Source: Candidatus Zambryskiibacteriota bacterium
Lineage (GTDB): Bacteria > Patescibacteriota > Minisyncoccia > Phycocordibacterales > WO2-35-19
Length of the DNA: 64,000 nucleotides
Direction of reading: 5' to 3'
Assembly (NCBI GenBank): GCA_048499675.1
Contig: JASNZL010000001.1
Location: forward strand, 58,747-122,746
Made by a program: the position numbers and the translations under genes. The notes beneath the pieces were generated by a model that was not told where the DNA came from, did no database searches, and worked only from the letters and a program-made list of their open reading frames with translations. Below, piece after piece: positions 1 to 64,000 of this stretch (positions within the stretch are counted from its first letter, which is position 1; each line of letters begins with the position of its first letter).

Positions 1-483
1 CTTTTCTAAAATTCTGCAAATTTACCGCTTTTATATAATTAATGGTTTTGTATTCAGGGAGTTCTCTCATATACGGATAAGTAATTAGTTTTGTCCCCTC
101 ACTGTAATATTCCTTTGGTAAAGATTCCCATTCTTCTGTCAAAATATAAAAAGTAGGTTTTTCAAAATCATACTCTATACCACCAATCGTATTACCCCCA
201 GTCAAAATCATTCTTATATTTGCTCTTTTGTTGCCATGATTTTTTTCTAAAAGTTCCTCTATTTTTTTCTTTGCACCATCTTCTGTAATAGGAACATTAA
301 GATTCAAAATATGTGCTCCCGAAAGAAATCTTGCCCAATGGTCAGCAAATCTAAAAGGTTTGCCATTGATCCCAGGTATTCCATCATATATTCCATATCC
401 ACGTAAAAGTCCAATATCCAAAACGGACACCCTGGCTTCTTCGATTGAGACTATCTCTCCATTTAAAAAACAATATTTATGCA
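1..483 (-). CDS. Class IV PLP aminotransferase (branched-chain amino acid / D-amino acid aminotransferase family). The C-terminal part extends beyond the window start.
   Basis: Minus-strand translation from the ATG at ~483 gives MHKYCFLNGEIVSIEEARVSVLDIGLLRGYGIYDG..., typical of the BCAT/DAAT fold-type IV N-terminus. No stop codon before position 1. Confidence 0.55.
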
Positions 484-535
484 TAATTTAATAATATATA
501 AAAACAAAACTCCAGCAACTGGTAAGCGCCGAAGT

Positions 536-1120
536 TTATTTTTCACTTTCCGGAAATATGGCCATTCTCCTCCAATACTGGAGAAAGACCGGAATTGAAA
601 CAAACAGGTTGGAGACTTCCTCTCTCCTTAAACCTGCTGGGTCATGATAAAAGAATCCTTCTAGGTTGCCCTCGACTGACTCCCTTATTCCGACCAAAAG
701 AACCATATGGAACATCCTACGATCAAGGCAAATGTTCTGTATAGAAACAATCACAGGGTTACCTTTTTTGATGTGTTTCTGTATCTCAAAAACATCCCCT
801 TCACTCATCTTCTCCCTTCTTTTGCAAGGGATGTTGTTTTCATTAAAAATCTGAACTAGGTAATCGTGTACCCAGCCAGAATTTCCATAACCACCCTCTT
901 GTACTCCTTTTTCTACAAAACTACCCAGACTACCGTTTTTGTGGCCATAGTATTTGAGTGCCATATAAACACTTGTCATACCACATGCCCTCAACCCAAG
1001 GACCGAATTCTCAACATCAAGATACTGAGAAAAATACGGAACTGGAAGAATGGTGTCCAAAAATACAACCTCCTTTTCCTTTCTGCTGTTATTTTTATCA
1101 GAATTCATAACAATTATCAA
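536..1120 (-). CDS. Papain-like cysteine peptidase domain protein (Peptidase_C39-like).
   Basis: 194-aa ORF. The RACGMTSVYMALKYYG motif resembles the active-site Cys region of C39-like peptidases, with a downstream His. Confidence 0.35.
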   Translation of the reverse strand: MIIVMNSDKNNSRKEKEVVFLDTILPVPYFSQYLDVENSVLGLRACGMTSVYMALKYYGHKNGSLGSFVEKGVQEGGYGNSGWVHDYLVQIFNENNIPCKRREKMSEGDVFEIQKHIKKGNPVIVSIQNICLDRRMFHMVLLVGIRESVEGNLEGFFYHDPAGLRREEVSNLFVSIPVFLQYWRRMAIFPESEK

Positions 1121-1176
1121 ATTTTACTCTACATATCACATATGAGATATAATACAAAAGCCTCTTGGTATTATAT

Positions 1177-2688
1177 TTATGTGATTTTTGATACCTTAGC
1201 TCCAATACTATTTAATCTGTTTGCCACATCTTCATAACCTCTCGCTATAGAATAAACATTTCTAAGTATAGAAACTCCAGGTGAAGCAAGCATAGCAATC
1301 AAAATAATCATTGCAGGCCTTAGAGCTGGCGGACAAACAACTTGCGAAGCTCGCAGATTTGTGGGTCCCGTCACAAAAACTCTATGAGGGTCAGCGAGGA
1401 CGACATTGGCTCCAAGTCGGTTAAGCTCAGTAAAATAGATAGCTCTATTTTCCCACATCCAATCATGAATCAGAGTCGTCCCATCTGCTACTGTTGCAAT
1501 CGGCACAAAGAAAGGTAGGTTGTCTGAATTTATGGCTGGATACGGTCCTGCATGAATCTTATCTTTCAAGGCTTTTAGTTTTGAAGGATAGACCGTTATA
1601 TCTACAAGTTTTGTTTTTTGATTGTAAGACAAATACTCTTCACTAAATTTAAATTTAAGTCCCATTGCTTTTAACTTCATCATTTCCAGAGCTAAGTAAT
1701 CTATTGGACACCTTTCTATCTTGAGTTCGGACTTTGTCACCACTCCCGCACTTATAAACATCATTGATTCTATAGGGTCCTCGCTGTTGTGATATTCAAT
1801 ATCTTTTTTAATAATAGGAAGTCCCGTAACCTCTAGATTATGCGTACCAATTCCATCTATTTTTACACCAAGTCCTTCTAGGAAATATGAGACTTCTCTA
1901 ACCTGATAATTAGGTGGGGCAAACAAAATTTTGGTTTTTGTAGTAAAAAGAGAAGCACATATAAGAGCGTTTATTGCCCCTGTATCGCTCTGCTCATACA
2001 TCACAATTTCATTTGCTGGTTTAAGTTTTGTTGTAATTTGATATCTGTCGTTTAACGATTTTATATTTATACCAAAAGCTTCAAAAACATGTCGGTGAGC
2101 ACCAATTGTCCTTTCTCCCATTTTGCATCCTCCAGAATGGAGCATATTAAAGTTGCCCAAGTGTTTTGCAAGAGCCGGAATAAGCATCAGACTCGATCGC
2201 ATATTTGCAACCGAAGGGTGTGAGAGGCCCTCTTTATTTATTTTCTCCGGCACAACAATTTCCAAAGTCTGCTCTTTGAGCCATCTAGTTTTTACGCCTA
2301 TCTCTGCAAAAATTTCAAGCATTCTATTTACCTCTTCTATGCGAGGAATTCCATTTAATACAGTTTTGCCTTTGTTTATAAGCGAAGCACACAAGAGACC
2401 CATCGCACCATTTTTTGAAGGATTGGTTTTAATTTTACCATGCAACTTTTTGCCTCCTTCTATCTTGAAATCGTAAGAGTCAGATAGAGTAACTATTTTG
2501 TGATCAAGAGCATCTCCAATTCTCAGTAATTCTCCAGATGAGAGATTCTGTCCCCCTCGTTCCATTCTTGCTATAGCACTCTGTGAAGTGTTGAGTCTTT
2601 TAGCAAGTTCCCCCTGAGTAAGCGATCTTTTTTCTCTTAATTTTTTTATAAAAGCCCCTATCGCCTTTTGATTGTCCACATTTTTCAT
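1177..2688 (-). CDS. murA: UDP-N-acetylglucosamine 1-carboxyvinyltransferase (MurA) with an N-terminal XRE-type HTH domain.
   Basis: N-terminus LTQGELAKRLNTSQSAIARMERG is an HTH_XRE motif. The remainder matches MurA: GKIKTNPSKNGAMGLLCASL, catalytic loop GGCKMGERTIGAHRH, C-terminus ILIAMLASPGVSILRNV. Confidence 0.8.
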   Translation of the reverse strand: MKNVDNQKAIGAFIKKLREKRSLTQGELAKRLNTSQSAIARMERGGQNLSSGELLRIGDALDHKIVTLSDSYDFKIEGGKKLHGKIKTNPSKNGAMGLLCASLINKGKTVLNGIPRIEEVNRMLEIFAEIGVKTRWLKEQTLEIVVPEKINKEGLSHPSVANMRSSLMLIPALAKHLGNFNMLHSGGCKMGERTIGAHRHVFEAFGINIKSLNDRYQITTKLKPANEIVMYEQSDTGAINALICASLFTTKTKILFAPPNYQVREVSYFLEGLGVKIDGIGTHNLEVTGLPIIKKDIEYHNSEDPIESMMFISAGVVTKSELKIERCPIDYLALEMMKLKAMGLKFKFSEEYLSYNQKTKLVDITVYPSKLKALKDKIHAGPYPAINSDNLPFFVPIATVADGTTLIHDWMWENRAIYFTELNRLGANVVLADPHRVFVTGPTNLRASQVVCPPALRPAMIILIAMLASPGVSILRNVYSIARGYEDVANRLNSIGAKVSKIT

Positions 2689-2725
2689 ATGATTTTATTA
2701 TATCATATATGATATAATATATATT

Positions 2726-3724
2726 ATGACTGTGGATAACAACGCTACAATTACAAATTCTCTTGGAGTGCCGTCTATCGCTTTGTATAAAGTTACTTTA
2801 AACTCCCCAGACGAAATACTAGAAGCAATAAAATTTGCAAAAGACAAAAACCTAAACATAATTCCTCTCGGATGTGGTACAAACATACTTCCAGAGAAAC
2901 GCCTAGATGCCGTAGTTCTATATATAGAAAACAAAAACATACAAGTATCTGGTGATGATTTAATTGTAGAATCAGGACTAGCTTGGGACAATGTTGTAGA
3001 ATTTGCTGTCTTAAATAATCTCTCTGGCATAGAAGCTCTGTCTTGGATACCTGGCAATGCTGGCTCCGCTCCTATTCAAAACATAGGTGCATACGGTGCG
3101 GAAATCGCAAATGTTATAAAAAGTGTAAATGTATACAATAGAGATAAAAATACTTTTGAAATATTAGACAAAGAAGAATGTGATTTTACATACAGAAACA
3201 GTATATTCAAACAAAACCCAAACAAATACATAGTCACAGGACTTGTTATTTCTTTAAGTAGAAATATACCCCAAATACCTCAATACAAAGATGTGCTAGA
3301 TTATTTTAAAAATAGAAACATAGAAAAACCTTCACTATTAGAAATCAGGAATGCAATTATAAAAATAAGAAAAAGCAAACTCCCCGACTACAATCAGATA
3401 CCAAACGCCGGTTCTTATTTTACAAATCCCATAATAGACAATAATCTATTAGAAAAAATATTGCCCAAATATCCAGATATTCCAAACTACAAATTAGACA
3501 ACGAAACCTATAAAATACCTGCTGGCTGGCTAATAGAAAAATCGGGATTAAAAGGAGAATGGGTAGGAGAATTAAAAACTTATGACAAAAACGCGCTAGT
3601 ACTCACAAATCCCAACAGAGCGGAGGTGTTCAAAGTTTTAGAGTCAGAAGATTTGATTATAAATAAAGTTTTCGATAATTTCGGTATCAAACTAGAACGG
3701 GAACCTGTATTATTAAAACAATGA
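2726..3724 (+). CDS. murB: UDP-N-acetylenolpyruvoylglucosamine reductase (MurB).
   Basis: FAD-binding PCMH-type domain motifs: NIIPLGCGTNIL and IPGNAGSAPIQNIGAYGAEI. Sits in the mur cluster. Confidence 0.8.
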   Translation: MTVDNNATITNSLGVPSIALYKVTLNSPDEILEAIKFAKDKNLNIIPLGCGTNILPEKRLDAVVLYIENKNIQVSGDDLIVESGLAWDNVVEFAVLNNLSGIEALSWIPGNAGSAPIQNIGAYGAEIANVIKSVNVYNRDKNTFEILDKEECDFTYRNSIFKQNPNKYIVTGLVISLSRNIPQIPQYKDVLDYFKNRNIEKPSLLEIRNAIIKIRKSKLPDYNQIPNAGSYFTNPIIDNNLLEKILPKYPDIPNYKLDNETYKIPAGWLIEKSGLKGEWVGELKTYDKNALVLTNPNRAEVFKVLESEDLIINKVFDNFGIKLEREPVLLKQ

Positions 3725-5064
3725 AATACAAAGATTTTTTTAAAAATAAAAAAGTAACACTTATGGGTCTTGGCCTTCTAGGTAGAGGCTTGGGCGACGC
3801 TTCTTTTATTGCACAATACGCTCAAGAGCTTATTATCACAGATTTAAAAACAGAAGAGGATTTAAAACAAAGTTTAAACAAACTAAAAAAGTATAAAAAT
3901 ATAAAATTTACTCTGGGTAAACATTCCGAAAATGATTTTATTAACCGAGATATGATTATAAAAGGCGCTGGAGTTCCTCTTGATTCCCCATTCCTAAAAA
4001 AGGCCGAGCAAAACAGAATACCTGTTTATATGAGTACGGCACTTTTTGCAAAATTCTGGAAAGAAGATTTTAATGGCAAAATAGTAGGTATTACTGGTAC
4101 TAGAGGCAAAACCACAACAACAAGCCTTGTGTATCACATTCTTAAAGAAAGTGGATTTGATTGCTTACTTGGTGGAAACATACAAGGTGTTTCTACTCTT
4201 GCTCTTCTCAACAAAAAACACAAAAAAGGCACTGTTGCAATACTTGAACTTGATTCTTGGCAACTCCAAGGTTTTGATTATCTAAAAATAAGTCCCGATA
4301 TTTCTATTTTTACAAACCTATACAGAGACCATATGAATTATTACAAAAATGATATGAATCTATATTTTAGAGACAAAGCTTCTATATTTTTAAATCAAGG
4401 AAATGAATCTGTATTAATAGCTGGAGAAAATATTTACAAGAAAATTAAAAGTGAATACGGGGAAAAAATAAAATCTAGAATTATAAAAACCAAAACAAAG
4501 GATTTACCAAATAATATCAAACACAAATTGCTTGGCAAACACAATCTAGAAAATCTTATTTGCGCAATTATAACCGCAAGAGAGTTTGGTATAAGTGACC
4601 AAAAAATAAATAGTGCTCTAAAAAACTTTAAAAATGCATCTGGCAGACTAGAGCATATTTTGACTAAGAATGGTGTTGAAATATACAATGACACAACCTC
4701 AACCACTCCCGAGGCCGGACTATCCGCACTTAAATCTTTTGAAAGTAAGAAAGGAAAAATAATTCTTATTTGCGGAGGCAGTGATAAAGGACTTCAAATG
4801 GATAAGTTTATTGCACACGCCAAAAAAATTTGCAAGAAAATAATACTCTTAAACGGCACAGGAACAGACAAAATAAAGAATAAAGTAAAGAACAGTGAAA
4901 TTTTTTCTAATTTAGAAAAAGCTGTAGAGAGTGCTTTAAATTCCTCAAAAAAAGGAGATGTAGTATTATTTAGTCCAGCATTTGCCTCCTTTGGTATGTT
5001 TAAAAACGAATATGACAGAGGTTCTAAATTTAATAAAATTATAACAAAGCTCACTTCCAAATAA
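3721..5064 (+). CDS. murD: UDP-N-acetylmuramoylalanine--D-glutamate ligase (MurD).
   Basis: Mur-ligase P-loop ITGTRGKTTTTSL and a MurD-type N-terminal Rossmann region KVTLMGLGLLGRG. The start overlaps the murB stop. Confidence 0.8.
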   Translation: MKYKDFFKNKKVTLMGLGLLGRGLGDASFIAQYAQELIITDLKTEEDLKQSLNKLKKYKNIKFTLGKHSENDFINRDMIIKGAGVPLDSPFLKKAEQNRIPVYMSTALFAKFWKEDFNGKIVGITGTRGKTTTTSLVYHILKESGFDCLLGGNIQGVSTLALLNKKHKKGTVAILELDSWQLQGFDYLKISPDISIFTNLYRDHMNYYKNDMNLYFRDKASIFLNQGNESVLIAGENIYKKIKSEYGEKIKSRIIKTKTKDLPNNIKHKLLGKHNLENLICAIITAREFGISDQKINSALKNFKNASGRLEHILTKNGVEIYNDTTSTTPEAGLSALKSFESKKGKIILICGGSDKGLQMDKFIAHAKKICKKIILLNGTGTDKIKNKVKNSEIFSNLEKAVESALNSSKKGDVVLFSPAFASFGMFKNEYDRGSKFNKIITKLTSK

Positions 5065-5066
5065 TT

Positions 5067-6362
5067 ATGAGTTTTCTCAATAAACAAAATTATCATTTTA
5101 TAGGGATAGGCGGAATTGGAATTTCAGCTATTGCCAAAATGTTATTACTGGAAGGAAAGACTGTATCCGGATCAGACCTTTCTAATTCCGACATCATAGA
5201 AGATTTGAAAAATTTGGGTGCCGACATAAACCTAGACCAAAACGAGAATAATATAAAAAAAGAAATAGAGGTTGTCATATACACAGTTGCAATAACAGAA
5301 AATAATCCCGAACTAAAAAAAGCAAGGGAATTACAAATCATTTGCAAAACATACCCAGAAGCACTTGGAGAACTTTCTGCTATAAAGAAGACGATAGCAA
5401 TATCAGGAACTCATGGTAAAACAACTACAACAGCGATGATTGCTCACATCATGAATAAACAGAAACTAGATCCGACTGTAATTGTTGGATCAAAAATACT
5501 TGGCGAGAATTCAAATTTTAAAAAAGGCAACAGTGATTATTTAGTTGTTGAGGCTTGTGAGTACAAGAGATCCTTCCTTAATTTAAATCCAAGTATTTTG
5601 GTCATAACAAACATAGAAGAAGACCATTTGGACTACTACAAAAACCTTGATGATATACTCTCTGCATTCAAAGAACTCACAGGGAGAGTTTCTGAAAATG
5701 GTTTTATAATTACGGACCTAAAAAGTGAGAATATAAGAACTGTTTTAAAAGAAGCAGACCTAAAAAATGGAGTCAAAGTGCTTGATTATAATGATATAGA
5801 AATCAAGGATATAATTTCTGTCGAAGGTGAACACAATTTAATGAATGCAAAGTCAGCTATAAAAACACTTGAGAGCCTGTCGGTAGATAGAGAAAAATCC
5901 ATACTGGCCCTCAATGATTTCAGTGGTACTTGGCGCAGAATGGAGTATAAAGGGGAGAAAGATGGTAATTTATATTTTGATGATTACGCACATCACCCAA
6001 CTGCAATAAAACTTACCCTAAAAGCTCTTAAGAACAAATATAAAGACAAGAAAATTGTTTGTGTATTTGAACCACATCAACAAAGCAGAACAAGAGAATT
6101 TTTTGATGATTTTGTTGAGGCAGTTGGAACAGCGGATTTTACTTTTATTGCTCCAATATTTATAACAAGAGAAATTGACGATTTGGTTACAACAAATATC
6201 AAGTTAAGTAATGCAATAAATAACAATGGGAACGTTGCCTTTCCAGTAAACAACGTTTCAGAACTCAAAAAATATATAGAGAAAATTAGCAACAATAATC
6301 TATGTGTCGTACTTATGGGCGCGGGCGATATTTATAAGTGGACACCAAATTTGCTAGAATAG
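5067..6362 (+). CDS. murC: UDP-N-acetylmuramate--L-alanine ligase (MurC).
   Basis: FIGIGGIGISAIAKMLLLEGKTVSGSD is the MurC N-terminus. P-loop ISGTHGKTTTTAMIAH. Confidence 0.8.
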   Translation: MSFLNKQNYHFIGIGGIGISAIAKMLLLEGKTVSGSDLSNSDIIEDLKNLGADINLDQNENNIKKEIEVVIYTVAITENNPELKKARELQIICKTYPEALGELSAIKKTIAISGTHGKTTTTAMIAHIMNKQKLDPTVIVGSKILGENSNFKKGNSDYLVVEACEYKRSFLNLNPSILVITNIEEDHLDYYKNLDDILSAFKELTGRVSENGFIITDLKSENIRTVLKEADLKNGVKVLDYNDIEIKDIISVEGEHNLMNAKSAIKTLESLSVDREKSILALNDFSGTWRRMEYKGEKDGNLYFDDYAHHPTAIKLTLKALKNKYKDKKIVCVFEPHQQSRTREFFDDFVEAVGTADFTFIAPIFITREIDDLVTTNIKLSNAINNNGNVAFPVNNVSELKKYIEKISNNNLCVVLMGAGDIYKWTPNLLE

Positions 6363-6369
6363 AAGATAT

Positions 6370-6840
6370 ATGAAAAAAGAAGCACGAGTACAAAAAATAG
6401 AACCAATGTTGTTTGAAACATATATCGCTAGTATAAAAAATAGTGTTGGTTCAAAAATGTTTAGACAGATATATGCAAAAATAAACAGTAAGAAAATAGA
6501 TATAACAGAAAACGGTAATCTTTCTTGTGCATACTATGTTTCTTCCCTACTTTTGATTTTTAAACTCGTAAGCGAGGTACATGCAACAGTTTCGGGCACA
6601 GTAAGAGATCTAAAAGAGTCGGGCTGGATAGAAATAGCTAAGCCAAAAATTGGTTCTATTTTGGTATGGTCTAAAAAAGATTTCGGTAAAGGAGATTTAC
6701 ATAGCCATATTGGATTCTATATTGGTAAAGATGAGGCTATAAGCAACAGTTATAAAAAAAGAATTATAGAAAAACATCACTATACTTACAAAAACACAAG
6801 AAAAATAGAGATGATTTTTTGGAACAAAAAACTATCTTAA
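6370..6840 (+). CDS. Small papain-fold (CHAP / NlpC-P60-like) domain protein, a putative cell-wall amidase.
   Basis: 156 aa. Candidate catalytic Cys (NLSCAYYVSS) and His (GDLHSHIGFYIG) lie ~70 aa apart. Located directly downstream of murC. Confidence 0.3.
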   Translation: MKKEARVQKIEPMLFETYIASIKNSVGSKMFRQIYAKINSKKIDITENGNLSCAYYVSSLLLIFKLVSEVHATVSGTVRDLKESGWIEIAKPKIGSILVWSKKDFGKGDLHSHIGFYIGKDEAISNSYKKRIIEKHHYTYKNTRKIEMIFWNKKLS

Positions 6841-9800
6841 GGAATTTCAATAGTGCCATCAATAATTCCATTCTCTCCAACATATATATTTTTATTTTTT
6901 ATATTTTGTATTGAATTACCTTCAATTTTTTTGATTTTTACTACATAATTTCCTTCAGGAACTTTAATATAAAATCTACCAAATCTATCTGTTAGAGATT
7001 TGCCAACTAGCATTCCTTCATTACTTATTGGATACACTTCCACATAAAGACCAACAGCAGATTTTCCTTTTGATACAACCTTACAACCCGCAAAAATTGA
7101 AGGTACATATTTTTTCAGTACAGCAAGTGCTATATAAAAAACTAAAAGAGTTCCACTTAAAATATTTATACTAAATATAAAGAATATGAAAGTAGAGACA
7201 AATCCAGTCCAGAATAATATTTCCAAAATACCTCTTAAATACTTCAGATGAGTTGAACTTTTATTTACCAAAACACCTTCTTCTAAGTAGTAATTATTTA
7301 GTAGTGGTATTTTAATCAATGTATTGTTATTTATTTGGTTTGGGTTAAATACACTACCGTTATAATAGTATTCATTTTCTTCGTGACTTATACTGTTATA
7401 ATTTTGTTCTATAGTATAACCTTTTTTATTTACTTCTATACAGACATCTTTGTTGTATTTTTCAAAACTAAATTCACCTTTACTGTTAGTAATTTCATAA
7501 GATAATGCTTTGCTGGTGCTTGCATCCACAATTTTTATCATTACAAAAGCAACTGGTTTTGTATTTATGGTATCAAATACCAAACCATAAATTTTTACCT
7601 TCTTTCTTACAACAAAAAATCTTATAAATGATTGTATTAATCCAATTATCCCAAACAAGAAATCCTTAATACTTTTAATTCTTCCAAGGCCAGAGAACAA
7701 TGATAAAGAATACTGCAAACTCAGAATAATCGGTGCTAATCCAAATATACTCACAGCAAATAGTTTGGATTTTTGATTATAAAAATCCATTAAATTTTGC
7801 TTAAGTGAGGCAAATTTGGAAACAAAATTTTCAAAGTCTACAACTAAAATTATCCTCTTCACTCCCTCTATAAGATCAACTATTTTTCCTCCAACATTAT
7901 TAATATTTTGAGTTATGGAGTCTGTTAAATCAGTTATAATTTCAGTATTAATGGGTGGGATTACAACTTTTGGCGACTCATCTTTCAAAACAGGTTTTTC
8001 ATCAGTTACATCTGGGTGATCGATTTTATCTTCAGGAGATGCAATTTCTGTTATGTTAGTAATATCGTCTTCTACGGGAACAGTATCAGAACCCGAGGTT
8101 TCTTCTTCGACAATAGTGCATCCCAAATTATATGGCCTAAATATTAGTTGATCCTCAGGTGTCATTACAAAATAAAAATGCGATTCAGTGGTATGCCTTT
8201 CTGCAAAGTAAATTTCAAACAAATGCTCACTACTTAAATATACTGTTCCATACATAGATCTTGGAGCATGTATTCCTGAATTATCTGTAATAAGTTTTCC
8301 ATCAATATAAAACCAAGAATCATCATCAGAAGTTATTCTGAATGAATAAAGCCCAGGTTTGAGTACTTCTACTTTTGATTTCCAAACTGCCCCAAAGTAA
8401 TACGCCTTGCCTGAAATGAGTTTTTCAGGAATGTAATTAAACGGGAAAAATGCAGAGCCAAATTTAAGATTTGGACTTGTTTTTGCAAACCTAAAATACT
8501 TATCATCATACCAGTCACCTTGCCAAGCAGATTTACTTGATAGAGGATCACCAAATATATTTTTCCACACACTATCCCATAATTTTGGTGCTACCTGCAC
8601 GTTAGGATGATTCTTTGGGTAATCATAATATTTACCAAACCAACCAAAACTATTTGTTGATACTTCACAATGATCTTCAACTGTCCAACTTTCTAACTCC
8701 TTATTTTGCAAAGCATTACTATGGTTCCAGACAGGGTCAGTTTGTGCCACAAGATCAATGTTGTATAAGGCGCACGATGGATTATTTGGGTTTGCTACGC
8801 AAAACTCGTGGTCTTGATTTCTGTATGCGCCACTACCACTTTGACTAGACCCAGAAATACCCGATTCATTATTAGTCTCTATCGGACACGTATTTGTTTT
8901 GAAAGCTACAGAAGAAGAATACAGGGTCAACACCCCTAAACCATTTCTTGCTCTAGCGCTCAGTTCATAATCAGTATCACAAGCAAGATTCAAAATATTT
9001 GCACTTGTGGTACCAAACCAACCAAAACTTTGATTGGATAATGAGTCGTATATCTCATAATCTGTCAAACTTGGGTTATTGTTAGCATTCCAAAACAACG
9101 AGACTGAATTTTGAGTAACTGTTTCTAGGGTTAATCCAGTTGGAACATTTGCTTCTGTATAAGTTGATACAAATGGAGTTATACCACTATCCCCGTTTGT
9201 ATTAGTCACTGTAGTATAAAAATCATATTTAGTATTGGGTGTAAGGTTAGAACTTGTCCACGTTGCACTATTTGTATTTCCACTATTAGTAGAATTTGTA
9301 ATATTTTGGAAATTATACGGACTAACAGCTAATCCATACTGGGAGTCAGATGAACCAGAAATTGATACTGTTATGGTGCTAGTTCCAACCTCATCTATAG
9401 ATAAATTCCCAGGATTTAAAGAATCTAAAACTTGGTAGTATATAGAATCAGAAACAATACCAGAACTACTTGCGTTGTTATAGAAAATTGCATAAACATT
9501 ATATGTTCCATTTACACAAGGATCTATTCCATCACAAATGTCCCAATTTTTAGTTGTGTTATATGGCTCCAAAACTGATCCAGAAAAATCTGAAAAATTG
9601 GAAATTCTCATGTGAGTAGTTCCTGTTTGTCCAGTTAATTGGAGTGTCACATTACGAGTTGAAACTAATGATTCGTTCTGATTTATTAATAATGCAAAAC
9701 CTTCTGTTACTGCGCCTTCCCAAGGATCTTCTGGCCCTGATCCAGATTCTGAACCATCCCCTGATACATAAACGCTCTCCGCTAATGTTATATCTGTATA

Positions 9801-12800
9801 ATTGTTAGCCTTATCAAATACTCTTATCTTGAAATTATATGTTCCTTCTGAAAGACCATAATTAGTCCACGTTGTATTATTGATGTTTCCAGAGTTTGAA
9901 TAATTGGTTGTATTTTGGAAATTGTATGGATTTGTAGCAAGTCCAGAATCCAAATCATCACCACCAGAAAAGGTTAAAGTCACAGAACTTGTGGTGGTAC
10001 TCAAAACACTTAGTGTACCTGGAATAGGTGCAATAGTATCTAGTTTGAAAGCAATATTTCCACTATTTGCACTTACCCAAGCAGATTCTTCTAAACTTGG
10101 ATCAATACTTTTAACCCTCCAATAATACCCATCTCCACTATCAACCAATGATTGACCTGCGCTACCCATAATGTAATTTCCAGAACCTTCAGTTTGACCT
10201 ACAGTAAAAGTCCTAATTCCCTGAGAACCTGAAGCAGATGTGTAATCAACTACTAAGTCAGTAAACAATGAATCTGTGGATACTTGTAATCTGTATACTA
10301 ATAGATCTGAAGCATCTGGATCATCCAATATAAATCTTAGAGTTGGTTTGTTATTATTTACCCAGCCACCACTTTGGTATTCTGAAAAACCTAAATTATA
10401 AGGATTATTTGGTGCTTGGTTACAAGGAGACGCATCTGGACTGACTGCGCCACTATATGAAGTTTCTATATTTTCAGCATTCCTTGCTTTTACATGAAAT
10501 GAATAAGAAACACCACAAGAAAGACCGCTTATAGTGGTACTTGTAGATGTAATCCATCCTGAATTAAATTCACTAGTTAAATTTTCAACATAATATTCGG
10601 TACCTATAGGATTAGAATTTGCATCCCAACTCACTAATATCTCTGATTGTGATAAAACCTCTGTATTAATATTTGTTGGGATATTTGCTCTAGTATATCT
10701 ACTTGATTCTGGTGTAGTCGACGAATTAAAAGCATTATCTAAAACATCGATTTTATAATTATATAAGGTGTTTGGAGTTAGACCTGTATTACTCCAAGTA
10801 AGACCTGTGGAAGTTGCGATTTGGCCCGTAGTTAGATTGTAATATCTATACAAACCAATACCAGACAAAGAATCACTAGATCCAGCGGTATTCATAGATA
10901 TTGATGTTGGATTAATTGATGTAAAATTTACTGTGCCAGGTATTGGCTCGGTAAGATCTAATTTAAAAGCAATACTTCCAGAATTAGCAAGAGTAAAAGA
11001 TGAGGTTGCACCAACTTCATCAATTGTTTGCACTCTCCAGTAATATGAAGTAGATTCTGAAAGTGTTTGCCCTTCATTTCCTATTGTGTATAAACCAGTA
11101 GATTCGGGTTGACCAACTATAAAATTGTTAGCGCCTTGATTTAACAAACCAGAAGTATAATCAACGACGGGAGACGAATAATTACTATCATTATCTATTT
11201 GTATTCTATACTTTACTTGTTCCAATAAATCTGGATCTGATAATGTAAAATTAAGTGTTGGTGCAGAACTACTTGCCCAACTATTGGTTACATAAATGTT
11301 CGGTCCTAAAGAAGACGGGGAGCTAGGTGCACTATTTTCTTCTCCTGTCGCAAAAGACACATTGTCACCATAAATAATTCCGTCGTTCGTGGAAAGAAAA
11401 GCCCTAACATAATATGTAGTGTTTGGACTCAATCCAGACATCGACTCTGAATAAGGACCAATCTCGTTAATAAAACCACTTTGACTAAAATTTTCATTAG
11501 TGCTTTTAAATTCTATATCAGTGAGCGCTGTATATGTGGACCCATTATTTGCAGATATTAATATTCTATATTTTTCATAAGGCGTCTCGTTTACGAGATT
11601 ATAAGTCCTTGATTCCCTTATAGCCCAACCCGTTTGACTAGTAATAGTTTGTAAATTGATCCAATCTACACCATCCCAAGCTTGAAACTGCCAATCTCTT
11701 GGAGATTCCGTAATTATTTCTGACCCAACTATTACATATCTATTTACGACTACATTATAAGGAAAACCATACTCTAAATCATATGGAGCTCCCGCATTAG
11801 AAAACCACTTTGTTGAAGTACTACTGTCAAAAGCATTGGGAACTAATGCTGAATTTTTCGATCCATATGGTGTTCCAGAAACTATGTTGTCAATCAAGTT
11901 AACATTAGGAAAATTTGGATTATTCCAAGTTGCCCAAACCACCCCATGATTATTAATGGAGTAATATCCAATATTTGTAATTGTAGAATTTGCTGTAGCT
12001 GAAGTTCCAGTATAATTATCAGATATTGAATCTGTTGTAACACTTGGATAAATTGTAGGCAAAACTGTACCATCTGTTCCGTTGTTCAAAACATTTCCAG
12101 TAATTCCTCCACCCGCAGTTCTTGATGGATTGGAAACCGCATTATTTGCATAAATAGCTATTCTACCACCACCACCACCTCTTTTAGCTGCGCTTCCAGC
12201 TCCGTTTGCAGTTATTGAACCAGTTCCCACAAGACCATCTGTTCTTAAATAAACTGAACCCCCTGAACCAGAACCAGGGTTCCAACATAAATCAATTACC
12301 TCTTCTGTGCTACCATTTGAAGAAATACTTCCATTAATAGTAGTAGTACCAGTAATATTCAAAATTATCGCGCCACCACCCCATAAGCCAACCCTATCGT
12401 TTGGAGTACCCCCACTACATGTATAACCTCCTCCTGAACCCAAATCAGTTGGTGCGGTTGAAGACCCATAAGTAGAACCCGGAGTCTCTGGAAGTCCTGC
12501 ACCAAGCGCACCAACACCACCATAGGATGCACCCGAACCAGTTGTTCCGCTATTTGTAGGAGGAGTCCCTGGGCCATTTCCAACAGGATATCCTTTTGCA
12601 TCAACATTAATGCTTCCACCAGAGTTAACAGTTAAATCTCCATTTATTGTCCAATTCAACTTAATTAACGATTCTGTTCCAGTTGTAGCATGAGTGTTGT
12701 AACCATGCGTAAGAATACCATTAACAGTAAGATTGTTATACGACCTCAAGCTTTGATTTAAATTTGAAGCTTCATTAAATATCAATCTAGAAGAAGTCGG

Positions 12801-15419
12801 GACTAGCAAATCTTGATTTTCATCCAACACAGAAACCCCTCCTCCGGAGTCGATAATTGTTCCACCAGACCAATTAATATTTGTATGATTTAAATCATAA
12901 CCTTCCAAGGCGTCAAATATACCATTTGATAGAATATTAAAATCAGTAGTATTCAATGACCCACTTAAGTAAACACTCGCAGAATTTGAAATAGTAAAAG
13001 AATCGAGATTTGTTATTTCTACTGGTACTGGAGTTAATCCAACTAAATATTCTACATTAGTTCCTAAATTATTATTACCAATAATAAGTTGCCCATAATT
13101 TTGTTCTGAAGACTTTTTATATACTGTTCCGGCTCCAGCAAATCTCTTTATTGAATTTGGGACCCTATAACCCCCTCCATTTGCGGTCATGTTTACAGTC
13201 GAACTATCATTTTCATAATAAACAGCAATTCTTCCTCCACCGCCACCAACATAAGGATTAGCTCCACCACCGTTTGCTGAAATTGTTCCCGAACCAGATA
13301 TACCACCCGTTCTAATATAAACTGAGCCACCAGAACCAGAACCTGGATTCCACGACAGATCAACGGGTTCACTGTTACTTCCATTAGCAGATATTGTACC
13401 GCTTATAGTGGTTGTGCCGACAACATTCATAATGATCGCACCACCACCCCAAAGACCTGTACTCGCGGCACCGGCTCCATTTATAGCCCTACCTCCTCCC
13501 GAACCTAAATCTGTCGGAGCCGTGGTCGAACCATATATATTCCCAAGTGTTTCTGGTGTTCCCACACCAAGAGATCCAAAACCACCATGTGATGCCCCAG
13601 TGCCAGTTGTACCACTAATAGATGGAGGAGAACCTGTTCCAGCGGTTGCATGATATCCTCTGGAGTTTGCATTTATAGATCCCAAAATTGTTGCGTCACC
13701 TCCCACCTCCAAATTAATTCTACCTAAAATTGTATTTGTGCTCGTTGAGTGGGTAATAGATGCATTTGTATAAATTATTAAGCTATTGTTTATACTCAGT
13801 GCACCATTTTCATATGCGTCATAATTAAAATTTAATACTGAAGTATCTGTACCACCAACATTTCCAATAGTTAAAGAGTTAATAGTTGTTGCGGAATTAA
13901 TATTTACAAAAATATTACTTGCAATTACAACATCGTCGTCCACCCCCGGAACCAAATCATTACTCCAATTTAATGCATCATTCCAATTACTTGTTCCGGC
14001 GCCACCATCCCACGACACTGCTGAGTTATATGCATTTACAACTTCGCCTCCAAATTCAAATATTAAATGATGTTTTCCGGTAGTGTTTATTTCGTGTGAG
14101 ATAATGGCCACATCATCACAGCTCCAACTAGGGTAAAAGATTGCGTCATCAACCAAAACTTGCACCAAAGCAGTCATATCTTCCTCGCCACAAAATATAG
14201 ATTTGAAATCCATATCATCAATCGTCTCTTGGTCAGCTGGTTTAATATACAAATCTGAAACACCATTTGTAACAAAAGATACTTTCCACTCCTGACCCGC
14301 TATAGGGTGTGAATGGACATTTAAAACTGATATTTCAAATGTGGGATCAACAACAACTGGATAAACTGAATTAGATAACCAATCAGTATCTGGAATAAGC
14401 CTGAGAGTATTCCCATTAATTTCAAAAAATATTTCTTCGCTAACTGCTCCAGTAGAATCAAACATAAGTGGAGCTGTTATTGAGAAAATTTTGAACAAGG
14501 GATTATTTGATTTTCCTTTTTTATATAAATCTATCTGATTTTTTGAAATCTGAACAAAATCATAATCGTCCATATTTAACTCATATTCAAAAAAATCAGG
14601 ATGCCCAGAACCTTCAAGTAGAATAGACTCTTTAATCCCCTTATCTGTAAATTCATAAAGAAGATCTGTTTTATCAAAAACATTTTTGTATCTTACCTTG
14701 TCTCCTTCTATAACTCTTTGTGAAGTTGTCGCCACATTGAGTATGCGCATAGTTATCCCTGAGCCAGATATCCTATTATTGGAATAGATCAATATTGGAT
14801 CTTTGAGTTCAATTGGCAGTTCAGATTTAAAAATATCATTCTCTTTTGTAATAACACTTTCAATCTCTAGATCGTTCTCTATTTCAATATCAACTATTTT
14901 TTTGTTTACAATAATCAAGGCGTCATCTTCTTCAGAAGAATCGCTCGGAGTACTATCGTTGTCACTAGACAAATTATTCGCAATTACCTCATCATTTTGT
15001 TTATAAGTTTGACTATCTTCTGATGTAACATTTGTTTTGGTATCGACACTATCACTATCTTCTTGGTTTAAAGATTCATCAAAATCATTTTCATTAGAAT
15101 CTATTTCTTGATACTCGTTTGCAGTATCTAGGTCGTTAAATTCATCAACTTGTTGAACTTCGAAATCCTTCACAGCATCAAGATTCAATTCATCCATAAG
15201 CTCACCTTCGGTATCAGAATTATTAGCCTCTATTTCAGTCGTATTATTATCTAAAATTATTTCATTAAATTCATTAGAATCATGATTCACCTCTTCGACT
15301 GAAGCAACATCTAAATCAACGATAGAAGCAAATGCGACTAAACTCTGGTTTGTTAAAAAAACAAAACCTAATACAAATGAAAAAAATCTGTTAAATTTTT
15401 TTACTGAGTAGAAATACAT
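6837..15419 (-). CDS. Giant secreted surface protein (2860 aa). It contains acidic low-complexity sequence, Gly-rich beta-helix repeats, fibronectin-III-like repeats, a discoidin (F5/8 type C) domain, a PA14 domain, C-terminal TM segments and carboxypeptidase-regulatory-like beta-sandwich domains.
   Basis: N-terminal signal peptide (FVFLTNQSLVAFASI). D/E/N/S-rich region. Repeated GSGSGGSVY(L/I)RT...ANGGG beta-helix-like units. LTPNT.Y.YKI FN3-like repeats. Discoidin-like block KWFSNAGAPYDLEYGF...TDIEFKS. PA14-like block GKAYYFGAVWKS...FYIDGKLITDNSG...FEIYFAERH. Hydrophobic C-terminal segments. Confidence 0.7.
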   Translation of the reverse strand: MYFYSVKKFNRFFSFVLGFVFLTNQSLVAFASIVDLDVASVEEVNHDSNEFNEIILDNNTTEIEANNSDTEGELMDELNLDAVKDFEVQQVDEFNDLDTANEYQEIDSNENDFDESLNQEDSDSVDTKTNVTSEDSQTYKQNDEVIANNLSSDNDSTPSDSSEEDDALIIVNKKIVDIEIENDLEIESVITKENDIFKSELPIELKDPILIYSNNRISGSGITMRILNVATTSQRVIEGDKVRYKNVFDKTDLLYEFTDKGIKESILLEGSGHPDFFEYELNMDDYDFVQISKNQIDLYKKGKSNNPLFKIFSITAPLMFDSTGAVSEEIFFEINGNTLRLIPDTDWLSNSVYPVVVDPTFEISVLNVHSHPIAGQEWKVSFVTNGVSDLYIKPADQETIDDMDFKSIFCGEEDMTALVQVLVDDAIFYPSWSCDDVAIISHEINTTGKHHLIFEFGGEVVNAYNSAVSWDGGAGTSNWNDALNWSNDLVPGVDDDVVIASNIFVNINSATTINSLTIGNVGGTDTSVLNFNYDAYENGALSINNSLIIYTNASITHSTSTNTILGRINLEVGGDATILGSINANSRGYHATAGTGSPPSISGTTGTGASHGGFGSLGVGTPETLGNIYGSTTAPTDLGSGGGRAINGAGAASTGLWGGGAIIMNVVGTTTISGTISANGSNSEPVDLSWNPGSGSGGSVYIRTGGISGSGTISANGGGANPYVGGGGGRIAVYYENDSSTVNMTANGGGYRVPNSIKRFAGAGTVYKKSSEQNYGQLIIGNNNLGTNVEYLVGLTPVPVEITNLDSFTISNSASVYLSGSLNTTDFNILSNGIFDALEGYDLNHTNINWSGGTIIDSGGGVSVLDENQDLLVPTSSRLIFNEASNLNQSLRSYNNLTVNGILTHGYNTHATTGTESLIKLNWTINGDLTVNSGGSINVDAKGYPVGNGPGTPPTNSGTTGSGASYGGVGALGAGLPETPGSTYGSSTAPTDLGSGGGYTCSGGTPNDRVGLWGGGAIILNITGTTTINGSISSNGSTEEVIDLCWNPGSGSGGSVYLRTDGLVGTGSITANGAGSAAKRGGGGGRIAIYANNAVSNPSRTAGGGITGNVLNNGTDGTVLPTIYPSVTTDSISDNYTGTSATANSTITNIGYYSINNHGVVWATWNNPNFPNVNLIDNIVSGTPYGSKNSALVPNAFDSSTSTKWFSNAGAPYDLEYGFPYNVVVNRYVIVGSEIITESPRDWQFQAWDGVDWINLQTITSQTGWAIRESRTYNLVNETPYEKYRILISANNGSTYTALTDIEFKSTNENFSQSGFINEIGPYSESMSGLSPNTTYYVRAFLSTNDGIIYGDNVSFATGEENSAPSSPSSLGPNIYVTNSWASSSAPTLNFTLSDPDLLEQVKYRIQIDNDSNYSSPVVDYTSGLLNQGANNFIVGQPESTGLYTIGNEGQTLSESTSYYWRVQTIDEVGATSSFTLANSGSIAFKLDLTEPIPGTVNFTSINPTSISMNTAGSSDSLSGIGLYRYYNLTTGQIATSTGLTWSNTGLTPNTLYNYKIDVLDNAFNSSTTPESSRYTRANIPTNINTEVLSQSEILVSWDANSNPIGTEYYVENLTSEFNSGWITSTSTTISGLSCGVSYSFHVKARNAENIETSYSGAVSPDASPCNQAPNNPYNLGFSEYQSGGWVNNNKPTLRFILDDPDASDLLVYRLQVSTDSLFTDLVVDYTSASGSQGIRTFTVGQTEGSGNYIMGSAGQSLVDSGDGYYWRVKSIDPSLEESAWVSANSGNIAFKLDTIAPIPGTLSVLSTTTSSVTLTFSGGDDLDSGLATNPYNFQNTTNYSNSGNINNTTWTNYGLSEGTYNFKIRVFDKANNYTDITLAESVYVSGDGSESGSGPEDPWEGAVTEGFALLINQNESLVSTRNVTLQLTGQTGTTHMRISNFSDFSGSVLEPYNTTKNWDICDGIDPCVNGTYNVYAIFYNNASSSGIVSDSIYYQVLDSLNPGNLSIDEVGTSTITVSISGSSDSQYGLAVSPYNFQNITNSTNSGNTNSATWTSSNLTPNTKYDFYTTVTNTNGDSGITPFVSTYTEANVPTGLTLETVTQNSVSLFWNANNNPSLTDYEIYDSLSNQSFGWFGTTSANILNLACDTDYELSARARNGLGVLTLYSSSVAFKTNTCPIETNNESGISGSSQSGSGAYRNQDHEFCVANPNNPSCALYNIDLVAQTDPVWNHSNALQNKELESWTVEDHCEVSTNSFGWFGKYYDYPKNHPNVQVAPKLWDSVWKNIFGDPLSSKSAWQGDWYDDKYFRFAKTSPNLKFGSAFFPFNYIPEKLISGKAYYFGAVWKSKVEVLKPGLYSFRITSDDDSWFYIDGKLITDNSGIHAPRSMYGTVYLSSEHLFEIYFAERHTTESHFYFVMTPEDQLIFRPYNLGCTIVEEETSGSDTVPVEDDITNITEIASPEDKIDHPDVTDEKPVLKDESPKVVIPPINTEIITDLTDSITQNINNVGGKIVDLIEGVKRIILVVDFENFVSKFASLKQNLMDFYNQKSKLFAVSIFGLAPIILSLQYSLSLFSGLGRIKSIKDFLFGIIGLIQSFIRFFVVRKKVKIYGLVFDTINTKPVAFVMIKIVDASTSKALSYEITNSKGEFSFEKYNKDVCIEVNKKGYTIEQNYNSISHEENEYYYNGSVFNPNQINNNTLIKIPLLNNYYLEEGVLVNKSSTHLKYLRGILEILFWTGFVSTFIFFIFSINILSGTLLVFYIALAVLKKYVPSIFAGCKVVSKGKSAVGLYVEVYPISNEGMLVGKSLTDRFGRFYIKVPEGNYVVKIKKIEGNSIQNIKNKNIYVGENGIIDGTIEIP

Positions 15420-15834
15420 TGAATATATTTTATCACAAAAATATATTTATTAGTTATATTTTCAAACACTTTTATTAAAATATGAATATCAAAAAACACT
15501 TCCGATTAACTACAAACAATCAGATAAATTCAGAAAAGTAGTCCAACAAACACCACACCAATAATTCATTTGTAATCTATGAACAGATAGACAAACTGTC
15601 TACATAAATTAAGATATCCTAAAATTTATTATACGCATTATATAGGCTAAAATTAATATAAACACCAATCAACAAATAAATACTAAAAAGTATTAATTTA
15701 CTATCGCAGAATGAGATATTATTAATATTATAAAACATTATAAAAGGTTATATAAGTACAATAATAATTATATGGATTTATATAAAAACCACACCCCGCA
15801 ATCCTAGGACGGCGGGGGTTATTATTAGACCATA

Positions 15835-16020
15835 TCAGGAAGGATTGCTATCATCTTTCCTTTTCTTGGGCCTGTGCATTAGAGCAGTAAGTCCAAGGTT
15901 GCTTATGAGAAAAAGTAGGACGATTCCAATAGTTATCCAAAAATTGTTCACCATCACGACTTCCCCTTCTTTTTTAATTATATCATACTTATAAAAATTT
16001 AAACAAAAATTAACAAACAT
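15835..16020 (-). CDS. Small predicted membrane protein (hypothetical).
   Basis: 61-aa ORF with one hydrophobic helix (WITIGIVLLFLISNLGLTAL). Followed on the minus strand by a CCCCGC...GCGGGG hairpin and a T-run (terminator). Confidence 0.25.
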   Translation of the reverse strand: MFVNFCLNFYKYDIIKKEGEVVMVNNFWITIGIVLLFLISNLGLTALMHRPKKRKDDSNPS

Positions 16021-16323
16021 GACTATCTACTGAGAATCTTTCTTATCCACACCGAAATAAATTTTTTTAATGACTTATACTTCTTTTCTTACACTAAGCG
16101 AGCAGTCGCATCACTTCGGTATTAAGAAAAAACACCAGCCAAAGCTGGGTTTTATTTTGCACACCGGGAGGGATTAGGTCACAGATAAATTTTTTGTCGT
16201 CACAAAAAATTTTCCGCGACCCCGACTCGCGGCCGAGCGTGCTCGCTCGGCATCCGCTCCGTCTTTCTCACCCTCCGGAGGTAGCAAATGAAAAATAGTG
16301 GGAAACCCCACTATTTTTCATTT

Positions 16324-16407
16324 GTGCGCCGGGAGGGATTCGAACCCCCGTAGGCCGAAGCCGTCAGATTTACAGTCTGATGTAATTGACCACTCTACCA
16401 CCGACGC
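16324..16407 (-). tRNA. tRNA-Tyr (anticodon GTA) with a long variable arm.
   Basis: Reverse complement reads GCGTCGGTGGTAGAGTGG...CAGACTGTAAATCTG...GGGGGTTCGAATCCCTCCCGGCGCA. Cloverleaf with a 7-bp acceptor stem, anticodon loop CTGTAAA and a type-II variable arm. Confidence 0.8.
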
Positions 16408-16416
16408 ATACTCATA

Positions 16417-16656
16417 TCATTCTAATAATTTTTTGAAAGCATTTCCACCTTTATAGCTTTTCTTTTCTTTCTCCCTCTTGAAAGCTGTCGAACTATTGGG
16501 ATATAACTCCTTGTAAACTATTTCATATGGTATAAATTTGCAAGTTGATTTATTATATCCTGAATTGTGTTCTTTAATCCTTCTTTCCAAATTATTCGTA
16601 CACCCTATGTAGAATTTGTTTTTAACCCTGCTTTTAATAACGTAAACATTCCACAT
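16417..16656 (-). CDS. GIY-YIG nuclease family protein (small stand-alone GIY-YIG domain, ~79 aa from the internal Met).
   Basis: YVIKSRVKNKFYIGCTNNLERRIKEHNSG matches the GIY-YIG motif. The longer ORF (16417..16767) would read through a tRNA-derived repeat, so the start MWNVYV at 16656 is preferred. Confidence 0.6.
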   Translation of the reverse strand: MWNVYVIKSRVKNKFYIGCTNNLERRIKEHNSGYNKSTCKFIPYEIVYKELYPNSSTAFKREKEKKSYKGGNAFKKLLE

Positions 16657-16788
16657 TGTTTTTATTTTTGGTGTAATTGACTTTACCCCGCCGTGGCGGG
16701 GAGTACCCCGCCGTGGCGGGGCAAGCTCTACCACCGACGCATATCGTTTGCTAAAACATTCTAGCAAACAATATTATATTTTTCCAAC

Positions 16789-19530
16789 CTATTTTACATC
16801 CACACTATCCAGAATTGACGCTTCGATTATTGCACCTCTTTTACCTTTTTTAAATTCAAACACAAGGTCATTATCTTTGACATCTACTGAAACTATACCA
16901 CCTCTCATAATTTGTTTTGATATAATCAAAGATGCAATAGGATTTAAAATTTTATTTTGTATAACTCTCTTTAGAGGTCTTGCTCCGTACTGCGGATTAT
17001 ATCCTTCTTTGGTCAAGAACTCATATGCGCTTTCTGTCAGTTCAAGTGAAATTTCTTTTAGAGACAACCTCTCTCTTACAAAATCAATTTGTATTTTTAC
17101 AATATCTCTTATTGCATCCATAGGCAAAACGTCAAATATAATTATGTCGTCCAACCTGTTTAGAAATTCAGGTCTGAAATGATCCTTGAGTGCTTCCATA
17201 ACCTTATCTTTTACTTCTTCGTAGCTTCCCTCTTCGTTATTTCTTTCCCCAAATCCAAGCTTTTCCATCTTGTCTATATACTGAGCGCCAATATTTGAAG
17301 TCATGACAATAATACTGTTTTTGAAATTAACCGTTCTTCCTTTTGAATCAGTAAGTCTGCCATTATCCAAAACTTGAAGCAATACATTAAACACTTCCGG
17401 ATGAGCTTTTTCTATTTCGTCAAAAAGAATTATTGAGTATGGTCTATGTCTAACCATATCAGTGAGTCCTCCCCCCTCATCAAATCCAACATAACCAGGA
17501 GGTGCACCAATTAGTTTTGAAACAGCATGTTTTTCCATAAATTCTGACATATCAACTCTAATCAATGCGTTTTCATCATTGAACATAAATTCAGCTAGTG
17601 CTTTAGTAAGTTCAGTTTTACCAACGCCAGTAGGTCCCAAGAAAATGAATGAGCCAATTGGTTTATTTGGATCAGAAATCCCAGCTCGAGATCTTTTTAT
17701 TGTATCGGCAATTTTTTTAACAGCATTGTCCTGACCAACAACTCTTTTTGTTAGTTCTTCTTCCATTCTGTTTAGTTTTTCTGCCTCCTCCTCAAGCATT
17801 CGAAAGACAGGAATACCGGTCCATTTTGATACTATGTTTGCTATATCATTTTCAGTTATTTCTTCTTTAAGAATCCTTCTTGAGCTCTGAAGTTTTTTAA
17901 GTCTTTTTATATTTTGATCAAGTACTTTTTCAAGTGTTGGAATTTTACCATACCTTACCTCTGCAGCCTTACCTAAATCAACTTGAGCTTCGGCAGATTC
18001 TGCTTCTAGTCGAGCTTCCTCAAGTTCTTTTTTTATTCTCTTTATTTCCCCAACTGTTTCTTTTTCATTTTTCCATTTCAAGTCTATTTCTGCAGTCTTT
18101 TCTTTAAGGTCTGCAATTTCCTTCTCTATTTCTTGAAGTCTTTTCTTGGCTTTTGTGTTTTTACCTTCCGCTTCTTTTTTTAGCGCTTCTCTTTCTATTT
18201 CAAGTTTAACAATTTTAGAATTTGTCTCTTGCAAAATAGGTGGCATATTTTCCAAAGAAATCTTTAGATGACTCGCCGCCTCATCTATCAAATCAACCGC
18301 TTTGTCTGGCAAAAATCTATCTGCTATATATCTAGAAGAAAGATTAACCGCAGATTTTATAGCATCGTCAGTGATATGCACCCCATGGTAAAGTTCATAC
18401 TTTTCTTTTAAACCTCGAAGAATTGTAACCGCATCATCAATAGAAGGCTCTGACACAAAAACTGGTTGAAATCTTCTTGTTAAAGCTGGGTCCTTTTCAA
18501 TATGCTTCTGGTACTCTTTTATTGTGGTTGCGCCAATAGCTCTCAAATCCCCTCTTGCAAGAGGAGGTTTCAACATATTAGAAGCATCGAGTGAACCTTC
18601 TGCGCTACCGGCTCCAACTATTGTGTGAATCTCGTCAATAAAGAGAATTATTTTACCATCTGATTTTTCTATCTCCTTAATTATGTTTTTTAACCTTTCT
18701 TCAAACTCTCCTCTATATTTTGTTCCTGCAACTAAAAGTCCCAAGTCAAGAGAAACTATTTCTTTATCCTTGAGTGACTCTGGAATATTTCCTGAAACCA
18801 TTCTCATTGCCAAACCTTCTGCAATAGCAGTCTTTCCAACACCCGCCTCTCCTATTAATATAGGATTATTTTTTGTTCGTCTTGCCAAGATTTGTACTAT
18901 ACGAGAAATCTCCTCATCTCTACCAATTACAGGGTCAAGCTTGTTATCTCTCGCCAGTTTTGTAAGTGAACGCGTGAACTTAATTAAATTTTTATTTTTT
19001 GTAACTGGTTTTCCTTCAGTCATTCTTCCTTGTCTTATTTCCTGAATCAAAAACATTACTTTTTCTTTTTCTATTTTGAATTTATTCAAAATATCCCTAG
19101 CTTGACTTGGAAGCTCTAAACAAGCAATGAATAGGTGCTCCGTGGAGACAAATTCATCACTCATATTACTTGCAACTTTTGATGAATGTTCAATTATGTG
19201 AGCAAGCTCAGGTGTTAGATATATTTGGTATGAAGGTGTCGCTGTATTGCCCATTACCCCACCTTCCATGGCATCAAGTAGAGAATCGGTTAGCAAAATT
19301 GTATCAACTTCCATCCTGTCTAAAATAGAAACCACCATACTTTCTTCTTGTAGAATAAGAGCAGTCAAAAGATGTACTGGAGCAACATGGTTTTGACCAC
19401 GTTCAATAACCAGCTCATGAGCCTTTCTAATTACCTCCTTTGCTTTTGTTGTAAATTGATTAAATGGTGTCATACTCAAATAGAATTTGACTATGTTATT
19501 ACATAACAGATTCCGTAGTAATATAGCCAA
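16789..19530 (-). CDS. clpB: ATP-dependent chaperone ClpB.
   Basis: Two AAA+ modules ([13 protein letters not shown] and [15 protein letters not shown]) separated by a long coiled-coil middle domain. N-terminal Clp_N repeats. Confidence 0.85.
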
Positions 19531-19588
19531 AATTCACTACGGGATTTTAGATTATTATTATAGCAGAATTTTGTCCAAAATCAAAATT

Positions 19589-20254
19589 TTATTGTTGTGA
19601 AATTTGAAATATTATTTTCTTAATATCCGGATAATTTCCTTCAAAAATTTCCGATATCTTCTCTGCATTTTCTGGGTCTCTTTGTAGCCTTTGGTTCTCG
19701 GGGAAAAATTTATTCATAATCAAATCTACCAATCTTTCCTTTACCCAATGAGCAATATTATATTCCTTTATCAAGGGTTCAATCGTTAAATGCACTATTT
19801 CGTGCGCAAGAATTAGATAAGACTCTTTTTTATGATCAATATTTAATTGAATATTGTTTGGTGAACCATAACTACCACCCGTTCCATACTGAGTAATTAA
19901 AACAGAATACTTACTTTGTAGTGGCAAACCAAGAATTTTCAAATCTTCGAAAAATTTTTCTTTTATTTCATTCCATTTTTCTCTTAAAAGTTTTATTTTT
20001 TTATTTACGTCACCGGAGCCAAATTCGGATGAAACAGCATTTGATATATCTTCCTTTGAAATTTCTTCACCCTTATCCAGTTTTTCTTGAATCAATTCAG
20101 GGAATTTCAATTTATAACCTTTTTCTTGGTACCACTCGTATTTTTTTAATGTCATTTCTATTCGCTCAATTTCATCCTCAATTGAATAATCAAAAATTAC
20201 TTCAATTTCCGGCTCCGATTCCTGAGAGTTATGATTTTGAATTGAGTATTCCAT
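19589..20254 (-). CDS. Hypothetical protein with an HExxH motif (possible zinc metallopeptidase-like).
   Basis: 221 aa. LILAHEIVHLTIEP contains HEIVH. No other recognisable domain. Confidence 0.25.
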   Translation of the reverse strand: MEYSIQNHNSQESEPEIEVIFDYSIEDEIERIEMTLKKYEWYQEKGYKLKFPELIQEKLDKGEEISKEDISNAVSSEFGSGDVNKKIKLLREKWNEIKEKFFEDLKILGLPLQSKYSVLITQYGTGGSYGSPNNIQLNIDHKKESYLILAHEIVHLTIEPLIKEYNIAHWVKERLVDLIMNKFFPENQRLQRDPENAEKISEIFEGNYPDIKKIIFQISQQ

Positions 20255-20344
20255 ACATAAAGTTTAATTAAAATTTTGGCAAATGAAAAGACCGCATCCT
20301 CGTAGGTCGCGGTCTGGGGTGGGAGGTCTCTCGTTTTTAATTTT

Positions 20345-20380
20345 CGGTTTTGTGTTTTGTGTTTTGTGTTTTGTGTTTTG
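20345..20380. repeat. Heptanucleotide tandem repeat (TTTTGTG)x5.
   Basis: Direct reading: gttttgtgttttgtgttttgtgttttgtgttttc. Lies ~90 bp upstream of the start of the minus-strand gene 19589..20254. Confidence 0.8.
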
Positions 20381-20443
20381 TGTTTTCTTTTGCTGAGACC
20401 GCCCAAATAACTGACTACTATAAGTATATCAAATCCACATGAT

Positions 20444-20553
20444 TTGTCAACCCCGTTAGAGATTTTGTTTAGGCGTGTGTCAGAAAAACGTTATCTATAG
20501 GCATATTTACGAAGTCTCGCAAAAACGAAAGAATGTAAATCTCTAACGGGGTC
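20444..20553. mobile_element. ~110-bp MITE-like element with 15-bp terminal inverted repeats (copy A).
   Basis: tttgtcaaCCCCGTTAGAGATTT ... AAATCTCTAACGGGGtc. ~85% identical to a second copy at 60149..60256. Confidence 0.6.
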
Positions 20554-20588
20554 AAAATATACTTTATAGTACTAACAATTATAAAATA

Positions 20589-21407
20589 CTACTTCGCTAA
20601 CTCCTCATTAGCTTTTACCAAAGATGATTTTATAGTATTTGCAGGTGAATATGAAAACCTTGTTTCTCCTTCTGATACAGGAGCCTCATACCCCACAACC
20701 TCACCTGAAAGATTAAGTATAGTACTCCCCGGTGTTACTCTTCCAACAATAATGTCAGAATTTATATTTGTAATAGTTTTTTTATCGTCTGATAAATCCA
20801 ACTGTCTAATTCTCCCAATTGTTACTGAATTTGATTCTCTACCACTAATAGAAACGATTGTTTGGCCTATTTTTAGATTATCTGAATTACCAAAGACTGC
20901 AGGACTAAAAACTGGTTTTGGAGTAACAGATTGAGGTACCGATATTTTCATAAAAACTAATCCGTTTTGACTATCAACATATATCTTACCAACAGGAAGG
21001 CTTGCGCCGTCATACATTTGAATTGAGTATGAAAGATTTGAGTTATAGCTTCTCGAGTCCGTTACAACTATTCCATCATTAGAAACTATTAGTCCAAGTC
21101 CCGAAACAACCATCGATCCATCCGCTCCAGTAGTTTTCAACCTAACTATTGACCTCTCATTTTTACTTATAGCATCAATCACTCTGTCTTCTTCGTTAAC
21201 AACCACAGTTGTAACCACTCTTTCTGGTTGTCCTGGTTCTGTAACAACCGTTTCTATTGTTTTTTCAACTACTCTGTTTATTGTTTGAGTAACTTCAACA
21301 GGCGCCTCCGAAAGAAGGGTGAAAGTGATTATACCTGTCCCAATTGATGTAACAAAAGTGATAAGTAGAACCAAGAGAATTAATTGTTGTTTTGTTAGAT
21401 CTTCCAT
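20589..21407 (-). CDS. Trypsin-like (HtrA/S1C-like) serine protease domain protein with an N-terminal membrane anchor. Possibly degenerate.
   Basis: N-terminal TM helix. GNSDNLKIGQTIVSIS and TPGSTILNLSGEVVG resemble the HtrA substrate-binding and oxyanion regions, but the catalytic GNSGGP motif is not intact. Confidence 0.4.
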   Translation of the reverse strand: MEDLTKQQLILLVLLITFVTSIGTGIITFTLLSEAPVEVTQTINRVVEKTIETVVTEPGQPERVVTTVVVNEEDRVIDAISKNERSIVRLKTTGADGSMVVSGLGLIVSNDGIVVTDSRSYNSNLSYSIQMYDGASLPVGKIYVDSQNGLVFMKISVPQSVTPKPVFSPAVFGNSDNLKIGQTIVSISGRESNSVTIGRIRQLDLSDDKKTITNINSDIIVGRVTPGSTILNLSGEVVGYEAPVSEGETRFSYSPANTIKSSLVKANEELAK

Positions 21408-21613
21408 CGATTTAGTTAAAAAGTTTATAAAGGCGCAAGTTAAAAAGTATTAAAAAATCAAAATGAAAAATTAGAATAAATGATTCTTAAACATTCTTAC
21501 TTATTAATAATATCACTCTGTTTATATATTGCAAAAGCTTTCCTATGCCATTTTCTACTACGAGATCCATCCAGTAGTGAATTTTGATATCACGCTTCGT
21601 GATAAAAAACAAT

Positions 21614-22843
21614 TTATTTTTTTAGTATCTTTTTAAGAGCCGAGAACAATTTATCCAAATCAGATTTTTTGGTTTCTCTTCCCATAGTAATTCTAATGGA
21701 TGAATTTTTACATTCTGGTTTACCTATATTTTCTATAACATAAGAAGAATTTTCCAGCGCTAGGTTGTGGCAAGCCGAAGCAGTAGAAACAGCAAATCCA
21801 AGAGTGTCTAATTTTATTACTAAAAATTCCGAGTCTATCTTAGACAAACCCACCTTCGCCAAAGGCTTCGGCGCGCCAAGGCAAACATTAATATTATTTG
21901 GCAACCTAACTTTCGGGTCACCGTTTATTGAAATATTATCAAATTCTTTCAAAACTTTTTCAAAAAAGTAATCTCTTAGTACAGATAGCCGTCTAGACTC
22001 CTTTTCTCTGTTTTTAGTTATTATATCTGTGGCCAGTGCCAAACCAAGTACGGCTGGTACATTTTCTGTCCCCGGTCTTATTTTGTTTTCCTGTCCCCCA
22101 CCAAAAAGAGTCGGTTCAAATTGAGAACCTTTCCTTATAAACAAAACTCCAATACCTCTTGGGCCATACATTTTTATTCCATCAAATACAAGGATGTCTG
22201 CCCCTAATCTTTCTACTGAAACATCTTCATACAAAACACTTTGACTTGCATCTACCAACAAACAAACCTTGTTTGAATTATCAATTTTAAAATTGTCTAT
22301 TGAAGAAGGGTTGAAATCGTGAATTACCTCTTTTATTTTTCTAATCGGTTGAATAGTCCCTATTTCATTGTTTGCATGTTGCACAATTACCAATACTGTA
22401 TTTTCTTTTAATTCCTTCTTAATTGACTCTGGTCTGATAATCCCAGATTCATCAGGACTTACAAAAGATACTTCCACTCTTTTATTATTTAAAAGATATT
22501 TGACTGGCTCAAGTATTGCCGGATGTTCAATTGTGGAAAGTATTATATGAGGAAAAATATTCTTTTTTTCTACAAAATTTATAACTCCAAAAATAGCCAA
22601 ATTCAGACCTTCTGTTCCACCACTAGTAAAATAAACCTCCGATGCTTTTGCGTGAAGAAATTTTGCAATTCTAAACCTAGCATCTTCTAATGCAGACTTA
22701 GCTTCCTCGCCAAAACTGTGTATAGAAGAAGGGTTTCCCCAATATTTTTTGGAGACCCTATCTATTTCTCGTAGAACTTTTGGATCAATTGGTGTAATTG
22801 AGGCATAGTCTAAAAATATTCTTTTTTTATCTCCTTTTGGCAT
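21614..22843 (-). CDS. Cysteine desulfurase (NifS/IscS family, class V aminotransferase).
   Basis: IFLDYASITPIDPKVL...SSIHSFGEEAKSALEDAR. PLP-lysine region KMYGPRGIGVLFIRKG. C-terminal active-site Cys loop SACH. Confidence 0.8.
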   Translation of the reverse strand: MPKGDKKRIFLDYASITPIDPKVLREIDRVSKKYWGNPSSIHSFGEEAKSALEDARFRIAKFLHAKASEVYFTSGGTEGLNLAIFGVINFVEKKNIFPHIILSTIEHPAILEPVKYLLNNKRVEVSFVSPDESGIIRPESIKKELKENTVLVIVQHANNEIGTIQPIRKIKEVIHDFNPSSIDNFKIDNSNKVCLLVDASQSVLYEDVSVERLGADILVFDGIKMYGPRGIGVLFIRKGSQFEPTLFGGGQENKIRPGTENVPAVLGLALATDIITKNREKESRRLSVLRDYFFEKVLKEFDNISINGDPKVRLPNNINVCLGAPKPLAKVGLSKIDSEFLVIKLDTLGFAVSTASACHNLALENSSYVIENIGKPECKNSSIRITMGRETKKSDLDKLFSALKKILKK

Positions 22844-22933
22844 TTCAAGTTTTAGTACTTGGATAATATCATATTTTGTGTATAATATACCAGAATGTCA
22901 ATTTAGGCATCAATCTCTAAATTAACGGAATTT

Positions 22934-24427
22934 ATGGAAGAAAAAAATAGTCAAAACCTAATACAGAGGCCTCCTGTTGTAGTAATAATGGGACACATCG
23001 ACCACGGCAAATCAACACTTCTTGATTATATAAGAAAGGCTAATTCTGTTGACAAAGAAGCCGGTGGAATCACTCAACATATTTCTGCGTACGAAGCAGA
23101 AGTGTTGACTGGTGACCAAAAAAGAACAATTACTTTCCTAGACACTCCGGGGCACGAAGCTTTTTGTTCAATCAGACAAAGAAGCTCAAAGGTGGCAGAC
23201 ATCGCCGTCCTTGTGGTCTCAGCAGAAGACGGAGTCAAACCTCAAACAATAGAAGCTTATAAATGTATTCAATCTGATTCAATACCATTTATAGTTGCAT
23301 TAAACAAAATAGATAAAGCTCCAAACAACGTAGACAAAATAAAACAAAACCTTGCAGAAAATGAAATATTTGTAGAGGGTTGGGGCGGTAGTATTCCAAT
23401 CGTTCCTATTTCTGCAAAAACCGGCCAAGGTGTTCCAGAACTATTAGAAATTATCCTACTTCAATCAGATATGGAGGATCTGAAAGCAAACCCAAAAAAC
23501 AACGGGGAAGGTTTTGTTATTGAATCAGATCTAAATCCAAAACAAGGAATATCAGCAACTCTTGTAATTAAAGATGGCGCGATACAATCGGGAATGTATG
23601 TAGCATGTCCTGGAGCATATGCACCAACAAGAATTATGGAAGATTTTAAAGGTGCTAAAATCTTGAAAGCGACTTTTTCTAGTCCCATCAGAATAACAGG
23701 CTGGTCTAATTCCCCATTAGTAGGAAGCACTTTCAAAACATTTAATACAAAAGAAGAAGCTTCTAAATATTCACTTAGTATTTCAAACAACAGAGAGCAA
23801 ACAGAGGAGATTCTAGAAAACACTGCAGTGCTTCCAATTATTTTAAAAGCAGACACACATGGCTCTCTTGAAGCCGTAATCCATGAATTAAATAAAATAG
23901 GTAGCGATAAAATAATTGCAAAAATTGTATCCAAAGGAATTGGTTCTATAGGAGAATCTGACATCAAAACAGCAAACATCAAAAAAGATATAGTTGTTGG
24001 ATTTAATGTAGGAATTGACAAAAATGCCGAGTCTCTTGCTTTAAGAGAAAATATCGAACATAAAACATTTAAAATTATTTATGAGCTAGTTGATTTCGTC
24101 AAAGAAAGAATGAAAGAAGCAACCCCTGTAACTATGATAGAGACCACAACTGGCGAGGCTAAAATACTAAAAAACTTTAGCAAAACAAAAGACCTACAAG
24201 TAATTGGTGGTAGACTTACAACTGGAATATTAAAAAACAACAGTATAGTAAAAATATTTAGGAGAGATTTCCAAATAGGCGAAGGTAAGGTAAAAGAAAT
24301 CCAGACCCAGAAAATCAAAACAAACGAAGTAAAAGAAGGGGAAGAATTTGGGATGATGATAGACTCCAAAACGGAAATAGTACCCGGAGACATATTGAAG
24401 CAAATATCACTAATAAAAGAAGAATAA
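22934..24427 (+). CDS. infB: Translation initiation factor IF-2 (short form without the N-terminal extension).
   Basis: G-domain VVVIMGHIDHGKSTLLD, DTPGHEAF, ALNKIDK. Followed immediately by rbfA, the conserved infB-rbfA arrangement. Confidence 0.8.
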   Translation: MEEKNSQNLIQRPPVVVIMGHIDHGKSTLLDYIRKANSVDKEAGGITQHISAYEAEVLTGDQKRTITFLDTPGHEAFCSIRQRSSKVADIAVLVVSAEDGVKPQTIEAYKCIQSDSIPFIVALNKIDKAPNNVDKIKQNLAENEIFVEGWGGSIPIVPISAKTGQGVPELLEIILLQSDMEDLKANPKNNGEGFVIESDLNPKQGISATLVIKDGAIQSGMYVACPGAYAPTRIMEDFKGAKILKATFSSPIRITGWSNSPLVGSTFKTFNTKEEASKYSLSISNNREQTEEILENTAVLPIILKADTHGSLEAVIHELNKIGSDKIIAKIVSKGIGSIGESDIKTANIKKDIVVGFNVGIDKNAESLALRENIEHKTFKIIYELVDFVKERMKEATPVTMIETTTGEAKILKNFSKTKDLQVIGGRLTTGILKNNSIVKIFRRDFQIGEGKVKEIQTQKIKTNEVKEGEEFGMMIDSKTEIVPGDILKQISLIKEE

Positions 24428-24428
24428 A

Positions 24429-24767
24429 ATGCATCCTCCTAAAAAATACAAAGACGAAAAATTTGTATCTTTAATCACAAAATTTGCTGGTGAATATTTG
24501 ACGGTTGAATCAGGTTTGAATTCTATGATTACAGTTACTCGTGTTGATGTATTCGATAGAGGCAGGAGAGCTACTATATACTTTACAGTTCTCCCAGAAT
24601 CAGAAGAAGCCAAAGCTTTTGATTTCCTAAAAAGAAAAAGGAGGGATTTTAGAAAGTTTGTGATGTCAAAAAAAACATTCGGCTTTGCTCCAAGTTTTGA
24701 TTTTGAAGTTGACCACGGAGAAAAAAATAGACAAAGAGTTGATAATTTACTTATGGAAAGCAATTGA
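24429..24767 (+). CDS. rbfA: Ribosome-binding factor A.
   Basis: 112 aa. Position directly after infB. ITVTRVDVFDRGRRATIYFTV is an RbfA-like KH fold. Confidence 0.6.
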   Translation: MHPPKKYKDEKFVSLITKFAGEYLTVESGLNSMITVTRVDVFDRGRRATIYFTVLPESEEAKAFDFLKRKRRDFRKFVMSKKTFGFAPSFDFEVDHGEKNRQRVDNLLMESN

Positions 24768-24808
24768 AATAAAATTAGAAAAACTGTAAGCTAAAATATG
24801 TCGGTATT

Positions 24809-24880
24809 GGGCGTCGTGGCCAAGTGGTAAGGCATGAGTCTGCAAAACTCTTATACGCGGGTTCGATTCCCGCCGACGCC
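24809..24880 (+). tRNA. tRNA-Cys (anticodon GCA).
   Basis: GGCGTCGTGGCCAAGTGGTAAGGCATGAGTCTGCAAAACTCTTATACGCGGGTTCGATTCCCGCCGACGCCT. Anticodon loop CTGCAAA; 72 nt. Confidence 0.8.
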
Positions 24881-24919
24881 TCATTTATTAAGTATGAAAA
24901 TACATAATAAATAATATAT

Positions 24920-25004
24920 GCCCGAGTGGCGGAATTGGTATACGCAGTCGACTTAAAATCGGCGGCCGTAAGGCTTGTGGGTTCAAGTCCCACCTCGGGC
25001 ACCA
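24920..25004 (+). tRNA. tRNA-Leu (anticodon TAA) with a long variable arm and encoded CCA.
   Basis: GCCCGAGTGGCGGAATTGGTA...GTCGACTTAAAATCGGC...GGGTTCAAGTCCCACCTCGGGCACCA. Its 3' end is the att site of the downstream element. Confidence 0.85.
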
Positions 25005-25160
25005 GAATGGAACTTAACGGTTTTTCGGAGACCGAATTGTGGGCGGCGCAAAGCGCCGCCCACTGATTTCCCCCCATTTTTCCAAACGAATTTGGAGCGT
25101 CGCCTTCGGCGACGCGCACTTTTCTTTCGGCGAGGAGGAGGTGCGAATCAGAAGCAATTT
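24997..25160. repeat. IR-a, left copy. A ~165-bp perfect inverted repeat that includes the att core (tRNA-Leu 3' end) plus ~130 bp of downstream sequence.
   Basis: The reverse complement of 26695..26860 is identical to 24997..25160 by direct comparison (accagaatggaacttaacggtttttcggagaccgaattgtgggcggcgcaaagcgccgcc...gaggaggaggtgcga). Confidence 0.8.
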
Positions 25161-25237
25161 GATTCATAGTATTTGCTTTACAAAAAGAATTTTTGCTATA
25201 ATGAATTTGCGTTCAACTTTTCGGGTCGTCTTTTTTA

Positions 25238-26890
25238 ATGGCCGTCCTAGCCAATTCGAGGCGACTTGAGTTGAACGCACTAGGGCGGCCATTTAAGTTG
25301 AGCGCAAAATATATGGAAAAACAAAAATTCTTTTTGTATGCTCGCAAGTCAACTGATGTCGAGGACAAGCAGGTTCTTTCGATTGAAGCACAACTCACCG
25401 AATTGCGGGCGTATGCACGCGAGAATAATTTGGAAATTTCCGCCGAAATAGTGGAAAAGCAATCTGCAAAATATCCGGGTCGCCCTTTGTTCAACAAGAT
25501 GATGGATGACATTGAAAAGAACGGCGGAAATATTCTCGCGTGGAATCCCGATCGTCTCGCCCGCAATTCGGTGGACGGAGGAAGGATTATTTATCTCCTC
25601 GACACAGGGAAACTTGTGAGCCTAAAATTTCCAACATTTTGGTGCGACAACACATCGCAGGGGAAATTTATGTTGAATATGGCATTTGGCCAAAGCAAAT
25701 ACTATGTGGATTCTCTTTCCGAAAATACGAAACGCGGACTTCGCCAAAAAGTAAGAATGGGTATATTTCCAAGTCAAGCGCCTTTGGGATATCTCAACGA
25801 TTCGAGAACAAAGACGATTGTTGTAGAAAAGAAAAAATCTCGCATTGTGCGCTTGGCTTTTGAGAGATATGTCAAAGGTAATCAACGGCTAGAAGATATT
25901 GCCGAATTTTTGGCGAAGTCCGGCGTTACAACCAGAACCGGAAGGAGAATCTCCAAAACTAGAGCGTCTTTTATCCTTTCCAATCCGTTCTATATCGGAC
26001 TATTCAAATATGGCGGTGAAATCCACGAAGGAAAGCACGAACCAATCATTTCAAAGAAACTTTTTGACGAAGCGCAAGAAATGCTACGCAAGCGCGGACA
26101 ACCTGAACGCAAGCCACAGAATGAACCACAACCTTTCTGTGGTCTCATTTCCTGCGCTTCTTGCGGAATGATGATAACTGCCGAGAACAAAACGAAGCGA
26201 CAGAAGAATGGCAATGTTCATCACTATATTTACTATCGTTGTACCAAAAAGAGAAAAGATTTTAAGTGTAACGAGCTGTCGCTTCGTTCTGAAGAAGTAG
26301 ACAAGCAGTTATCATCTCTCATTCAAAAAGTTTCTTTGCCCAAAGACTGGGCGGAAGAATTATTGAAAATGGCGGAAAATGACCACAAAAAATCCGCCCA
26401 GTCTTTGACTGCTTGCGTGAAAGAAAAAGAGGAAATGATTTCTTCTCTCTCGCAAAAACTGGAGCGACTTCTTAATGGCTATCTCGACCAAATAATTGAT
26501 CAAGTGGACTATACTTCACAGAAATCAAAACTGTTATCTGAAAAGAAGTCGCTCGAAGAAGAAATCTTTACTTTTTCACACAAGCAGAATGATTGGCTCG
26601 CACCCTTTCAATCTTGGCTAAAATACGCTCAATCCTTGGACAAAATTGCTTCTGATTCAGACCTTTTTGCTAAAAAGGTCTGGGCCAAAGAAATCTTTGG
26701 CTCGCACCTCCTCCTCGCCGAAAGAAAAGTGCGCGTCGCCGAAGGCGACGCTCCAAATTCGTTTGGAAAAATGGGGGGAAATCAGTGGGCGGCGCTTTGC
26801 GCCGCCCACAATTCGGTCTCCGAAAAACCGTTAAGTTCCATTCTGGTGTCTTTATTTTACCAAGCTCGCACCTTTTTTCAAAATCGGTGA
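25238..26890 (+). CDS. Large serine recombinase (resolvase/invertase catalytic domain, recombinase domain, zinc ribbon and coiled-coil).
   Basis: N-terminus YARKSTDVEDKQVLSIEAQLTELRAYAREN contains the catalytic Ser. Zinc-ribbon CGLISCASCGM...YYRCTKKRKDFKC. ~480-550 aa. The last ~60 codons run into inverted repeat IR-a', so the true stop may lie earlier. Confidence 0.8.
   Translation: MAVLANSRRLELNALGRPFKLSAKYMEKQKFFLYARKSTDVEDKQVLSIEAQLTELRAYARENNLEISAEIVEKQSAKYPGRPLFNKMMDDIEKNGGNILAWNPDRLARNSVDGGRIIYLLDTGKLVSLKFPTFWCDNTSQGKFMLNMAFGQSKYYVDSLSENTKRGLRQKVRMGIFPSQAPLGYLNDSRTKTIVVEKKKSRIVRLAFERYVKGNQRLEDIAEFLAKSGVTTRTGRRISKTRASFILSNPFYIGLFKYGGEIHEGKHEPIISKKLFDEAQEMLRKRGQPERKPQNEPQPFCGLISCASCGMMITAENKTKRQKNGNVHHYIYYRCTKKRKDFKCNELSLRSEEVDKQLSSLIQKVSLPKDWAEELLKMAENDHKKSAQSLTACVKEKEEMISSLSQKLERLLNGYLDQIIDQVDYTSQKSKLLSEKKSLEEEIFTFSHKQNDWLAPFQSWLKYAQSLDKIASDSDLFAKKVWAKEIFGSHLLLAERKVRVAEGDAPNSFGKMGGNQWAALCAAHNSVSEKPLSSILVSLFYQARTFFQNR
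26695..26860. repeat. IR-a', the inverted copy of the att-core region on the distal side of the recombinase gene.
   Basis: See IR-a. It contains the inverted att core aaaaaccgttaagttccattctggtgtc. Confidence 0.8.
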
Positions 26891-27262
26891 TGTTTCGCAC
26901 GCTCCACGCGCCTTGTGATTTGCAACCGCCAACTACGCTCGGCAACACCAAAGAAAAATGTCTCTTACAACTTTGGTTTTCGCGCAGGATTTTTCTGAAA
27001 AAGGAAAGGATATTTTTCTTTGGTGTTCTGCCCTCAATGCTTCGGGCAGGTGGCGGGGCTACTATGCGGACTCGGTTTTGCCAAACTATTTTTCTGGGGA
27101 TTTGGATTTGGCAAAACCTCGGCTGAATGTTGCCCGCCCGCAGAAAGGGGTCTGGGGAATGAATGCGGGCGGGCTTGTATAAAACCCAAAATTGTGGTAT
27201 GAGTATGGCAGAAGAAATCCTGGTGGATTTCTGAAAATTGCACATTTACAACCCAAAAAGGA
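26862..27262. repeat. IR-b, left copy. A ~400-bp inverted repeat whose inner end carries an SD sequence and an ATG-GAA start, ending at the first cargo gene.
   Basis: The reverse complement is identical to 32945..33356. The inner end reads ...acccaaaaaggaggtgaattATGGAAtgg, and the mirrored copy ...ccattATGGAAtcc on the other side. Confidence 0.8.
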
Positions 27263-27270
27263 GGTGAATT

Positions 27271-28008
27271 ATGGAATGGTTTCATCGCCTATACTTCGGT
27301 ACGTGGCAACTTAGCGGGCAGTTTAAGAACCTGTCTCCTGCCTACATCGAATCGCTACTACTTTTCGCCATCAGCTCCGGTATTCGTCGTTTTGATACGG
27401 CGGCCGTCTATGGTGGAGGCAAGGTAGAGGAGATGCTCGGCGCATTCTTGCCGGAAGATGCAGTCATTGTGACCAAAATTCCGGCAATCAAAAAACCCAA
27501 GCTTGAAGTCGCTGCACCAATTAATGGATTCTATACACCAGATCATCTTGATCGAGGTGTTGAGGGTTCGTTACGTCGACTCAAGAGAACACAACTCGAT
27601 ACTGTCTTGTTGCACAACTGGCTGCCATCTTGGTCGTCAGATGCAAGCAACATTCTTCATCATCTACAAGGTATGAAGAGCAAAGGCATTGTCCGTAGAG
27701 TAGGTATTTCTCTGCCGAATGATTTCTCTGCGCACATCGATGATGAGGTTCTACCTCTTATTGATGTGGTTGAAGCCCCTTACAACCCAGATCAGAAATG
27801 GGTGCTTGAACAGCTCCCAAACTTCATTGATTTAGGAAGGGAAGTGCTTCTGAGGAGTTTATTCGATCAAGGGAAGCTGCTCGCTGCATACTCCGCGGAA
27901 TCGCTTGTCGCTGACGCAGCGAAACTCGGAACATCCGTGGTTATTGGCATGACGACGGAAAATCAGGTAACACAAAACATCAACCACCTGAAAGGAGAAA
28001 CCCAGTGA
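27271..28008 (+). CDS. Aldo/keto reductase family oxidoreductase.
   Basis: 245 aa. RRFDTAAVYGGGKVEEMLGAFL is a typical AKR N-terminal motif. The gene is GC-rich. Confidence 0.55.
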   Translation: MEWFHRLYFGTWQLSGQFKNLSPAYIESLLLFAISSGIRRFDTAAVYGGGKVEEMLGAFLPEDAVIVTKIPAIKKPKLEVAAPINGFYTPDHLDRGVEGSLRRLKRTQLDTVLLHNWLPSWSSDASNILHHLQGMKSKGIVRRVGISLPNDFSAHIDDEVLPLIDVVEAPYNPDQKWVLEQLPNFIDLGREVLLRSLFDQGKLLAAYSAESLVADAAKLGTSVVIGMTTENQVTQNINHLKGETQ

Positions 28009-28916
28009 ACAAAAACCGGAATGCCGAAATTCTTGCTCACCTGAACGATTCTGTTGTTGTTCAGAACATCATCGTCCGTCATCGCGTCAAACAGATCACC
28101 AGACGATTCTTCTGTTCTCATGGCTTCATCGAAGTGGATACTCCCATCTTGGGGGATCCTCTAGATGAATATACAACGAGCCATTTTGCCGTTCGAGGCA
28201 GAGGAGGTTCGTACGCTCTTCCGCAGTCGCCACAGCTGTACAAACAACTGGCTGTAATCTCCTCGTTGGAGAAATACTTTCAGTTTCCGCATTGTTTCCG
28301 CGACGAAGAGTACGATCCGAGAAGAACTGATCAGTCGCCGGAGTTCATGCAAATTGACTTCGAACTGCGCACAACAAGTGTCGCTGAAGTCAGAACCATT
28401 GCAGAAAACCTAATGAAGAAGATCTGTGACGAATTGGGCAGTCAATGCTCAGTGCCGTTCCCGACAATCGATGCTGTCGAGTGTGTCCAGAAATACGGAA
28501 CTGACAAGCCGGATATGAGGCAATCTCCAGAGGAGTATGCTTTCCTATGGGTTGTTGACTTCCCGCTTGTGGAAACCACGGAAGGCGGAAAGTCCAAGCC
28601 GACACATCACCCCTTCGCTTTGCCTATTTTTGAAGGTGAGAACCTTCCTGAAGATCTAAGCGCGGTTCGTACTGCTTCTTACGATCTCGTGTTAAACGGC
28701 ATGGAGATTGGGGGTGGTGATTTGCGAATTCACTCAGAGAATTTGCAAAGAGAAGTCATCAGACAATTGGGCTTCAATGAGGATCAATTCGCACTTCTTC
28801 TTGAGGCGCTTAGTACGGAAACGACACCACCCCACGGAGGAATGGCAATTGGACTCGATCGGCTCGTGATGCAACTCACGCGGACGAAAAAAATCAACGA
28901 CGTCAACTTCTTTTGA
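28005..28916 (+). CDS. Truncated bacterial-type aspartyl-tRNA synthetase catalytic core (class IIb). It lacks the N-terminal anticodon-binding OB domain and the GAD insertion domain, making it an AspRS-like paralog.
   Basis: YALPQSPQLYKQLAVISSLEKYFQFPHCFRDEEYDPRRTDQSPEFMQIDFE matches AspRS motif 2 (ALPQSPQLFKQ...CFRDEDLRADRQPEFTQID). Motif 3 is PPHGGMAIGLDRLVMQLT. Only 303 aa. Confidence 0.65.
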   Translation: MNKNRNAEILAHLNDSVVVQNIIVRHRVKQITRRFFCSHGFIEVDTPILGDPLDEYTTSHFAVRGRGGSYALPQSPQLYKQLAVISSLEKYFQFPHCFRDEEYDPRRTDQSPEFMQIDFELRTTSVAEVRTIAENLMKKICDELGSQCSVPFPTIDAVECVQKYGTDKPDMRQSPEEYAFLWVVDFPLVETTEGGKSKPTHHPFALPIFEGENLPEDLSAVRTASYDLVLNGMEIGGGDLRIHSENLQREVIRQLGFNEDQFALLLEALSTETTPPHGGMAIGLDRLVMQLTRTKKINDVNFF

Positions 28917-28929
28917 AAAGGAGCTAAAA

Positions 28930-30237
28930 ATGCAACGAGCATTGATCAAAGAACTCGGATCCAAGATCGGCGAGACCGTTCGGATCTGCGGATGGGTGGG
29001 ATCGCTCCGCGATCAAAAGCGGATGCAGTTCCTTATTGTCCGTGACCACACCGGCAGTGCACAGGTAGTGCATGAAAAGTCGGCAAACGCCGAACTAACG
29101 GAAGCAATTGCCGGCCTCACGTCCGAAAGCGCAGTGGAAATCATCGGCAAGGTTATTGCCAATCCGGTGGTCAAGCTGGGCGGACTGGAGGTGGTGGCCA
29201 AGTCGGTGAACGTCGTCAGCAAAGCGGAAGCGCTTCTGCCGTTCGGCGAGAATCCGACTAGCGAAACCAGGCTGGATTGGAGATTCCTGGATCTGCGTAC
29301 TCCGCAGAACCTGCTCGTCTTCAAAATCCAGACAGCGGCCGAGCATGCCATGCGTTCGTTCTGGACAGCGGAGGGGTTCATCGAGATGCACTCCCCGAAG
29401 TTCATGGGCAGTGCAAGCGAGTCCGGCGCGGAGCTCTTCGAGGTGAAGTACTTCGATCGCAAAGCGTATCTCGCTCAGTCGCCTCAGTTCTACAAACAGA
29501 TGGCGATGGCGGCGGGGTTCGACCGTGTGTTCGAGATTGGACCGGTTTTCCGAGCCAATCCGTCTTTCACTTCGCGACACGACACGGAGTTCACCAGCGT
29601 GGACGTCGAAATCTCGTGGGTTGACTCTCACGAGGACGTCATGCAGCTTGAGGAGCGTTGGCTTCGTCACGTGCTTCAGGTGGTGAAAGCCGAGTACGGC
29701 GAGGAAATCAAGGCGACGTTCGGCACGGAGATCGTGGTCCCCGAGCTTCCGTTCCCGCGCGTGACTATGGAAGAGGCATACAACATCCTCGACCAGATGG
29801 GTCACCGCATCGAGCGAGGCGAGAAGGGTGACCTCGATCCGGAGGGTGAGCGGCTCTTGTGTCGGCACTTCCACGATAAGACCGGCCACGAGTTCGTCTT
29901 CGTCACCGAGTATCCTGCTGTGGTCCGGGCGTTCTACCACATGCGTCCCGAAGGCAAACCCAATCTCACCAAGAGCTTCGACCTTCTCTGGAAGGGGCTT
30001 GAAGTGACAACAGGAGCGCAACGGGAGCATCGCTACGAGATCCTGGTGGAGCAAGCCAAGGAGAAGGGGCTCTCGCTTGAACCCATCCAGTACTATCTGG
30101 ACTTCTTCCGCTACGGCTGTCCGCCGCACGGCGGCTACGGCTTCGGCCTCACCCGCATGCTCATGGTGATGCTGGGCGCGAAAAGCGTGCGCGAGGTGAC
30201 GTACCTCTACCGAGGCGTCAACCGACTCACTCCGTAA
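28930..30237 (+). CDS. Aspartyl- or asparaginyl-tRNA synthetase, archaeal/eukaryal-type class IIb (435 aa, N-terminal OB anticodon-binding domain plus catalytic core).
   Basis: N-terminal VRICGWVGSLRDQKRMQFLIVRDHTGSAQVV is an OB fold. SPQFYKQMAMAAGFDRVFEIGPVFRANPSFTSRHDTEFTSVDVE is motif 2. GCPPHGGYGFGLTRMLM is motif 3. Confidence 0.7.
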   Translation: MQRALIKELGSKIGETVRICGWVGSLRDQKRMQFLIVRDHTGSAQVVHEKSANAELTEAIAGLTSESAVEIIGKVIANPVVKLGGLEVVAKSVNVVSKAEALLPFGENPTSETRLDWRFLDLRTPQNLLVFKIQTAAEHAMRSFWTAEGFIEMHSPKFMGSASESGAELFEVKYFDRKAYLAQSPQFYKQMAMAAGFDRVFEIGPVFRANPSFTSRHDTEFTSVDVEISWVDSHEDVMQLEERWLRHVLQVVKAEYGEEIKATFGTEIVVPELPFPRVTMEEAYNILDQMGHRIERGEKGDLDPEGERLLCRHFHDKTGHEFVFVTEYPAVVRAFYHMRPEGKPNLTKSFDLLWKGLEVTTGAQREHRYEILVEQAKEKGLSLEPIQYYLDFFRYGCPPHGGYGFGLTRMLMVMLGAKSVREVTYLYRGVNRLTP

Positions 30238-30259
30238 CAAAAGGGGTAGGGCAGATGCT

Positions 30260-39163: not shown

Positions 39164-39580
39164 CTACTGATTTTCGCCAGTAGAATTATACCAAACTTGA
39201 CTCCAGTCCTGACCATCTCCTCCTATTGAAGGAATTGGTACGCTCGTGTTACCTCCAGAACCCAGCAATTCAGTCTGCAAAAAAGCAACCAAACCCCAAA
39301 CCGAAGCCATAACGAAGAGAGCGACAACTCCCCAAACCATTATTTTCTTTCCTTCATCCTTTTCACTACCTGCTGACCTTATGTACTTTGCAACTCCCCA
39401 GAAGAAGAAGAGAAGGGCCAGTGTAAAGACAATAGGAATAATAATACGTGTAACAATTCGTCCTGCGTTTGTAAGAAGTATATTTGTTCCAGATAGAGTG
39501 CCTCCAGTCTGCGCAGTCTGCGCAAAAGAAATAATTGGAGTGAGTAAACCACTGATTATAATTGTTTTTATTTTTTTCAT
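39164..39580 (-). CDS. VirB2/TrbC-like T4SS-pilin-family protein, paralog 3.
   Basis: Signal ...ISFAQ. IIPIVFTLALLFFFWGVAKYIRSAGSEKDEGKKIMVWGVVALFVMASVWGLV. Divergent Gly/Ser-rich C-terminal tail. Confidence 0.55.
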   Translation of the reverse strand: MKKIKTIIISGLLTPIISFAQTAQTGGTLSGTNILLTNAGRIVTRIIIPIVFTLALLFFFWGVAKYIRSAGSEKDEGKKIMVWGVVALFVMASVWGLVAFLQTELLGSGGNTSVPIPSIGGDGQDWSQVWYNSTGENQ

Positions 39581-39661
39581 ATATTTTTTGTATAATAATT
39601 TAATTAGACTCTTATACTGTATTAATTACTTTTTTAATATTATATTTATATAATTTTCAAA

Positions 39662-40051
39662 TTAAGGATTAATTGTTGCCTCAACATACGGACCTACAAC
39701 ATTAGAATCTACGCTTGGCGTCAATTCTGTATCTACTTGCTGAATATCAAGTATGCCGAGCTCTGTTCTAATAAAGTATACTATACCCCATATTGAAGAA
39801 GCAATAAACAAAGCAAAAATACCCAAAATCATCACTCTTTTGCCTTCATCTTTTTCGCTTCCTGCTGACCTTATGTATTTTGCCACTCCCCAGAAGAAAT
39901 ACAGCAAGCACAAAGCAAAAGCTATTGGTATTAAAACTTGAACTATGACATTGTAACCAGCGTTTATGATATCTTGCGCTTTTGTATTTTGTGCATCTGC
40001 TAATATTGGAACCAAAAAAAGAAAAAAAGTTTTGATAAATATATTTTTCAT
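39662..40051 (-). CDS. VirB2/TrbC-like T4SS-pilin-family protein, paralog 4.
   Basis: Signal ...LADAQ. LIPIAFALCLLYFFWGVAKYIRSAGSEKDEGKRVMILGIFALFIASSIWGIV. Confidence 0.55.
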   Translation of the reverse strand: MKNIFIKTFFLFLVPILADAQNTKAQDIINAGYNVIVQVLIPIAFALCLLYFFWGVAKYIRSAGSEKDEGKRVMILGIFALFIASSIWGIVYFIRTELGILDIQQVDTELTPSVDSNVVGPYVEATINP

Positions 40052-40056
40052 ATAAA

Positions 40057-40341
40057 CTAAAATTTAATCTGAGGTATAACCACATCTGCACCAAAACCTA
40101 ACTCACTTTTTATAAAAGAAATTATACCCCAAATTGTAACTAGAATAAACATACCAACAACTCCCCAAATAAGTAAATTTTTACTGTCTTTTGTGTCTTT
40201 TTCACTTCCGGATGATTTAATATATCGAGCCACACCAATCAAAAAGACAAAAAAAGCCAAAGCGCCCATAAAGGGTATAAGTGTTGATACAATATTTATA
40301 AACATTGTTATTAACTCACTGATTGTCTTAGGACTAGTCAT
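40057..40341 (-). CDS. VirB2/TrbC-like T4SS-pilin-family protein, paralog 5 (shorter, no obvious cleavable signal).
   Basis: LIPFMGALAFFVFLIGVARYIKSSGSEKDTKDSKNLLIWGVVGMFILVTIWGII. Confidence 0.5.
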   Translation of the reverse strand: MTSPKTISELITMFINIVSTLIPFMGALAFFVFLIGVARYIKSSGSEKDTKDSKNLLIWGVVGMFILVTIWGIISFIKSELGFGADVVIPQIKF

Positions 40342-40365
40342 AAGGTTATGTTTTATATTTAAATA

Positions 40366-40785
40366 CTAACTCTTTAATTCATTTATTGTGCCTTGTATTA
40401 CTTCAGATATTACCCACGCACCAAGCAAAATTGCAGAGCCTATTAAAGCCCATTTTAGCGATTCTTTGGCTTTTGTAATCTGAGTTTCGTTGCCTCGAGC
40501 TGTAACAAACAAAAATCCTGAGAAAATAATCATAACTACTGCAACTACAGCACCTATTGGTATTAGTATTTCATCAACTATAGCTTTGACTAAATCAGGA
40601 ATAGTCTTCGTTTTAAAAGGATTGTCTATTTTTATGTTGTAAGACACTGGGTTTGTAGCAGGTCCATCTCCTCCAGTTGCAGTTTGATTTCCTCCTCCAG
40701 AAGCTTGTTGTGCCATCAATAAAGAAGGATAAAAAGCAATGAATAATATAACTAATAGACCAAAAAATTTATTAACTTTATTCAT
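40366..40785 (-). CDS. VirB2/TrbC-like T4SS-pilin-family protein, paralog 6 (more divergent).
   Basis: Signal ...LLMAQQ. Gly-rich linker. Two hydrophobic helices with a charged loop (TARGNETQITKAKESLKWALIGSAILL). Confidence 0.45.
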   Translation of the reverse strand: MNKVNKFFGLLVILFIAFYPSLLMAQQASGGGNQTATGGDGPATNPVSYNIKIDNPFKTKTIPDLVKAIVDEILIPIGAVVAVVMIIFSGFLFVTARGNETQITKAKESLKWALIGSAILLGAWVISEVIQGTINELKS

Positions 40786-40794
40786 GTAATTTTA

Positions 40795-41205
40795 TTAAAA
40801 ATTTATAGGCAAATAAACCGAGTTATTATTACCAATCAGGACATTTATTAATGTACTAACTATAAGCCACGCCGACAATATAAAAACGAAACCAATAAAA
40901 ACTTTAGCCAGCATTGATTTTGCCTCTGATTTTTTGTCCGCAATTCCACTTGTCATATAGACAAATCCTGCCCAAGCGATAACTCCTGTTGCTACCGGAA
41001 CAGAGACAACAAGCAACCATCCCAAAATATTCTTTATCAGTTGAAGCAAATCATTATAGCCACACTCTTTATTTGGCCCTCCACAATCAGGAACTAGCCT
41101 GTTTGGAGCTTCGTCTTGAGCAAATCCAAGCAAAGGAAACAGTGAGACCACAATTAGAACCAGAGCCATCAAGAAATATTTATTTTTTTGTAAAAACACC
41201 AACAT
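40795..41205 (-). CDS. VirB2/TrbC-like T4SS-pilin-family protein, paralog 7 (more divergent).
   Basis: Signal ...LGFAQ. Two hydrophobic helices with the loop TSGIADKKSEAKSMLAKVFIGFVF. Confidence 0.45.
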   Translation of the reverse strand: MLVFLQKNKYFLMALVLIVVSLFPLLGFAQDEAPNRLVPDCGGPNKECGYNDLLQLIKNILGWLLVVSVPVATGVIAWAGFVYMTSGIADKKSEAKSMLAKVFIGFVFILSAWLIVSTLINVLIGNNNSVYLPINF

Positions 41206-41207
41206 TT

Positions 41208-42488
41208 TTATTTTATTAAATTAGTCAAACCACTATTGGCTCTATTTATAGCTTCCATCATTCTAGATCTACCACTTGTTATAGATTCAATCATATCTCT
41301 AAAAACTATATTTGTCTCTGTGGGATTTGGGTCAAGCCAAGCTCTTGCGTTGATTGCACTATTGTAAAATATAATCTCGTAAGCATCAGTCTGTCTTTGG
41401 TTTAACAAATCCCTTCTAACTGGCGGCAATTTGATGGCTTTACTAAAAGCTAAACTATTTGTCCTGTCTGTGAGTATAGAAGCTACAGCAAAAGAAGCGT
41501 TTTTATTCCTAGATGCATTTGTAATTGCAAAACTGTTGAAGTTTGAGTAAACAAAACTCTCACCACCTTCCCTTGAAGTTGGCACAGGCGCTACATCAAA
41601 ATTAAGATTAGGATTTCTCACTTGTAAATTTGTTATCTCGCTTGCAAAACCAAAATACATTGCCAAATCACCCGACAAAAAATATGTTGTAGAGTTTGGA
41701 AGCGAACGATTCCAAGAATATGTCGCCCTAGAAGGATTGCTGAATTCTGTATAAAAATTCACCGCTGCTTCTGATGGAACTATTGGTTTGTTGTATAGGC
41801 TTGCAAATGTAACCCTTGGTCCAGTTTGTCCCCAATCTATAACCGAGGTACCGGCTTGCATAGCCAAATTTAACACTATCGCCTTCGCATTTGAAATATT
41901 TGCGTATTCACCAAAAGCAACTGTGCTTCTCAATATATTGAGTGAACCATCCTTGATAGAAATGAGTGGCGCCAGTCTATAAAATTCATCCCAATACTGT
42001 GGCGGTTTGGTCTCTAGCGACTGATTAAATATAGATCTGTTCCAATACATCACAAGCGGATCTACATAAAGAGGAATACCCAAAACACCTTCTGGAGACA
42101 TATAAATCTCCGCCCCTTGTATATATGAATCTCTAAACTGTCTCTGAGTAAATACATTGTATGGTATAGGGTAAACCTTGTTTCTGTGAGTGAGTATTTT
42201 GTCGCTTCGCAACATAAATAAATCTGGACCTACACCAGAAGCTAATGCTTCTACAAAATCCTTGTCAAAACTTTCTTCATTTTTTTGGACATATGTAACG
42301 TTATATTCTTTGCTTTGATACAAAGAAGTCTTTTGAAGAATATCCTCAAAAACCCCTTGAGGTATTGTCCCCCAAACAACAACATTAACTGCGTTTTCGG
42401 TACTGCCTCTATAAGTAGAAAAAACAGCTACACCAAATATTATAAAAAGTCCAAAAACTCCAGTAATAATCAGTTGAAATTTTGTCAT
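41208..42488 (-). CDS. Membrane-anchored extracellular solute-binding protein (ABC transporter SBP family 1-like).
   Basis: N-terminal TM anchor. VVVWGTIPQGVFEDIL...KYNVTYVQKNEESFDKDFVEALASGVGPDLFML resembles sugar-type SBPs. Confidence 0.45.
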   Translation of the reverse strand: MTKFQLIITGVFGLFIIFGVAVFSTYRGSTENAVNVVVWGTIPQGVFEDILQKTSLYQSKEYNVTYVQKNEESFDKDFVEALASGVGPDLFMLRSDKILTHRNKVYPIPYNVFTQRQFRDSYIQGAEIYMSPEGVLGIPLYVDPLVMYWNRSIFNQSLETKPPQYWDEFYRLAPLISIKDGSLNILRSTVAFGEYANISNAKAIVLNLAMQAGTSVIDWGQTGPRVTFASLYNKPIVPSEAAVNFYTEFSNPSRATYSWNRSLPNSTTYFLSGDLAMYFGFASEITNLQVRNPNLNFDVAPVPTSREGGESFVYSNFNSFAITNASRNKNASFAVASILTDRTNSLAFSKAIKLPPVRRDLLNQRQTDAYEIIFYNSAINARAWLDPNPTETNIVFRDMIESITSGRSRMMEAINRANSGLTNLIK

Positions 42489-42550
42489 TAGTTATAGTTT
42501 AACAAAAAATAATTTGTTAACACGCAAAAACTGTGAATGACACCTAGAGT

Positions 42551-45022
42551 CTAGAGACAAATGAAAGAGGCAATAGAATCTCCATCTCGGAGTTTCATTA
42601 TTCGCACTCCTTGAGTAGATCGGCCGAGCGATGGTATTTCAGATAATTCCAACCTTATGACCTGACTCTTTTTAGACATCGCCACCGCTTCATCTTCTGA
42701 TTCTGTAACAACAGAAGACGCAATTATCAAACCAGTTTTTGGTGTAACGTTGCTTGTTTTTATTCCAGAACCCCCCCTGTTTTGTATCTTGTATTCCCCT
42801 ATTGGAGTCTTCTTGCCATAACCGTTTGCACCCATAGTCAAAAGTGACGCTGATTTTTCATTTTCTTTTGGTACCGGATGAGCCCCTATTACCATATCCC
42901 CTTTTGCCAGTTTTATAACTCGGACCCCAGCAGCAGTACGCCCCATCTCCCTCACATCATTTTCTTTAAATCTTATAGATTGGCCTTTTGTTGTAACAAC
43001 AATACAAGAGTCCCCTTTTTTGACCTGAGAAACAGAAACTAGTTTATCTCCATCTCCTAATTTAATTGCTATTATTCCACTTGACCTTACATCACTAAAG
43101 CTAGAAGCCGAGACTTTTTTGCTTATACCTTCCTCTGTAACCATAAGCAAAGATAAGTCTTTGTCATTCTTGGCATCTTTCTTAACAGGCAATATAGAAG
43201 TAACCCTTTCCCCTTCAGAGAGCGAAATAAAATTCATAATTGATTTTCCTCGTGTTGCTCTCTTACCTTCTGGAAGTTCGTACATTTTTATTTTGTATGC
43301 CTTACCTCTATCGGTAAAGAAGAGTAAATCAGAGTGAGTACTTGAAGTCAAAAAGTTTGTGACAAAATCTTCTTCTTTTGTATTTAAATCAACAACACCA
43401 ACTCCACCTCTCTTTTGTTTTCTATATTCATCTGGATGTGTTCTCTTGATGTAGCCACCCTGAGTCAAGACGATAGTGTTTTCTTCATCAGCTATAATAT
43501 CTTCTACCGACAAAACCTTGACTCCACCTTTAACAACTTTTGTGCGTCTTTCGTCCCCGTATTTCTCGCCTATTTCAGAAAGTTCTTTTTTGATTATTGT
43601 CAAAATTTTCTTTGGGTTGGCAAGGATGCTTTGCAATTCTTTTATGAGCTCTTGTACTGCTTTGAGCTCATCCTCTATTTTCTTTCTTTCAAGACCAGCA
43701 AGCTTCTGCAATCTCATTTCCAAGATAGCGTTCGCTTGAATTTCGGAAAACTTAAATTCCTTCATCAAATTTGCTCTGGCTGTATCAACATCTTTACTCT
43801 TTTTTATAAGAGCAATGATTTTGTCTATATGATCAAGTGCTTTTTTGAGACCTAAAAGTATATGTTCTCTCGCTTCCGCTTCTTTCAAATCAAATTCTGT
43901 TCTTCTTCTGATAACTATTTGTCTGTGTTTTATAAACTCCTCTAATATGGTTTTTAGTGAAAGTGTCTGAGGGACCCCATCTACAAGAGCAACTAAGTTG
44001 AGGTGAAAAGTGTCTTCTAATTGAGTATGTTTGTATAGATAATTTAAAACTTTCTGTGGTTGACTTCCATTTTTTAAATCAATAACAACCCTAATATCTT
44101 TTGTTGATTCATCTCTTATACCTTTGATACCATCAACCTTTTTATCTCTAACCAATTCTGCTATTTTGATTATCAAATCTGCTTTGTTAACTCTATAAGG
44201 AATCGATGAAATTATAATTTGTGAATTACTTTTTTCTTCTACTATTTCTGCTACCCCTCTTGTCACAATTCCACCTCGGCCTGTAGCATAAGCATGATGA
44301 ATATCTTTGGCATTAAAAATCACTCCACCCAAAGGAAAATCAGGGCCTTGTATAAATTGCAAAAGGTCTTCTGTTGTTGCTTCTTTGTTATCTATCAAAT
44401 ACGCTGTAGCGTCGATTACCTCTCTTATGTTGTGTGGCGGAATATTTGTCGCCATACCAACAGCAATTCCAAGGGTGCCATTGAGTAACACTTGCGGGAC
44501 AGCAGAAGGCAAGACAGTTGGTTCTTTTTTGGTTGCATCGTAGTTTGGCTTCCACTCGACAGTATCTTTGTGTATATCACGAAGCATTTCGCCTGCGATT
44601 TTACTCATCTTAGCTTCTGTATAACGCATAGCAGCTGCTCCGTCACCATCCACAGAACCAAAGTTTCCCTGCCCGATTACAAGCGGATATCTATATCCAA
44701 AATCTTGAGCCATCTTAACCATCGCTTCATAAGCAGACGTGTCACCGTGCGGGTGGTAATTTCCCAAAACCTCTCCAACTACCGCTGCAGATTTTCTTGT
44801 TTTTGCTCCGGATGACAGACCCATAGAATGCATAGCATAGAGAATTCTTCTGTGTACCGGTTTCAAACCATCCCGCACGTCAGGCAAAGCACGATCGGTA
44901 ATAACTGACATTGCATAATCAATAAAAGATGACTTCATCTCACCCACAATGGATTGTGATATTACGTTTACGTGAGCTACCACATCTTCTTCATTTTCGT
45001 TTTTGTTTTGTTTTTTAGGCAT
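42551..45022 (-). CDS. gyrA: DNA gyrase subunit A.
   Basis: [14 protein letters not shown], active-site Tyr region [12 protein letters not shown]-terminal beta-pinwheel repeats. 823 aa. Confidence 0.9.
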
Positions 45023-45129
45023 CTTTTATTTTGTTACTCCTTATTATAGCAAAATCCAGACTTATTTTCAACCAAAAAACCCATAAAAGGGCTTGGTTTT
45101 ATCATCAATTTAGGTAATTTATTGATACT

Positions 45130-45480
45130 TTATTTTCTCTCATAAACCTCAATTCCAGTAAAAAAAGGTACAAATACTGCTGAAACAGAATTTTTAAAAT
45201 TTGTATATTGTTTGCTTAATTCCTCAAAAGCAACCCCGAGAGTTTTTTTGGAATTTTCCAAGGGTGACGGCACACTGCCAACAGAAGCGGTATTTGAAGC
45301 TCTTTGTAGCTCGACTGTATTTGCGATATTTGATTCGTTTCCGCCAAAACTTATGAATCCTTTATAAAAACCAAAGCTAACAAAAATAAAAAGTGAGAGG
45401 GTGATAGTTAGACCAATCGCCCACCTGTTCCTGTACTCTTCAGGTTGTTGCATTATTTGATTATATTTTTTGACCAACAT
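45130..45480 (-). CDS. Hypothetical membrane-anchored protein.
   Basis: 116 aa with a single N-terminal TM helix. No recognisable motif. Confidence 0.2.
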   Translation of the reverse strand: MLVKKYNQIMQQPEEYRNRWAIGLTITLSLFIFVSFGFYKGFISFGGNESNIANTVELQRASNTASVGSVPSPLENSKKTLGVAFEELSKQYTNFKNSVSAVFVPFFTGIEVYERK

Positions 45481-45489
45481 TTTTTTGGA

Positions 45490-46113
45490 TTATTGTTTTT
45501 GTAAAATTACAATTTCTCCTTTTTTACCTTCCAAATCTTTCTTTTTGATTGTTAGTTTATCGATAGGTTTAACGTCTTCGCTTCCCCCTTCTTTCAAAAA
45601 TGTTTTGAGTGAAGAGTCTGTATAATTCATAGGTATAATTATAGAAGGTTCCAAGGAAACAGCAAACTTATAAGCTTCGTGCGCATCCAAAACACCATCT
45701 CCATTTATTGGTACAAAAAGTATATCAACCCCATCAATTGCTTCTACTGCCTCACTTGGAATTTTAGAACTGCTAATCGCGCCCATAAAACAAATGTTGA
45801 TATTTTCTAGATTTACTGAATAGATTGTGTTTATTTTATCCTCGCCACCATAATTTGAAACCGAAGAAAGTCCTTTTACAAAGACTCCACCAATTTCGTA
45901 TTCTCCGGGGCCATCTATCACGAACGCCTCCTTGTCTCCTCTACTTGCCTGATCTCTACCGTTCATATCTGGATGGTTTAAGGAAATAAGAGCAATATCT
46001 GCACCATAACTTCCTGCTTTGTGTTTGCTTTGTTTTGAAATAGGATCAAATGCGAGAACCGTGTCCCCAAACTGCACCTTAAAAGATTGTACTCCTTGAT
46101 GTGTGATTATCAT
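45490..46113 (-). CDS. Metallo-beta-lactamase-fold hydrolase (UPF0173-like).
   Basis: MIITHQGVQSFKVQFGDTVLAFDPI...DIALISLNHPD resembles the MBL-fold beta-strand/His motif region. Confidence 0.4.
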   Translation of the reverse strand: MIITHQGVQSFKVQFGDTVLAFDPISKQSKHKAGSYGADIALISLNHPDMNGRDQASRGDKEAFVIDGPGEYEIGGVFVKGLSSVSNYGGEDKINTIYSVNLENINICFMGAISSSKIPSEAVEAIDGVDILFVPINGDGVLDAHEAYKFAVSLEPSIIIPMNYTDSSLKTFLKEGGSEDVKPIDKLTIKKKDLEGKKGEIVILQKQ

Positions 46114-46154
46114 ATTCCTATTATAGCAAAAAATGACTTAAAAGAAAGAGTTCA

Positions 46155-46766
46155 TTACTTGAGATTTTTTATGATTTTAATGAGTTCGGGAAATTTTTCT
46201 ATCATAAAATGTCCGTTTTTGTTTTCATATATTATGATATTTGCCTTCTTTAGTTTCTTTCCGTATTTTTCTGCGTGGGATATTGGGACGACTGGGTCGT
46301 CTTTTGAAAACATTAGGTATACATTTTTGGAAGAGTTGTCTAATTTGCTCAAATCTTTTCCTAAACGAAAACCGCCAACCAAATCTTCTCCTCCGGTTGT
46401 ATTATCAAAAGGCGGACATATGAGAAAAACTGCTTTAATTTTTTTAGTAAACTTATTCTCTGAAAGATATCTCGCAAGAAATATTCCACCAAGAGAAACA
46501 CCTATTAAAATTATGTTGTTTTTGAGTAGAGGAAAATATCTTTCAAAAAATATCTTCCACTCTTCATATTTTGCATCTTCTTTTAGAGGCATTTTGGGAC
46601 GAATTATGTCAAAATCTTTACCTAAATTTTTATCAAGATAATCTGTAGCCCAACTCGTCTTTTTATCCAGAGATACTTTTTTGTTTTTTAGATAATTTAT
46701 AAAATCTTTTTTTGATTTAAAAGTCGTGCCCCCGTGGATTATAAATATTTGGCTTTTTGTTTTCAT
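46155..46766 (-). CDS. Alpha/beta-hydrolase-fold protein (serine hydrolase/esterase-like).
   Basis: IFIIHGGTTFKSKKD...NIILIGVSLGGIFLARYL contains a GxSxG nucleophile elbow. 203 aa. Confidence 0.45.
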   Translation of the reverse strand: MKTKSQIFIIHGGTTFKSKKDFINYLKNKKVSLDKKTSWATDYLDKNLGKDFDIIRPKMPLKEDAKYEEWKIFFERYFPLLKNNIILIGVSLGGIFLARYLSENKFTKKIKAVFLICPPFDNTTGGEDLVGGFRLGKDLSKLDNSSKNVYLMFSKDDPVVPISHAEKYGKKLKKANIIIYENKNGHFMIEKFPELIKIIKNLK

Positions 46767-46815
46767 ACTTTAATTTTTTTATAATGTGAATTGCCCCTCA
46801 CTTTGTTCTAGACTC

Positions 46816-47026
46816 TCGCAAAATATATTCGCTTTGCTCATTATTTTGCGGAGGGTAGAGGATTTGGTCACGCATAATTTTTTTCAAAAATTTGCTCGAC
46901 CCCGACTCCCCTTCGCAAGCTCAGGGTCCGTCTTTCAAATCCCAAAAAGTACTATCCGAAGTACTTTTTGCCCCTCTCGCAAAATATATTCGCTTTGCTC
47001 ATTATTTTGCGGAGGGTAGAGGATTT
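46816..47026. repeat. ~50-bp direct repeat pair flanking a ~110-bp unit downstream of tRNA-Ser. One copy includes the tRNA-Ser 3' end.
   Basis: ctcgcaaaatatattcgctttgctcattattttgcggagggtagaggattt occurs at 46816..46866 and 46976..47026. The intervening sequence contains the conserved GAAAGACGG...GAGTCGGGGTCGAG motif on the minus strand. Confidence 0.75.
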
Positions 47027-47094
47027 GAACCTCTGAGGGATTGCTCCCAACCGCGTTTCGAGTGCGGCGCATTAGACCTCTCTGCCAACCCTCC
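47010..47094 (-). tRNA. tRNA-Ser (anticodon CGA) with a long variable arm.
   Basis: Reverse complement reads GGAGGGTTGGCAGAGAGGTCTAATGCGCCGCACTCGAAACGCGGTTGGGAGCAATCCCTCAGAGGTTCAAATCCTCTACCCTCCG. Anticodon loop CTCGAAA. Confidence 0.75.
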
Positions 47095-47225
47095 TTCTGA
47101 CCTCCTTTAATCTAACACTTTTTGCATTTTTATCAAAAAATGTTATGATTTGATTTCAGTTTTATTTTTGATTTTATTTGAAAATTAAAAATTTAAAATT
47201 GAAAATTATGATGCTTTGCATCATC

Positions 47226-47297
47226 TGGCCCCATCGTCTAACGGTTAGGACGGAAGCTTTTCAAGCTTTAAATCGGAGTTCGATTCTCCGTGGGGTC
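47226..47297 (+). tRNA. tRNA-Glu (anticodon TTC).
   Basis: GGCCCCATCGTCTAACGGTTAGGACGGAAGCTTTTCAAGCTTTAAATCGGAGTTCGATTCTCCGTGGGGTCA. Anticodon loop TTTTCAA. Confidence 0.8.
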
Positions 47298-47740
47298 ACA
47301 GGTACTTAAGATCCGATGCGAATGCATCGGGTTTTTAGTACCTGTAGGGTTCCATACGGGGAATCGAAAGACGGGGGCGCGAAGCCGATTGCAAAGCAAT
47401 CGTTGCCGAGTCGGGGTCGAGAAAAATTTGCACTAGCAAATTTATTCGTGACCGATTCTCCGTGGGGTCACAGGTACTTAAGATCCGATGCGAATGCATC
47501 GGGTTTTTAGTACCTGTGGGGTTCCATACGGGGAATCGAAAGACGGAGGCGCGAAGCCGATTGCAAAGCAATCGTTGCCGAGTCGGGTGAGAATTGGGTA
47601 GGGACCCAATTTGCAAGACTCATTGAGATATTTTATGAGTTGAAACGAAATACAATATCCAATGAGTGGACAGATTCTGTAAGAATCGCACAAAATTTCT
47701 GTAAGGAATTTATTCGTGACCGATTCTCCGTGGGGTCACA
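47298..47740. repeat. Two tandem units (173 bp and 270 bp) downstream of tRNA-Glu. Each is terminator hairpin, conserved GC-rich motif, then an 18-nt copy of the tRNA-Glu 3' end.
   Basis: cgattctccgtggggtca recurs at 47280-47297, ~47453-47470 and ~47723-47740. Each unit starts caggtacttaagatccgatgcgaatgcatcgggttttt (terminator) and contains gaaagacgg(g/a)ggcgcgaagccgattgcaaagcaatcgttgccgagtcggg. Confidence 0.8.
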
Positions 47741-47768
47741 GATTTTTCAATCAACCAAAAGGGCAGGT

Positions 47769-48026
47769 TTAGGACCTGCCCGAGTCGGTTAGCGGGTTTT
47801 TCTCAACCACAAACCGAATCTTGAATTTCTTTTTGAGTTCGGGAACATTTAGAATCATGTCCCTTTTCGGAAGTCTTGGTGCCTCACTTGTAAAACCGAT
47901 GATAATTTTACCATCAAGTTTTGCACCGTGAATTTTAGCTTTGGGAGAGAACTTGTCCCAAAAGGCATCGAGTGCAATCCTTTTGGTATTTGCAAATCTT
48001 TGAATATTTCTGACCCGCATAACCAA
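47769..48026 (-). CDS. Hypothetical small protein.
   Basis: 85-aa ORF with no recognisable motif. Followed by the hairpin gggcaggtttaggacctgccc. Confidence 0.2.
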   Translation of the reverse strand: MVMRVRNIQRFANTKRIALDAFWDKFSPKAKIHGAKLDGKIIIGFTSEAPRLPKRDMILNVPELKKKFKIRFVVEKNPLTDSGRS

Positions 48027-48372
48027 CCTCCTTTCCTAATATAAGCATACTCCTTTGTATAAAAACTAAATCTATCTTTTTTTCATTTTTGTATTATAAT
48101 TTTAAAGATAATTATTTTTTCTTTTTATCAAAATCGCTGTCGTTTTATTAGTAGTTTATTGTTTTTGTCTCGATACATCGAGACATTTGGAGTCAATTTT
48201 GTAATAAAAAATGTTAGAAATTCTTAATATTTGTAAGAAGGCAAAACTTATTATATTGTGAATAAATGATTATATTAGGAATAGAAACGAGTTGTGACCC
48301 CGCAAAATTCGCTACTACTCATCGCGGGGCGAGAGGAGTGATTAGTTTTACTTATAATTCTTTATTCAATTT

Positions 48373-49590
48373 ATGGTGATATTAGGAATAGAAACGAGTT
48401 GCGACGAAACTGCAGTAAGTGTGGTAAGAGCAGAGGGAGATTTGGATTCTCTTAGTTTTGAGTTGCTTGGAAGTGCTATTAACAGCCAAATAGAGATGCA
48501 CAAGGAATTTGGTGGCGTAGTACCAAACATAGCCAAAAGAGAGCACCAAAAAAATTTGATTCCTGTGTTAATAAAAGCACTTAATGAATCAAATTTAATT
48601 TCTAATTTTCAATTTTCAATTTTCAATGAATTTTCAAATGCCAATGTAGATAATGTAGAAAAAACAAAGGAAGTAACTCCTATATCAGATTTTATCTCTA
48701 AGCTACAACCTCTGAGCTCTAAATTAGATTTAATTGCAGTGACAGTTGGACCAGGACTAGAACCAGCTCTTTGGACAGGTATAAAGTTTGCTGAAGAACT
48801 TGGTAAAGAACTCGGAGTTCCTGTGATTGGAACGAATCATATGGAGGGACATATAGCTTCGGTTTTGCTAAGCAAAACCGAAGTAAATACTAAATCCGAA
48901 TTACTAAATCCTAAACAAAACTTAAATTCCAAAAACCAAATCTTAAATAATAAAATACAGTTTCCGGCGATTGCGCTCTTGGTTTCAGGAGGACATACAG
49001 AACTTGTCTATTTAAAAAATTGGTCGGACAAAGAAAAGATAGGAGAGACAAAAGATGATGCAGTTGGCGAAGCTTTTGATAAAGTCGCGAGAATGCTTTC
49101 TCTTCCCTATCCAGGTGGCCCAGAAATTTCTAAACTAGCAGAGATAGCAAGAGATGAAAAATTGTATCTTGATACAAAATTCCCCCGCCCAATGATTAAT
49201 ACCAAGGATTTTAATTTTTCCTTTTCTGGTCTTAAAACCGCAGTTCTCTATTACATCAAAAATCAAAAAGAAATTACAGAGCAAAAGAAAAAAGAGATTG
49301 CGCGAGAATTTGAAGATGCGGTTATCGAAACACTTATAACAAAAACAAAGAGAGCCATTGAAGAATACTGCCCAAAAACTCTTATTGTAGGCGGTGGAGT
49401 AATAGCAAATAAACTACTCAGAAAAAAAATAAGTGAATTTGAGAATGAATATGGAGACCTTAGTGTAAAAATATCAGAAAAAAGTTTGGCGACAGATAAC
49501 GCAGTAATGATTGCAATTGCTGGCTACATACAATTCTTAACCAACAAAGACAAACTAGAATTAAAAGCAAACGGAAATCTAAACATCTAA
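48373..49590 (+). CDS. tsaD: tRNA N6-adenosine threonylcarbamoyltransferase TsaD (Kae1/Gcp family), with an insertion in the middle.
   Basis: N-terminal MVILGIETSCDETAVSVV. Family motifs VTVGPGLEPALWTG and LVSGGHTELV. C-terminal ANKLLRKK...DNAVMIAIAG. Confidence 0.8.
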   Translation: MVILGIETSCDETAVSVVRAEGDLDSLSFELLGSAINSQIEMHKEFGGVVPNIAKREHQKNLIPVLIKALNESNLISNFQFSIFNEFSNANVDNVEKTKEVTPISDFISKLQPLSSKLDLIAVTVGPGLEPALWTGIKFAEELGKELGVPVIGTNHMEGHIASVLLSKTEVNTKSELLNPKQNLNSKNQILNNKIQFPAIALLVSGGHTELVYLKNWSDKEKIGETKDDAVGEAFDKVARMLSLPYPGGPEISKLAEIARDEKLYLDTKFPRPMINTKDFNFSFSGLKTAVLYYIKNQKEITEQKKKEIAREFEDAVIETLITKTKRAIEEYCPKTLIVGGGVIANKLLRKKISEFENEYGDLSVKISEKSLATDNAVMIAIAGYIQFLTNKDKLELKANGNLNI

Positions 49591-49773
49591 CCAATCCCGT
49601 TTATCCAAGGGCTACCCTTGGATAAAAAATATATTGAAAAATAAGGAGAGAAATCTTCCAAGGGTAGCCCTTGGAAATTAGATAATTTAGTATAACAAAA
49701 ATCATTCTCTTTTTTGAGAATGATTTTTGTTATTTTGAGTATTATTTTGGATTCTGAATTCTGATTTTAATTT

Positions 49774-52700
49774 TTATTTTATCTCTCCTTCTGTCTCTTC
49801 TTCGCTTTCTATTATTATTTCTTCGTCCGGAAGTATTTCATTTTTTTTATTTTCCTTTTCTTCTGTTTTTGATGGGAGGATTATGAACGGAGCATTTGTT
49901 CCTGTCACTGGAGTAGCAGTACTAGATGCAATCTGTCTTGATTTATACCAAGCTCTTATTGCAATAACAATTAGTACCAAAACAATGATTGAGCTAATCA
50001 TAAGCTTACCATCTTCAAATACTCTTTGAGGGAAAGCGAAGACAGAGGCTGCAATGTTTCTCAGCATTGATTCGGTTCCAATAGTTGTACCGGTTGCAGT
50101 TTTAGAATCTTCCTCTATTTCTGTTTCTAAAGCAACAACTTTGTCCAAATCATTTCCTGCCATGTTTGAATTAATTAGGGCGCCACCTACTCCAGGACCA
50201 AACGGAGTATTGTATATGTCTTGACCGTAATTATTGATTATGTAATTCCTGAAAGCATCTATTTCTGATTGTTGTTCTGGGGTTAGAGTGATTATTGTAT
50301 TACAGTAGATTTCGTTTATTTTTTTCTTTGTTGTTATATAGACAAAACCAGTTGGAGCATCATGACCCCATGGAGCCAACACATCTGTAAAGTATTTATT
50401 CTGGAATCTACTTACAGCATCAAATGTAGCTTGATCGAAATCACCGTCTAGTGCCAAGTTTTCTTTTTCGAATATGTTTAAGAATGATTTTAATTTCAAC
50501 ATTTCAACCAAGTCATTTGTCCAGTCCCTTCTTAAATGATCTCTTAGGTACATACAGCTTGTGACACCCAATATTTCACCCTGAGGAGTAAGGAGGTCGC
50601 TTATATCTCTTCTCCTTCCACCTATAGAACCACCCCCTCCACCACCACCTGGAGGCGTTACTGGATTTACCGTGATTGTAGTAGTTGCGGTTGTTGTGGC
50701 ATTGTTTCCAAAACAATCAATAGTATATGTTGATGTTGAACCCGGATTTACTACAAAACTTCCTGAAGTTGCAGTATTGTTTGTCCAAACTGCACTGCAT
50801 TGTGTTGCATTAGTTGATGTCCAAGTTAGAGTACTTGAATTTCCGACTGTGATTGTACTTGGATTTGCAGTTAAAGTGACTGTTGGAGCAGGAGGTGTAG
50901 GTGGTAGCGGATTAACATTTACAGTTGTTGTAGCTGTCGTTGTCGCATTATTACCATAACAATTTATTACATAGTATGTTGTTGTTGCTGGTGATACAAC
51001 CAAACTTCCTGAAGTAGATGTAGACGTTGTCCAGACTGCACTACACTGTGTTGCGTTTGTTGATGTCCAAGTTAGAGTGCTTGTTGCACCTACATATATA
51101 GTATTTGGATTTGCAGTCAAAGTGACTGTTGGTTTTGTTGGTCCACCTCCTCCACCATTGTTTACAGTAACGGTAGTTGTTGCATAAGCTACCCCACCAT
51201 TACCTGTACAATTTATCACATACTCTGTTGTTGCATTTGGAGATACTACAAAACTTCCTGAAGTTGCAGTATTGTTTGTCCAAACTGCACTACATTGTGT
51301 TGCATTAGTTGATGTCCAAGTTAGAGTACTTGAATTTCCTAAAGTGATCGTACTTGGATTTGCAGAAAGAGTCACAGTAGGAGTTGGAGGAATTGGCAAA
51401 TCATTGTAAGTAACCAAAATCAACAATGTTCTATCCTTTCTTGAAGGTATTAATGTTATTTCTCCATCAGAATTGTCTCCACCCAATTCACTTCCATAAG
51501 CATAGAAATCTTCTAAGTCATTTACAGATATTGTAAACTGATCGTTATACAAAGCGTCATTCCATAAACTGCCCGATATTTCTAATTCTCCATATATATG
51601 ATTTACAACATCTAGATTATCAATTGTTACACAATCTGAATCATTTTGACCTAATATAAATTTAGCATTTGGATTAAATGTTTGTGAATTCCAGACTTTT
51701 GTAAATATAGTAGAAGAAAGAATATTAGTTGATGTAGCAAGTCTTATTGAAAACAAACCAGTTGGTAACCCATTTGAGGATGTGCTGATATTATTATTTG
51801 AATCAGCTATCATCAAACACATCTTTATTTTTCCTTTTTGGATTGTTGGCCCATTTGGAATTGATTGATTAGTTACATTAACAACTCTAGAAACACTTGC
51901 GCTTAATCCTCCAGAATCTGTGACTGTATAAACTAGTGTGTATGTTCCAGCCACATTTGTATTTACTGTGCCCGATACGGTAACCTGACTTGTCAAATCA
52001 CCATCTTCTATGTCGTTTGCAACAAAACCCGGCTCAATAAAAGTAGTTCCTGTATACATTGACAAAGGATTACTACCGATGAGTGTTATAGTTGGAGCTG
52101 TGTTTGTTGGCAAAGTACCACCTCCACCATTTCCACCAGATCCATTAGTACAAGTAGGATTATCTTGAACTATAAAAGACAATACATAAGGGACATTTGG
52201 GTATGTGTAAGGATTACTGTCTAATAGGACTGTTGGGTATTGCCCATACCAAGCATCGACTTGGTAAGCACAATTAGGTATATTTACTACCAATTCACTA
52301 TTAAGGACATTTTGTAGTTGCTCACCGTCATACAACTCTTGATTTGAAAGTTCACCATTTCCAAACATTTTGTAAGATGACAAGCTTATTGGCGCCAAAC
52401 AACCAGTATCATTATTTATTGTGAATACTGCCTGATTGTTATTTATAGATAAATTGTATGATATTTTACCCAAATCTACAGCTTGTTTGAATTCTGTGAC
52501 TGTAAGAGACGTTCCGTTGGCACAATATAATGTATTGTTGCTATTAAGGACATTTACAGTTCTTGAAGTAGTCGCTGTCAAATTACCCGAATCAGTAACT
52601 GAGTATATAAGTTTGTAACTACCAACGGTTGCGGTATCAACCTCACCAGATACGGAAATTATATGAGTTAAGTCTCCGTCTTCTACATCGTTTGCTGTAG

Positions 52701-54147
52701 CACCCGGATCTACAAATGTATCACCAGTATTTATATTAATAGGATTGTTTCCTATTAATGTGATGACTGGCTTATTATTAACACTTGGATTTGTTACATA
52801 TACTGTAACGTTTTGTTCTTCCACTCCAGCATCATTTGCACAACTGATTGTGTATGTTGTTGTAGTAGCTGGACTTAAAACAGATGTACCAGAAGTACTT
52901 GTTGAGGTTGTCCATGAAGCACTGCAATAAACTGCACTTGGCGCATCCCAAGTCAAAGTAGTAGTTCCACCTAAATTAATATTTTCCGGATTGGCAGTAA
53001 AGTTTATTGTAGGAAGAGTTGGTAAACCACAATTTATTCTATTTATTACTGAGTATTCCAACACGTGTGGAACATTTGGATACTCATAAGGATTATCATC
53101 AGAAAGAATAGTTGGATATTCACCGAACCACGCGTCTATTTGAGTTGAGCATGCTGGTATACTAATTTCCAAGCTCGCATTATTCCCAGCATTTACTAAT
53201 CCAGAACCAGCAAAAAATAACTGTTCTGAAAGAGCACCAGTACCATGCATCTCATAAGAAGATAAACTTATTGGTGCATTACATCCTGTATTATTATTTA
53301 GATTAAAAGTTGCTTTATTAGTTACTTCATCTACAACAAGAGAATAAGATATTGCTCCACTATCTCTTGCGCTAACAAATTCTTGAATAGTTAAATTATA
53401 ACCATCTGCACAATAGTTATTTCTATTTCCATTACCACCAGGATCTACTGGGTCTATAGGATCTACTGGATCTACTGGATCTGTGGGATCTACAGGGTCC
53501 GAATCATCAAGAACAACATAAACTGTTCTGTGTGCAGTATGACTAAGTCCACCTGAATCAGTAGCAGTGTAGGATAGTATATATGTTCCAACTGTGTTTG
53601 TATCAACACTACCCGACACAACAACATTGAATGACATATTGTTATCCTCGTTATCAAAAACTGATGTGCCTGGGTCCTCAAAAGTTGAACCCACAACCAA
53701 ATACATAGGATTATCACCAAGTATATTTACAGTAGGAGGTGTATTGATTATAAGAGGTTCACCATAGTGTCCCCTTTCTCCATTATCTAATTTACAACTA
53801 CTTGTATCACAAGGACCTTCCAAATCTTCAATCACACAGCTTCCCCACTCTATACTCCAACCTGTTGGGGTGCATGAATATGATACCGCCTCGGTGCATC
53901 TCTGTACTTGAGTCTGACACCACATACTTCCTGTATAACCCGTATCACATGCTTTGTATTCACCAAGAGCGGTAGTAGTTTGTGTAGGCATTTCTATACC
54001 TTGGCAAACTCCCGAGCTCGCATCATTCGCAACAACAAAATCTGCCGAAAAGGAAAAGAATGCAAATGAAAAAACAAATACAAAAAATAGAATTTGCATT
54101 GCATTTTTTAGGCCCAAATTATTCTTTCTGTTGGTTAGTAAAAACAT
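49774..54147 (-). CDS. Giant cell-surface protein (1457 aa) with multiple Ig-like domains, a C-terminal TM anchor and a peptidoglycan-binding-like domain.
   Basis: Signal peptide. Three repeats of the GDNP...TF.DPG..A.D.EDGDLT..V.VSG.VDT..VG.Y.L.Y..TDSGGL...R.V.V type (DUF5011-like Ig). Four repeats of T(V/I)TLTANP.TI..G..STLTW.STNAT.CSA.WT. Hydrophobic LMISSIIVLVLIVIAI near the C-terminus. Confidence 0.65.
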   Translation of the reverse strand: MFLLTNRKNNLGLKNAMQILFFVFVFSFAFFSFSADFVVANDASSGVCQGIEMPTQTTTALGEYKACDTGYTGSMWCQTQVQRCTEAVSYSCTPTGWSIEWGSCVIEDLEGPCDTSSCKLDNGERGHYGEPLIINTPPTVNILGDNPMYLVVGSTFEDPGTSVFDNEDNNMSFNVVVSGSVDTNTVGTYILSYTATDSGGLSHTAHRTVYVVLDDSDPVDPTDPVDPVDPIDPVDPGGNGNRNNYCADGYNLTIQEFVSARDSGAISYSLVVDEVTNKATFNLNNNTGCNAPISLSSYEMHGTGALSEQLFFAGSGLVNAGNNASLEISIPACSTQIDAWFGEYPTILSDDNPYEYPNVPHVLEYSVINRINCGLPTLPTINFTANPENINLGGTTTLTWDAPSAVYCSASWTTSTSTSGTSVLSPATTTTYTISCANDAGVEEQNVTVYVTNPSVNNKPVITLIGNNPININTGDTFVDPGATANDVEDGDLTHIISVSGEVDTATVGSYKLIYSVTDSGNLTATTSRTVNVLNSNNTLYCANGTSLTVTEFKQAVDLGKISYNLSINNNQAVFTINNDTGCLAPISLSSYKMFGNGELSNQELYDGEQLQNVLNSELVVNIPNCAYQVDAWYGQYPTVLLDSNPYTYPNVPYVLSFIVQDNPTCTNGSGGNGGGGTLPTNTAPTITLIGSNPLSMYTGTTFIEPGFVANDIEDGDLTSQVTVSGTVNTNVAGTYTLVYTVTDSGGLSASVSRVVNVTNQSIPNGPTIQKGKIKMCLMIADSNNNISTSSNGLPTGLFSIRLATSTNILSSTIFTKVWNSQTFNPNAKFILGQNDSDCVTIDNLDVVNHIYGELEISGSLWNDALYNDQFTISVNDLEDFYAYGSELGGDNSDGEITLIPSRKDRTLLILVTYNDLPIPPTPTVTLSANPSTITLGNSSTLTWTSTNATQCSAVWTNNTATSGSFVVSPNATTEYVINCTGNGGVAYATTTVTVNNGGGGGPTKPTVTLTANPNTIYVGATSTLTWTSTNATQCSAVWTTSTSTSGSLVVSPATTTYYVINCYGNNATTTATTTVNVNPLPPTPPAPTVTLTANPSTITVGNSSTLTWTSTNATQCSAVWTNNTATSGSFVVNPGSTSTYTIDCFGNNATTTATTTITVNPVTPPGGGGGGGSIGGRRRDISDLLTPQGEILGVTSCMYLRDHLRRDWTNDLVEMLKLKSFLNIFEKENLALDGDFDQATFDAVSRFQNKYFTDVLAPWGHDAPTGFVYITTKKKINEIYCNTIITLTPEQQSEIDAFRNYIINNYGQDIYNTPFGPGVGGALINSNMAGNDLDKVVALETEIEEDSKTATGTTIGTESMLRNIAASVFAFPQRVFEDGKLMISSIIVLVLIVIAIRAWYKSRQIASSTATPVTGTNAPFIILPSKTEEKENKKNEILPDEEIIIESEEETEGEIK

Positions 54148-54151
54148 GTTT

Positions 54152-54195
54152 TTCTCTTATTAATTATTTATTAATTATTTATTAATTATTTATTA
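54152..54195. repeat. 11-bp tandem repeat (attaattattt)x4 immediately upstream of the giant-protein start codon.
   Basis: ttaattatttattaattatttattaattatttattaattta, read directly. Confidence 0.7.
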
Positions 54196-54441
54196 ATTTA
54201 TATTTAAGTATACTAGCGTCTTTCCTAATTGTCAATAGCATCATTAAAAGTTGCTAATGAAAATCTCCTTATTTGTAGCCATTTTATATTTTTTGTCCTT
54301 TTGAAGATTACAATGTCCTTTACAAAACTATTAAGTCTTTAAAATAAATCATTTTTTATATAAGACATTTTGTATTCTACTTTTTGTCCTAGAACTAACA
54401 CTGCCCTATATTTTAAAAATGAACAAAAATGAAGTATTATT

Positions 54442-55173
54442 ATGTTATATATTATGGATTCGTATTCAACCCTAGTTTACTCTCTTGCTGGCGGGATATT
54501 ACCCGCTCTTTTGTGGCTCTGGTTTTGGTTAAGAGAAGACAGAAAATCCCCAGAACCCAAATCTAGAATTGCTATAGCTTTTATGAGTGGCGCTCTTGCT
54601 GTATGGCCCGCGATTCTAATAGAAAGATACCTGTGTAATATTTTGGATTCAAATATTTGTAGCGAGGGACTTATTCCTAGTTTTATACTCATATTACTGT
54701 GGGCAACTACTGAAGAAATATTCAAATACATTGCAGGATTCTTTAGCTCTTTTTATAAAAACAAGCATTACAACGAACCGATTGATGCCACTATATATAT
54801 GATTACGGTGGCTCTTGGTTTTTCTGCACTAGAGAATGCTTTGTTTATTTCTAACTTAATAGATCAAGGGTTGATACCTCATAGTATAATTACTGGAAAT
54901 TCCAGATTCCTAGGAGCGACACTTCTCCATGTTGCGTCTTCTGCCTCAATTGGAGTAATGATGGGTCTTTCTTATTACAAGAGCGTTATTCAAAAAAAGA
55001 TATTCTTATTAACAGGAATTGCAATATCTATAGTCTTGCATACGATATTTAATTTACTTATAATAAAGATTGAGACAAACATATTTTTTGTATTTGCGGG
55101 GGTATGGCTTCTTGTGGTTACCCTAATAGCCTTAATCCAAAAAATTAAATCAATTAAATCAAAATCAACTTAA
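54442..55173 (+). CDS. PrsW-family intramembrane metalloprotease-like protein.
   Basis: Multi-TM. ATTEEIFKYIAGF (EExxK) plus FSALENALFI and HVASSASIGVMMG match PrsW-type conserved motifs. Confidence 0.5.
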   Translation: MLYIMDSYSTLVYSLAGGILPALLWLWFWLREDRKSPEPKSRIAIAFMSGALAVWPAILIERYLCNILDSNICSEGLIPSFILILLWATTEEIFKYIAGFFSSFYKNKHYNEPIDATIYMITVALGFSALENALFISNLIDQGLIPHSIITGNSRFLGATLLHVASSASIGVMMGLSYYKSVIQKKIFLLTGIAISIVLHTIFNLLIIKIETNIFFVFAGVWLLVVTLIALIQKIKSIKSKST

Positions 55174-55196
55174 TAATTTATGATTAATTTATAAAA

Positions 55197-55646
55197 ATGG
55201 GAAGAGATAAAAGATCATTTTTTGAAAAACTAACCGGATCGGTTTCTTTGCCCGACGAGATAGAAGAAACAACAGAAGTAGTGCCAAATAATTCTTGGAT
55301 TGACCAAACCCCAGAAGAAGGAGAGCTTTCTGTAGATGTGTACCAAAATCAAAACGATATTGTTATTAAGACTATGGTTGCTGGAGTTAAACCAGAAGAT
55401 TTGGATGTTTCTATTTCGCGCGACATGGTTACCATAAAAGGCAAGAGAGAAAGCGAGAGAACTGTAGCTGACGACGACTACTTCCACAAAGAATTATACT
55501 GGGGCACCTTTTCTAGAACTATAGTTTTGCCGGAAGAAATAGACGTTGACTCCGCTGAAGCCGTAGAGAAACACGGACTTCTTATAATCAGACTTCCAAA
55601 ACTCGACAAAAACCGCTCCACCCGACTCAAAGTTAGAGGAAATTAA
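55197..55646 (+). CDS. Hsp20/alpha-crystallin family small heat-shock protein.
   Basis: ELSVDVYQNQNDIVIKTMVAGVKPEDLDVSISRDMVTIKGKRE...FSRTIVLPEEIDVDSAEAVEKHGLLIIRLPK is a typical ACD. Confidence 0.7.
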   Translation: MGRDKRSFFEKLTGSVSLPDEIEETTEVVPNNSWIDQTPEEGELSVDVYQNQNDIVIKTMVAGVKPEDLDVSISRDMVTIKGKRESERTVADDDYFHKELYWGTFSRTIVLPEEIDVDSAEAVEKHGLLIIRLPKLDKNRSTRLKVRGN

Positions 55647-55694
55647 AATATATCTAGATTCAAATAGTCTTCTCAAAAATCTTATTTTGGGAGA

Positions 55695-56810
55695 TTATTT
55701 GTGATGTGCGCCAACAGCCTGACTAATATTTTTAAACCCATCTTTTTTTAACAAATCAACGATTCCTTTATTAATTTCCCCAATAAGGTTGGGGCCTTCA
55801 AATACCATCCCCGTTATCAACTCAACTAGAATTGCGCCTCTTTTTATTTTCTCATAAGCGTCCTTTGCATTAAATATTCCACCCACCCCGATTATTTTTA
55901 TTTTGTTACCATAATTCTGGTAAGTTTTAGATATTAATTCATTGGAAATATCGTGTACTGGTTTACCACTTAAATTACCTTTAACATCTGAACTTAGCTC
56001 GTCTTCTGGCTTAACACTTTTCCTATCCTTATTTAAATTCGATATAACTAGAGCATTTACACCAAAATCAATAGCAACGTCTACAAGACTTCTAAATTCT
56101 TGCCATTCCAAATTTAATGGCATTTTCAAAAAAACTGGCTTTTTGATTGATAGCGAATACAGTTTTGTTAAAAGCAATTTCAAATCAGATGGGTTTGTGA
56201 AAGGTTCTCCACCAAATGTATTAGGACAAGATATGTTTATTTCATATATGTCACCGATATCACTTTTTACAAACTCATTTAAACAATTAAAATAGTCCTC
56301 TATTCCGTCTTCTAATTTGCTTGTTTCTAATGAGTTTGTCCTACCAATTGAAATAACTTGTGGTATCGTCTTTCTTGTATTTTTTAAACGCTCAATTATT
56401 TTTTGAGCACCTTCATTCTTAAGACCATAATTCACTAATAAAGAGCCTGAATTTATTAGTCTTTTTAATCTTGGTTTAGGATTGCCCCCATAAGGTTTGT
56501 ACGTAACAGTCCCAACTTCTGCAAAACCAAAACCAACTGATTCCATAATTCCATGCACCTTGCCATCTTTATCAAAACCAGCCGATAGTCCAACTGGATT
56601 TATAAAATCAATCCCCCATAAATTTTGATTCAGAATCTCGTCTTTGTAAGAAAATACTTTTTTTGTTATAAATTTTGTTATTTTACATTTTCCCAAAAAC
56701 CAACCCAGATTCATAAATCTGTCGTGAACAAATTCGGGATCAAACTTAAACAAAATAGGTTTGATTATACTTTTGTAGGAAAAACCACTTAACTTTGAAA
56801 TTAATTGCAT
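55695..56810 (-). CDS. pyrD: Dihydroorotate dehydrogenase (class 2, quinone-dependent).
   Basis: FDPEFVHDRFMNLG, NPVGLSAGFDKDG, NISCPNTFGGEPF, IGVGGIFNAKDAYEKIKRGA. Confidence 0.75.
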   Translation of the reverse strand: MQLISKLSGFSYKSIIKPILFKFDPEFVHDRFMNLGWFLGKCKITKFITKKVFSYKDEILNQNLWGIDFINPVGLSAGFDKDGKVHGIMESVGFGFAEVGTVTYKPYGGNPKPRLKRLINSGSLLVNYGLKNEGAQKIIERLKNTRKTIPQVISIGRTNSLETSKLEDGIEDYFNCLNEFVKSDIGDIYEINISCPNTFGGEPFTNPSDLKLLLTKLYSLSIKKPVFLKMPLNLEWQEFRSLVDVAIDFGVNALVISNLNKDRKSVKPEDELSSDVKGNLSGKPVHDISNELISKTYQNYGNKIKIIGVGGIFNAKDAYEKIKRGAILVELITGMVFEGPNLIGEINKGIVDLLKKDGFKNISQAVGAHHK

Positions 56811-56847
56811 TTGTAACTAAATATAACATTCTCCTCATACTATATGC

Positions 56848-57063
56848 AAAACCCCGCATACGCGGGGTTAGTTGTGCCAAAGCGCAGGGCTCGGTGTCAG
56901 CTCACATCAATATTTTACTTCGCTATGCTTGTAAAATATTGTGTGGCTCCTACCCGGGCTCGCCTGTCGCAATGCGACATGGCTCCGCCTTTCGAGCCCG
57001 CACAAGAGCAAAGCAGTTTGCTCTTTCCCTCGTCACAAAACCCCGCATACGCGGGGTTAGTTG
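56848..57063. repeat. tRNA-Phe-associated unit. Terminator hairpin plus the tRNA 3'-end copy is duplicated (56848..56880 and 57036..57068), flanking ~150 bp that contains the conserved GC-rich motif.
   Basis: aaaaccccgcatacgcggggttagttgtgcc occurs twice. The intervening sequence (minus sense) reads ...cgaaaggcggagccatgtcgcattgcgacaggcgagcccgggtagg, homologous to the right arm of the tRNA-Leu element. Confidence 0.7.
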
Positions 57064-57137
57064 TGCCGAGGGGCGGGCTCGAACCGCCGACCTATCGCTC
57101 TTCAGGCGAGCGCTCTAGCCAACTGAGCTACCTCGGC
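57064..57137 (-). tRNA. tRNA-Phe (anticodon GAA).
   Basis: Reverse complement reads GCCGAGGTAGCTCAGTTGGCTAGAGCGCTCGCCTGAAGAGCGATAGGTCGGCGGTTCGAGCCCGCCCCTCGGCA. Anticodon loop CTGAAGA. Confidence 0.7.
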
Positions 57138-57461
57138 AATATTATATTTTTACCAAAATTTTCGACCTATGTCACGGATATTTTTCTACTGAAAAATTCC
57201 GCGATTCTTACATAATCTGTACACCTTTCGCATCTTACAGATGCTCAAGGTCTTGCAAAGCTCCAAGCTTTCGCTTTTCACCCACCTCGCGCCGTCGCGC
57301 TCCGGTCTTGCGCTTGGGTCCCAACCCAAGCTCACTCTTCAAGGGAATGCTCTACCAAAGCCGACGCTTACGGTCGGCTCCCCGACCTCCGACTGCATAG
57401 CAGATCGGAGCGTCGGGGCTGAGCTACCTCGGCATTATTCTTACCGAATGAATATAGCAAA

Positions 57462-57713
57462 TTAATTGCTCTTAAACAAATCTCCTATCCCTTGAAAATC
57501 CATTTTGACTGAATCATATGCTGTTTTTAAACTTTCTAGGTATGGCTCTATATAATAATAAAGGCCAATAGCTGCACCAATTATTACCACCCAATAGACA
57601 ATTCTAAATATCCTCCCAATCAACAAGTGCCGTTTTATGGAGTGCAACATTTTATTATTCTCTTGAGATAACTCAAGCGCTTTTTTTAACATTTCTCTCT
57701 CTTCTGGTTGCAT
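57462..57713 (-). CDS. Hypothetical small membrane protein.
   Basis: 83 aa with one TM helix (IVYWVVIIGAAIGLYYYI). Confidence 0.25.
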   Translation of the reverse strand: MQPEEREMLKKALELSQENNKMLHSIKRHLLIGRIFRIVYWVVIIGAAIGLYYYIEPYLESLKTAYDSVKMDFQGIGDLFKSN

Positions 57714-57922
57714 CCCGTAGTGAAAAATGGCATAGCTTTTAAAAAGCTAAACTCACTTTTGTATTAAATATTTTATTAAACTCGACTATAACCATTGTCT
57801 ATATACTATATCACAAACATTTTAATGCCACTTTCTACTACAGGAGCATCTAAAAACCCACTAATCTAGTATTGCATACTAATCTTAACGAATACATACA
57901 ATAAAAAATTAAGAGATAAAAA

Positions 57923-58156
57923 CTATAGTCCAAGTAATGAGTTTATTCTTGGTTGATCAAAACCAATAATAATCTCGTCACCAATAATTATCACAGGCAC
58001 ACCCATCTGACCTGTCCTATTCAACATTTCCTGTCTTTTTTCTAAATCCTCCATTACATTATAATCTGTATATTTAACACCTTTCTCGTCAAAATAATCT
58101 TTGGCCATGTGGCAAAAATGACAAGTAGGAGTTGAGTATATTGTTACTTCTTTCAT
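57923..58156 (-). CDS. Glutaredoxin-like protein (NrdH/Grx family).
   Basis: 77 aa. YSTPTCHFCHMAKDYF contains the CxxC active site. GVPVIIIGDEIIIGFD. Confidence 0.65.
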   Translation of the reverse strand: MKEVTIYSTPTCHFCHMAKDYFDEKGVKYTDYNVMEDLEKRQEMLNRTGQMGVPVIIIGDEIIIGFDQPRINSLLGL

Positions 58157-58233
58157 ATTTTTGTTTAATTATTTCTCAAATCAAAACATGTACCCGTTAT
58201 GCACATATTTTAATAATTATATGTCTATTAATT

Positions 58234-58788
58234 TTAGAACTGCACTTTTACTGGTTCACGAGCTTCTGCTTCTTCCAATTCAAAGAATTCTAATACAGAG
58301 AAACCAAATACCTTTGCTATAAGATTTGAAGGGAAAGTTTCAATCTTTATGTTCAAGTCTCTTACATTAGCGTTATAAAATCTCCTTGAGGCCTGTATTT
58401 TGTTTTCTGTATCACTTAACTCTCTTTGTAATTCCAAGAAATTTTGGTTGGCTTTCAAATCTGGATAATTTTCGGACAAAGCAAAAATTGATTTCAAAGT
58501 ACTTGAAAGCATATTTTCAGCTTCTGCATGGTCTTTGACAGATTGTGCACTCATAGCTTTTGTTCTTGCTTCTGTTACTTTTTCAAAAGTTCCTTGTTCG
58601 TGACTCGCATAACCCTTAACTGTATTAACCAAATTAGGAATAAGATCGTATCGCCTTTTCATTTGAACTTCTATATCACTCCAAGCCTCCTTGGCTCTTG
58701 TTGCAAGTCTAATAAAGCCGTTGTAAGCAACAATTGCCCACAAGACGAAAACACCAATTAGAATATAAATTATTATTGATAGTTCCAT
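58234..58788 (-). CDS. lemA: LemA family protein.
   Basis: Start taken at the internal MELSIIIYILIGVFVLWAIVAYNGFIRL (TM). Conserved LemA region ...YASHEQGTFEKVTEARTKAM...LSENYPDLKANQNFLELQ. The longer ORF to 59031 runs into the GC-rich non-coding region. Confidence 0.65.
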   Translation of the reverse strand: MELSIIIYILIGVFVLWAIVAYNGFIRLATRAKEAWSDIEVQMKRRYDLIPNLVNTVKGYASHEQGTFEKVTEARTKAMSAQSVKDHAEAENMLSSTLKSIFALSENYPDLKANQNFLELQRELSDTENKIQASRRFYNANVRDLNIKIETFPSNLIAKVFGFSVLEFFELEEAEAREPVKVQF

Positions 58789-59199
58789 ATTTATAAATAA
58801 TACTAATAACCACTCTATTATATCATAAATAAAAAATAGTATAAAAGAAAAGGGCCCTCGCATCAGCGTGGGCCCAAAGAAAGGGAGAAGGAACGATTTA
58901 ATATTGCAAGGCGCCGGAATTGAATGAATTACGTCCGGCGCGCATGGCGAAGCAACTATTCTCGTGTTGCTCCGCAACTGTTTGGGGGCGAGCGTCTGCC
59001 CACCCCCCCCTACTGTCAACCCCGCAACCAAAAAGGGGCCGACAGTTTTCCGGCGTAGTCGCAGTTCTTCCCATATATCAGGAAAGAAAGGACGCGACGC
59101 CGAAACCCCCCAGATACCTTTGAAGTAGGACAGTTATAATTAATTTTTAGCAAAAATTAAATTTTAAAAAAAAATTATCATTGTCGTTTGAAATTTGCA

Positions 59200-60104
59200 A
59201 TTGGTGATGTATCGAAAAAGGCACGGAGATTCGCTCCATTAGCAGTTTTTTTGGATCGTAGTCCAAATACAGTGAGCCGAGAATACGGAAACATAGTGTT
59301 AATGGTGCATATGAGGCCAGGAAAGCTAAGCAAAAATCATTAGCAGAAAGATGGAGAGCAAAAGCTCAATGTCTCAAAGTAGCAATGAACAGTTTCCTTT
59401 GCGTTTTCGTTGAAGAGAAACTTCAAAACAAGTGGTCACCAAAACAAATTAGTGGGTATTTGAAGAGAGAGTACGGCATCATTTGCTCTAGCAAAGCCAT
59501 ATACAAATTTGCTGAGAGCCGTGGATTAGATCACTTGCTTTTCTGGGGCTGGAACAACATGAAAGCTTGTCGCAAGAGATACAAATGGAAAACACCCAAA
59601 GATGGAAGGAAATATATTGGACAAAGACCAGAAAGAAAAGAAGTTGGTCATCTAGAGATGGACTTCATTGTCTCCAAAGAAAGTTCTTGGGTTCTCTTGG
59701 TAGTAGTTGATCGTTTTGCTAAAAAAACTTGGGTGAGGAAACTACCCAACAGAAAACGCGACACTATTCGTGCCGCGCTTTCCTCTATGTTCCATGGGAT
59801 TGTTTTGAAGTCGATCACCACGGACAATGATCTAGCATTCACATGCTGGAGAGAACTTGAGATTCTCCTCAACACTGTCATATATTTTACACATCCATAC
59901 CATTCTTGGGAAAAGGGATTAGTGGAGAATACTAACCGATGGATCAGATGTTTTGTACCTAAAAGGAGAAATATCGAGTCAGTGACTGAAGAAGAATTGA
60001 AAGGGATTCACACCTTCTTGAACGACCGACCGAGAGAATGTATTGGATTTAGATTACCAACAAGTTATTATTATGAGTTAACATCTGTCCTACTTGAGGG
60101 GTAG
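59200..60104 (+). pseudogene. IS30-family transposase, frameshifted: the N-terminal HTH part is out of frame with the intact DDE catalytic part.
   Basis: Frame A reads IEKGTEIRSISSFF (IS30 HTH-like) ending at a T7 run. Frame B (59385..60104) reads ...HPYHSWEKGLVENTNRWIRCFVPK, a typical IS30 DDE C-terminus. Confidence 0.65.
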
Positions 60105-60148
60105 CGGGAGGAACTTGATTCTTACTTAATTATAGCAAATACACAGAG

Positions 60149-60256
60149 TTTGTCAACCCCGTTAGAGATTTTGTTTAAGTGTATAACAGATAAACGTTAT
60201 TTATAGCCATATTTCCGAAGTATCGCAAAAACGAGTGAATGTAAATCTCTAACGGG
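60149..60256. mobile_element. ~110-bp MITE-like element, copy B, 45 bp downstream of the IS30 pseudogene.
   Basis: tttgtcaaCCCCGTTAGAGATTT...AAATCTCTAACGGGcac. Homologous to 20444..20553. Confidence 0.6.
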
Positions 60257-60430
60257 CACGTCTTTTTGCTTAATTTAAATATTCTTTACTCCTATATCAA
60301 AAAATGACTCCCTGAGTCATTTTTTGATATGCTTCTTTATCTAAAAACTCCTACCTAAAATTTCTAAGCTCTCAGCTTTTTATCCCCATTCCTTAATTTT
60401 TGAATTTTAACTTTTGAATTTTAAATTATT

Positions 60431-62110
<1,680 letters not shown>

Positions 62111-62215
62111 TTAATTATCAATTTTCAATTTTGCACTAAATTTCTAATGATCTAATTTTCATTGAAAATTTTAAATTAATTCATTTATTGAAAATTTTAA
62201 ATTAAAAATTTTAAA

Positions 62216-62578
62216 TTATCTAATAATTGCTAATATGTTCTCCTCTCTCAAAATATAATATTCAACACCATCTAGTTTTACTTCATCATAACCATATCTA
62301 GAAAAAACAACCTTATCTCCCACCTTTACATTCATAGGCACAAGTACTCCATCGTCCCATTTACCGAGACCTACCGCGACAACAATGCCTTGTTCTGGTT
62401 TTTCCTTGCTCACCGTATCAGGGATAATAATTCCAGATGAAGTTTTGCTAACCTCTTCTTCTGATAGCGGTTTTAGAACAACCCTATCAAATAATGGGGT
62501 AATTTTTGAACTTATACCCATTTTATCTCCCTGACTTTGCTTTGGACTTACTTTTTTTACTACTACTTTCTTTTTCAT
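62216..62578 (-). CDS. groS: Co-chaperonin GroES (Cpn10) with a short Lys-rich N-terminal extension.
   Basis: ITPLFDRVVLKPLSEEEVSKTSSGIIIPDT...GIVVAVG...VKVGDKVVFSRYG..EVKLDGVEYYILREENILAII. Confidence 0.8.
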   Translation of the reverse strand: MKKKVVVKKVSPKQSQGDKMGISSKITPLFDRVVLKPLSEEEVSKTSSGIIIPDTVSKEKPEQGIVVAVGLGKWDDGVLVPMNVKVGDKVVFSRYGYDEVKLDGVEYYILREENILAIIR

Positions 62579-62810
62579 AAGCTAAAAATTTAATATGCCA
62601 ATAATTTTTAATAATTTGAAACAAAATAGCTCTGCTTCAAATTTATAAATGCGCCCATATTATATTATAAATAGGTGTTTTTGAAAAGTATCTGTATCCA
62701 TCCAAAACAATCCTCTATTAAGATATTTGGTTCAAAACCTGAAGCATTTATTGTTTAATTAATCTAAGTTGCTTAAAATATATACTATGCTATAATGGTC
62801 AAACAAAGTA

Positions 62811-63023
62811 ATGTTGTCTTATATTCAAATAATTTTAGCCGTTTTGCTTGGTGCACTTATCCTTATTCAACAATCAGAGAGCTCGCTTGGAGGAGCTTTT
62901 GGTGGGAGTGGGGCAGAAGGAAACAAAAGAACCAGAAGAGGACCCGAACTCTGGATATTTAGAATTACAATAGTTGTAGCCATACTTTTTGTTTCTACAA
63001 CTTTAGTAAATTTGCTATACTAA
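62811..63023 (+). CDS. secG: Preprotein translocase subunit SecG.
   Basis: 70 aa. ILAVLLGALILIQQSESSLGGAFGGSGAEG plus a second TM helix, the SecG architecture. Confidence 0.6.
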   Translation: MLSYIQIILAVLLGALILIQQSESSLGGAFGGSGAEGNKRTRRGPELWIFRITIVVAILFVSTTLVNLLY

Positions 63024-63148
63024 AAATTCTTTCAAACTTTTTTAAAAGTTACATAATTTCTATATAAAATTTGGAATAAATTTTAAATATTACATTTAAT
63101 ACGACTATAGCCACTTTTTTGGTGTTCTATAAATTGCATATTATTGAA

Positions 63149-64000
63149 ATGACAAAAATTGAATCTATCATCAAAACAATGAATCCAACTGAAAAGATAC
63201 TTTTCTATGTTTTCAGTACAATATTTGTAATAACAGCTATGTTGATGCTCTATAGAGTCCACAAACATTACCTAGTAGAAATCCCGACCTACGGCGGTCA
63301 ATTCACAGAAGGGGTAATAGGTTCTCCTAGATTTATCAATCCAATATTATCAATTTCTGATACAGACAAAGATTTAGTATCTCTTGTATATTCGGGTTTA
63401 TTAAAAACTAATCTAGATGGTAGTTTTACCCCTGATTTAGCAGAAAAATATGAAGTAAGAGAAGACGGGACAATCTATAATTTTATATTAAAAGAAAATA
63501 TATATTTTCATGATGGGAAAGAAATAACTTCTGATGATGTAGCTTTTACAATTGAAAAAATAGTAGATCCAATAATCAAAAGCCCTAGGAAATCAAATTG
63601 GGAAGGAGTTACATTTGAAAAAATAAACGACAAAGAATTTAATCTAATTTTGGGCAAAGCCTATTTTCCTTTTGTTCAATCTCTTACAGTGGGCATTTTA
63701 CCTAAGCACATATGGGAAAATGCTACTTCCGAAGAATTTCCATTCAGCGAATGGAATATAAAACCTATTGGTAGTGGTCCCTACAAAATTGATAAAATAT
63801 CTAGAAATTCTGGTGGTATACCAACAGCAATCACCCTATCATCATGGAACAAATACCTTCCAGAAAAACCAAAAATAAAATCAATAACATTCAAATTTTT
63901 TCAGAATGAAAATGATTTGGTTAAGGCGTATTCAGACAAATCCATAGATAGCATAAGTGGTATTACTCAAAGTACTGCAAAAAATTCTCTCAATGACAAA
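63149..64000 (+). CDS. ABC transporter substrate-binding protein family 5 (oligopeptide/dipeptide-binding-like). The 3' end extends beyond the window.
   Basis: MTKIESIIKTMNPTEKILFYVFSTIFVITAML (anchor), then GGQFTEGVIGSPRFINPILS...DLVSLVYSGLLKTNLDGSFTPDLAEKYEV, typical of SBP_bac_5. No stop codon by position 64000. Confidence 0.55.
   Translation, partial: MTKIESIIKTMNPTEKILFYVFSTIFVITAMLMLYRVHKHYLVEIPTYGGQFTEGVIGSPRFINPILSISDTDKDLVSLVYSGLLKTNLDGSFTPDLAEKYEVREDGTIYNFILKENIYFHDGKEITSDDVAFTIEKIVDPIIKSPRKSNWEGVTFEKINDKEFNLILGKAYFPFVQSLTVGILPKHIWENATSEEFPFSEWNIKPIGSGPYKIDKISRNSGGIPTAITLSSWNKYLPEKPKIKSITFKFFQNENDLVKAYSDKSIDSISGITQSTAKNSLNDK

Follow-up and report, generated by a model that had tools for sequence, protein, structure and literature searches.

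Several described systems share some of the features of the elements analysed here. The tycheposons of Prochlorococcus are tRNA-integrating multi-gene islands with their own integrase, some of them with large serine recombinases; they leave the tRNA intact, carry a partial tRNA copy at the far end, and form tandem arrays in which newer elements displace older ones outward (bioRxiv 10.1101/2020.12.28.424599). In IS110 and IS1111 elements, a structured bridge or seek RNA near the element end has variable segments that pair with the insertion target, and bridge RNAs pair through two internal loops with target and donor, act with a co-encoded DEDD recombinase, and leave no long duplication (PMC13604230). 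Mobile group I and II introns are structured RNAs found in CPR tRNA genes, with guides that pair with the flanking exon; the group I introns that Patescibacteria carry in their tRNA genes lie in the anticodon loop, where they interrupt the gene, and are matched by Rfam intron models (PMC13011429). MITEs are short, protein-less, multicopy, and variable between relatives. Folded single-strand att sites combine conserved structure with variable sequence, strand-specific folding, and conserved mismatches; those of integrons (attC) and CTX phage (attP) are simple hairpins recognised by tyrosine recombinases (IntI and XerCD) and are not known to target tRNA genes.

The window (the whole 64-kb stretch of DNA analysed) contains at least nine copies of a unit, some in tandem arrays, that resembles each of these systems in part. 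The unit family is a structured nucleic acid that has no match in Rfam, and no description of it was found in the literature searched. The units may well be small, protein-less, non-autonomous insertion elements specific for tRNA and tmRNA genes, whose folded single strand recognises the tRNA 3' half, and we hold this reading with moderate confidence. Like tycheposons, they leave the tRNA intact, have a partial tRNA copy at the far end, and occur in tandem. However, they are typically ~150 nt long and gene-free, and no structured RNA with target-antisense arms is described for tycheposons (bioRxiv 10.1101/2020.12.28.424599). Pfam searches of 39 of the 46 larger window ORFs detected no TnpB, IscB, IS110 transposase, reverse transcriptase, or tyrosine integrase. 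The target-pairing variable segments recall bridge and seek RNAs and would make target choice programmable, but the units have one target-pairing helix in a three-way junction, one set of arms directed at the tRNA 3' half, no IS110-type gene among the scanned ORFs or unit neighbours, and no Rfam or sequence similarity to bridge RNAs. Unlike the introns, they lie behind an intact, uninterrupted tRNA, are much smaller, and match no Rfam intron model. They share the MITE characteristics listed above, but they have no fixed-sequence terminal inverted repeats; their "repeat" is a target-specific antisense arm, and the interior covaries as a structured RNA. Since the units break assemblies and inflate intergenic GC, they affect both annotation and assembly of Patescibacteria; the contigs of two near-identical strains (L126 and L127) stop at unit repeats and give no presence/absence information. 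As in the folded att sites, structure is kept over sequence, folding is strand specific, and mismatches are conserved, and folding of one strand could yield a double-stranded copy of the chromosomal target, a role that helix P1 would have in the units; no tyrosine recombinase was found among the scanned window ORFs, however.

Anatomy of the units

A unit of about 130 to 220 nt contains no protein gene. Its parts are the hairpin P0, one antisense arm or two directed at the tRNA 3' half, and a three-way-junction core with the layout GAAAGRCGGAG-P2-GAGYCGGGGUCG-P3-GUGACC. The 5' arm is complementary to tRNA nt 57 to ~75 (nt 57 to 65 and often also nt 66 to 75) and is frequently bipartite, with a complement of the acceptor upstream of P0; a perfect (7/7) acceptor complement is present in 25% of the units versus 6% in the control. 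The possibility that the arm is a decayed tRNA 5' half was ruled out because the arm pairs even with loop nt 57 to 60 (AATC for GATT, ACTT for AAGT), indicating that it is antisense derived.

The tRNA copy begins exactly at T-loop nt 57 (...GGTTC|GAATCC in the tRNA and ...GTGACC|GAATCC in the unit), and in essentially all cases the flank after GTGACC is the local tRNA from nt 57. The identical stretch of the two tRNA copies peaks at 17 to 21 nt (nt 57 to the discriminator/CCA position), with a few stretches reaching 25 to 54 nt. The sequence 5' of GAAAG pairs with the downstream tRNA copy and closes the fold as helix P1, which was absent from the original prediction. GTGACC forms the 3' side of the base of helix P3 (GGUCG/YGUGACC), and P3 and P1 are joined without a linker in the consensus structure, so the 3' end of the core would stack on the bound tRNA strand.

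In the window, GAGYCGGGGTCG occurs 10 times at up to two mismatches (1.8 expected), and 7 of the 10 occurrences lie inside the reported units. R1, a covariance model of the motif built from 63 copies, matches all seven reported window copies (E values, 5e-31 to 4e-9). When variants are counted, 7 of the 8 window tRNAs have a unit behind them, and the tRNAs upstream of units are complete (51 to 67 bits, Rfam tRNA model). The order tRNA, hairpin, motif, and partial tRNA 3' end had been described correctly for the window units, the parts of which are as follows (the unit at tRNA-Leu(TAA) is given below).

16324..16407 (-): target gene, tRNA-Tyr(GTA), whose part from nt 57 on (GAATCCCTCCCGGCGCAC) serves as the left copy
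16291..16318 (-): Tyr P0, terminator-like hairpin between tRNA and arm, from sequence
16268..16281 (-): Tyr 5' arm CCTCCGGAGGGTGA, complementary to tRNA-Tyr from nt 57
16177..16267 (-): Tyr type-1 core, GAAAGACGGAG-P2-GAGTCGGGGTCG-P3-GTGACC (R1, 95.2 bits, E 5e-31; fold z -6.3)
16159-16283 (-): Tyr R1 match span (about 95 bits)
16158..16176 (-): right copy of the tRNA-Tyr 3' part, TAATCCCTCCCGGTGTGCA, degenerate
16135-16148: terminator after the Tyr right copy
34451..34582 (+): Lys unit, whole (R1, 45 bits; fold z -6.0)
34451-34476 (+): Lys P0, loop ACUGCUU
34477-34485 (+): Lys arm AGCTTGTCC
34486-34576 (+): Lys degenerate core without GAAAGRC
34577-34582 (+): Lys partner GACAAG
34470-34593 (+): Lys R1 match span
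34780..35103 (+): two tandem diverged type-3 units after tRNA-Leu(TAG), approximate ends (R1, 16 and 17.9 bits), with arm GGAGAGGACTT, GAACAG core, two hairpins, and tRNA-Leu tail copy
46974..47026 (-): left copy at tRNA-Ser(CGA), 53 nt, running from nt 57 through the end of the tRNA into 35 nt of trailer
46866..46970 (-): Ser unit, whole (R1, 85.4 bits)
46943-46970 (-): Ser P0
46937-46943 (-): Ser arm GGGATTT
46866-46936 (-): Ser type-1 core
46848-46952 (-): Ser R1 match span
46813..46865 (-): Ser right copy, matching the left copy at 53/53 positions
47282..47301 (+): left copy at tRNA-Glu(TTC), GATTCTCCGTGGGGTCACAG
47302..47453 (+): Glu unit 1, whole (R1, 81.5 bits; fold z -4.7)
47302-47345 (+): Glu unit 1 P0, compound hairpin
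47352-47365 (+): Glu unit 1 arm CCATACGGGGAATC
47366-47453 (+): Glu unit 1 type-1 core
47350-47471 (+): Glu unit 1 R1 match span
47454..47473 (+): second copy of the tRNA-Glu tail, shared by unit 1 (as right copy) and unit 2 (as left copy)
47474..47721 (+): Glu unit 2 (tandem), whole (R1, 32.4 and 17.6 bits)
47524-47537 (+): Glu unit 2 arm
47538-~47587 (+): Glu unit 2 type-1 5' half
after ~47587 (+): Glu unit 2 type-2-like module with TTGGGTAGGGACCCAA, GCAAGAC, and two CUGUAAG-loop hairpins
47716-47721 (+): Glu unit 2 terminal GTGACC
47522-47632 (+): Glu unit 2 R1 match span (about 32 bits)
47722..47741 (+): third tRNA-Glu tail copy, followed by native downstream sequence
57036..57081 (-): left copy at tRNA-Phe(GAA), 46 nt, from nt 56 through the end of the tRNA and the terminator
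56894..57035 (-): Phe unit, whole (R1, 40.1 bits; fold z -6.4)
57027-57035 (-): Phe acceptor complement TGACGAGGG
57006-57023 (-): Phe P0
56994-57003 (-): Phe arm GTGCGGGCTC
56894-56993 (-): Phe type-1 core, 3' part diverged
56874-57009 (-): Phe R1 match span
56848..56893 (-): Phe right copy, acceptor part degenerate, terminator intact
57150..57330 (-): type-2-like unit ending in GTGAC, inside a partial 5' tRNA-Phe copy extending to ~57435

The tRNA copy at Tyr is degenerate, as noted originally. No obvious copy had been recognised at Lys, but the short tRNA-derived partner GACAAG is present there; it pairs with GCTTGTCC and matches the last acceptor nucleotide, the discriminator, and the trailer. 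The interruption in Glu unit 2 is not random; a module of a second family makes up the 3' half of this unit. The Phe and Leu units of the window have P0 and P2 in common and differ in their arms. A kissing loop between the P0 loop (CUGC) and the P2 loop (GCAG) was present in some copies only and was dropped.

Covariation, distribution, and turnover

In Patescibacteria and Elusimicrobia, the motif gave 134 matches across 98 loci (0.7 Mb of sampled CPR/Elusimicrobia DNA), of which 87 lie at most 150 nt downstream of a same-strand tRNA or tmRNA gene. The host genes comprise 19 tRNA identities and tmRNA. The original prediction of one family at many tRNA loci thus holds for all seven copies, and the family is larger than had been proposed. 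Tandem arrays are found at tRNA-Glu of the window and in three other loci (L012, L120, and L192), and the filler between tRNA and unit is heterogeneous in L002, L028, and L073, that of L028 containing an IS3 insertion. Unit-bearing tRNA-Tyr loci are present in both Saccharibacteria and Paceibacteria, suggesting that part of the distribution could be vertical.

Pairing is maintained in 92.5% of the pair cells, compared to 67.7% in shuffles and 29 to 43% with the partners slid, and double changes occur in 26 of the 27 pairs of the consensus structure. The covariation score is 0.622 (0.181 shuffled; at most 0.128 slid), and the observed values were reached by 0 of 500 shuffles. The type-2 core family also shows compensatory changes (10 of 12 pairs). 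By these changes, which exceed the controls, the unit is a structured RNA or a folded single strand. The hairpin covariation that had been seen by eye is borne out in 134 copies, and the fit to a single model together with true covariation establishes positional conservation rather than generic G-runs. The description of the units as decayed is not supported, since stand-alone units keep the 92.5% pairing and show compensation in 26/27 pairs.

It is the tRNA-sense strand that folds into the structure. A G.U pair is kept at P3 position 5, next to the junction, in 126 of 133 copies; another consensus pair is GC in 64 and GU in 33, and the arm helix has G.U 70 times versus A.C 28 times. The folded strand is most likely RNA read through from the tRNA promoter, but it may be a folded single DNA strand, since G.T wobbles form in single-stranded DNA too and the wobble polarity therefore fits both. 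No promoter of their own is evident in the units, and a terminator comes after the right copy; the terminator-like P0 between tRNA and unit in some copies would limit read-through from the tRNA.

The near-invariant nucleotides of the three-way junction, the near-invariant G.U beside it, the direct stacking of the core on the bound tRNA strand, and the several alternative cores on one chassis would also suit a small self-cleaving or self-ligating ribozyme or intron-like RNA acting at GUGACC|nt57, with the arm as the substrate-binding strand. From the sequences compared, we consider this improbable: the core contains no hammerhead, twister, HDV, or group I/II signature sequences and matches no Rfam model of a small self-cleaving ribozyme or intron, and a reaction at the RNA level alone would leave the heritable DNA insertion unexplained, no reverse transcriptase being found in the scanned window ORFs. 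A hammerhead-like assignment was rejected on inspection (no CUGANGA). If the core were catalytic, it would represent a new ribozyme class.

Rfam searches of four regions, both at the gathering threshold and at E of at most 10, gave no family matching the units, be it a tRNA leader or trailer, a ribozyme, omega-RNA/HEARO, or an intron, in agreement with the expectation that they are not a known tRNA leader or trailer. At threshold, only tRNA was matched (plus tmRNA and LOOT in the loci), and at E of at most 10 there were only chance-level overlaps (e.g., snoR145 at 17.7 bits, gathering threshold 57). Viral, phage, and plasmid collections yielded no true matches: blastn against INPHARED phages and PLSDB plasmids gave none, and the five matches of a motif-pattern scan of IMG/VR were all high-GC false positives without P3, GTGACC, or tRNA context.

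Orthologous clpB-tRNA-Tyr loci were compared in 80 relatives (ClpB, 65 to 85% identical), of which 57 were scorable. No arm was present in 37 of the 57, and an arm followed by GAA was present in 12 (control, 10/1379). This one site is occupied by at least three core types that share a chassis, and only five of the loci have the canonical R1 core behind tRNA-Tyr. The downstream gene is shifted by 330 to 560 nt in some loci, three of them with units (L155, L192, and L198). Units have thus been gained and lost at this locus, which gives the presence/absence variation that had been proposed as the mobility test, and they show both general marks of a mobile (insertion) element, polymorphism at orthologous sites and multiple copies. 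The tRNA loci of these ultra-small genomes are probably in active turnover by protein-less elements, an unexpected trait in genomes considered to be streamlined and to contain little mobile DNA.

This turnover bears on whether the units are instead a host-domesticated, tRNA-linked noncoding RNA that is co-transcribed and excised by tRNA-processing enzymes and has a cellular role, e.g., in tRNA-related regulation or quality control. Such excision is conceivable because arms and tail together look like the "top half" (acceptor/T-arm) of a tRNA, P0 and the bipartite arm resembling an acceptor helix, one arm, and a T helix, and the presence of units behind most window tRNAs, the strong purifying selection on structure, and the promoter and terminator arrangement are in line with it. 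However, a domesticated RNA would hardly be absent from most orthologous tRNA-Tyr loci or have unrelated cores that replace one another. Tandem copies and duplications into the trailer (53 nt at Ser) are insertion signatures, and the acceptor part of the right copy is often lost, so that a complete minihelix is frequently missing. We regard domestication as unlikely.

Serine-recombinase islands that end in a unit

The motif had been predicted to be the right arm of an 8.5-kb recombinase island (positions 25005-33497), and this island does end in a canonical unit, at 33381..33497 (+), with the following parts.

24985..25004 (+): tRNA-Leu(TAA) 3' part, nt 57-76, left copy at the island left junction
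33381..33422 (+): acceptor-complement-like TGCACAGAG, P0, and arm of the Leu unit at the island right end
33390-33412 (+): Leu P0 hairpin, CUGC loop
33413-33422 (+): Leu arm GTGTGGACTT
33423..33497 (+): Leu type-1 core, GAAAAGCGGAG ... GAGCTGGGGTCG ... GTGACC (R1, 81.1 bits; fold z -5.2)
33407-33515 (+): Leu-attR R1 match span
33498-33517 (+): right copy of tRNA-Leu nt 57-76
33518-33538 (+): 21-nt copy of the tip of recombinase-cassette repeat E, after the Leu right copy

Four other islands with the same family of large serine recombinase (LSR), in L012, L129, L130, and L212, end in a unit of the same architecture, the arms of which match the tRNA at which each island sits. A unit is thus present in 5/5 islands with a located far end (background occupancy, about 21 to 55%), and in all five the recombinase lies within the att repeats; at the L128 island, the 10 kb examined contained neither a tRNA-tail copy nor a unit. 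The LSR family is extremely abundant in Patescibacteria (70 to 93% identity) and occupies many tRNA identities (Val, Tyr, Ser, and three Leu isoacceptors), and nt 57 is the start of the tail duplication in islands and short units alike. All of this would be expected if the motif were the right-arm (attP-proximal) module of LSR islands and the short units cargo-less derivatives or deletion relics, mobilised in trans or stranded. We nevertheless find this origin rather unlikely. In tblastn searches, only 2 of ~100 true motif loci had an LSR homologue close to the motif (L012 and, as a fragment, L057; a third match, in a Streptomyces locus, was a false positive), and att repeats enclose no recombinase at the other motif-locus units or at six of the seven window units. 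Clustering of 305 neighbouring ORFs revealed only housekeeping, tRNA-specific synteny and no recurring recombinase. The claim that the units belong to the same family as the recombinase element is therefore not upheld. Moreover, the short units show no structural decay, are ~3 to 5 times commoner at tRNA-Tyr than LSR/E-type sequences, and have no E-like sequence after the left copy, and precise excision of an island would take the unit away rather than leave it. The window recombinase cassette carries 89-bp inverted repeats of its own, and these adjoin the tRNA CCA end rather than the unit, so the unit could have pre-existed where the island landed. The island may have co-opted a structured RNA or site, which was the alternative offered originally.

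Base pairing with the tRNA and a possible insertion route

Among the positions at which the two tRNA copies are not the same, 61 pair with the arm only in the genuine tRNA and 19 only in the right copy. The right copy often has no acceptor part. Individual examples conflict with this count as to which copy, left or right, is element borne: the Glu arm of the window is the exact complement of the tRNA-Glu tail of another lineage (L029) and not of its own tRNA, and the L198 arm is a better match to the right copy than to the resident tRNA.

The invariant GTTC lies 5' of the target segment in every tRNA, and the scaffold is followed by the 17- to 21-nt target-identical segment. This order recalls an omega-RNA- or crRNA-like guide, formed by core and right copy, for a TnpB/Cas12-type protein encoded elsewhere, an assignment that we judge very improbable. 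It would consist of a 5' scaffold and a 3' guide of ~20 nt (tRNA nt 57-76), with the T-loop TTC as the adjacent motif. The right copy is less conserved and it is the antisense arm that is kept, the arm would block such a guide, and the restored tRNA would be self-targeted; in addition, no tnpB, iscB, or Cas12 gene was found among the scanned window ORFs or unit neighbours.

A target-complementary arm together with a conserved junction at one T-loop phosphodiester bond is the layout expected of guide-directed insertion or cleavage. Under the insertion-element reading that we prefer, the arms would base-pair with the 3' half of the matching tRNA gene or transcript, and this pairing would bring the core to the junction of nt 56 and 57. 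An intermediate with one copy (core, tRNA nt 57-73, and left end) could then recombine with the tRNA gene in the 17- to 20-nt segment, producing an intact tRNA followed by the element and the displaced tail. After insertion, the downstream tail would hold the arm paired (helix P1) and so spare the neighbouring tRNA from unfolding. Both the guidance by the arms and the recombination route are deduced from sequence comparison. Catalysis could come from the RNA itself, from host enzymes, or from a recombinase acting in trans, for which the abundant CPR serine recombinase is one candidate.

Only tentatively would we extend this to units that act as programmable integration modules guided by base pairing, the conserved junction recruiting or supplying the strand-transfer activity. 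If the arm directs integration, alone or with a serine recombinase, this would be a new principle of programmable recombination. The strongest form, which we likewise consider doubtful, is that the CPR LSR uses the unit RNA to choose among tRNA genes; it would explain how recombinases that are 75 to 93% identical occur at Val, Tyr, Ser, and three Leu tRNAs and would make the enzyme the first RNA-guided serine recombinase.

Tandem G.A pairs reminiscent of a K-turn or C/D box were also seen in the units; to our knowledge, bacteria do not have the proteins for these motifs.

Structure and distribution of the units

In the tRNA sense, each unit (a structured insertion of ~150 nt behind a tRNA gene) has the order tRNA, P0 hairpin, 5' arm, GAAA, P2, GG, P3, and tRNA-tail copy. 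P0 is either terminator-like or a GC hairpin whose loop is of the CUGC type, P2 combines a GRC/GYC base with a GGA/GA internal loop and a variable hairpin, and P3 is a long hairpin with the base GGUCG/YGUGACC, which the tail copy abuts without a linker. Helix P1, formed by the arm paired with the tail copy, closes the fold into a three-way junction. The original prediction recognized the motif and the kept pairing of its hairpin, both of which stand, but overlooked the closure through the arm and P1, as well as the nature of GTGACC, which is the 3' strand of the P3 base and not a separate box.

The window is AT-rich, with ~30 to 40% GC outside the island at 26 to 33 kb, which has 45 to 53%. 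It carries eight tRNA genes, and its protein-coding genes have ordinary housekeeping roles (Mur ligases, ClpB, IF-2, RbfA, GyrA, TsaD, and GroEL/ES). Five tandem paralogous small ORFs at 38723-41205 (-) match a type IV secretion pilin family (PF18895/TrbC). At no more than two mismatches, GAGYCGGGGTCG had 10 matches in the window versus 1.8 expected, and 7 of the 10 lie inside reported units. Two near matches on opposite strands at 13466-13528, within an ORF of 2,860 amino acids (6837-15419), are probably due to chance, and the site has no match to R1, the covariance model of the canonical (type 1) core. The seven window copies align with MAFFT across the full GAAAG...GTGAC span. The covariance model (A2 and R1) was built from 63 copies out of many genomes, and the window copies scored 95 (Tyr), 85 (Ser), 81.5 (Glu1), 81 (Leu attR), 45 (Lys), 40 (Phe), and 32 (Glu2) bits, with E values of 5e-31 to 4e-9. 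Single-sequence folding recovered the predicted fold in five of six units folded (z-scores, -4.7 to -6.4). Motif excess, alignment, covariance model, and folding all support the original prediction of a recurrent structured motif at tRNA loci, and no Rfam family matched the units, even at an E value of ≤10.

Scanning one genome per species with the motif pattern gave more than 100 true matches, nearly all in Patescibacteria and several in Elusimicrobia, along with a handful of high-GC false positives. Searching these loci with R1, along the lines of a check proposed at the outset, yielded 134 copies in 98 of them. Almost all relatives recovered through the motif or through a protein query are metagenome-assembled genomes of Patescibacteria (CPR). 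In the 134-copy alignment, standard pairs fill 92.5% of the pair cells, compared with 67.7% in column shuffles and 29 to 43% with slid partners; both sides change in 26 of 27 pairs, and the covariation score of 0.622 drops to 0.181 when columns are shuffled and to no more than 0.128 when partners are slid. At the fifth pair of P3, 126 of 133 distinct copies have G·U, the pair next but one after it is GC in 64 and GU in 33, and the arm helix has 70 G·U versus 28 A·C. Since G·U is nearly invariant in P3 and exceeds A·C in the arm helix, the fold exists in the tRNA-sense strand. The simplest reading is that this folded strand would be RNA, a qualified reading because a folded single DNA strand would tolerate G·T too. 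That the core is a new ribozyme is one rival explanation of the units.

A promoter-like site lies ahead of tRNA-Tyr, and the right copy (the displaced tail after the core) is followed by a terminator; no separate promoter is evident. Transcription of the unit, if any, would be read-through from the tRNA, an arrangement that bears on another rival reading, in which the unit is a domesticated tRNA-linked RNA.

The tail copy and the antisense arm

In 87 of the 134 copies, a same-strand tRNA or tmRNA gene ends no more than 150 nt upstream (mode, ~64 nt), and another 13 are the second unit of a tandem pair; the targets comprise 19 tRNA identities plus tmRNA. The tmRNA genes in L013, L014, L018, L044, and L088 are followed by the same units, with the junction at the tmRNA T-loop. 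The sequence after GTGACC is that of the local tRNA from T-loop nt 57 (...GGTTC|GAATCC... in the tRNA and ...GTGACC|GAATCC... in the unit). The identical stretch peaks at 17 to 21 nt, corresponding to nt 57 to the discriminator or CCA position, and a few stretches of 25 to 54 nt reach the trailer, such as 53/53 nt at the window tRNA-Ser. These repeats are duplications at the DNA level. The 20-mer duplicated at tRNA-Glu ends in the genomic CAG and not in CCA, so this copy derives from the gene rather than from the mature tRNA.

The arm occurs either as a contiguous 16-nt stretch against nt 57 to 72 or in a bipartite form, [complement of 66-75]-AG-P0-CGU-[complement of 57-65]. It pairs even with nt 57 to 60 (AATC/GATT and ACTT/AAGT), which are unpaired loop residues in the tRNA; the arm is therefore an antisense copy of the tail, and the same pairing rules out its being a degenerated 5' half of the tRNA. 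Of the units, 25% carry a perfect complement to 7 nt of the acceptor, versus 6% in a permutation control. Arm and partner imitate the acceptor/T-arm "top half" of tRNA, in which P0 takes the place of the D and anticodon arms, and the T-loop is replaced by the core.

Across 70 units, 127 positions distinguish the genuine tRNA from the downstream copy. At these positions, the arm pairs solely with the genuine tRNA in 61 cases, solely with the copy in 19, with both in 26, and with neither in 21. The downstream copy decays past approximately nt 65, while the arm remains matched to the real tRNA, and the maintained feature is arm complementarity to the tRNA itself. A further rival explanation, an omega-RNA-like guide, is disfavored because the sense copy is the partner less conserved than the antisense arm.

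Variation among loci and core families

Through ClpB, whose gene adjoins tRNA-Tyr in the window, 80 related loci were gathered blind to the motif. tRNA-Tyr stays beside clpB in ~68 of them, and the pair occurs in either orientation among these relatives (L131 to L210). Arms were scored in the 57 loci with enough downstream sequence as a 9-mer complementary to nt 57 to 65 at ≥8/9. The proposed comparison of orthologous tRNA loci revealed presence/absence variation: 37 of the 57 loci are armless, and 12 have an arm directly followed by GAA (control frequency, 10/1,379). Only five ClpB-selected loci have the canonical core behind tRNA-Tyr, and two other cores were found:

Window 47588-47721; L184, L166, L186, L198, L141, L151, L130, and others: type 2 core
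Window 34780-35103 (+); also L140: type 3 core, in the window as two tandem ~178-nt repeats after tRNA-Leu(TAG)

The type 2 core reads GAAAAGGUU..., long hairpin, ...AACCU-GUAC(U/C)G, UGUAA-loop hairpin, and then the tail, and its 24 copies have compensatory changes in 10 of 12 pairs. GUAC(U/C)G is invariant, and the hairpin with the UGUAA loop has 5 bp. This loop fits the T-loop pentanucleotide U-G-N-R-A and also resembles the tRNA-Tyr anticodon loop (CUGUAAG), and the 3' strand of its hairpin is often the T-arm-like GGTTC. The type 3 core (GAACRGAUUGYCGG) sits on the same chassis and lacks GUGACC.

The conserved downstream gene is shifted by 330 to 560 nt in some tRNA-Tyr loci, three of which bear units (L155, L192, and L198). 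Tandem arrays occur at the window Glu and in L012, L120, and L192, and contigs of near-identical strains end at units. The window Phe and Leu units are closely alike in P0 and P2 and have different arms, which suggests recent retargeting. Together, these features mark the units as an active multicopy insertion element. Upstream of the intact tRNA-Phe, at 57150-57440 (-), a partial degenerate 5' copy of tRNA-Phe carries 64 nt of GC-rich sequence inserted in the D-loop and, near nt 44/45, a ~190-nt type-2-like unit ending GTGAC|ATAGGTCG; this arrangement resembles an older, differently targeted insertion.

No recurrent recombinase, reverse transcriptase, or nuclease was found among the unit neighbors, and TnpB, IscB, IS110 transposase, reverse transcriptase, and tyrosine integrase had no Pfam match in 39 of the 46 larger window ORFs. 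The ORF at 59385-60104 (+), with a weak, subthreshold match to the rve integrase core domain, is possibly a decayed DDE transposase. The motif was absent from IMG/VR (five matches, all false positives), INPHARED phages, and PLSDB plasmids.

The best-supported reading is that the units are protein-less insertion elements that home to tRNA/tmRNA genes and form a (super)family comprising at least three cores; in their conserved part, a folded single strand, an antisense arm is held against the 3' half of the tRNA. All observed products match what would result if a one-copy intermediate (core, nt 57 to 73, left end) recombined with the tRNA gene inside the shared 17 to 20 nt. As to whether the left copy (the genuine tRNA 3' part) or the right copy is element borne, the examples conflict (window Glu and L198 versus the 61-to-19 arm preference for the genuine tRNA). 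We infer guidance by the arm, RNA rather than single-stranded DNA as the folded form, and a catalyst.

Tycheposons (10.1101/2020.12.28.424599) are nearest in working, as both systems have an intact tRNA, a displaced partial copy, and tandem stacking. Bridge/seek RNAs (PMC13604230) and intron guide sequences (PMC13011429) share with the units an element-encoded RNA complementary to the target. The units have the defining features of none of these, and no published description of the family was found in the literature searched. We rate the family as outside the known kinds, its mechanism being a proposed one.

The serine-recombinase island

The large serine recombinase (LSR) gene of the 8.5-kb island at tRNA-Leu(TAA) lies at 25238-26890. 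Its homologues number thousands in Patescibacteria (70 to 93% identical), many at contig ends. In all seven other loci examined (L128 to L130 and L211 to L214), the LSR 3' end overlaps an opposite-strand tRNA gene (Val three times, Tyr twice, Ser, Leu-gag, and Leu-caa). Two inverted repeats mark the island:

25000-25088 and 26760-26848 (reverse complement): repeat E, 89-bp exact inverted repeats bracketing the LSR gene
26849-26889 and 33318-33358: repeat S, 41 nt with 1 to 3 mismatches, inverted repeat flanking the cargo

The LSR gene of L128 likewise lies between ~89-bp inverted repeats E, to which S is also adjacent. Relative to the tRNA, the LSR gene of the window points the opposite way from those in the seven other loci, and this variation between the repeats suggests that LSR and E form an invertible or IS-like cassette. 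The 6.4-kb, high-GC cargo between the S repeats encodes an aldo-keto reductase, a peptidase S51, a radical-SAM-like ORF, and two class II aaRS-like proteins (28005-28916 and 28930-30237).

The outer tip of E (CACCAG...) gives tRNA-Leu its CACCA end, and L128 is arranged alike. A 21-nt copy of the tip, with two mismatches, follows the right tRNA-Leu tail copy at 33518-33538, so that a direct repeat of 41 nt (tRNA tail plus E tip) bounds the island. In L130, which shares the IF2-RbfA-tRNA-Cys neighborhood, the unoccupied tRNA-Leu(TAA) lacks a terminal CCA. In the ClpB-selected set, tRNAs with an encoded CACCA end are mostly those then followed by a foreign element, which is E-like in L134, L138, L146, and L201 and another shared sequence in L142, L143, L163, and L196.

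A unit lies at the far end of all five islands with a located end (window, L012, L129, L130, and L212), with arms matching the local tRNA and cores canonical or variant; set against a background occupancy of 21 to 55%, this is suggestive and not decisive. In the 10 kb of L128 examined, neither a far-end unit nor a copy of the tail was seen. Two readings fit: the unit serves the island as its module for integration, or islands insert between a tRNA and a unit already resident there. The association bears on the rival explanation that the motif is a recombinase-island arm and the short units are its relics, and a mundane outcome, an accessory RNA of recombinase islands with many stranded copies, is possible. 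Inside the recombinase-bearing island of L012, a LOOT RNA (RF03000, 64.5 bits) is located at 3852-3985.

Follow-up and report, generated by a model that had tools for sequence, protein, structure and literature searches.

A gene for a small GIY-YIG nuclease lies within the 5' part of a tRNA-Tyr gene in the window (the whole 64-kb stretch of DNA analyzed here). We believe, with a probability of about two in three, that the segment between the two copies of the tRNA 5' end is a minimal free-standing GIY-YIG mobile ORF cassette of the homing type, inserted into the 5' part of tRNA-Tyr and carrying its own copy of that part, with which the tRNA is rebuilt. The insertion has a readable polarity, the segment is present at some orthologous loci and absent from others, the catalytic residues of its nuclease are intact, and the same architecture recurs across its family. 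The cassette is apparently one case of a large and undescribed bacterial family of tRNA-nested, GC-hairpin-marked cassettes. No description of such an arrangement was found in the literature on GIY-YIG genes with tRNA-gene duplication or adjacency, Patescibacteria, partial tRNAs or UPF0213/YhbQ/COG2827.

Layout of the tRNA-Tyr locus

All features described here lie on the minus strand. The upstream neighbor, outside the element, is a 913-aa ORF (16789..19530) that provides a synteny anchor and encodes ClpB, as judged from the Pfam domains Clp_N, AAA and ClpB_D2-small in orthologues and from tblastn identities of 57-86% to ClpB of related loci. It is followed by the resident promoter and leader of tRNA-Tyr (16744..16788), which now precede a pseudo-5'-half of the tRNA and the ORF. 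The promoter-like sequence TTGGAA-18-TAGAAT (16787-16758) is a consensus match only; the leader is homologous to that directly before tRNA-Tyr in empty orthologous loci.

The pseudo-half begins at 16726..16743 with an exact 18-nt repeat of 16393-16410. This 18-mer, CTCTACCACCGACGCATA, occurs exactly twice in the 64 kb (0 expected from shuffles) and corresponds to tRNA positions -3 to 15, covering, after 3 leader nucleotides, the 5' strands of the acceptor stem and the D-stem and the first part of the D-loop. The spacing between the repeats is 333 nt, of which the ORF takes up 240. A first-pass annotation had reported the duplication, twin hairpins and a GIY-YIG gene, all of which we confirm, and had given the duplicate as 18 bp. 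The 18-nt repeat stands, but the copy extends further, because TGGTGTAATTGAC (16669..16681) also matches the tRNA, at 12 of 13 positions of 16378-16390 (repeat family D7). This inner piece represents tRNA positions of about 18-29 (3' part of the D-loop, D-stem 3' strand and start of the anticodon stem), with 0 mismatches over 18-27. The distal copy is thus a pseudo-5'-half that spans tRNA positions -3 to about 29, with the hairpins inside its D-loop. As the two tRNA copies in the window are identical over 18 nt and match at 12/13 nt more, their origins are indistinguishable from each other there. Between the outer and inner pieces (16682..16725), the sequence CTTG-CCCCGCCACGGCGGGG-TACT-CCCCGCCACGGCGGGG-TAAA, read on the minus strand, stands in place of 2 nt of the pseudo-tRNA D-loop. 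It holds two GC palindromes of the form CCCCGCC..GGCGGGG, seen as a tandem pair of TACCCCGCCGTGGCGGGG (16684-16701 and 16704-16721), and the window has no further copy of this palindrome (0.04 expected). Folded either as RNA or as DNA (z=-4.3), the twin hairpins form a single long nested helix on the retained D-stem.

The GIY-YIG gene (16417..16656) encodes 79 aa followed by a stop codon, and consists of the catalytic domain only. A longer ORF (16417-16767, 116 aa) is open in the same frame, and it had been proposed that its length simply reflects read-through of the hairpins. The extent of the Pfam domain agrees with this view, and we accept the 79-aa start because homologues begin at the same Met and an independent assembly (L001) calls the same 79-aa gene. 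The recovery of an identical 1.46-kb contig in an independent run indicates that the locus is not an assembly artefact. Downstream lies the functional tRNA-Tyr(GTA) (16324..16407), which was identified by ARAGORN and has a full-length cloverleaf (Rfam tRNA, 59.5 bits). A promoter-like sequence, TGGAAA-17-TAGAAT (16419..16447), is located inside the 3' end of the ORF, 11 nt upstream of the functional tRNA; it too is a consensus match only, and possibly represents an element-borne tRNA promoter. Directly 3' of the tRNA is a perfect, terminator-like hairpin of 18 bp (16285..16324; inverted repeat I1, 100% complementary, 4-nt loop). Rfam searches of the whole window (gathering score) and of 15700-17000 and 56700-57400 (E up to 5) returned tRNAs only, with no intron, ribozyme, tmRNA or known sRNA.

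A bare GIY-YIG domain and its tRNA-nested family

Judged from its sequence, the protein has a complete set of catalytic residues and consists of nothing but a GIY-YIG catalytic domain. Residues 1-66 match Pfam GIY-YIG (PF01541; E=2e-14, 54 bits versus a cutoff of 22.6). Across 41 family sequences, Y5, Y16, G18, R26, H30 and E62 are invariant and N72 is nearly so; all are present in the window protein, as are the family-invariant K66 and Y68-G71. By this comparison, the catalytic set (two motif Tyr, Arg, His, metal-binding Glu and Asn) is complete. An AF2 model (pLDDT 84) predicts a beta-beta-alpha-beta-alpha-alpha order (E2-9, E15-20, H23-32, E44-52, H55-68, H72-78), with a three-stranded sheet flanked by helices as in the GIY-YIG superfamily, and its best Foldseek matches are UPF0213 1ZG2 (rank 1), SLX1 and I-TevI (probabilities 0.92-1.0). 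At the sequence level, phmmer matches to UPF0213 structures are weak (1ZG2, E=0.0017, 22 bits, 29% identity; 1YWL, E=0.0082). A search of NCBIfam gave no family-level match and no UPF0213 model, and TIGR01453 matched only at positions 4-38 (25 bits versus a cutoff of 56). UPF0213/YhbQ proteins (PDB 1ZG2 BH0048, 1YWL EF2693) are likewise single-domain GIY-YIG proteins of about 80-100 aa, provide the best sequence and fold matches, and share a YIG..RR..H motif in the alignment. Compared with UPF0213 by sequence and fold, the window family is set apart by its C-terminal KSYKGGNAFKKLL motif and its hairpin-bearing, tRNA-nested context. The idea of a DNA-binding extension, raised in the first-pass annotation, does not hold, as both Pfam and the AF2 model show catalytic domain throughout the 79 aa and no separate DNA-binding domain. 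Because classical GIY-YIG homing enzymes need such a domain for site recognition, this counts against homing.

Further copies had been envisaged in the same genome. The window contains a single family member, at one of its 8 tRNAs; thousands of relatives sit beside tRNAs elsewhere, in a family of 5,174 cluster representatives. A same-strand tRNA is found within about 100 nt of the ORF in 73 of 79 sampled genome loci, compared to about 2% by chance. At least 13 tRNA isotypes host the family, in layouts with either the ORF or the tRNA first. On the far side of the ORF is a 5' or 3' partial copy of the same tRNA (scores 28-114, versus a shuffle maximum of about 20), and such a copy is present in at least 52 of 71 loci, with a hairpin flanked by tRNA-matching sequence in at least 39/71. 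Both counts come from an automated parser of hairpin and tRNA coordinates and are underestimates, as manual reading adds positives; the parser overlooks loci whose ORF extends far into the tRNA, as well as Gly loci, whose tRNAs start with GCGGG and so mislead its stem finder. ORF clades follow tRNA isotype, with rare switches, and many family ORFs have their stop codon within the tRNA, with gaps of -9 to -22 nt. The repeat and hairpins of the window are the standard architecture of this family, not a one-off signature.

The hairpin is a hallmark of the family and is embedded in the pseudo-tRNA. In different phyla and at different isotypes, the ORF comes with a nearly invariant (C/T)CCCGC(C) palindrome. 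Hairpins are enriched around the ORF, with 103 of 182 in 517 kb lying no more than 150 nt away. They usually occupy a cloverleaf loop or take the place of the anticodon arm; a CTTG-hairpin-TRAA insert occupies the same D-loop position in L002, L004, L014, L016, L022 and L028, and also in the Ser-tga loci L090 and L092. On the sense strand, the loops of the hairpins favor A (CAAG 7 versus CTTG 2, CAGG 7 versus CCTG 0), and where pseudo-tRNA is present on both sides of the ORF, the paired hairpins are near-identical in L038, L043, L087 and L089. No G.U wobble signal for an RNA-level stem was seen, imperfect stems having 0 G.T and 2 A.C mismatches. RNA-level selection on the stem is hence unsupported, and only the A bias of the sense-strand loops remains.

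These properties bear on an alternative in which the cassette is mobile and its nuclease is something other than a sequence-specific homing enzyme. Either the GC palindrome would be its substrate or handle, or the pseudo-tRNA transcript would guide it, and breaks beside the tRNA-derived arms would drive recombination into other tRNA genes. The restriction of the protein to a catalytic domain is in keeping with this idea, as are the nearly invariant palindrome near the ORF, its invariably tRNA-derived flanks, the A-rich loops and the near-identical hairpin pairs. However, the mismatch counts speak against an RNA-level stem, a break in an occupied allele would normally turn it into an empty one, and a guided GIY-YIG enzyme is without biochemical precedent. 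Moreover, the hairpins could be plain inheritance from the common ancestor of the family. On balance, we consider this alternative unlikely. For the homing-type cassette that we favor, the hairpin is a candidate for interrupting the homology between repeats so that the cassette escapes deletion, for wrecking the cleavage site in the remnant, or for serving as a handle for a structure-specific nuclease.

Occupied and empty ClpB-tRNA-Tyr junctions

Six metagenomic junctions between ClpB and tRNA-Tyr are empty (L109, L120, L126, L157, L164, L172). In L126, L157, L164 and L172, which have the ClpB closest to that of the window (84-86% identical), the whole segment is absent, whereas the occupied lineages are more distant (66-74%). 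Among the 69 metagenomic loci with an identical 27-nt tRNA-Tyr 5' end, 68 have no ORF upstream, the six junctions included. These junctions support the original proposal that tRNA-Tyr received a GIY-YIG gene on its 5' side and had its 5' end duplicated in the process. The opposite picture, of an ancient gene present at every orthologous locus and lacking the repeat, does not describe the data, as every occupied lineage in the tRNA-Tyr comparison carries repeat plus hairpins. Two ORF-less loci (L130, L171) keep the pseudo-half and hairpin, and three others (L101, L123, L169) hold other remnants; we infer that these five represent a decay stage after ORF loss.

Comparison with the empty loci also gives the polarity of the insertion. 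In empty orthologous loci, the tRNA starts 26-70 nt past the ClpB stop codon, behind a TTTGCTAnAnTnTTTTAGnAA leader. In the window, the same leader is found 45 nt past the ClpB stop, but it opens into the pseudo-half. Because the resident promoter, the leader and the ClpB spacing all stay with the pseudo-half, the latter is the original 5' end of the gene. It follows that the inserted DNA supplied the new 5' part, and the first 15 to about 29 nt of the functional tRNA-Tyr are a copy brought by the insert.

Three observations at these loci count against homing. First, among occupied lineages, ORF identity is roughly parallel to ClpB identity (72 versus 73, 63 versus 71, 59 versus 66), suggesting long vertical persistence rather than frequent horizontal homing. 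Second, the functional tRNA of occupied L014 is the same as that of empty L157 over at least the first 58 nt, and comparison of the 5' 58 nt with empty alleles revealed no protective substitutions in the functional tRNA of occupied alleles. A nuclease that recognizes tRNA sequence alone would therefore cut its own allele. Third, in L002 and L022, the pseudo-half shows 0 mismatches to its own tRNA, versus 3-4 to the commoner tRNA-Tyr sequence. Such tracking of a lineage-specific tRNA requires recent within-population events, gene conversion, or selection on the remnant. The empty relatives may also owe their state to one clean loss in their ancestor.

The parallel divergence, the tracking of the tRNA by the pseudo-half and the invariance of the catalytic residues would all suit an ancient, vertically inherited gene of benefit to the host. 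The protein would then be a housekeeping, UPF0213/YhbQ-like structure-specific nuclease linked to tRNA operons, acting for example on R-loops or hairpins where tRNA genes are strongly transcribed; the pseudo-half would function as a leader, and the empty loci would be secondary losses. Consistent with this, the relatives of known structure that come closest are UPF0213 proteins and the structure-specific nuclease SLX1, and the hairpins that can be placed mostly lie in cloverleaf loops or replace a whole arm. Yet the four junctions with the closest ClpB lack the segment cleanly and have normal spacing, and ORF-less remnants exist. The family occurs at 13 or more isotypes and in two layouts that mirror each other, and in each a part of the cognate tRNA is duplicated, which marks an insertion and not an operon; moreover, 7 of the 8 tRNAs in the window do without the gene, and the UPF0213 models of NCBIfam do not match it. 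These data make a host-beneficial origin improbable. The UPF0213 housekeeping family had been named at the outset as a competing identity. Here the resemblance is superficial: UPF0213 proteins are the closest solved structures and the gene does recur downstream of ClpB in several lineages, but it does so because the target tRNA-Tyr sits there.

Proposed mode of insertion and known systems

In the homing-type insertion that we favor, the cassette-borne tRNA 5' part would yield a complete tRNA-Tyr downstream of the ORF, and the resident 5' end, with its promoter and leader, would be left upstream as a pseudo-5'-half with GC palindrome(s) in its D-loop. Transcription of the ORF would start at the resident tRNA promoter and run through the pseudo-half and hairpin, which would form the 5' leader of the message; the tRNA would be either cut out of the ORF transcript or made from the promoter-like site in the 3' end of the ORF. 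Spread between related genomes would occur by homologous recombination, with the flanking tRNA-derived sequences acting as portable homology arms, and the nuclease may promote it by breaking unoccupied tRNA alleles, as in homing. Later loss of the ORF would leave hairpin-bearing remnants.

A close parallel in organization is found in fungal mitochondria. The mORFs of Allomyces macrogynus (atp6) and Glomus (atp6, atp9, cox2, nad3) are free-standing endonuclease ORFs, of the GIY-YIG type in Glomus atp9, which supply the host gene with a new terminus, so that the native one persists as a duplicate on the far side of the ORF; close relatives are without the insert (PMC3630166). In the window, as in at least 52/71 family loci, a functional gene on one side of the ORF is similarly paired with a displaced partial copy on the other, and in the window the displaced copy is the native one, retaining the ClpB-proximal leader and the spacing of empty loci. 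mORFs are often in phase with, or run into, the host gene, much as family stop codons often fall inside the tRNA. The two differ in that mORFs target protein genes of mitochondrial genomes, whereas the target here is a tRNA gene of a bacterial chromosome. In addition, family cassettes duplicate either end of the target, the enzyme has only about 80 aa, and the displaced fragment is near-identical to the functional copy and carries a conserved GC palindrome, placed in a cloverleaf loop or substituting for the anticodon arm.

A second parallel is SegB of phage T4, a free-standing GIY-YIG homing endonuclease encoded in a tRNA gene cluster. Its site includes a conserved tRNA-gene motif (the T-psi-C stem-loop), its gene is absent from related genomes, and its relaxed specificity is such that it also cuts a tRNA gene of its own genome (PMC2330249). 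SegB thus shares with the window enzyme a place among tRNA genes and a patchy presence. However, the SegB ORF is 666 bp, versus 240 bp here. It lies between tRNA genes, and neither a partial tRNA duplicate nor a hairpin accompanies it. SegB is also phage-borne, whereas a scan of viral contigs for the present family turned up no full-length member, its only matches being partial ones, in the N-terminal motif, to other GIY-YIG proteins; a phage origin was rejected on this basis. Like the I-TevI/Seg-type genes in general, the window gene is present in some and absent from other homologous loci (the ClpB-tRNA-Tyr junctions); unlike them, it encodes no joined DNA-binding domain. More tentatively, the cassettes may form a distinct and hitherto unrecognized class of minimal bacterial mobile element, made up of an 80-aa nuclease with a catalytic domain only and a conserved GC palindrome, and able to nest in tRNA genes of any isotype because it carries the displaced tRNA part. 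Its target would be chosen by the tRNA-derived arms around the hairpin, not by a DNA-binding domain of the protein; the nuclease would use the hairpin as a handle, and the arms, as homology or guide sequences, would be re-templated at each new target.

In CPR bacteria, GIY-YIG ORFs have been described in non-intron insertion sequences of rRNA genes, at the tops or bases of stem-loops, in a study with no mention of tRNA (PMC11270868). These share with the window cassette the phylum, the GIY-YIG ORF, the non-intron nature of the insertion and a structural RNA gene as target. There, the rRNA is interrupted and the inserted RNA must be removed, whereas here the tRNA is intact and the interrupted copy is a pseudo-fragment.

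Integrase-type islands and prophages also enter a tRNA gene, restore it with an element-borne copy and leave a partial tRNA duplicate. Such tRNA islands depend on a recombinase, extend over kilobases and leave the 3' part of the gene in duplicate. The window insert measures 333 bp, has no integrase or other recombinase between the repeats (the 79-aa ORF being the only one) and duplicates the 5' end, and an island of this type was rejected for these reasons. A group I intron was rejected because there is no ribozyme core, because 240 of the 333 inserted nt are ORF, and because the tRNA is uninterrupted. That the repeats are the remnant of either element, with the GIY-YIG gene as leftover cargo, is very improbable: tRNA genes are indeed classic integration sites, where partial tRNA duplicates are left (PMC9897764), and Patescibacteria tRNA genes do bear group I introns (bioRxiv 10.1101/2025.07.03.662931), but the functional tRNA here is continuous, neither RF00028 nor any other ribozyme or non-tRNA Rfam family appears at E up to 5 in 15700-17000, and the described Patescibacteria tRNA introns encode HNH, not GIY-YIG, enzymes.

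If the homing-type reading is correct, the tRNA genes of Patescibacteria and other phyla host a very abundant and so far undescribed selfish cassette, and the paradigm of mitochondrial mORFs and phage Seg enzymes extends to bacterial chromosomes and RNA genes. The cassette would be a natural case of an insertion that restores its target gene, with universal tRNA sequence as its portable homology. Annotation shows just a "GIY-YIG family protein" beside a normal tRNA, often with a false N-terminal extension through the hairpins, and the pseudo-halves are a source of mis-annotated tRNA fragments. A biochemical question is posed as well, namely how an 80-residue nuclease without a DNA-binding domain finds its target and what job the conserved palindrome does. 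Presence or absence of the cassette offers a fine-scale strain marker for unculturable organisms.

Separate from the GIY-YIG cassette, a structured non-coding element (16158..16284, minus strand) is nested at the 3' side of the same tRNA. Its end duplicates the T-stem and the acceptor 3' strand of the tRNA (16158-16175, repeat family D1), and RNAfold pairs its 5' and 3' arms (z=-5.0). Six sister units are found at four other tRNAs in the window. An inverted copy of the tRNA 3' end, of like kind, lies downstream of tRNA-Tyr in the ORF-less locus L109, and the core of the element varies between genomes.

The tRNA-Tyr locus and its nuclease gene

The first-pass annotation of this DNA had claimed an 18-bp duplication of the 5' end of tRNA-Tyr, twin tandem hairpins beside the distal copy, and a 79-aa GIY-YIG protein, all of which hold. 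tRNA-Tyr(GTA) was called at 16324-16407 on the minus strand, and the 18-mer CTCTACCACCGACGCATA is present at just two places in the window (16393-16410 and 16726-16743; 0 expected), spaced 333 nt apart. A tandem pair of TACCCCGCCGTGGCGGGG palindromes is found at 16684-16721, a sequence absent from the rest of the 64 kb. Because TGGTGTAATTGAC, at 16669-16681, also matches the tRNA (16378-16390) at 12 of 13 positions, the distal copy is a pseudo-5'-half of the tRNA. It runs from 3 nt of leader through the acceptor 5' strand and the D-arm into the beginning of the anticodon stem. Its D-loop houses the twin hairpins, which take the place of two bases, and folding stacks them as a single long helix on the retained D-stem (z = -4.3 for RNA or DNA). 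An identical arrangement, with the same 79-aa gene called, is found on an independent 1.46-kb assembly contig (L001).

A 116-aa ORF (16417-16767) runs through the hairpins; the actual gene is the 79-aa ORF at 16417-16656. The GIY-YIG domain spans this window protein end to end (Pfam E = 2e-14), with no DNA-binding extension. Its active site is intact: Y5, Y16, G18, R26, H30, E62, K66 and Y68-G71, invariant among 41 family members, are all present in the window copy. An AlphaFold model (pLDDT 84) predicts a minimal beta-beta-alpha-beta-alpha-alpha GIY-YIG fold, whose closest structural counterparts are UPF0213 BH0048, SLX1 and the catalytic domain of I-TevI. No full-length relatives were found in viral contigs. 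Within the conserved C-terminal coding sequence (..KGGNAFKKLLE), a promoter-like TGGAAA-17-TAGAAT, a consensus match only, lies at 16419-16447 (minus strand) and ends 11 nt short of the functional tRNA-Tyr. The cassette may supply that tRNA with a putative promoter from the 3' end of the ORF.

We searched a metagenome collection with an intact tRNA-Tyr 27-mer, taking a contiguous D-loop as the sign of a functional gene. No GIY-YIG ORF lies upstream of tRNA-Tyr in 68 of the 69 loci with sufficient upstream sequence, and six of these 68 are plain junctions between the upstream ClpB gene and tRNA-Tyr. In four of the six (L126, L157, L164, L172) ClpB is 84-86% identical to that of the window, with similar ClpB tails; such empty junctions in relatives bear out the earlier proposal of an insertion. 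In these four loci and L109, the tRNA begins 26-70 nt past the ClpB stop, preceded by a TTTGCTAnAnTnTTTTAGnAA..AT-type leader. A homologous leader is found in the window 45 nt past the ClpB stop, but it leads into the pseudo-half. This homology, together with the position relative to ClpB, identifies the pseudo-half as the original 5' end of the resident gene. The insert is the DNA that starts with the hairpins, includes the ORF and takes in the first 15-29 nt of the functional tRNA, with exact boundaries that are ambiguous inside the repeat.

The junction is polymorphic. Loci L002, L004, L014, L016, L019 and L028, with more distant ClpB (66-74% identity), are occupied. Two loci without the ORF (L130, L171) still have a pseudo-half, interrupted by CTTG-hairpin-TGAA, immediately before the tRNA, and other remnants occur in L101, L123 and L169. 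This distribution of empty, occupied and remnant loci is the pattern of invasion and decay expected of a selfish ORF.

A family of tRNA-nested ORFs

Further copies, which the first-pass annotation had suggested seeking, turned out to form a large family: a profile search returned 5,174 cluster representatives (50% identity) at E up to 1e-10. The relatives are GIY-YIG-only proteins of ~80 aa, chiefly from Patescibacteria. Many members (e.g. protein entries P0002-P0004, P0116, P0119) have N-terminal extensions of 20-50 aa, which may reflect gene callers reading through hairpins and pseudo-tRNA, as in the 116-aa ORF of the window. Using the family alignment, we retrieved 80 genome loci, from many Patescibacteria classes, Ignavibacteria, Bacteroidota, Omnitrophota, Endomicrobiales and Neomarinimicrobiota. 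Several TPA_asm bins titled Gammaproteobacteria, Planctomycetia or Bdellovibrionales (L024, L027, L034, L044, L045, L052, others) carry a Patescibacteria-type cassette, and their taxon labels may be wrong.

A same-strand tRNA lies within ~100 nt of the ORF in 73 of the 79 loci scored for tRNA proximity, compared to ~2% by chance given the tRNA density of those loci. The adjoining isotypes are Tyr, Ser, Gly, Thr, Pro, Glu, His, Lys, Asp, Phe, Leu, Met and Trp. Two mirror-image layouts are seen, and in each the opposite side of the ORF bears a partial copy of its own adjoining tRNA (at least 52 of 71 loci by strict automatic criteria). An ORF upstream of its tRNA is accompanied by a copy of the tRNA from position 1 to about 15, 25 or 36 (a 5' part), and a downstream ORF by one from about 34 or 43 to the end (a 3' part). 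ORF clades track tRNA isotype, with a few switches, for example of L017 to Ser and of L048 to Thr, and moves among Gly isoacceptors. More than one family ORF, each at a different tRNA, is found in several MAGs (the pairs L035/L036, L044/L069 and L067/L079 each come from a single MAG), and L034, L045 and L091 have 2-3 ORFs each.

Partial copies, where placeable, are mostly broken at cloverleaf loops: 7/8, D-loop, anticodon loop or T-loop. At other loci a (C/T)CCCGC(C)-N3-5-(G)GCGGG(G/A) palindrome, often double, substitutes for the whole 17-nt anticodon arm. In the tRNA-Tyr clade, to which the window belongs, the hairpin sits at D-loop position 16/17 between CTTG and TRAA. GC hairpins fall within 150 nt of an ORF in 103 of 182 cases in 517 kb. 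Their stems are perfect Watson-Crick palindromes and show no G.U signature, though on the sense strand the loops are rich in A. The hairpin may reduce the length of uninterrupted repeat homology and so shield the cassette from deletion; it may instead destroy the cleavage site within the remnant, or serve as a handle for the nuclease.

Some loci are more elaborate. Many ORF-before-tRNA members (L027, L031, L032, L036, L042, L045, L047, L052, L055, L072, L075, others) have their stop codon 9-22 nt within the tRNA 5' end, so that tRNA sequence specifies the final residues and the mRNA would lose its stop codon on RNase P processing. Hairpin-bearing pseudo-tRNA pieces flank both sides in L024, L038, L043, L046, L078, L085, L087 and L089, in the order 5' part, functional tRNA, ORF, 3' part. 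The paired hairpins of L038, L043, L087 and L089 are near-identical, as if the tRNA and ORF had split one hairpin-substituted pseudo-tRNA. A second, almost full-length tRNA-Tyr copy, with two GC hairpins within its anticodon loop, lies 3' of the functional tRNA-Tyr in L048 (about 4480-4580) and in L070 (downstream of an N run). In L048, the ORF, tRNA-Thr, tRNA-Tyr and a terminator are flanked by a Thr pseudo-5'-part containing a hairpin on one side and by a Tyr pseudo-3'-part on the other, a bracketing which suggests that entire tRNA operon segments could be replaced.

Origin and persistence of the cassette

The closest documented mechanism is that of the mitochondrial mORF, in which an endonuclease ORF enters a gene with a replacement terminus and the native terminus remains as a duplicate; in Allomyces, mobility has been shown to be driven by the endonuclease (PMC3630166). 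Phage T4 SegB is a GIY-YIG homing enzyme that recognises a conserved tRNA-gene motif and tolerates some cutting of its own genome (PMC2330249). Given these precedents, the window segment is most likely a bacterial, tRNA-targeted mORF-like cassette. The nuclease would break its target and stimulate recombination, the tRNA-derived flanks would act as homology arms for recombining into unoccupied alleles of related genomes, and the cassette would be transcribed from the resident tRNA promoter. What the sequences show directly is the insertion and its polarity, the polymorphism, the intact active site and the architecture common to the family; transcription, homology arms and cleavage are proposed on that basis.

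Several observations complicate this mechanism. The functional tRNAs of occupied and empty alleles are identical over at least 58 nt, so recognition of the tRNA sequence alone would give no self-immunity. Among occupied lineages, ORF identity follows ClpB identity, indicating long vertical persistence. Even where the D-stem has lineage-specific substitutions, the pseudo-half equals its own tRNA (in L002 and L022, 0 mismatches versus 3-4 to the commoner tRNA-Tyr sequence), and hence within-population turnover, gene conversion or selection is needed.

[quoted passage not shown] Full-text literature searches turned up neither a GIY-YIG gene nested in a partially duplicated tRNA gene nor a pseudo-tRNA with a hairpin substitution. 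We class the cassette as a known kind, a free-standing homing-type ORF duplicating the terminus of its target gene, in an apparently undescribed form, nested in a tRNA gene and bearing a hairpin.

Non-coding elements and other window features

Downstream of five of the eight window tRNA genes (Tyr, Leu-tag, Glu, Ser, Phe) stand 1-2 units of a 125-220-nt non-coding element with no Rfam match. These lie at 16158-16284, 46847-46981 and 56875-57035 (minus strand) and at 34777-34922, 34955-35100, 47345-47470 and 47517-47738 (plus strand). Relative to the 3' end of the tRNA it follows, a unit has an antisense 5' arm and, as its 3' arm, a sense copy; a tRNA-Tyr 3'-end copy at 16158-16175 belongs to this element and not to the cassette. 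Units share a core, AGACGG..GAGTCGGGGTCG..GTGACC (weaker in the Leu units), trailer and terminator are frequently duplicated, and all seven fold with the tRNA-specific arms paired (z -4.0 to -7.7). Inverted-then-direct 3'-end copies also lie 3' of tRNA-Tyr in other Patescibacteria loci: of 65 metagenomic tRNA-Tyr genes, 7 have them (0 in shuffles), six of the seven without a GIY-YIG ORF. The element is independent of the cassette, but it shows that inserts of more than one kind nest at tRNA genes in these genomes.

Upstream of tRNA-Phe, 57190-57433 (minus strand) may be a 5'-nested non-coding insert; it has a direct partial tRNA-Phe copy at 57419-57433 and the GAAAGGTGTACAGATnnTGTAAGnATC motif, also present in L002, L018 and the second Glu unit. 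Pairs of GC-rich hairpins at 25041-25120 and 26733-26810 (GGGCGGCG..CGCCGCCC and GCGTCGCC..GGCGACGC), directly 3' of tRNA-Cys and tRNA-Leu(taa), form an inverted repeat around about 1.7 kb. Finally, a 2,860-aa ORF at 6837-15419 (minus strand), with repetitive Gly/Ser/Thr-rich segments and a hydrophobic C-terminal region, probably encodes a giant surface protein.

Follow-up and report, generated by a model that had tools for sequence, protein, structure and literature searches.

A probable serine-integrase island at a Patescibacteria tRNA-Leu gene, with a second, inverted attP and paired inverted repeats

Introduction

Large serine integrases, among them those of phiC31, Bxb1, A118/LI and SPbeta (SprA) as well as CcrAB of SCCmec and XisF, combine Resolvase, Recombinase and Zn-ribbon domains and exchange DNA at a short core within an attP/attB/attL/attR grammar, with no target duplication. 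Their P- and B-type half-sites share a common motif at a shifted distance from the core. The locus analyzed here, in a 64,000-nt stretch of DNA that we call the window, and its relatives share all of these features. In contrast to the known enzymes, however, the islands use many different tRNA genes as targets, entering at the 3′ end (C72-A73-C74), and their attP overlaps the last 21 recombinase codons, so that integration swaps the C-terminal tail. They also carry a second, inverted attP with arm duplications of 147 nt and 120-430 nt, they have no conserved partner gene that could serve as a recombination directionality factor (RDF), and their relatives are essentially absent from viral contigs.

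Other systems are similar in part. Invertases of the Hin/Gin/Cin/Pin group are likewise serine recombinases encoded inside inverted repeats with crossover sites and are found in both orientations, but the island recombinase is large, its sites double as integration sites, and a flip leaves promoter connections unchanged. The yeast 2-micron plasmid has FLP/FRT inside 599-bp inverted repeats, and plastids undergo inverted-repeat flip-flop. The circle predicted for the island would resemble both, with two long (~570-nt) inverted repeats carrying the recombinase target and one unique segment encoding the recombinase; unlike the 2-micron plasmid, the island has a serine rather than a tyrosine recombinase, has no identified replication genes or origin, and lives integrated at a tRNA gene. 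In SSV1-type integrases and in the integration-dependent immunity mycobacteriophages BPs and Brujita, attP lies inside a gene and integration changes the product. The island similarly alters the C terminus of a protein that it encodes, its recombinase losing a conserved 13-aa tail, but those systems use tyrosine integrases and a single attP, whereas the island keeps a spare in-frame tail in its internal attP that inversion could rejoin.

Tyrosine-integrase tRNA islands (Islander-type elements and tycheposons) are, as far as the portion of the tycheposon preprint considered here extends, also small, cargo-carrying elements of streamlined genomes, located at tRNA 3′ ends, with relics of older insertions accumulating at the same tRNA (bioRxiv 10.1101/2020.12.28.424599). 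In that portion, large serine recombinases are reported in 27 of 937 elements and an inverted-repeat architecture is not described (bioRxiv 10.1101/2020.12.28.424599). By contrast, integration of the present island leaves no duplicated tRNA fragment and its recombinase is a large serine recombinase (LSR); a domain search found no tyrosine integrase in the island, and a tRNA 3′ direct repeat does not mark its ends. The tRNA-targeting serine-integrase islands described here are very common in Patescibacteria and apparently undescribed, a full-text literature search having returned no earlier account of the family or its architecture.

Results

Attachment Sites and Crossover Point

We consider it probable, as a grade for the entire explanation developed below, that the 8.4 kb at 25003-33361 form an island whose own LSR integrated it into the 3′ end of tRNA-Leu(taa). 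The island would comprise two modules, each within its own inverted repeat: an LSR module between P′ arms (IRa) and a cargo module between P arms (IRb). The sites that delimit them are as follows.

24920-25004, plus strand: tRNA-Leu(taa), called by ARAGORN and Rfam; its 3′ end serves as the B half-site for integration
25000-25002, plus strand: attL core CAC (tRNA C72-A73-C74), junction of tRNA and P′ arm; identity of near-identical relatives stops exactly here
26823-26887, minus strand: complete internal attP, inverted relative to attL and attR, made of the a′ half-site, core GTG (26846-26848) and the c (P) half-site TCTTTATTTTACCAAGCTCGCACCTTTTTTCAAAA; overlaps the last LSR codons
33359-33361: attR core CAC, junction of the IRb right arm and host
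33362-33538, plus strand: non-island stretch beyond attR, holding insert Z, then a tRNA-Leu fragment and a relic half-site
33362-33496: Z, a small tRNA-associated insert outside the island
33497-33538: right copy of a "42-nt direct repeat," a displaced older tRNA-Leu 3′ fragment with a 23-nt relic P′ half-site

Judged by their sequence, the three module boundaries are att sites with a common core CAC: attL where the tRNA meets the left IRa arm, an inverted attP where the right IRa arm meets the left IRb arm, and attR where the right IRb arm meets the host. Rather than one attP per element, a second, inverted attP was thus present inside the integrated island and in 45 relatives. A 42-nt direct repeat described as an att core does not mark the right end of the island; the end lies instead at attR, where the right IRb arm finishes in the core CAC. 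We rejected the direct repeat as attL/attR, its right copy being an older layer 135 nt past the true end. An Rfam scan of 24000-35500 (E ≤ 1) returned tRNAs and a partial RNase P match and nothing else.

LSR homologues number in the thousands, with 352 loci among GTDB species representatives and over 569 among JGI metagenome contigs. Near-identical natural pairs placed the crossover exactly after ...CTGGTG, which is followed by either a tRNA 3′ end or a c half-site in 65 GTDB loci. LSR modules that are 99.8-100% identical part exactly after GGTG in L036 and L159 (tRNA-Arg vs. c), and the same split was found in L146/L149 (c2 vs. tRNA-Arg) and L082/L087 (c vs. c2). The LSR crossover adjoins the 3′ end of a tRNA gene in 95 related loci, 45 integrated relatives have an attP-type junction upstream of the LSR, and the a′/c junction is also the C terminus of "attP-form" homologues. 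At the far side, the distal c arm of seven complete relatives stops at the same core against unrelated host DNA. A single grammar, with tRNA or c′ before CAC and a or host after it, held for every junction, with exchange at the short core and no target duplication. In 80 of 90 tRNA flanks a TCGAACC-like motif begins at position +14, and in all 33 c half-sites it begins at +18; such an offset is of the kind expected between LSR attB- and attP-type half-sites.

These junctions reverse the direction of copying that had first been implied. It is at the 3′ end of the LSR gene that the element's own attP lies, which thousands of homologues conserve; the IRa copy next to the tRNA is the P′ arm that stayed behind at attL. 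We also considered the successive insertion of two TIR-bounded circles, with an LSR circle entering a tRNA/c junction. This model would need CAC on the top strand at 26846-26848, where GTG is observed, and was rejected because CAC there violates the core polarity of all junctions.

Two Abutting Inverted Repeats

25000-25146, no strand: IRa left arm (P′ arm "a"), a perfect repeat with half-site CACCAGAATGGAACTTAACGG
25147-25163, no strand: 17-nt IRa extension matching 26641-26657; its motif AAATTGCTTCTGATT also flanks the upstream arm of relatives
26658-26682, no strand: perfect 25-nt hairpin, CAGACCTTTTT GCT AAAAAGGTCTG, at the inner boundary of the right IRa arm, within 45 nt missing from the left arm; also in L084
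26702-26848, no strand: IRa right arm (a′), coinciding with the 3′ end of the LSR ORF; homologues align through the region
26846-27272, no strand: IRb left arm (P arm "c"), perfect over 26850-27269
32935-33361, no strand: IRb right arm (c′), whose last bases are the attR core CAC at 33359-33361, the true right end of the island

Both inverted repeats reported by the first-pass annotation exist, with slightly different limits. IRa is perfect over 147 nt (25000-25146 vs. 26702-26848) and IRb over 420 nt (26850-27269 vs. 32938-33357); with one mismatch (26849), IRb reaches the core and extends to 427 nt (26846-27272 and 32935-33361). The two repeats abut and overlap by the 3-nt core GTG (26846-26848). 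About 1e-79 perfect 147-nt inverted pairs would be expected by chance in 64 kb, and the half-site motif of the left IRa arm occurs three times in the whole window. A 45-nt segment (26658-26702) that contains the hairpin is unique to the right copy of IRa. Beyond it, 17 further nucleotides pair (25147-25163 vs. 26641-26657), which accounts for the length of 165 bp originally given. A Logan contig from run SRR21762701 (L085) is 100% identical to window positions 27240-32967, which cover the cargo together with 31-33 nt of either IRb arm; the cargo/arm junctions are therefore reproduced by an independent assembly.

The Recombinase and Its Tail

25173-25312, plus strand: candidate LSR promoter, TTGCTT-18 nt-TATAAT (25173-25202), and structured 5′ leader
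25313-26890, plus strand: LSR gene, 525 aa, with codons 464-512 in the right IRa arm and codons 513-525 (native tail SLFYQARTFFQNR) in the left IRb arm

The ORF does read into the repeat, as was first noticed, crossing the right IRa arm and continuing through 13 codons of the left IRb arm. The protein has an N-terminal resolvase catalytic domain with the nucleophile serine (PF00239, residues 7-150, E = 1e-21) and a YARKST motif at the N terminus, followed by Recombinase (PF07508, 174-261) and Zn_ribbon_recom (PF13408, 274-334) domains. The nearest solved structure is the A118 integrase, with whose C-terminal domain residues 169-342 align (4kis/6dnw), and NCBIfam models gave CcrB/XisF-like matches with scores under their cut-offs. 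Thousands of LSR relatives, 70-93% identical, are present in Patescibacteria. A phage or viral origin of the family was rejected; IMG/VR gave one match, 27% identical. Exact protein look-ups of the LSR with either start codon gave no match, as expected if other assemblies break in the arms. The LSR module showed no conserved second gene, and no RDF gene was found.

The C termini of homologues diverge directly after ...SSILV, continuing into either peptides read from the antisense strand of a tRNA or a conserved tail, LLYQxRTYFQN, which the window also has. Variation in the tail codons is biased to third positions, and Arg519 is kept through CGN/AGA exchange, a conservation that cannot be fully separated from DNA-level constraint by a binding site or promoter. 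Upstream, the first ~64 nt of the promoter/leader region are 88-92% conserved in many loci.

Cargo, Promoter-Like Sites, and Structured Elements

27271-30237, plus strand: cargo operon 1, consisting of the next three genes
27271-28008, plus strand: AKR-like gene
28005-28916, plus strand: truncated bacterial-type AspRS catalytic core
28930-30237, plus strand: full aspartate--tRNA(Asn) ligase
30260-32933, minus strand: cargo operon 2, consisting of the next three genes
31704-32933, minus strand: radical SAM protein
30952-31707, minus strand: 251-aa protein with a DUF4037 hit
30260-30934, minus strand: PepE-like S51 peptidase
26854-26881, minus strand: promoter-like site inside the c half-site, TTGAAA-16 nt-TGgTAAAAT (10/12 matches, TG-extended), pointing outward across the core; a putative promoter
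33326-33353, plus strand: second copy of the promoter-like site, pointing out of the island
27071-27174, plus strand: two-hairpin structured element in the IRb arm, stems 27071-27082/27110-27122 and 27132-27142/27164-27174
33033-33136, minus strand: second copy of the two-hairpin element
25039-25063: GC hairpin in the left IRa arm
25097-25115: terminator-like hairpin in the left IRa arm, followed by a T-run

The island's seven ORFs include no replication gene for autonomous replication. The first cargo gene on each side had been described as starting inside the repeat behind an identical Shine-Dalgarno. The Shine-Dalgarno AGGAGGTGAA is indeed present in both IRb arms (27259-27268 and 32939-32948), but the ATG-GAA-T starts lie just past the perfect part, with spacers that differ by 3 nt. 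Convergent operons driven from IRb are a peculiarity of the window's element; IRb as a dedicated dual promoter fails as a general rule, the cargo of relatives often being unidirectional.

A consensus built from 74 c half-sites retains the hexamers of the promoter-like site. The two-hairpin element, which has no Rfam match, gave nhmmer matches in more than 20 loci, with compensatory changes in 15 of 17 pairs, and the IRa-arm hairpin covaries at five of eight pairs across 27 loci. Four candidate small ORFs in IRb were rejected as proteins: tblastn matches were equally good in several frames, which indicates that conservation is at the nucleotide level. A stand-alone peptide from the left IRa arm was also rejected, its frame being open but its start codon not conserved.

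Orientation States and Module Exchange

In the usual state, found at 45 loci, c′ lies upstream and the tRNA downstream, so that the LSR reads into the tRNA and its conserved 13-aa tail is replaced. The LSR module of the window has the opposite orientation to that of most relatives: it reads into the internal attP and keeps its native tail. This state, with the tRNA upstream and c downstream, is shared with L084 and probably L152; c occurs on both sides in two or three loci and the tRNA on both sides in one or two. Because perfect arms exceed usual assembly k-mers, the orientation of 25147-26701 and of 27270-32937 in the window could reflect the assembler's choice or a population mixture. The same could apply to L083, L087 and L089 from one lake, where an identical LSR module takes one orientation relative to an identical neighbor module in the first and the other in the latter two. 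In L084, however, the arms are only 95.9% identical, and its flipped state therefore cannot be the assembler's choice. The original suggestion that the element is recombinationally active is borne out for the family, in which different partners adjoin near-identical LSR modules exactly at the core and the module is seen in both orientations.

If two equivalent attP sites were used at random, or if modules flipped freely, the LSR would not be expected to point into the tRNA as often as it does (about 45:3), and some selection or mechanistic asymmetry would lie behind this strong bias. It fits an alternative in which the flanks are passive regulatory or insulator cassettes (P′-arm terminators, P-arm promoter and leader) kept identical by gene conversion, the orientation being set at integration by the attP copy used, with no later inversion. 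The covarying terminator-like hairpins of the P′ arm agree with this, as do the promoter-like site and covarying structured element of the P arm. Such a scheme still needs a free form with two attP sites, however, and so shares most of the model preferred here, and it sits poorly with the identical module pair in both relative orientations in one lake. Moreover, any RecA-proficient cell can use perfect inverted repeats of 147-427 nt as substrates for homologous recombination. We regard this alternative as unlikely.

Less credible still is a classical invertible switch, in which an invertase like Hin, Gin, Cin or Pin flips a segment between short sites to turn genes on or off. The recombinase gene does lie inside a segment bounded by inverted repeats that hold its sites, both orientations exist among relatives, and orientation alters the last 13 aa of the LSR. 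Nevertheless, at 525 aa and with Recombinase and Zn-ribbon domains the enzyme is an LSR, whereas such invertases have ~190 aa and a C-terminal HTH; the same sites join dozens of different tRNA genes, which is integration. Flipping also neither connects nor disconnects a promoter, because the LSR promoter travels with the segment and the IRb arms are identical. The invertible-segment architecture that was the main reading of the first-pass annotation is thus not of the small-invertase type, and we consider a switch of this kind very unlikely.

Recurrence and Concerted Evolution of the Repeats

Whether elements in other genomes carry single or double copies had been raised as a check, and both repeats proved to be widespread. 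Among 124 related loci with at least 60 nt of upstream sequence, 109 have an IRa-type repeat around the LSR (median arm 147 nt, arm identity 98%); it is absent in six loci with ample upstream DNA. Where the available sequence reaches far enough, an abutting IRb-type repeat encloses variable cargo, of 1.4-5.2 kb in at least 12 loci, near-complete genomes included. The same 147 nt are only 70% identical (median) between loci, and the ~98% identity within elements therefore indicates concerted evolution of the arms. Both repeat pairs are present in the 0.6-Mb contigs L072 and L073; in the complete chromosome L048 (CP060229), the upstream P′ arm adjoins a tRNA rather than a P arm.

This recurrence also bears on the idea that an assembler walked shared graph nodes twice in opposite directions, as it might with integrated and excised forms or strain mixtures. 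In the window, the two repeats are 100% identical and abut each other. Many related contigs end inside arms at k-mer-like lengths (55, 77, 99, 127 and 141 nt), and L065 has a suspicious 4352-nt perfect palindrome around the LSR. An artefact is nonetheless extremely unlikely: 109 loci, sequenced in many studies and put together by many assemblers, show the same architecture, L048, L072 and L073 among them, the left arm has a 45-nt deletion relative to the right copy, and the arm limits coincide with the core and half-sites. Arms in most loci are 93-99% rather than 100% identical and hence exist as two physical copies. The arms also explain why so many Patescibacteria contigs end beside the LSR gene.

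A one-off att × att inversion, duplication or gene conversion in this genome alone, the alternative first offered and one that the perfect identity of both arm pairs would suit, is just as improbable, given that the double repeat, with its inner boundary at the same LSR codon, holds the same positions across LSRs 63-93% identical and that arms co-vary within elements while differing by ~30% between them; the double repeat is conserved family-wide and homogenized by concerted evolution.

Discussion

In the integrated-island model that we favor, the attP of the family overlaps the last LSR codons, and integration would exchange the C-terminal tail. As the arms form inverted repeats inside the cores, either module could be inverted with no site destroyed, presumably through homologous recombination of the arms or LSR action at the cores. 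Precise attL × attR excision would yield a circle with two inverted attP sites dividing two unique segments, either of which sites could be used for the next integration, and would leave an empty site reading ...CTCGGGCAC/AAATTTATAG, with the slash marking the crossover. LSR and cargo modules can also be re-assorted at the cores, as is observed among the relatives. The tail swap, the P′-arm terminators and the outward promoter of the P arm may have a regulatory role.

No circular contig was found among related loci, whose contigs break in the arms, and the circular form was not observed. The closing junction of the predicted circle would be indistinguishable from the internal attP. Canonical LSRs lacking a directionality factor recombine attP × attB only. 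In the islands, which have no conserved second gene or RDF, excision and P × P or L × P reactions are consequently assumptions of the model.

A bolder proposal, which we offer tentatively and hold to be doubtful as a whole, is that the LSR is not limited to attP × attB and that P′-arm sites recombine with any P-type or tRNA-type partner. The modules would then be interchangeable bricks for cassette exchange, inversion and array building as in L087, and the integration-dependent swap of the conserved 13-aa tail, undone when the LSR module flips, would act as a switch of directionality or activity in place of an RDF.

This work defines the att sites, crossover and architecture of what seems to be the dominant integrative element of Patescibacteria, hosts with tiny genomes and few recognized routes of gene exchange. 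Because the LSR family targets a universal and conserved sequence, the tRNA 3′ end, the many natural attP/attB pairs that the work provides are of interest to genome engineering with integrases. The inverted spare attP, the modules bounded by inverted repeats and the tail swap together suggest testable ideas about how serine integrases may control direction and shuffle cargo without an accessory factor.

Structure of the Island and Its Inverted Repeats

The ~8.4-kb island starts at the tRNA-Leu(taa) 3′ end and has a G+C content of 48% (25003-33361) versus 34-38% in its flanks. Its large serine recombinase (LSR) has 525 aa with Resolvase, Recombinase, and Zn-ribbon domains; the closest solved structure is A118 integrase, and the closest NCBIfam models, CcrB and XisF, both score below cut-off. 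Homologs number in the thousands; the best 120 are 71-93% identical, and all named ones belong to Patescibacteria. The LSR 5′ leader (25203-25312) contains nested hairpins, e.g., TAATGGCCGTCCTAG...CTAGGGCGGCCATTTA, and may form a regulatory structure; the leader in L084, a syntenic member of the related loci and contigs (L-numbers) that we compared with the window, has a different sequence, likewise with inverted-repeat stretches.

The cargo comprises six genes in two convergent operons: an AKR-like gene, a truncated AspRS core, a full aspartate--tRNA(Asn) ligase, a radical SAM gene, a DUF4037 gene, and a PepE-like peptidase. It is "aspartate-themed": the full AspRS is of the non-discriminating type (58% G+C), the second is a 303-aa bacterial-type catalytic core without anticodon-binding and insertion domains, and the PepE-like protein is Asp-dipeptidase-like; the AKR-like protein is shortened to 245 aa. 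Together, these genes might make up a small cassette for biosynthesis or resistance. The island's gene content includes no tyrosine integrase and no replication gene.

Both inverted repeats reported in the first-pass annotation, IRa around the LSR module and IRb around the cargo module, are present with slightly different limits, as listed here (a slash marks a crossover junction).

Features of the island (window positions)
25000: attL, tRNA-Leu/IRa left copy
25000-25146 and 26702-26848: IRa, perfect inverted repeat of 147 nt
25313-26890, plus strand: LSR gene
26846-26848: complete attP in inverted orientation, IRa right copy/IRb left copy
26850-27269 and 32938-33357: IRb, perfect inverted repeat of 420 nt
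27271-32933, both strands: cargo
33359-33361: attR, IRb right copy/host

IRa matches for a further 17 nt (25147-25163 and 26641-26657) after a 45-nt segment, found only in the right copy and containing a perfect 25-nt hairpin, is skipped. IRb reaches the core if a single mismatch at 26849 is allowed, and the two repeats then overlap by the trinucleotide GTG (26846-26848). The chance expectation for a perfect 147-nt inverted pair in 64 kb is about 1e-79. Logan contig L085 (run SRR21762701) is identical to 27240-32967, a span that covers the cargo and extends 31-33 nt into each IRb arm.

The Double Repeat Recurs Across the Family

The first-pass annotation had proposed looking for single, noninverted copies in homologous elements. 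Instead, among the 124 loci where at least 60 nt of sequence precedes LSR, 109 have an IRa-type repeat (9 of the 15 negatives have <200 nt upstream). Its first arm precedes the LSR gene, and its second makes up the final ~147 nt ahead of the core. Among the 78 complete arms, median length is 147 nt and median identity is 98%, with 19 perfect. Between loci, the same 147 nt have a median identity of only 70% (71% for an LSR-body segment of equal length), and therefore, both arms of one element evolve in concert. Outside the upstream arm, 45 loci carry c′, the reverse complement of the P arm, which makes an inverted attP upstream of LSR.

A second repeat of 120-405 nt abuts the first, with a core overlap of 3-10 nt, in at least 12 loci with enough sequence. 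The cargo that it encloses is unrelated and spans 1.4-5.2 kb, and the arm at the distal end meets host DNA at GTG. This family-wide recurrence, which extends to 0.6-Mb contigs, rules out an assembly artifact; it also rules out the one-off event that the annotation had offered as an alternative.

A large share of LSR-carrying Patescibacteria contigs start or end within the 147-nt arm at k-mer-like lengths (55, 77, 99, 127, and 141 nt). Contig breaks in Patescibacteria genomes thus have a systematic source in this family.

Crossover Point and Attachment Sites

LSR homologs fall into two classes that split right after a conserved ...KPLSSILV. The first, to which the window LSR belongs, ends in the conserved tail x-L-[LF]-Y-Q-x-R-T-Y-F-Q-N-[KR]; in the second, the terminal peptides, e.g., PEVGLEPT and RGRGLEPP, come from translating tRNA acceptor and T arms in antisense. 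At 65 loci in GTDB genomes, ...CTGGTG/ leads into either a tRNA 3′ end, from many different specificities, or a conserved sequence c, TCTCTATTGTACCAAGCTCGAACCTATTTCCAAAA. Three natural pairs with LSR modules 99.8-100% identical part ways exactly at GGTG/: L036 (tRNA-Arg) and L159 (c), L146 (c variant) and L149 (tRNA-Arg), and L082 (c) and L087 (c variant). From the C-terminal classes, the junctions, and these pairs, we place attP at a′/c, overlapping LSR codons ~505-525, and the integration target at C72-A73-C74 of tRNA genes.

With the P′ arm (CACCAGAATGGAACTTAACGG...) called a, all junctions seen obey [tRNA or c′]-CAC-[a or host DNA]. The start of a TCGAACC-like motif is at position +14 relative to the core for 80 of 90 tRNA flanks, compared with +18 for all 33 c half-sites. 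In solved LSR-DNA complexes, attP-type and attB-type half-sites differ by an outward shift of a similar kind. L084 has an empty tRNA-Leu(taa) site, GGGCAC/AAAAC, which is compatible with the window attR, AAAG-GCAC/AAATTT.

Contents of the Arms

The P′ arm carries the half-site, a GC hairpin (5 of 8 pairs covarying), and a second hairpin with a T-run after it, which is scored as a terminator when read in the a orientation but not in reverse. Read the other way, the arm codes for an LSR stretch that is rich in indels and poorly conserved. The P arm starts with the half-site encoding the 13-aa LSR tail. Codon entropy sums of 5.9, 4.8, and 8.9 at positions 1, 2, and 3 reveal third-position bias, Arg519 is invariant despite CGN<->AGA changes, and amino acid identity is 0.81 in the LSR frame against 0.70 and 0.65 in the others, which together argue that selection acts on the tail as protein. 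The same 28 nt fit a predicted extended -10 promoter facing outward across the core.

Deeper in the P arm lies a conserved two-hairpin element, with compensatory changes in 15 of 17 pairs and G-U pairs favoring the inward strand; it had zero matches in Rfam. Copies occur at 27071-27174 and 33033-33136 and in the cargo-flanking arms of >20 related loci, and both loops carry TCTGGGGA-like motifs. The element may be a structural motif of RNA or DNA that is new and associated with these islands. The window P arm reaches the Shine-Dalgarno sequences of both operons, whereas in relatives, it ends 12-440 nt short of the genes, which are often unidirectional.

Orientation States and Module Exchange

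Orientation states (loci with both flanks resolved)
LSR toward tRNA, inverted attP upstream: 45 loci
Opposite, tRNA/a-LSR-a′/c: window, L084, and probably L152
P arms on both sides: 2-3 loci (L065, L148, L087)
Two convergent tRNAs, one per side: 1-2 loci (L048, L050)

Where perfect arms exceed k, as in the window itself, a short-read assembler may have picked the path. The L084 orientation is not the assembler's choice, because its arms differ at 4% of positions. Samples from one lake contain a 100% identical LSR module in both orientations relative to a 100% identical neighbor (L083 versus L087 and L089), and the same module has three different partners in L082, L083, and L087.

L087 (1-12297) is a chain of at least four inverted repeat-bounded modules with two different LSR genes (681-2279 and 5243-6790) and, at each boundary, an att-type junction whose orientation alternates. 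In L048 (8481-11514; complete genome CP060229) and L050 (34-1978), an LSR module lies between convergent tRNA genes, an arrangement to be expected had the internal attP recombined with another tRNA gene, either through inversion of the chromosome or through cassette exchange. L065 (5467-15738) contains a 4352-nt perfect palindrome centered on the LSR gene, with cargo and a 276-nt flank in inverted duplicate; this is either a real inverted duplication or an assembler traversing the repeat graph twice.

A tRNA Insertion Hotspot

The 42-nt direct repeat that had been taken as the island end lies 135 nt past attR. It (33497-33538) joins the last 19 nt of tRNA-Leu to 23 nt of the a half-site with two mismatches, so that the displaced tRNA fragment still holds a relic of an older LSR P′ half-site. 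Between attR and this repeat is Z, a ~135-160-nt GC-rich insert with the hairpin GCAAGCAAACTGCTTTGCTTGC; it lies directly 3′ of tRNA genes, and a duplicate of ~20 nt from the tRNA 3′ end comes after it. Three unrelated Patescibacteria loci have Z (window 33362-33538, L017 2206-2406, and L043 2326-2520), the latter two in the absence of any LSR element, and it resembles a miniature element that duplicates tRNA ends, or the scar left by such an element. In the simplest three-step history, an earlier LSR element would have decayed to the 23-nt relic, a small tRNA-end-duplicating insert would have displaced the relic-bearing tRNA end, and the present island would then have entered the restored tRNA.

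At the next tRNA in the cluster, tRNA-Leu(tag), the last 15 nt plus ~77 nt recur 178 nt downstream (34731-35000; 92 nt, 96% identical), by sequence a further tRNA-3′-end duplication. Between the relic site and tRNA-Lys, an AT-rich ORF of 244 aa (33622-34356), whose N terminus weakly matches an HTH, is a separate insertion at the same hotspot, because the two tRNAs are only 17 nt apart in L084.

Comparison with Known Elements

By domain content and site grammar, the island is a large-serine-integrase element. It differs from those described in targeting the tRNA 3′ end, in placing attP within the recombinase ORF, in its inverted spare attP with long arm duplications, in modules that re-assort, and in lacking the partner gene; we found no conserved RDF-like gene in the family's elements. 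Its sole likeness to Hin-type segments is a recombinase gene inside a segment bounded by inverted repeats. A full-text literature search found no account of this LSR family or architecture. The excerpted passages of the tycheposon preprint (bioRxiv 10.1101/2020.12.28.424599) report LSRs in only 27 of 937 elements and do not mention an inverted-repeat two-module architecture.

Proposed Mechanism

At the level of sequence, the compared loci show that the LSR integrates at tRNA 3′ ends with exchange at CAC, that integration via the attP at its own 3′ end swaps the LSR tail, that each element retains an inverted spare attP, that the arms are homogenized, and that modules occur in both orientations with varied partners and breakpoints at the core. 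Precise attL x attR excision would yield a circle made of a 1.55-kb LSR segment and a 5.67-kb cargo segment with two inverted attP sites between them, a putative layout similar to that of the yeast 2-micron plasmid. Integration by either attP would give two isomers, and RecA acting between arms or LSR acting at cores could invert modules afterward; such inversion would spare all sites because the repeats lie within the cores. The 45:3 bias points to the tail-less, tRNA-convergent state as stable, which would make the native-tail configuration of the window the active or transient form.

Follow-up and report, generated by a model that had tools for sequence, protein, structure and literature searches.

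Enzymes derived from aminoacyl-tRNA synthetases, and additional copies of the synthetases themselves, are established signs of antibiotics that act on translation. Nearly all of the examples that we know of are from actinomycetes or from bacteriocin clusters carried on plasmids, and to our knowledge Patescibacteria are thought to have almost no secondary metabolism. Several synthetase-type catalytic cores lack tRNA-binding parts and ligate the amino acid that they activate to an acceptor other than tRNA; AsnA/AS-AR, EpmA (PoxA) and the aa:carrier-protein ligases are of class II, and MshC is of class I. The nearest precedent for the locus described here is the ascamycin system of Streptomyces sp. 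80H647, with the AlaRS AcmD, the truncated AlaRS-like aminoacyl transferase AcmF and the hydrolase AcmE, which removes Ala (PMC12945691). AcmF has lost the activation residues for ATP and amino acid, keeps its tRNA-recognition domain and uses Ala-tRNA; the ascamycin scaffold is a nucleoside sulfamate that mimics aminoacyl-AMP, and SbzA is a further published precedent (PMC12945691). Additional synthetase copies serve self-immunity in antibiotic clusters (SbzA/IleRS, AgnB2/LeuRS and albomycin SerRS2), and a synthetase gene that a review labels asnS/aspartate tRNA synthetase is present in some mcc-like clusters of actinobacteria, apparently also for self-immunity (PMC8323819, PMC9437257).

The window analysed here is a 64,000-nt stretch of Candidatus Zambryskiibacteriota bacterium (GCA_048499675.1 JASNZL010000001.1:58747-122746); positions are counted from its first letter (Table 1). 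Two adjacent synthetase-type genes, ORF1 and ORF2, lie on an 8.5-kb island with a GC content of ~50% against ~35% for the host, varying between 44 and 58% across the island against ~35% in its flanks. The island is inserted at tRNA-Leu by a large serine recombinase. It shares with other large-serine-recombinase islands at tRNA genes the Resolvase/Recombinase/zinc-ribbon recombinase, insertion at the tRNA 3' end, terminal direct repeats and foreign GC, features that identify it as an integrative element of this class and bear out a first-pass annotation that had placed the genes on a mobile element. Unlike typical islands of the class, its cargo sits between the arms of a perfect inverted repeat, and the recombinase gene itself contains a further inverted copy with att sequence. 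The inner ~250 nt of the inverted repeat are 74-92% conserved upstream of aldo-keto reductase or radical SAM (rSAM) genes in related cassettes; the repeat has no match in Rfam. The recombinase, whose true start is probably near residue 26, is 93% identical over its full length to an independent homologue (P0515), and other homologues adjoin a class I LysRS (LysRS-I) cassette in L108 (88%) and an Asp cassette in L005 (66% at the nucleotide level). None of the seven island proteins matched the PADLOC anti-phage models, and neither PADLOC nor literature searches yielded anything that anchors the function of the cargo.

Table 1. Features of the island and its integration site, in window coordinates.
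Feature	Position	Strand	Remarks
tRNA-Leu(taa), island integration target	24920..25004	+	ARAGORN; Rfam tRNA 56 bits; 3' end overlaps left direct repeat
attL, 42-nt direct repeat	24984..25025	.	Direct-repeat family D2, 95% identical to 33497-33538; at 3' end of tRNA-Leu(taa)
Large serine recombinase, island integrase	25238..26890	+	Pfam Resolvase, Recombinase, Zn_ribbon_recom
Inverted copy of 25000-25146 (147 nt, 100%)	26702..26848	.	Within 3' end of recombinase gene; contains att-core copy
427-nt perfect inverted repeat, left arm	26846..27272	+	Duplicated promoter/leader ending in RBS and ATG of reductase gene
Short aldo-keto reductase, 245 aa	27271..28008	+	Pfam Aldo_ket_red, E 1.5e-25
ORF1, stand-alone bacterial-type AspRS catalytic core, putative aspartate ligase	28005..28916	+	303 aa; domain and alignment evidence
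ORF2, complete archaeal-type AspRS, single-gene insertion, predicted to be co-transcribed with ORF1	28930..30237	+	435 aa; domain, score and DNA-homology evidence
G+C-rich hairpin then T run	30243..30275	.	Between convergent ORF2 and S51 genes; read in sequence
S51-family serine peptidase (PepE/cyanophycinase family)	30260..30934	-	Pfam Peptidase_S51, E 9e-28; PDB sequence matches Lmo0363, PepE
Nucleotidyltransferase-fold protein, kanamycin nucleotidyltransferase-like, 251 aa	30952..31707	-	Gene call; model pLDDT 95
Radical SAM enzyme, spore-photoproduct-lyase (SPL)-like, 409 aa	31704..32933	-	Additional conserved C-terminal cysteines
427-nt inverted repeat, right arm	32935..33361	-	Promoter/leader of rSAM-nucleotidyltransferase-S51 operon
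attR, 42-nt direct repeat	33497..33538	.	Partner of 24984-25025

ORF1 had been described as an AspRS core without OB and GAD domains, and the description holds. The AspRS motifs quoted for it are present, its only Pfam match is tRNA-synt_2 (E 4e-74; residues 10-303 against profile positions 10-304 of 308), and the same search gave no tRNA_anti-codon (OB) match. Its alignment with Thermus thermophilus AspRS falls into two blocks (19-174 with 141-296, 175-300 with 415-545), so that the OB domain and hinge (residues 1-140 of the latter) and the GAD insertion (297-414) are cleanly missing; ORF1 begins at the equivalent of residue ~123-140. Nor is an N-terminal anticodon-binding domain concealed in another frame upstream, a possibility that the first-pass annotation had raised, since the DNA there encodes the aldo-keto reductase, which overlaps ORF1 at GTGA. 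The C-terminal extension is missing too, and on the NF001750 model ORF1 reaches 272 bits, below the cut-off of 443. Judged from these absences, it cannot be a canonical synthetase, as had been argued.

The residues that form Asp-AMP are kept (QSPQ..K, the arginine of motif-2 FRDE, QxD, HHPF, GGGxxR and motif-3 GLDR) and are invariant or nearly so over 25 aligned sequences. Three parts are remodelled or lost: the PEGARD flipping loop, the motif-2 loop (extended by 3-4 residues) and the AFPK extension at the C terminus; in AspRS the flipping loop and the motif-2 loop touch the tRNA acceptor end. PEGARD occurs in 80 of the 117 sequences analysed, all of them outside the stand-alone cores (0 of 36). 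The length of ORF1-type proteins (283-306 aa) is conserved across 15 close clusters at 61-81% identity, which argues that ORF1 is a gene and not a fragment. Its closest full-length relatives are the GAD-less AspRS of Omnitrophota, DPANN and CPR. As a class II core stripped of tRNA-binding parts, ORF1 resembles the stand-alone ligases introduced above. It differs from them in its bacterial-type AspRS descent, and an earlier suggestion that it is AsnA-like or EpmA-like is not upheld by family score: it falls far under the cut-offs for AsnA (69.6 bits against 309 for NF005054, 55.8 bits against 368 for NF005052) and for EpmA/PoxA (56.6 against 286.9 for TIGR00462). It is also absent from lists of known AspRS paralogues (AS-A, ErdS).

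ORF1 is one member of a conserved five-gene cassette made up of the aldo-keto reductase, the SPL-like radical SAM enzyme, the kanamycin-nucleotidyltransferase-like protein, the S51 peptidase and one synthetase-derived gene. The cassette is kept in L003, L007, ERZ27297709, L120, L124 and L125 and in part in L005; it is frequent in Patescibacteria and occurs also in some Firmicutes. Among 69 metagenome loci with a full-length rSAM homologue, the nearby gene was AlaRS-like in 27, LysRS-I in 20, an AspRS core in three and aa:carrier-protein-ligase-like in one; for 16 loci the contigs were too short for a call, and two had no synthetase-type gene. Between Asp, Ala and Lys versions the rSAM enzymes share ~90% identity, and the exchangeable part of the cassette is the synthetase gene. 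Pairs of a truncated and a fuller synthetase occur in all three families: AspRS core with AspRS (this window and L014), AlaRS (372 and 430 aa) and LysRS-I (308 and 527 aa, in L155), while some Lys versions have a full-length LysRS-I alone.

The neighbouring genes are as they had been described, radical SAM, nucleotidyltransferase-like and S51 peptidase. The best PDB matches to the nucleotidyltransferase model are ANT(4') (TM 0.58, E 2e-6), then LinB and ANT(3'')(9), and fusions of nucleotidyltransferase and rSAM exist (P0343). The S51 gene, with Met19 probably its true start, is found in nearly all cassette versions, and the aldo-keto reductase, in which the D/Y/K/H catalytic residues can be read, keeps a length of 243-250 aa in most CPR versions. 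A Thermoactinomyces version adds a carrier protein, an aa:carrier-protein-ligase-like enzyme, two ATP-grasp ligases, an MFS exporter and a protein with a weak condensation-domain match, which by gene content looks like the make-up of a small-molecule cluster; in L101, a distant version, an aa:carrier-protein-ligase-like enzyme is used with a carrier protein. Full-length AspRS genes adjoin the AspRS cores of two distant, unrelated clusters (L014 and L013). An AspRS-core cluster from Dactylosporangium has a full bacterial AspRS at its end. In broad terms, the proposed small module for biosynthesis or immunity on a mobile element holds up, given the conserved cassette, its distant versions and the two AspRS-core clusters with an adjoining AspRS.

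ORF2 has an OB domain (E 4e-11) and tRNA-synt_2 (E 5e-80) in Pfam, and the motifs quoted for it are likewise present. With the NCBIfam model NF003483 (aspartate--tRNA(Asn) ligase) it scores 487.5 bits, above the cut-off of 353, and its alignment with Thermococcus kodakarensis AspRS covers the full length (14-435 to 16-438, E 7e-107). AsnRS models stay under their cut-offs, so that of the earlier label, a complete archaeal-type AspRS/AsnRS, only the AspRS half stands. ORF2 and its clade have FRAN in motif 2 in place of the canonical fRxE glutamate; in the alignments listed, five solved AspRS of archaeal/eukaryal type have FRAE or WRME at this place, and the AspRS copy of L014 has the same unusual FRAN. 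Homologues 67-95% identical to ORF2 are common in Patescibacteria, usually within a high-GC 92aa-AsnRS-like-AspRS trio in unrelated contexts. By this distribution ORF2 is of an AspRS type widespread in the phylum, and the notion of an exotic archaeal import falls away.

ORF2 is missing from every sister Asp cassette. Its DNA homology to L012 (92%) and to L008-L011 (84%) spans exactly 28916-30239, and its GC is 58.5% against 48% for ORF1, a pattern that marks it as a secondary, precise single-gene insertion into the ORF1 operon. The gene begins 13 nt past the ORF1 stop, with its own RBS (AAGGAG, 7 nt before the ATG), and precedes a probable bidirectional terminator shared with the convergent operon (the hairpin of Table 1); from this placement it is predicted to be expressed with ORF1. 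A tblastn search of the 64-kb window found no further AspRS or AsnRS, and ORF2 may be the host's only AspRS.

That relatives share the helper enzymes yet carry Ala- or Lys-specific synthetase genes suggests a family of cassettes for amino-acid-tagged small molecules, possibly antibiotics. Our preferred reading, held with about equal belief and doubt, is that the cassette, which moves horizontally and rides here on a serine-recombinase island, produces a small molecule that bears an amino acid and may be based on a nucleoside, with ORF1 as a tRNA-independent aspartate ligase and ORF2 as a back-up or resistant AspRS or a supplier of Asp-tRNA. Of the four constant genes, the short reductase, the SPL-like radical SAM enzyme and the ANT(4')-like nucleotidyltransferase would make a common scaffold, perhaps nucleoside- or sugar-like, and the synthetase-derived gene beside the reductase would select and activate the amino acid to be attached. 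ORF1 would form Asp-AMP as AspRS does and, because all of its tRNA-binding appendages are gone, would hand the aspartate to the scaffold and not to tRNA. The fourth constant gene product, the S51 hydrolase, would take off the aminoacyl group or keep it under control, in self-protection or maturation. ORF2, the later arrival in the operon, would most likely sustain Asp-tRNA synthesis against an aspartyl compound that inhibits AspRS; less probably, it may feed Asp-tRNA to the pathway.

Some features of the wider family sit awkwardly with this preferred reading. Most Asp cassettes are without ORF2, which counts against an extra AspRS as a requirement; some Lys versions have only a full-length LysRS-I, which a tRNA-dependent route fits at least as well as direct ligation; and the presence of S51 in Asp, Ala and Lys versions alike means that a PepE-like role specific to Asp cannot apply throughout. 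The likeness of ORF2 to self-resistance copies is that an extra full-length synthetase lies inside a cluster that would handle the same amino acid, which holds also for the copies in L014 and L013. It differs in being an AspRS type common in the phylum, in being missing from most sister cassettes, and in that no second, housekeeping AspRS is seen within the window. Microcin C offers a partial parallel, in that a serine peptidase able in principle to cleave aspartyl-X adjoins genes for a putative aspartyl compound with AspRS as its likely target. Here, however, the peptidase is of family S51 and not S66 (MccF), and the amino acid varies among cassette versions; there is no ThiF domain (MccB) among the six cargo proteins, and no cassette gene encodes an MccA-type precursor peptide, so the microcin-C-type link proposed at first is not upheld.

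A bolder form of the same idea, which we consider unlikely, sees the cassette as a programmable source of molecules that mimic aminoacyl-adenylates or aminoacyl-nucleosides. In it, the reductase, the ANT-like nucleotidyltransferase and the SPL-like radical SAM enzyme would build a stable nucleotide-like warhead, and exchange of the synthetase gene (AspRS core, AlaRS fragments, class I LysRS or carrier-protein ligase) would redirect the toxin to another synthetase. Immunity would fall to the S51 hydrolase and, in some versions, also to an additional insensitive synthetase such as ORF2 with its Glu-to-Asn change in motif 2. If so, ultra-small Patescibacteria and some Firmicutes would possess a mobile antibiotic system whose amino acid can be swapped.

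Other explanations have to be weighed against the preferred one, tRNA-independent aspartate ligation to a small molecule. The ascamycin precedent suggests a two-enzyme route in which ORF2 charges tRNA-Asp, ORF1 moves the aspartate from tRNA to the scaffold and S51 undoes the transfer, in the manner of AcmE. Three such genes do lie together here, coding for a canonical synthetase, a truncated paralogue from its own family and a hydrolase that would remove the amino acid (S51), with ORF1 and ORF2 in one operon, and truncated-plus-fuller pairs recur for Asp, Ala and LysRS-I. We nevertheless think this route improbable. AcmF is AlaRS-derived, lacks the activation residues and has a tRNA-recognition domain, whereas ORF1 is AspRS-derived and is the opposite on both counts; most Asp cassettes do without ORF2, although a host AspRS could supply their Asp-tRNA. 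The hydrolase in acm is an alpha/beta enzyme, not S51; the reductase, the SPL-like rSAM and the ANT-like nucleotidyltransferase have no counterpart there; and the host is an actinomycete, as against a Patescibacteria-like organism here. ORF2 could instead be functionally unlinked to ORF1, a spreading housekeeping AspRS that landed by chance and possibly replaced the host aspS, leaving the five-gene cassette as the only unit. Its absence from sister Asp cassettes, its deviant GC and the abundance of its homologues elsewhere, usually in the trio, favour such an accident; its predicted expression with ORF1, together with the full AspRS genes that adjoin AspRS cores in L014 (also FRAN) and L013, makes us give it little weight.

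The cassette might also act on a macromolecule, modifying or repairing tRNAs (Asp, Ala, Lys) or aminoacylating a protein, as EpmA/EpmB do with EF-P, with the synthetase-derived gene setting target or amino-acid specificity. The closest structural relative of the rSAM enzyme acts on DNA, and synthetases bind tRNA, so a nucleic-acid target may be envisaged. We rate this as quite unlikely, given the small-molecule hallmarks of the Firmicute versions, the resemblance of the nucleotidyltransferase over its whole length to small-molecule O-nucleotidyltransferases (ANT(4'), LinB), the lack of a conserved target gene within the cassette and the low EpmA score of ORF1. Least credible, to the point that we set it aside, is ORF1 as an enzyme like asparagine synthetase A (Asp + NH3 to Asn) or as an AspRS fragment in decay. 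Among stand-alone cores derived from AspRS, AsnA is the classic case (PMC9437257), and its models do match ORF1 weakly. The scores are nonetheless far too low, and sister cassettes with ~90% identical rSAM enzymes hold AlaRS-like or LysRS-I genes in the same place, which would be senseless for asparagine synthesis; decay is hard to reconcile with 36 homologues of conserved length in which the catalytic residues do not vary.

With five or six genes the cassette is small, and it is widely distributed; its synthetase gene is swapped across both synthetase classes while the other cassette genes stay ~90% identical. If our preferred reading is right, it would be a natural case of modular re-targeting through exchange of the amino-acid-selecting enzyme, and ORF1 would represent a new stand-alone AspRS-core family beside AsnA and ErdS. 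It would also provide a small gene set with which to find a new aminoacylated metabolite and its immunity mechanism, and would explain the horizontal movement of AspRS, AlaRS and LysRS genes among these bacteria.

ORF1, which the first-pass annotation had described as an AspRS core without the OB domain and the GAD insertion, consists of a class IIb catalytic domain only (Pfam tRNA-synt_2, E 4e-74, residues 10-303). Its best family models are those of bacterial AspRS, although its 272 bits to NF001750 fall well under the 443-bit equivalog cut-off. The alignment to T. thermophilus AspRS breaks into two blocks (19-174 to 141-296, and 175-300 to 415-545), so that the OB domain with the hinge (1-140) and the GAD insertion (297-414) are cleanly missing, as had been claimed. 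An OB domain in a corrected upstream frame was looked for; the ORF1 start overlaps the stop of the aldo-keto reductase gene (GTGA), which occupies that DNA, and the upstream frame is thus unable to supply one. The Pfam check proposed with that description found nothing but the core in ORF1, and an OB domain plus a catalytic domain in ORF2.

We searched 5.8 billion proteins for relatives of ORF1. The close ones form 15 clusters (283-306 aa, 61-81% identity); a more distant group, also without the OB domain (300-422 aa, 40-51% identity), includes proteins of Saccharibacteria, Dactylosporangium and Nocardia. Among full-length proteins, those closest to ORF1 are AspRSs without the GAD insertion (440-470 aa) in Woesearchaeota, Nanoarchaeia and Omnitrophota. 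A scan of GTDB species representatives gave no close relative; the best match, 39% identical, was in Patescibacteria MAGs, where the uninterrupted matches of ~900 nt indicate that the GAD insertion is absent. ORF1 belongs to a gene family and is no fragment; we reject the idea that it is a pseudogene.

In a 25-sequence alignment, the positions for aspartate and ATP binding and for adenylate formation were invariant or nearly so: QSPQ..K, the motif-2 Arg in FRDE, QxD, HHPF, GGGxxR and the motif-3 Arg in GLDR. As derived features, all 36 stand-alone cores have PEGARD, the flipping-loop motif, replaced with its Glu kept, a motif-2 loop longer by 3-4 residues, and no C-terminal AFPK extension. PEGARD is kept in 80 of the 117 sequences analysed, all 80 outside the stand-alone cores. 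Structural work on AspRS has established that its flipping loop and motif-2 loop touch the acceptor end of the tRNA. We infer that ORF1 still forms Asp-AMP and passes the aspartate to a non-tRNA acceptor. An AsnA-like or EpmA-like function had been suggested, but ORF1 falls below both family cut-offs, and the synthetase swapping described below also speaks against both. The N-extended cores (P0016-P0026) did not group with the other cores in a midpoint-rooted NJ tree, and shared indels are the sole feature suggesting a common origin of the two. A 2022 review names AS-A and ErdS as AspRS paralogues and does not list the ORF1 type (PMC9437257); in the literature on AspRS-like and truncated AspRS proteins we found no description of a stand-alone bacterial-type core.

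Features of the island and its surroundings (window coordinates)
Feature	Coordinates	Size	Remarks
Very large ORF, host part of window	6837-15419 (-)	2860 aa	
tRNA-Leu(taa)	24920-25004		last 21 bases open the 42-nt direct repeat
Direct repeat	24984-25025; 33497-33538	42 nt	
Large serine recombinase		 	between the 42-nt repeats; Resolvase, Recombinase and zinc-ribbon domains
Perfect inverted repeat	25000-25146; 26702-26848	147 nt	
Perfect inverted repeat	26846-27272; 32935-33361	427 nt	brackets 5.66-kb cargo
Hairpin-rich repeat	26938-27124; 33083-33269	~190 nt	outer part of 427-nt repeat; no Rfam match
Aldo-keto reductase		245 aa	cassette partner; catalytic Asp/Tyr/Lys/His readable in sequence
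ORF1	28005-28916 (+)	303 aa	AspRS core
ORF2	28930-30237 (+)	435 aa	motif 2 at 29550-29580; C-terminus 30190-30237
Radical SAM enzyme		roughly 409 aa	cassette partner
Nucleotidyltransferase-like protein		roughly 251 aa	cassette partner
S51 peptidase			cassette partner
Stretch between cargo and attR	33394-33464	~70 nt	83% identical to 56952-57022, adjoining tRNA-Phe (57063-57137)
Protein just outside attR	33622-34356	244 aa	weak N-terminal helix-turn-helix match; GC 31%; no family assignment
Direct repeat	34731-34822; 34909-35000	92 nt	96% identical; begins in tRNA-Leu(tag) 3' end (region 34664-35000)

Homologues of ORF1 occur with the same four partners on contigs L003, L007, L120, L124 and L125 and on an ENA contig; contig L005 has a partial cassette and also a homologous serine recombinase. 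The radical SAM (rSAM) family is much larger than that of ORF1 (217 matches), and we classified 69 metagenome loci, each with a full-length rSAM homologue, by the synthetase gene nearby. This was AlaRS-like at 27 loci (usually a 430-aa protein with a more divergent one of 372 aa), a class I LysRS at 20 (usually full length with its anticodon-binding domain), an AspRS core at three and an amino acid:carrier-protein-ligase-like gene at one. No synthetase gene was seen at 16 loci on contigs too short to judge, nor at two with at least 4.5 kb on both sides. Between the Asp, Ala and Lys versions the rSAM enzymes share about 90% identity. What lies directly downstream of the reductase varies from version to version and is LysRS-I, the AspRS core or the 430-aa AlaRS fragment. 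It is the synthetase gene that is exchanged in this cassette.

Pairs of a truncated synthetase with a fuller one occur repeatedly: AspRS core and AspRS in the window and in L014, AlaRS proteins of 372 and 430 aa, and a LysRS-I core of 308 aa with a 527-aa enzyme in L155. The last is a gut metagenome contig whose positions 195-7272 hold reductase, radical SAM enzyme, S51, the LysRS-I pair and a metallophosphoesterase; the 308-aa catalytic core lacks the anticodon domain and its partner is full. In a Thermoactinomyces version the additional genes encode a carrier protein, an amino acid:carrier-protein-ligase-like enzyme of class II, an MFS exporter, two ATP-grasp ligases and a protein that matches a condensation domain weakly. 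In Dactylosporangium, a cluster with an AspRS core that also encodes a PIG-L deacetylase, ATP-grasp ligases and an MFS pump has a full bacterial AspRS at its end. Neither the rSAM enzyme nor the 251-aa protein matched any PDB sequence at E up to 1, and structure prediction was required for them. A PADLOC scan of seven island proteins found no match. Scans of viral contigs found no rSAM relative, and for ORF2 relatives only ~50% identical, giving no sign that the cassette would be phage-borne. Literature searches found nothing relevant on a cluster of S51, radical SAM, reductase and synthetase genes, nor any published description of this cassette.

The genome in the window has a low GC content of about 30-38%, which rises to 44-58% in a block at about 25-33.5 kb; the L003 cassette likewise has a GC above that of its flanking genes. 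The assignment to Patescibacteria is based on the names borne by relatives of the cargo genes. An independent homologue matches the recombinase from end to end at 93% identity, and on contig L108 a Lys cassette comes with a recombinase that shares 88% identity with the one in the window. The 427-nt inverted repeat could be suspected to be an assembly artefact. We reject this, because the identical cargo is found in two Logan assemblies from other samples (L001, L002), both breaking inside both arms, and because homologous inverted repeats, of 184 nt in L007 and about 100 nt in L095, surround related cassettes. The inner end of the repeat provides the RBS and ATG of two inward-facing operons; its inner ~250 nt, with a promoter-like box pair and a short hairpin in the 5' UTR, recur at 74-92% conservation in front of the reductase or radical SAM genes of other cassettes. 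Our best reading of the repeat is a promoter and leader that has been duplicated and would co-regulate the two convergent operons. Rfam searches of 24500-34500 at E up to 1 found tRNAs only, with no T-box or riboswitch in the repeat.

Other repeats accompany these. Other Patescibacteria contigs also have the ~190-nt repeat, as an inverted pair with 82-84% identity (L008/L009, 10342-10530 and 13217-13405), where it flanks sortase-region genes a few kb from an AsnRS-like/AspRS pair. The repeat family could be MITE-like or regulatory. At its 3' end the recombinase gene carries an inverted copy of the att core with adjacent sequence, and this C-terminus is kept in the 93% identical homologue; the 147-nt repeat may enable the recombinase segment to invert or may reflect the build of attP. 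The 92-nt direct repeat is probably the relic attachment site of another integrated element, and the ~70-nt stretch may be another short dispersed repeat.

ORF2 had been annotated as a complete archaeal-type AspRS/AsnRS. Completeness and type stand; the AsnRS alternative does not. On the equivalog model for archaeal-type aspartate--tRNA(Asn) ligase, ORF2 scores 487.5 bits against a cut-off of 353, and T. kodakarensis AspRS aligns with it end to end (E 7e-107), identifying it by sequence as AspRS-type. It carries FRAN at motif 2 and YLYRG in its tail, as do the whole of its Patescibacteria clade and the AspRS adjoining a different AspRS core in L014, whereas an acidic motif-2 residue (FRAE or WRME) is found in all five solved archaeal/eukaryal-type AspRSs whose alignments were printed, and the T. 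kodakarensis enzyme has an FPRD tail. The window holds no further AspRS or AsnRS besides ORF1 and ORF2.

ORF2 is missing from every sister Asp cassette that we examined. DNA similarity to L012 (92%) and L008-L011 (84%) extends exactly over 28916-30239, that is, the gene and a 13-nt leader bearing its RBS, and GC is 58.5% in ORF2, 48% in ORF1 and 37% in S51; ORF2 is a later insertion into the cassette. Patescibacteria MAGs commonly carry homologues of it (67-95% identity), usually after a 92-aa gene and a divergent AsnRS-like gene, a high-GC trio within unrelated low-GC contexts. In L008-L012 (e.g. L008 6370-9308) the trio encodes proteins of 92, 440 and 435 aa, the AsnRS-like 440-aa protein scoring under the AsnRS cut-off; GC is 51-58% against genome flanks of 29-43%, the contexts differ, and the trio looks like a horizontally spreading synthetase pair.

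The closest published system to the cassette is that of ascamycin, in which AcmD (AlaRS) makes Ala-tRNA, AcmF (truncated, AlaRS-like) moves the alanine to a nucleoside sulfamate and the hydrolase AcmE takes it off again (PMC12945691). A constant enzyme set with an exchangeable amino-acid-selecting enzyme and a hydrolase, together with the exporter and peptide-ligase genes of distant versions and the occasional extra full-length synthetases, points to aminoacylation of a small molecule; a macromolecular target, tRNA or protein, is a rival reading. We hold this general mechanism, a biosynthetic unit for an aminoacylated small molecule, to be about evenly poised between right and wrong, and any specific product to be much less probable. 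The constant enzymes would act with an exchangeable synthetase-derived gene product that selects the amino acid. An AcmF-type tRNA-dependent route is a rival for this step; unlike AcmF, ORF1 keeps all activation residues and has no tRNA-binding domain, which favours direct, tRNA-independent ligation of aspartate by ORF1. From the SPL-like (spore photoproduct lyase-like) rSAM and the ANT-like nucleotidyltransferase one might guess at a scaffold resembling a nucleotide or a sugar.

For ORF2, a link to microcin-C-type compounds had been raised; a microcin-C-type system was disfavoured by the tests run, and we reject it. Self-immunity by extra synthetase copies is well documented, and in some actinobacterial mcc-like clusters a synthetase gene labelled asnS/aspartate tRNA synthetase apparently serves it (PMC8323819; PMC9437257). 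Self-immunity is the most economical, if unproven, role for ORF2; a rival reading makes it an unrelated hitch-hiker. Its own AAGGAG, and a hairpin and T run after it that are shared with the convergent S51 gene, indicate that it is expressed with ORF1.

The underlying logic is known from antibiotic clusters, which contain synthetase-derived ligases and extra synthetase copies. What is unusual here is that the synthetase is swapped across both classes, that the cassette is a compact mobile unit, and that it is prevalent in Patescibacteria.
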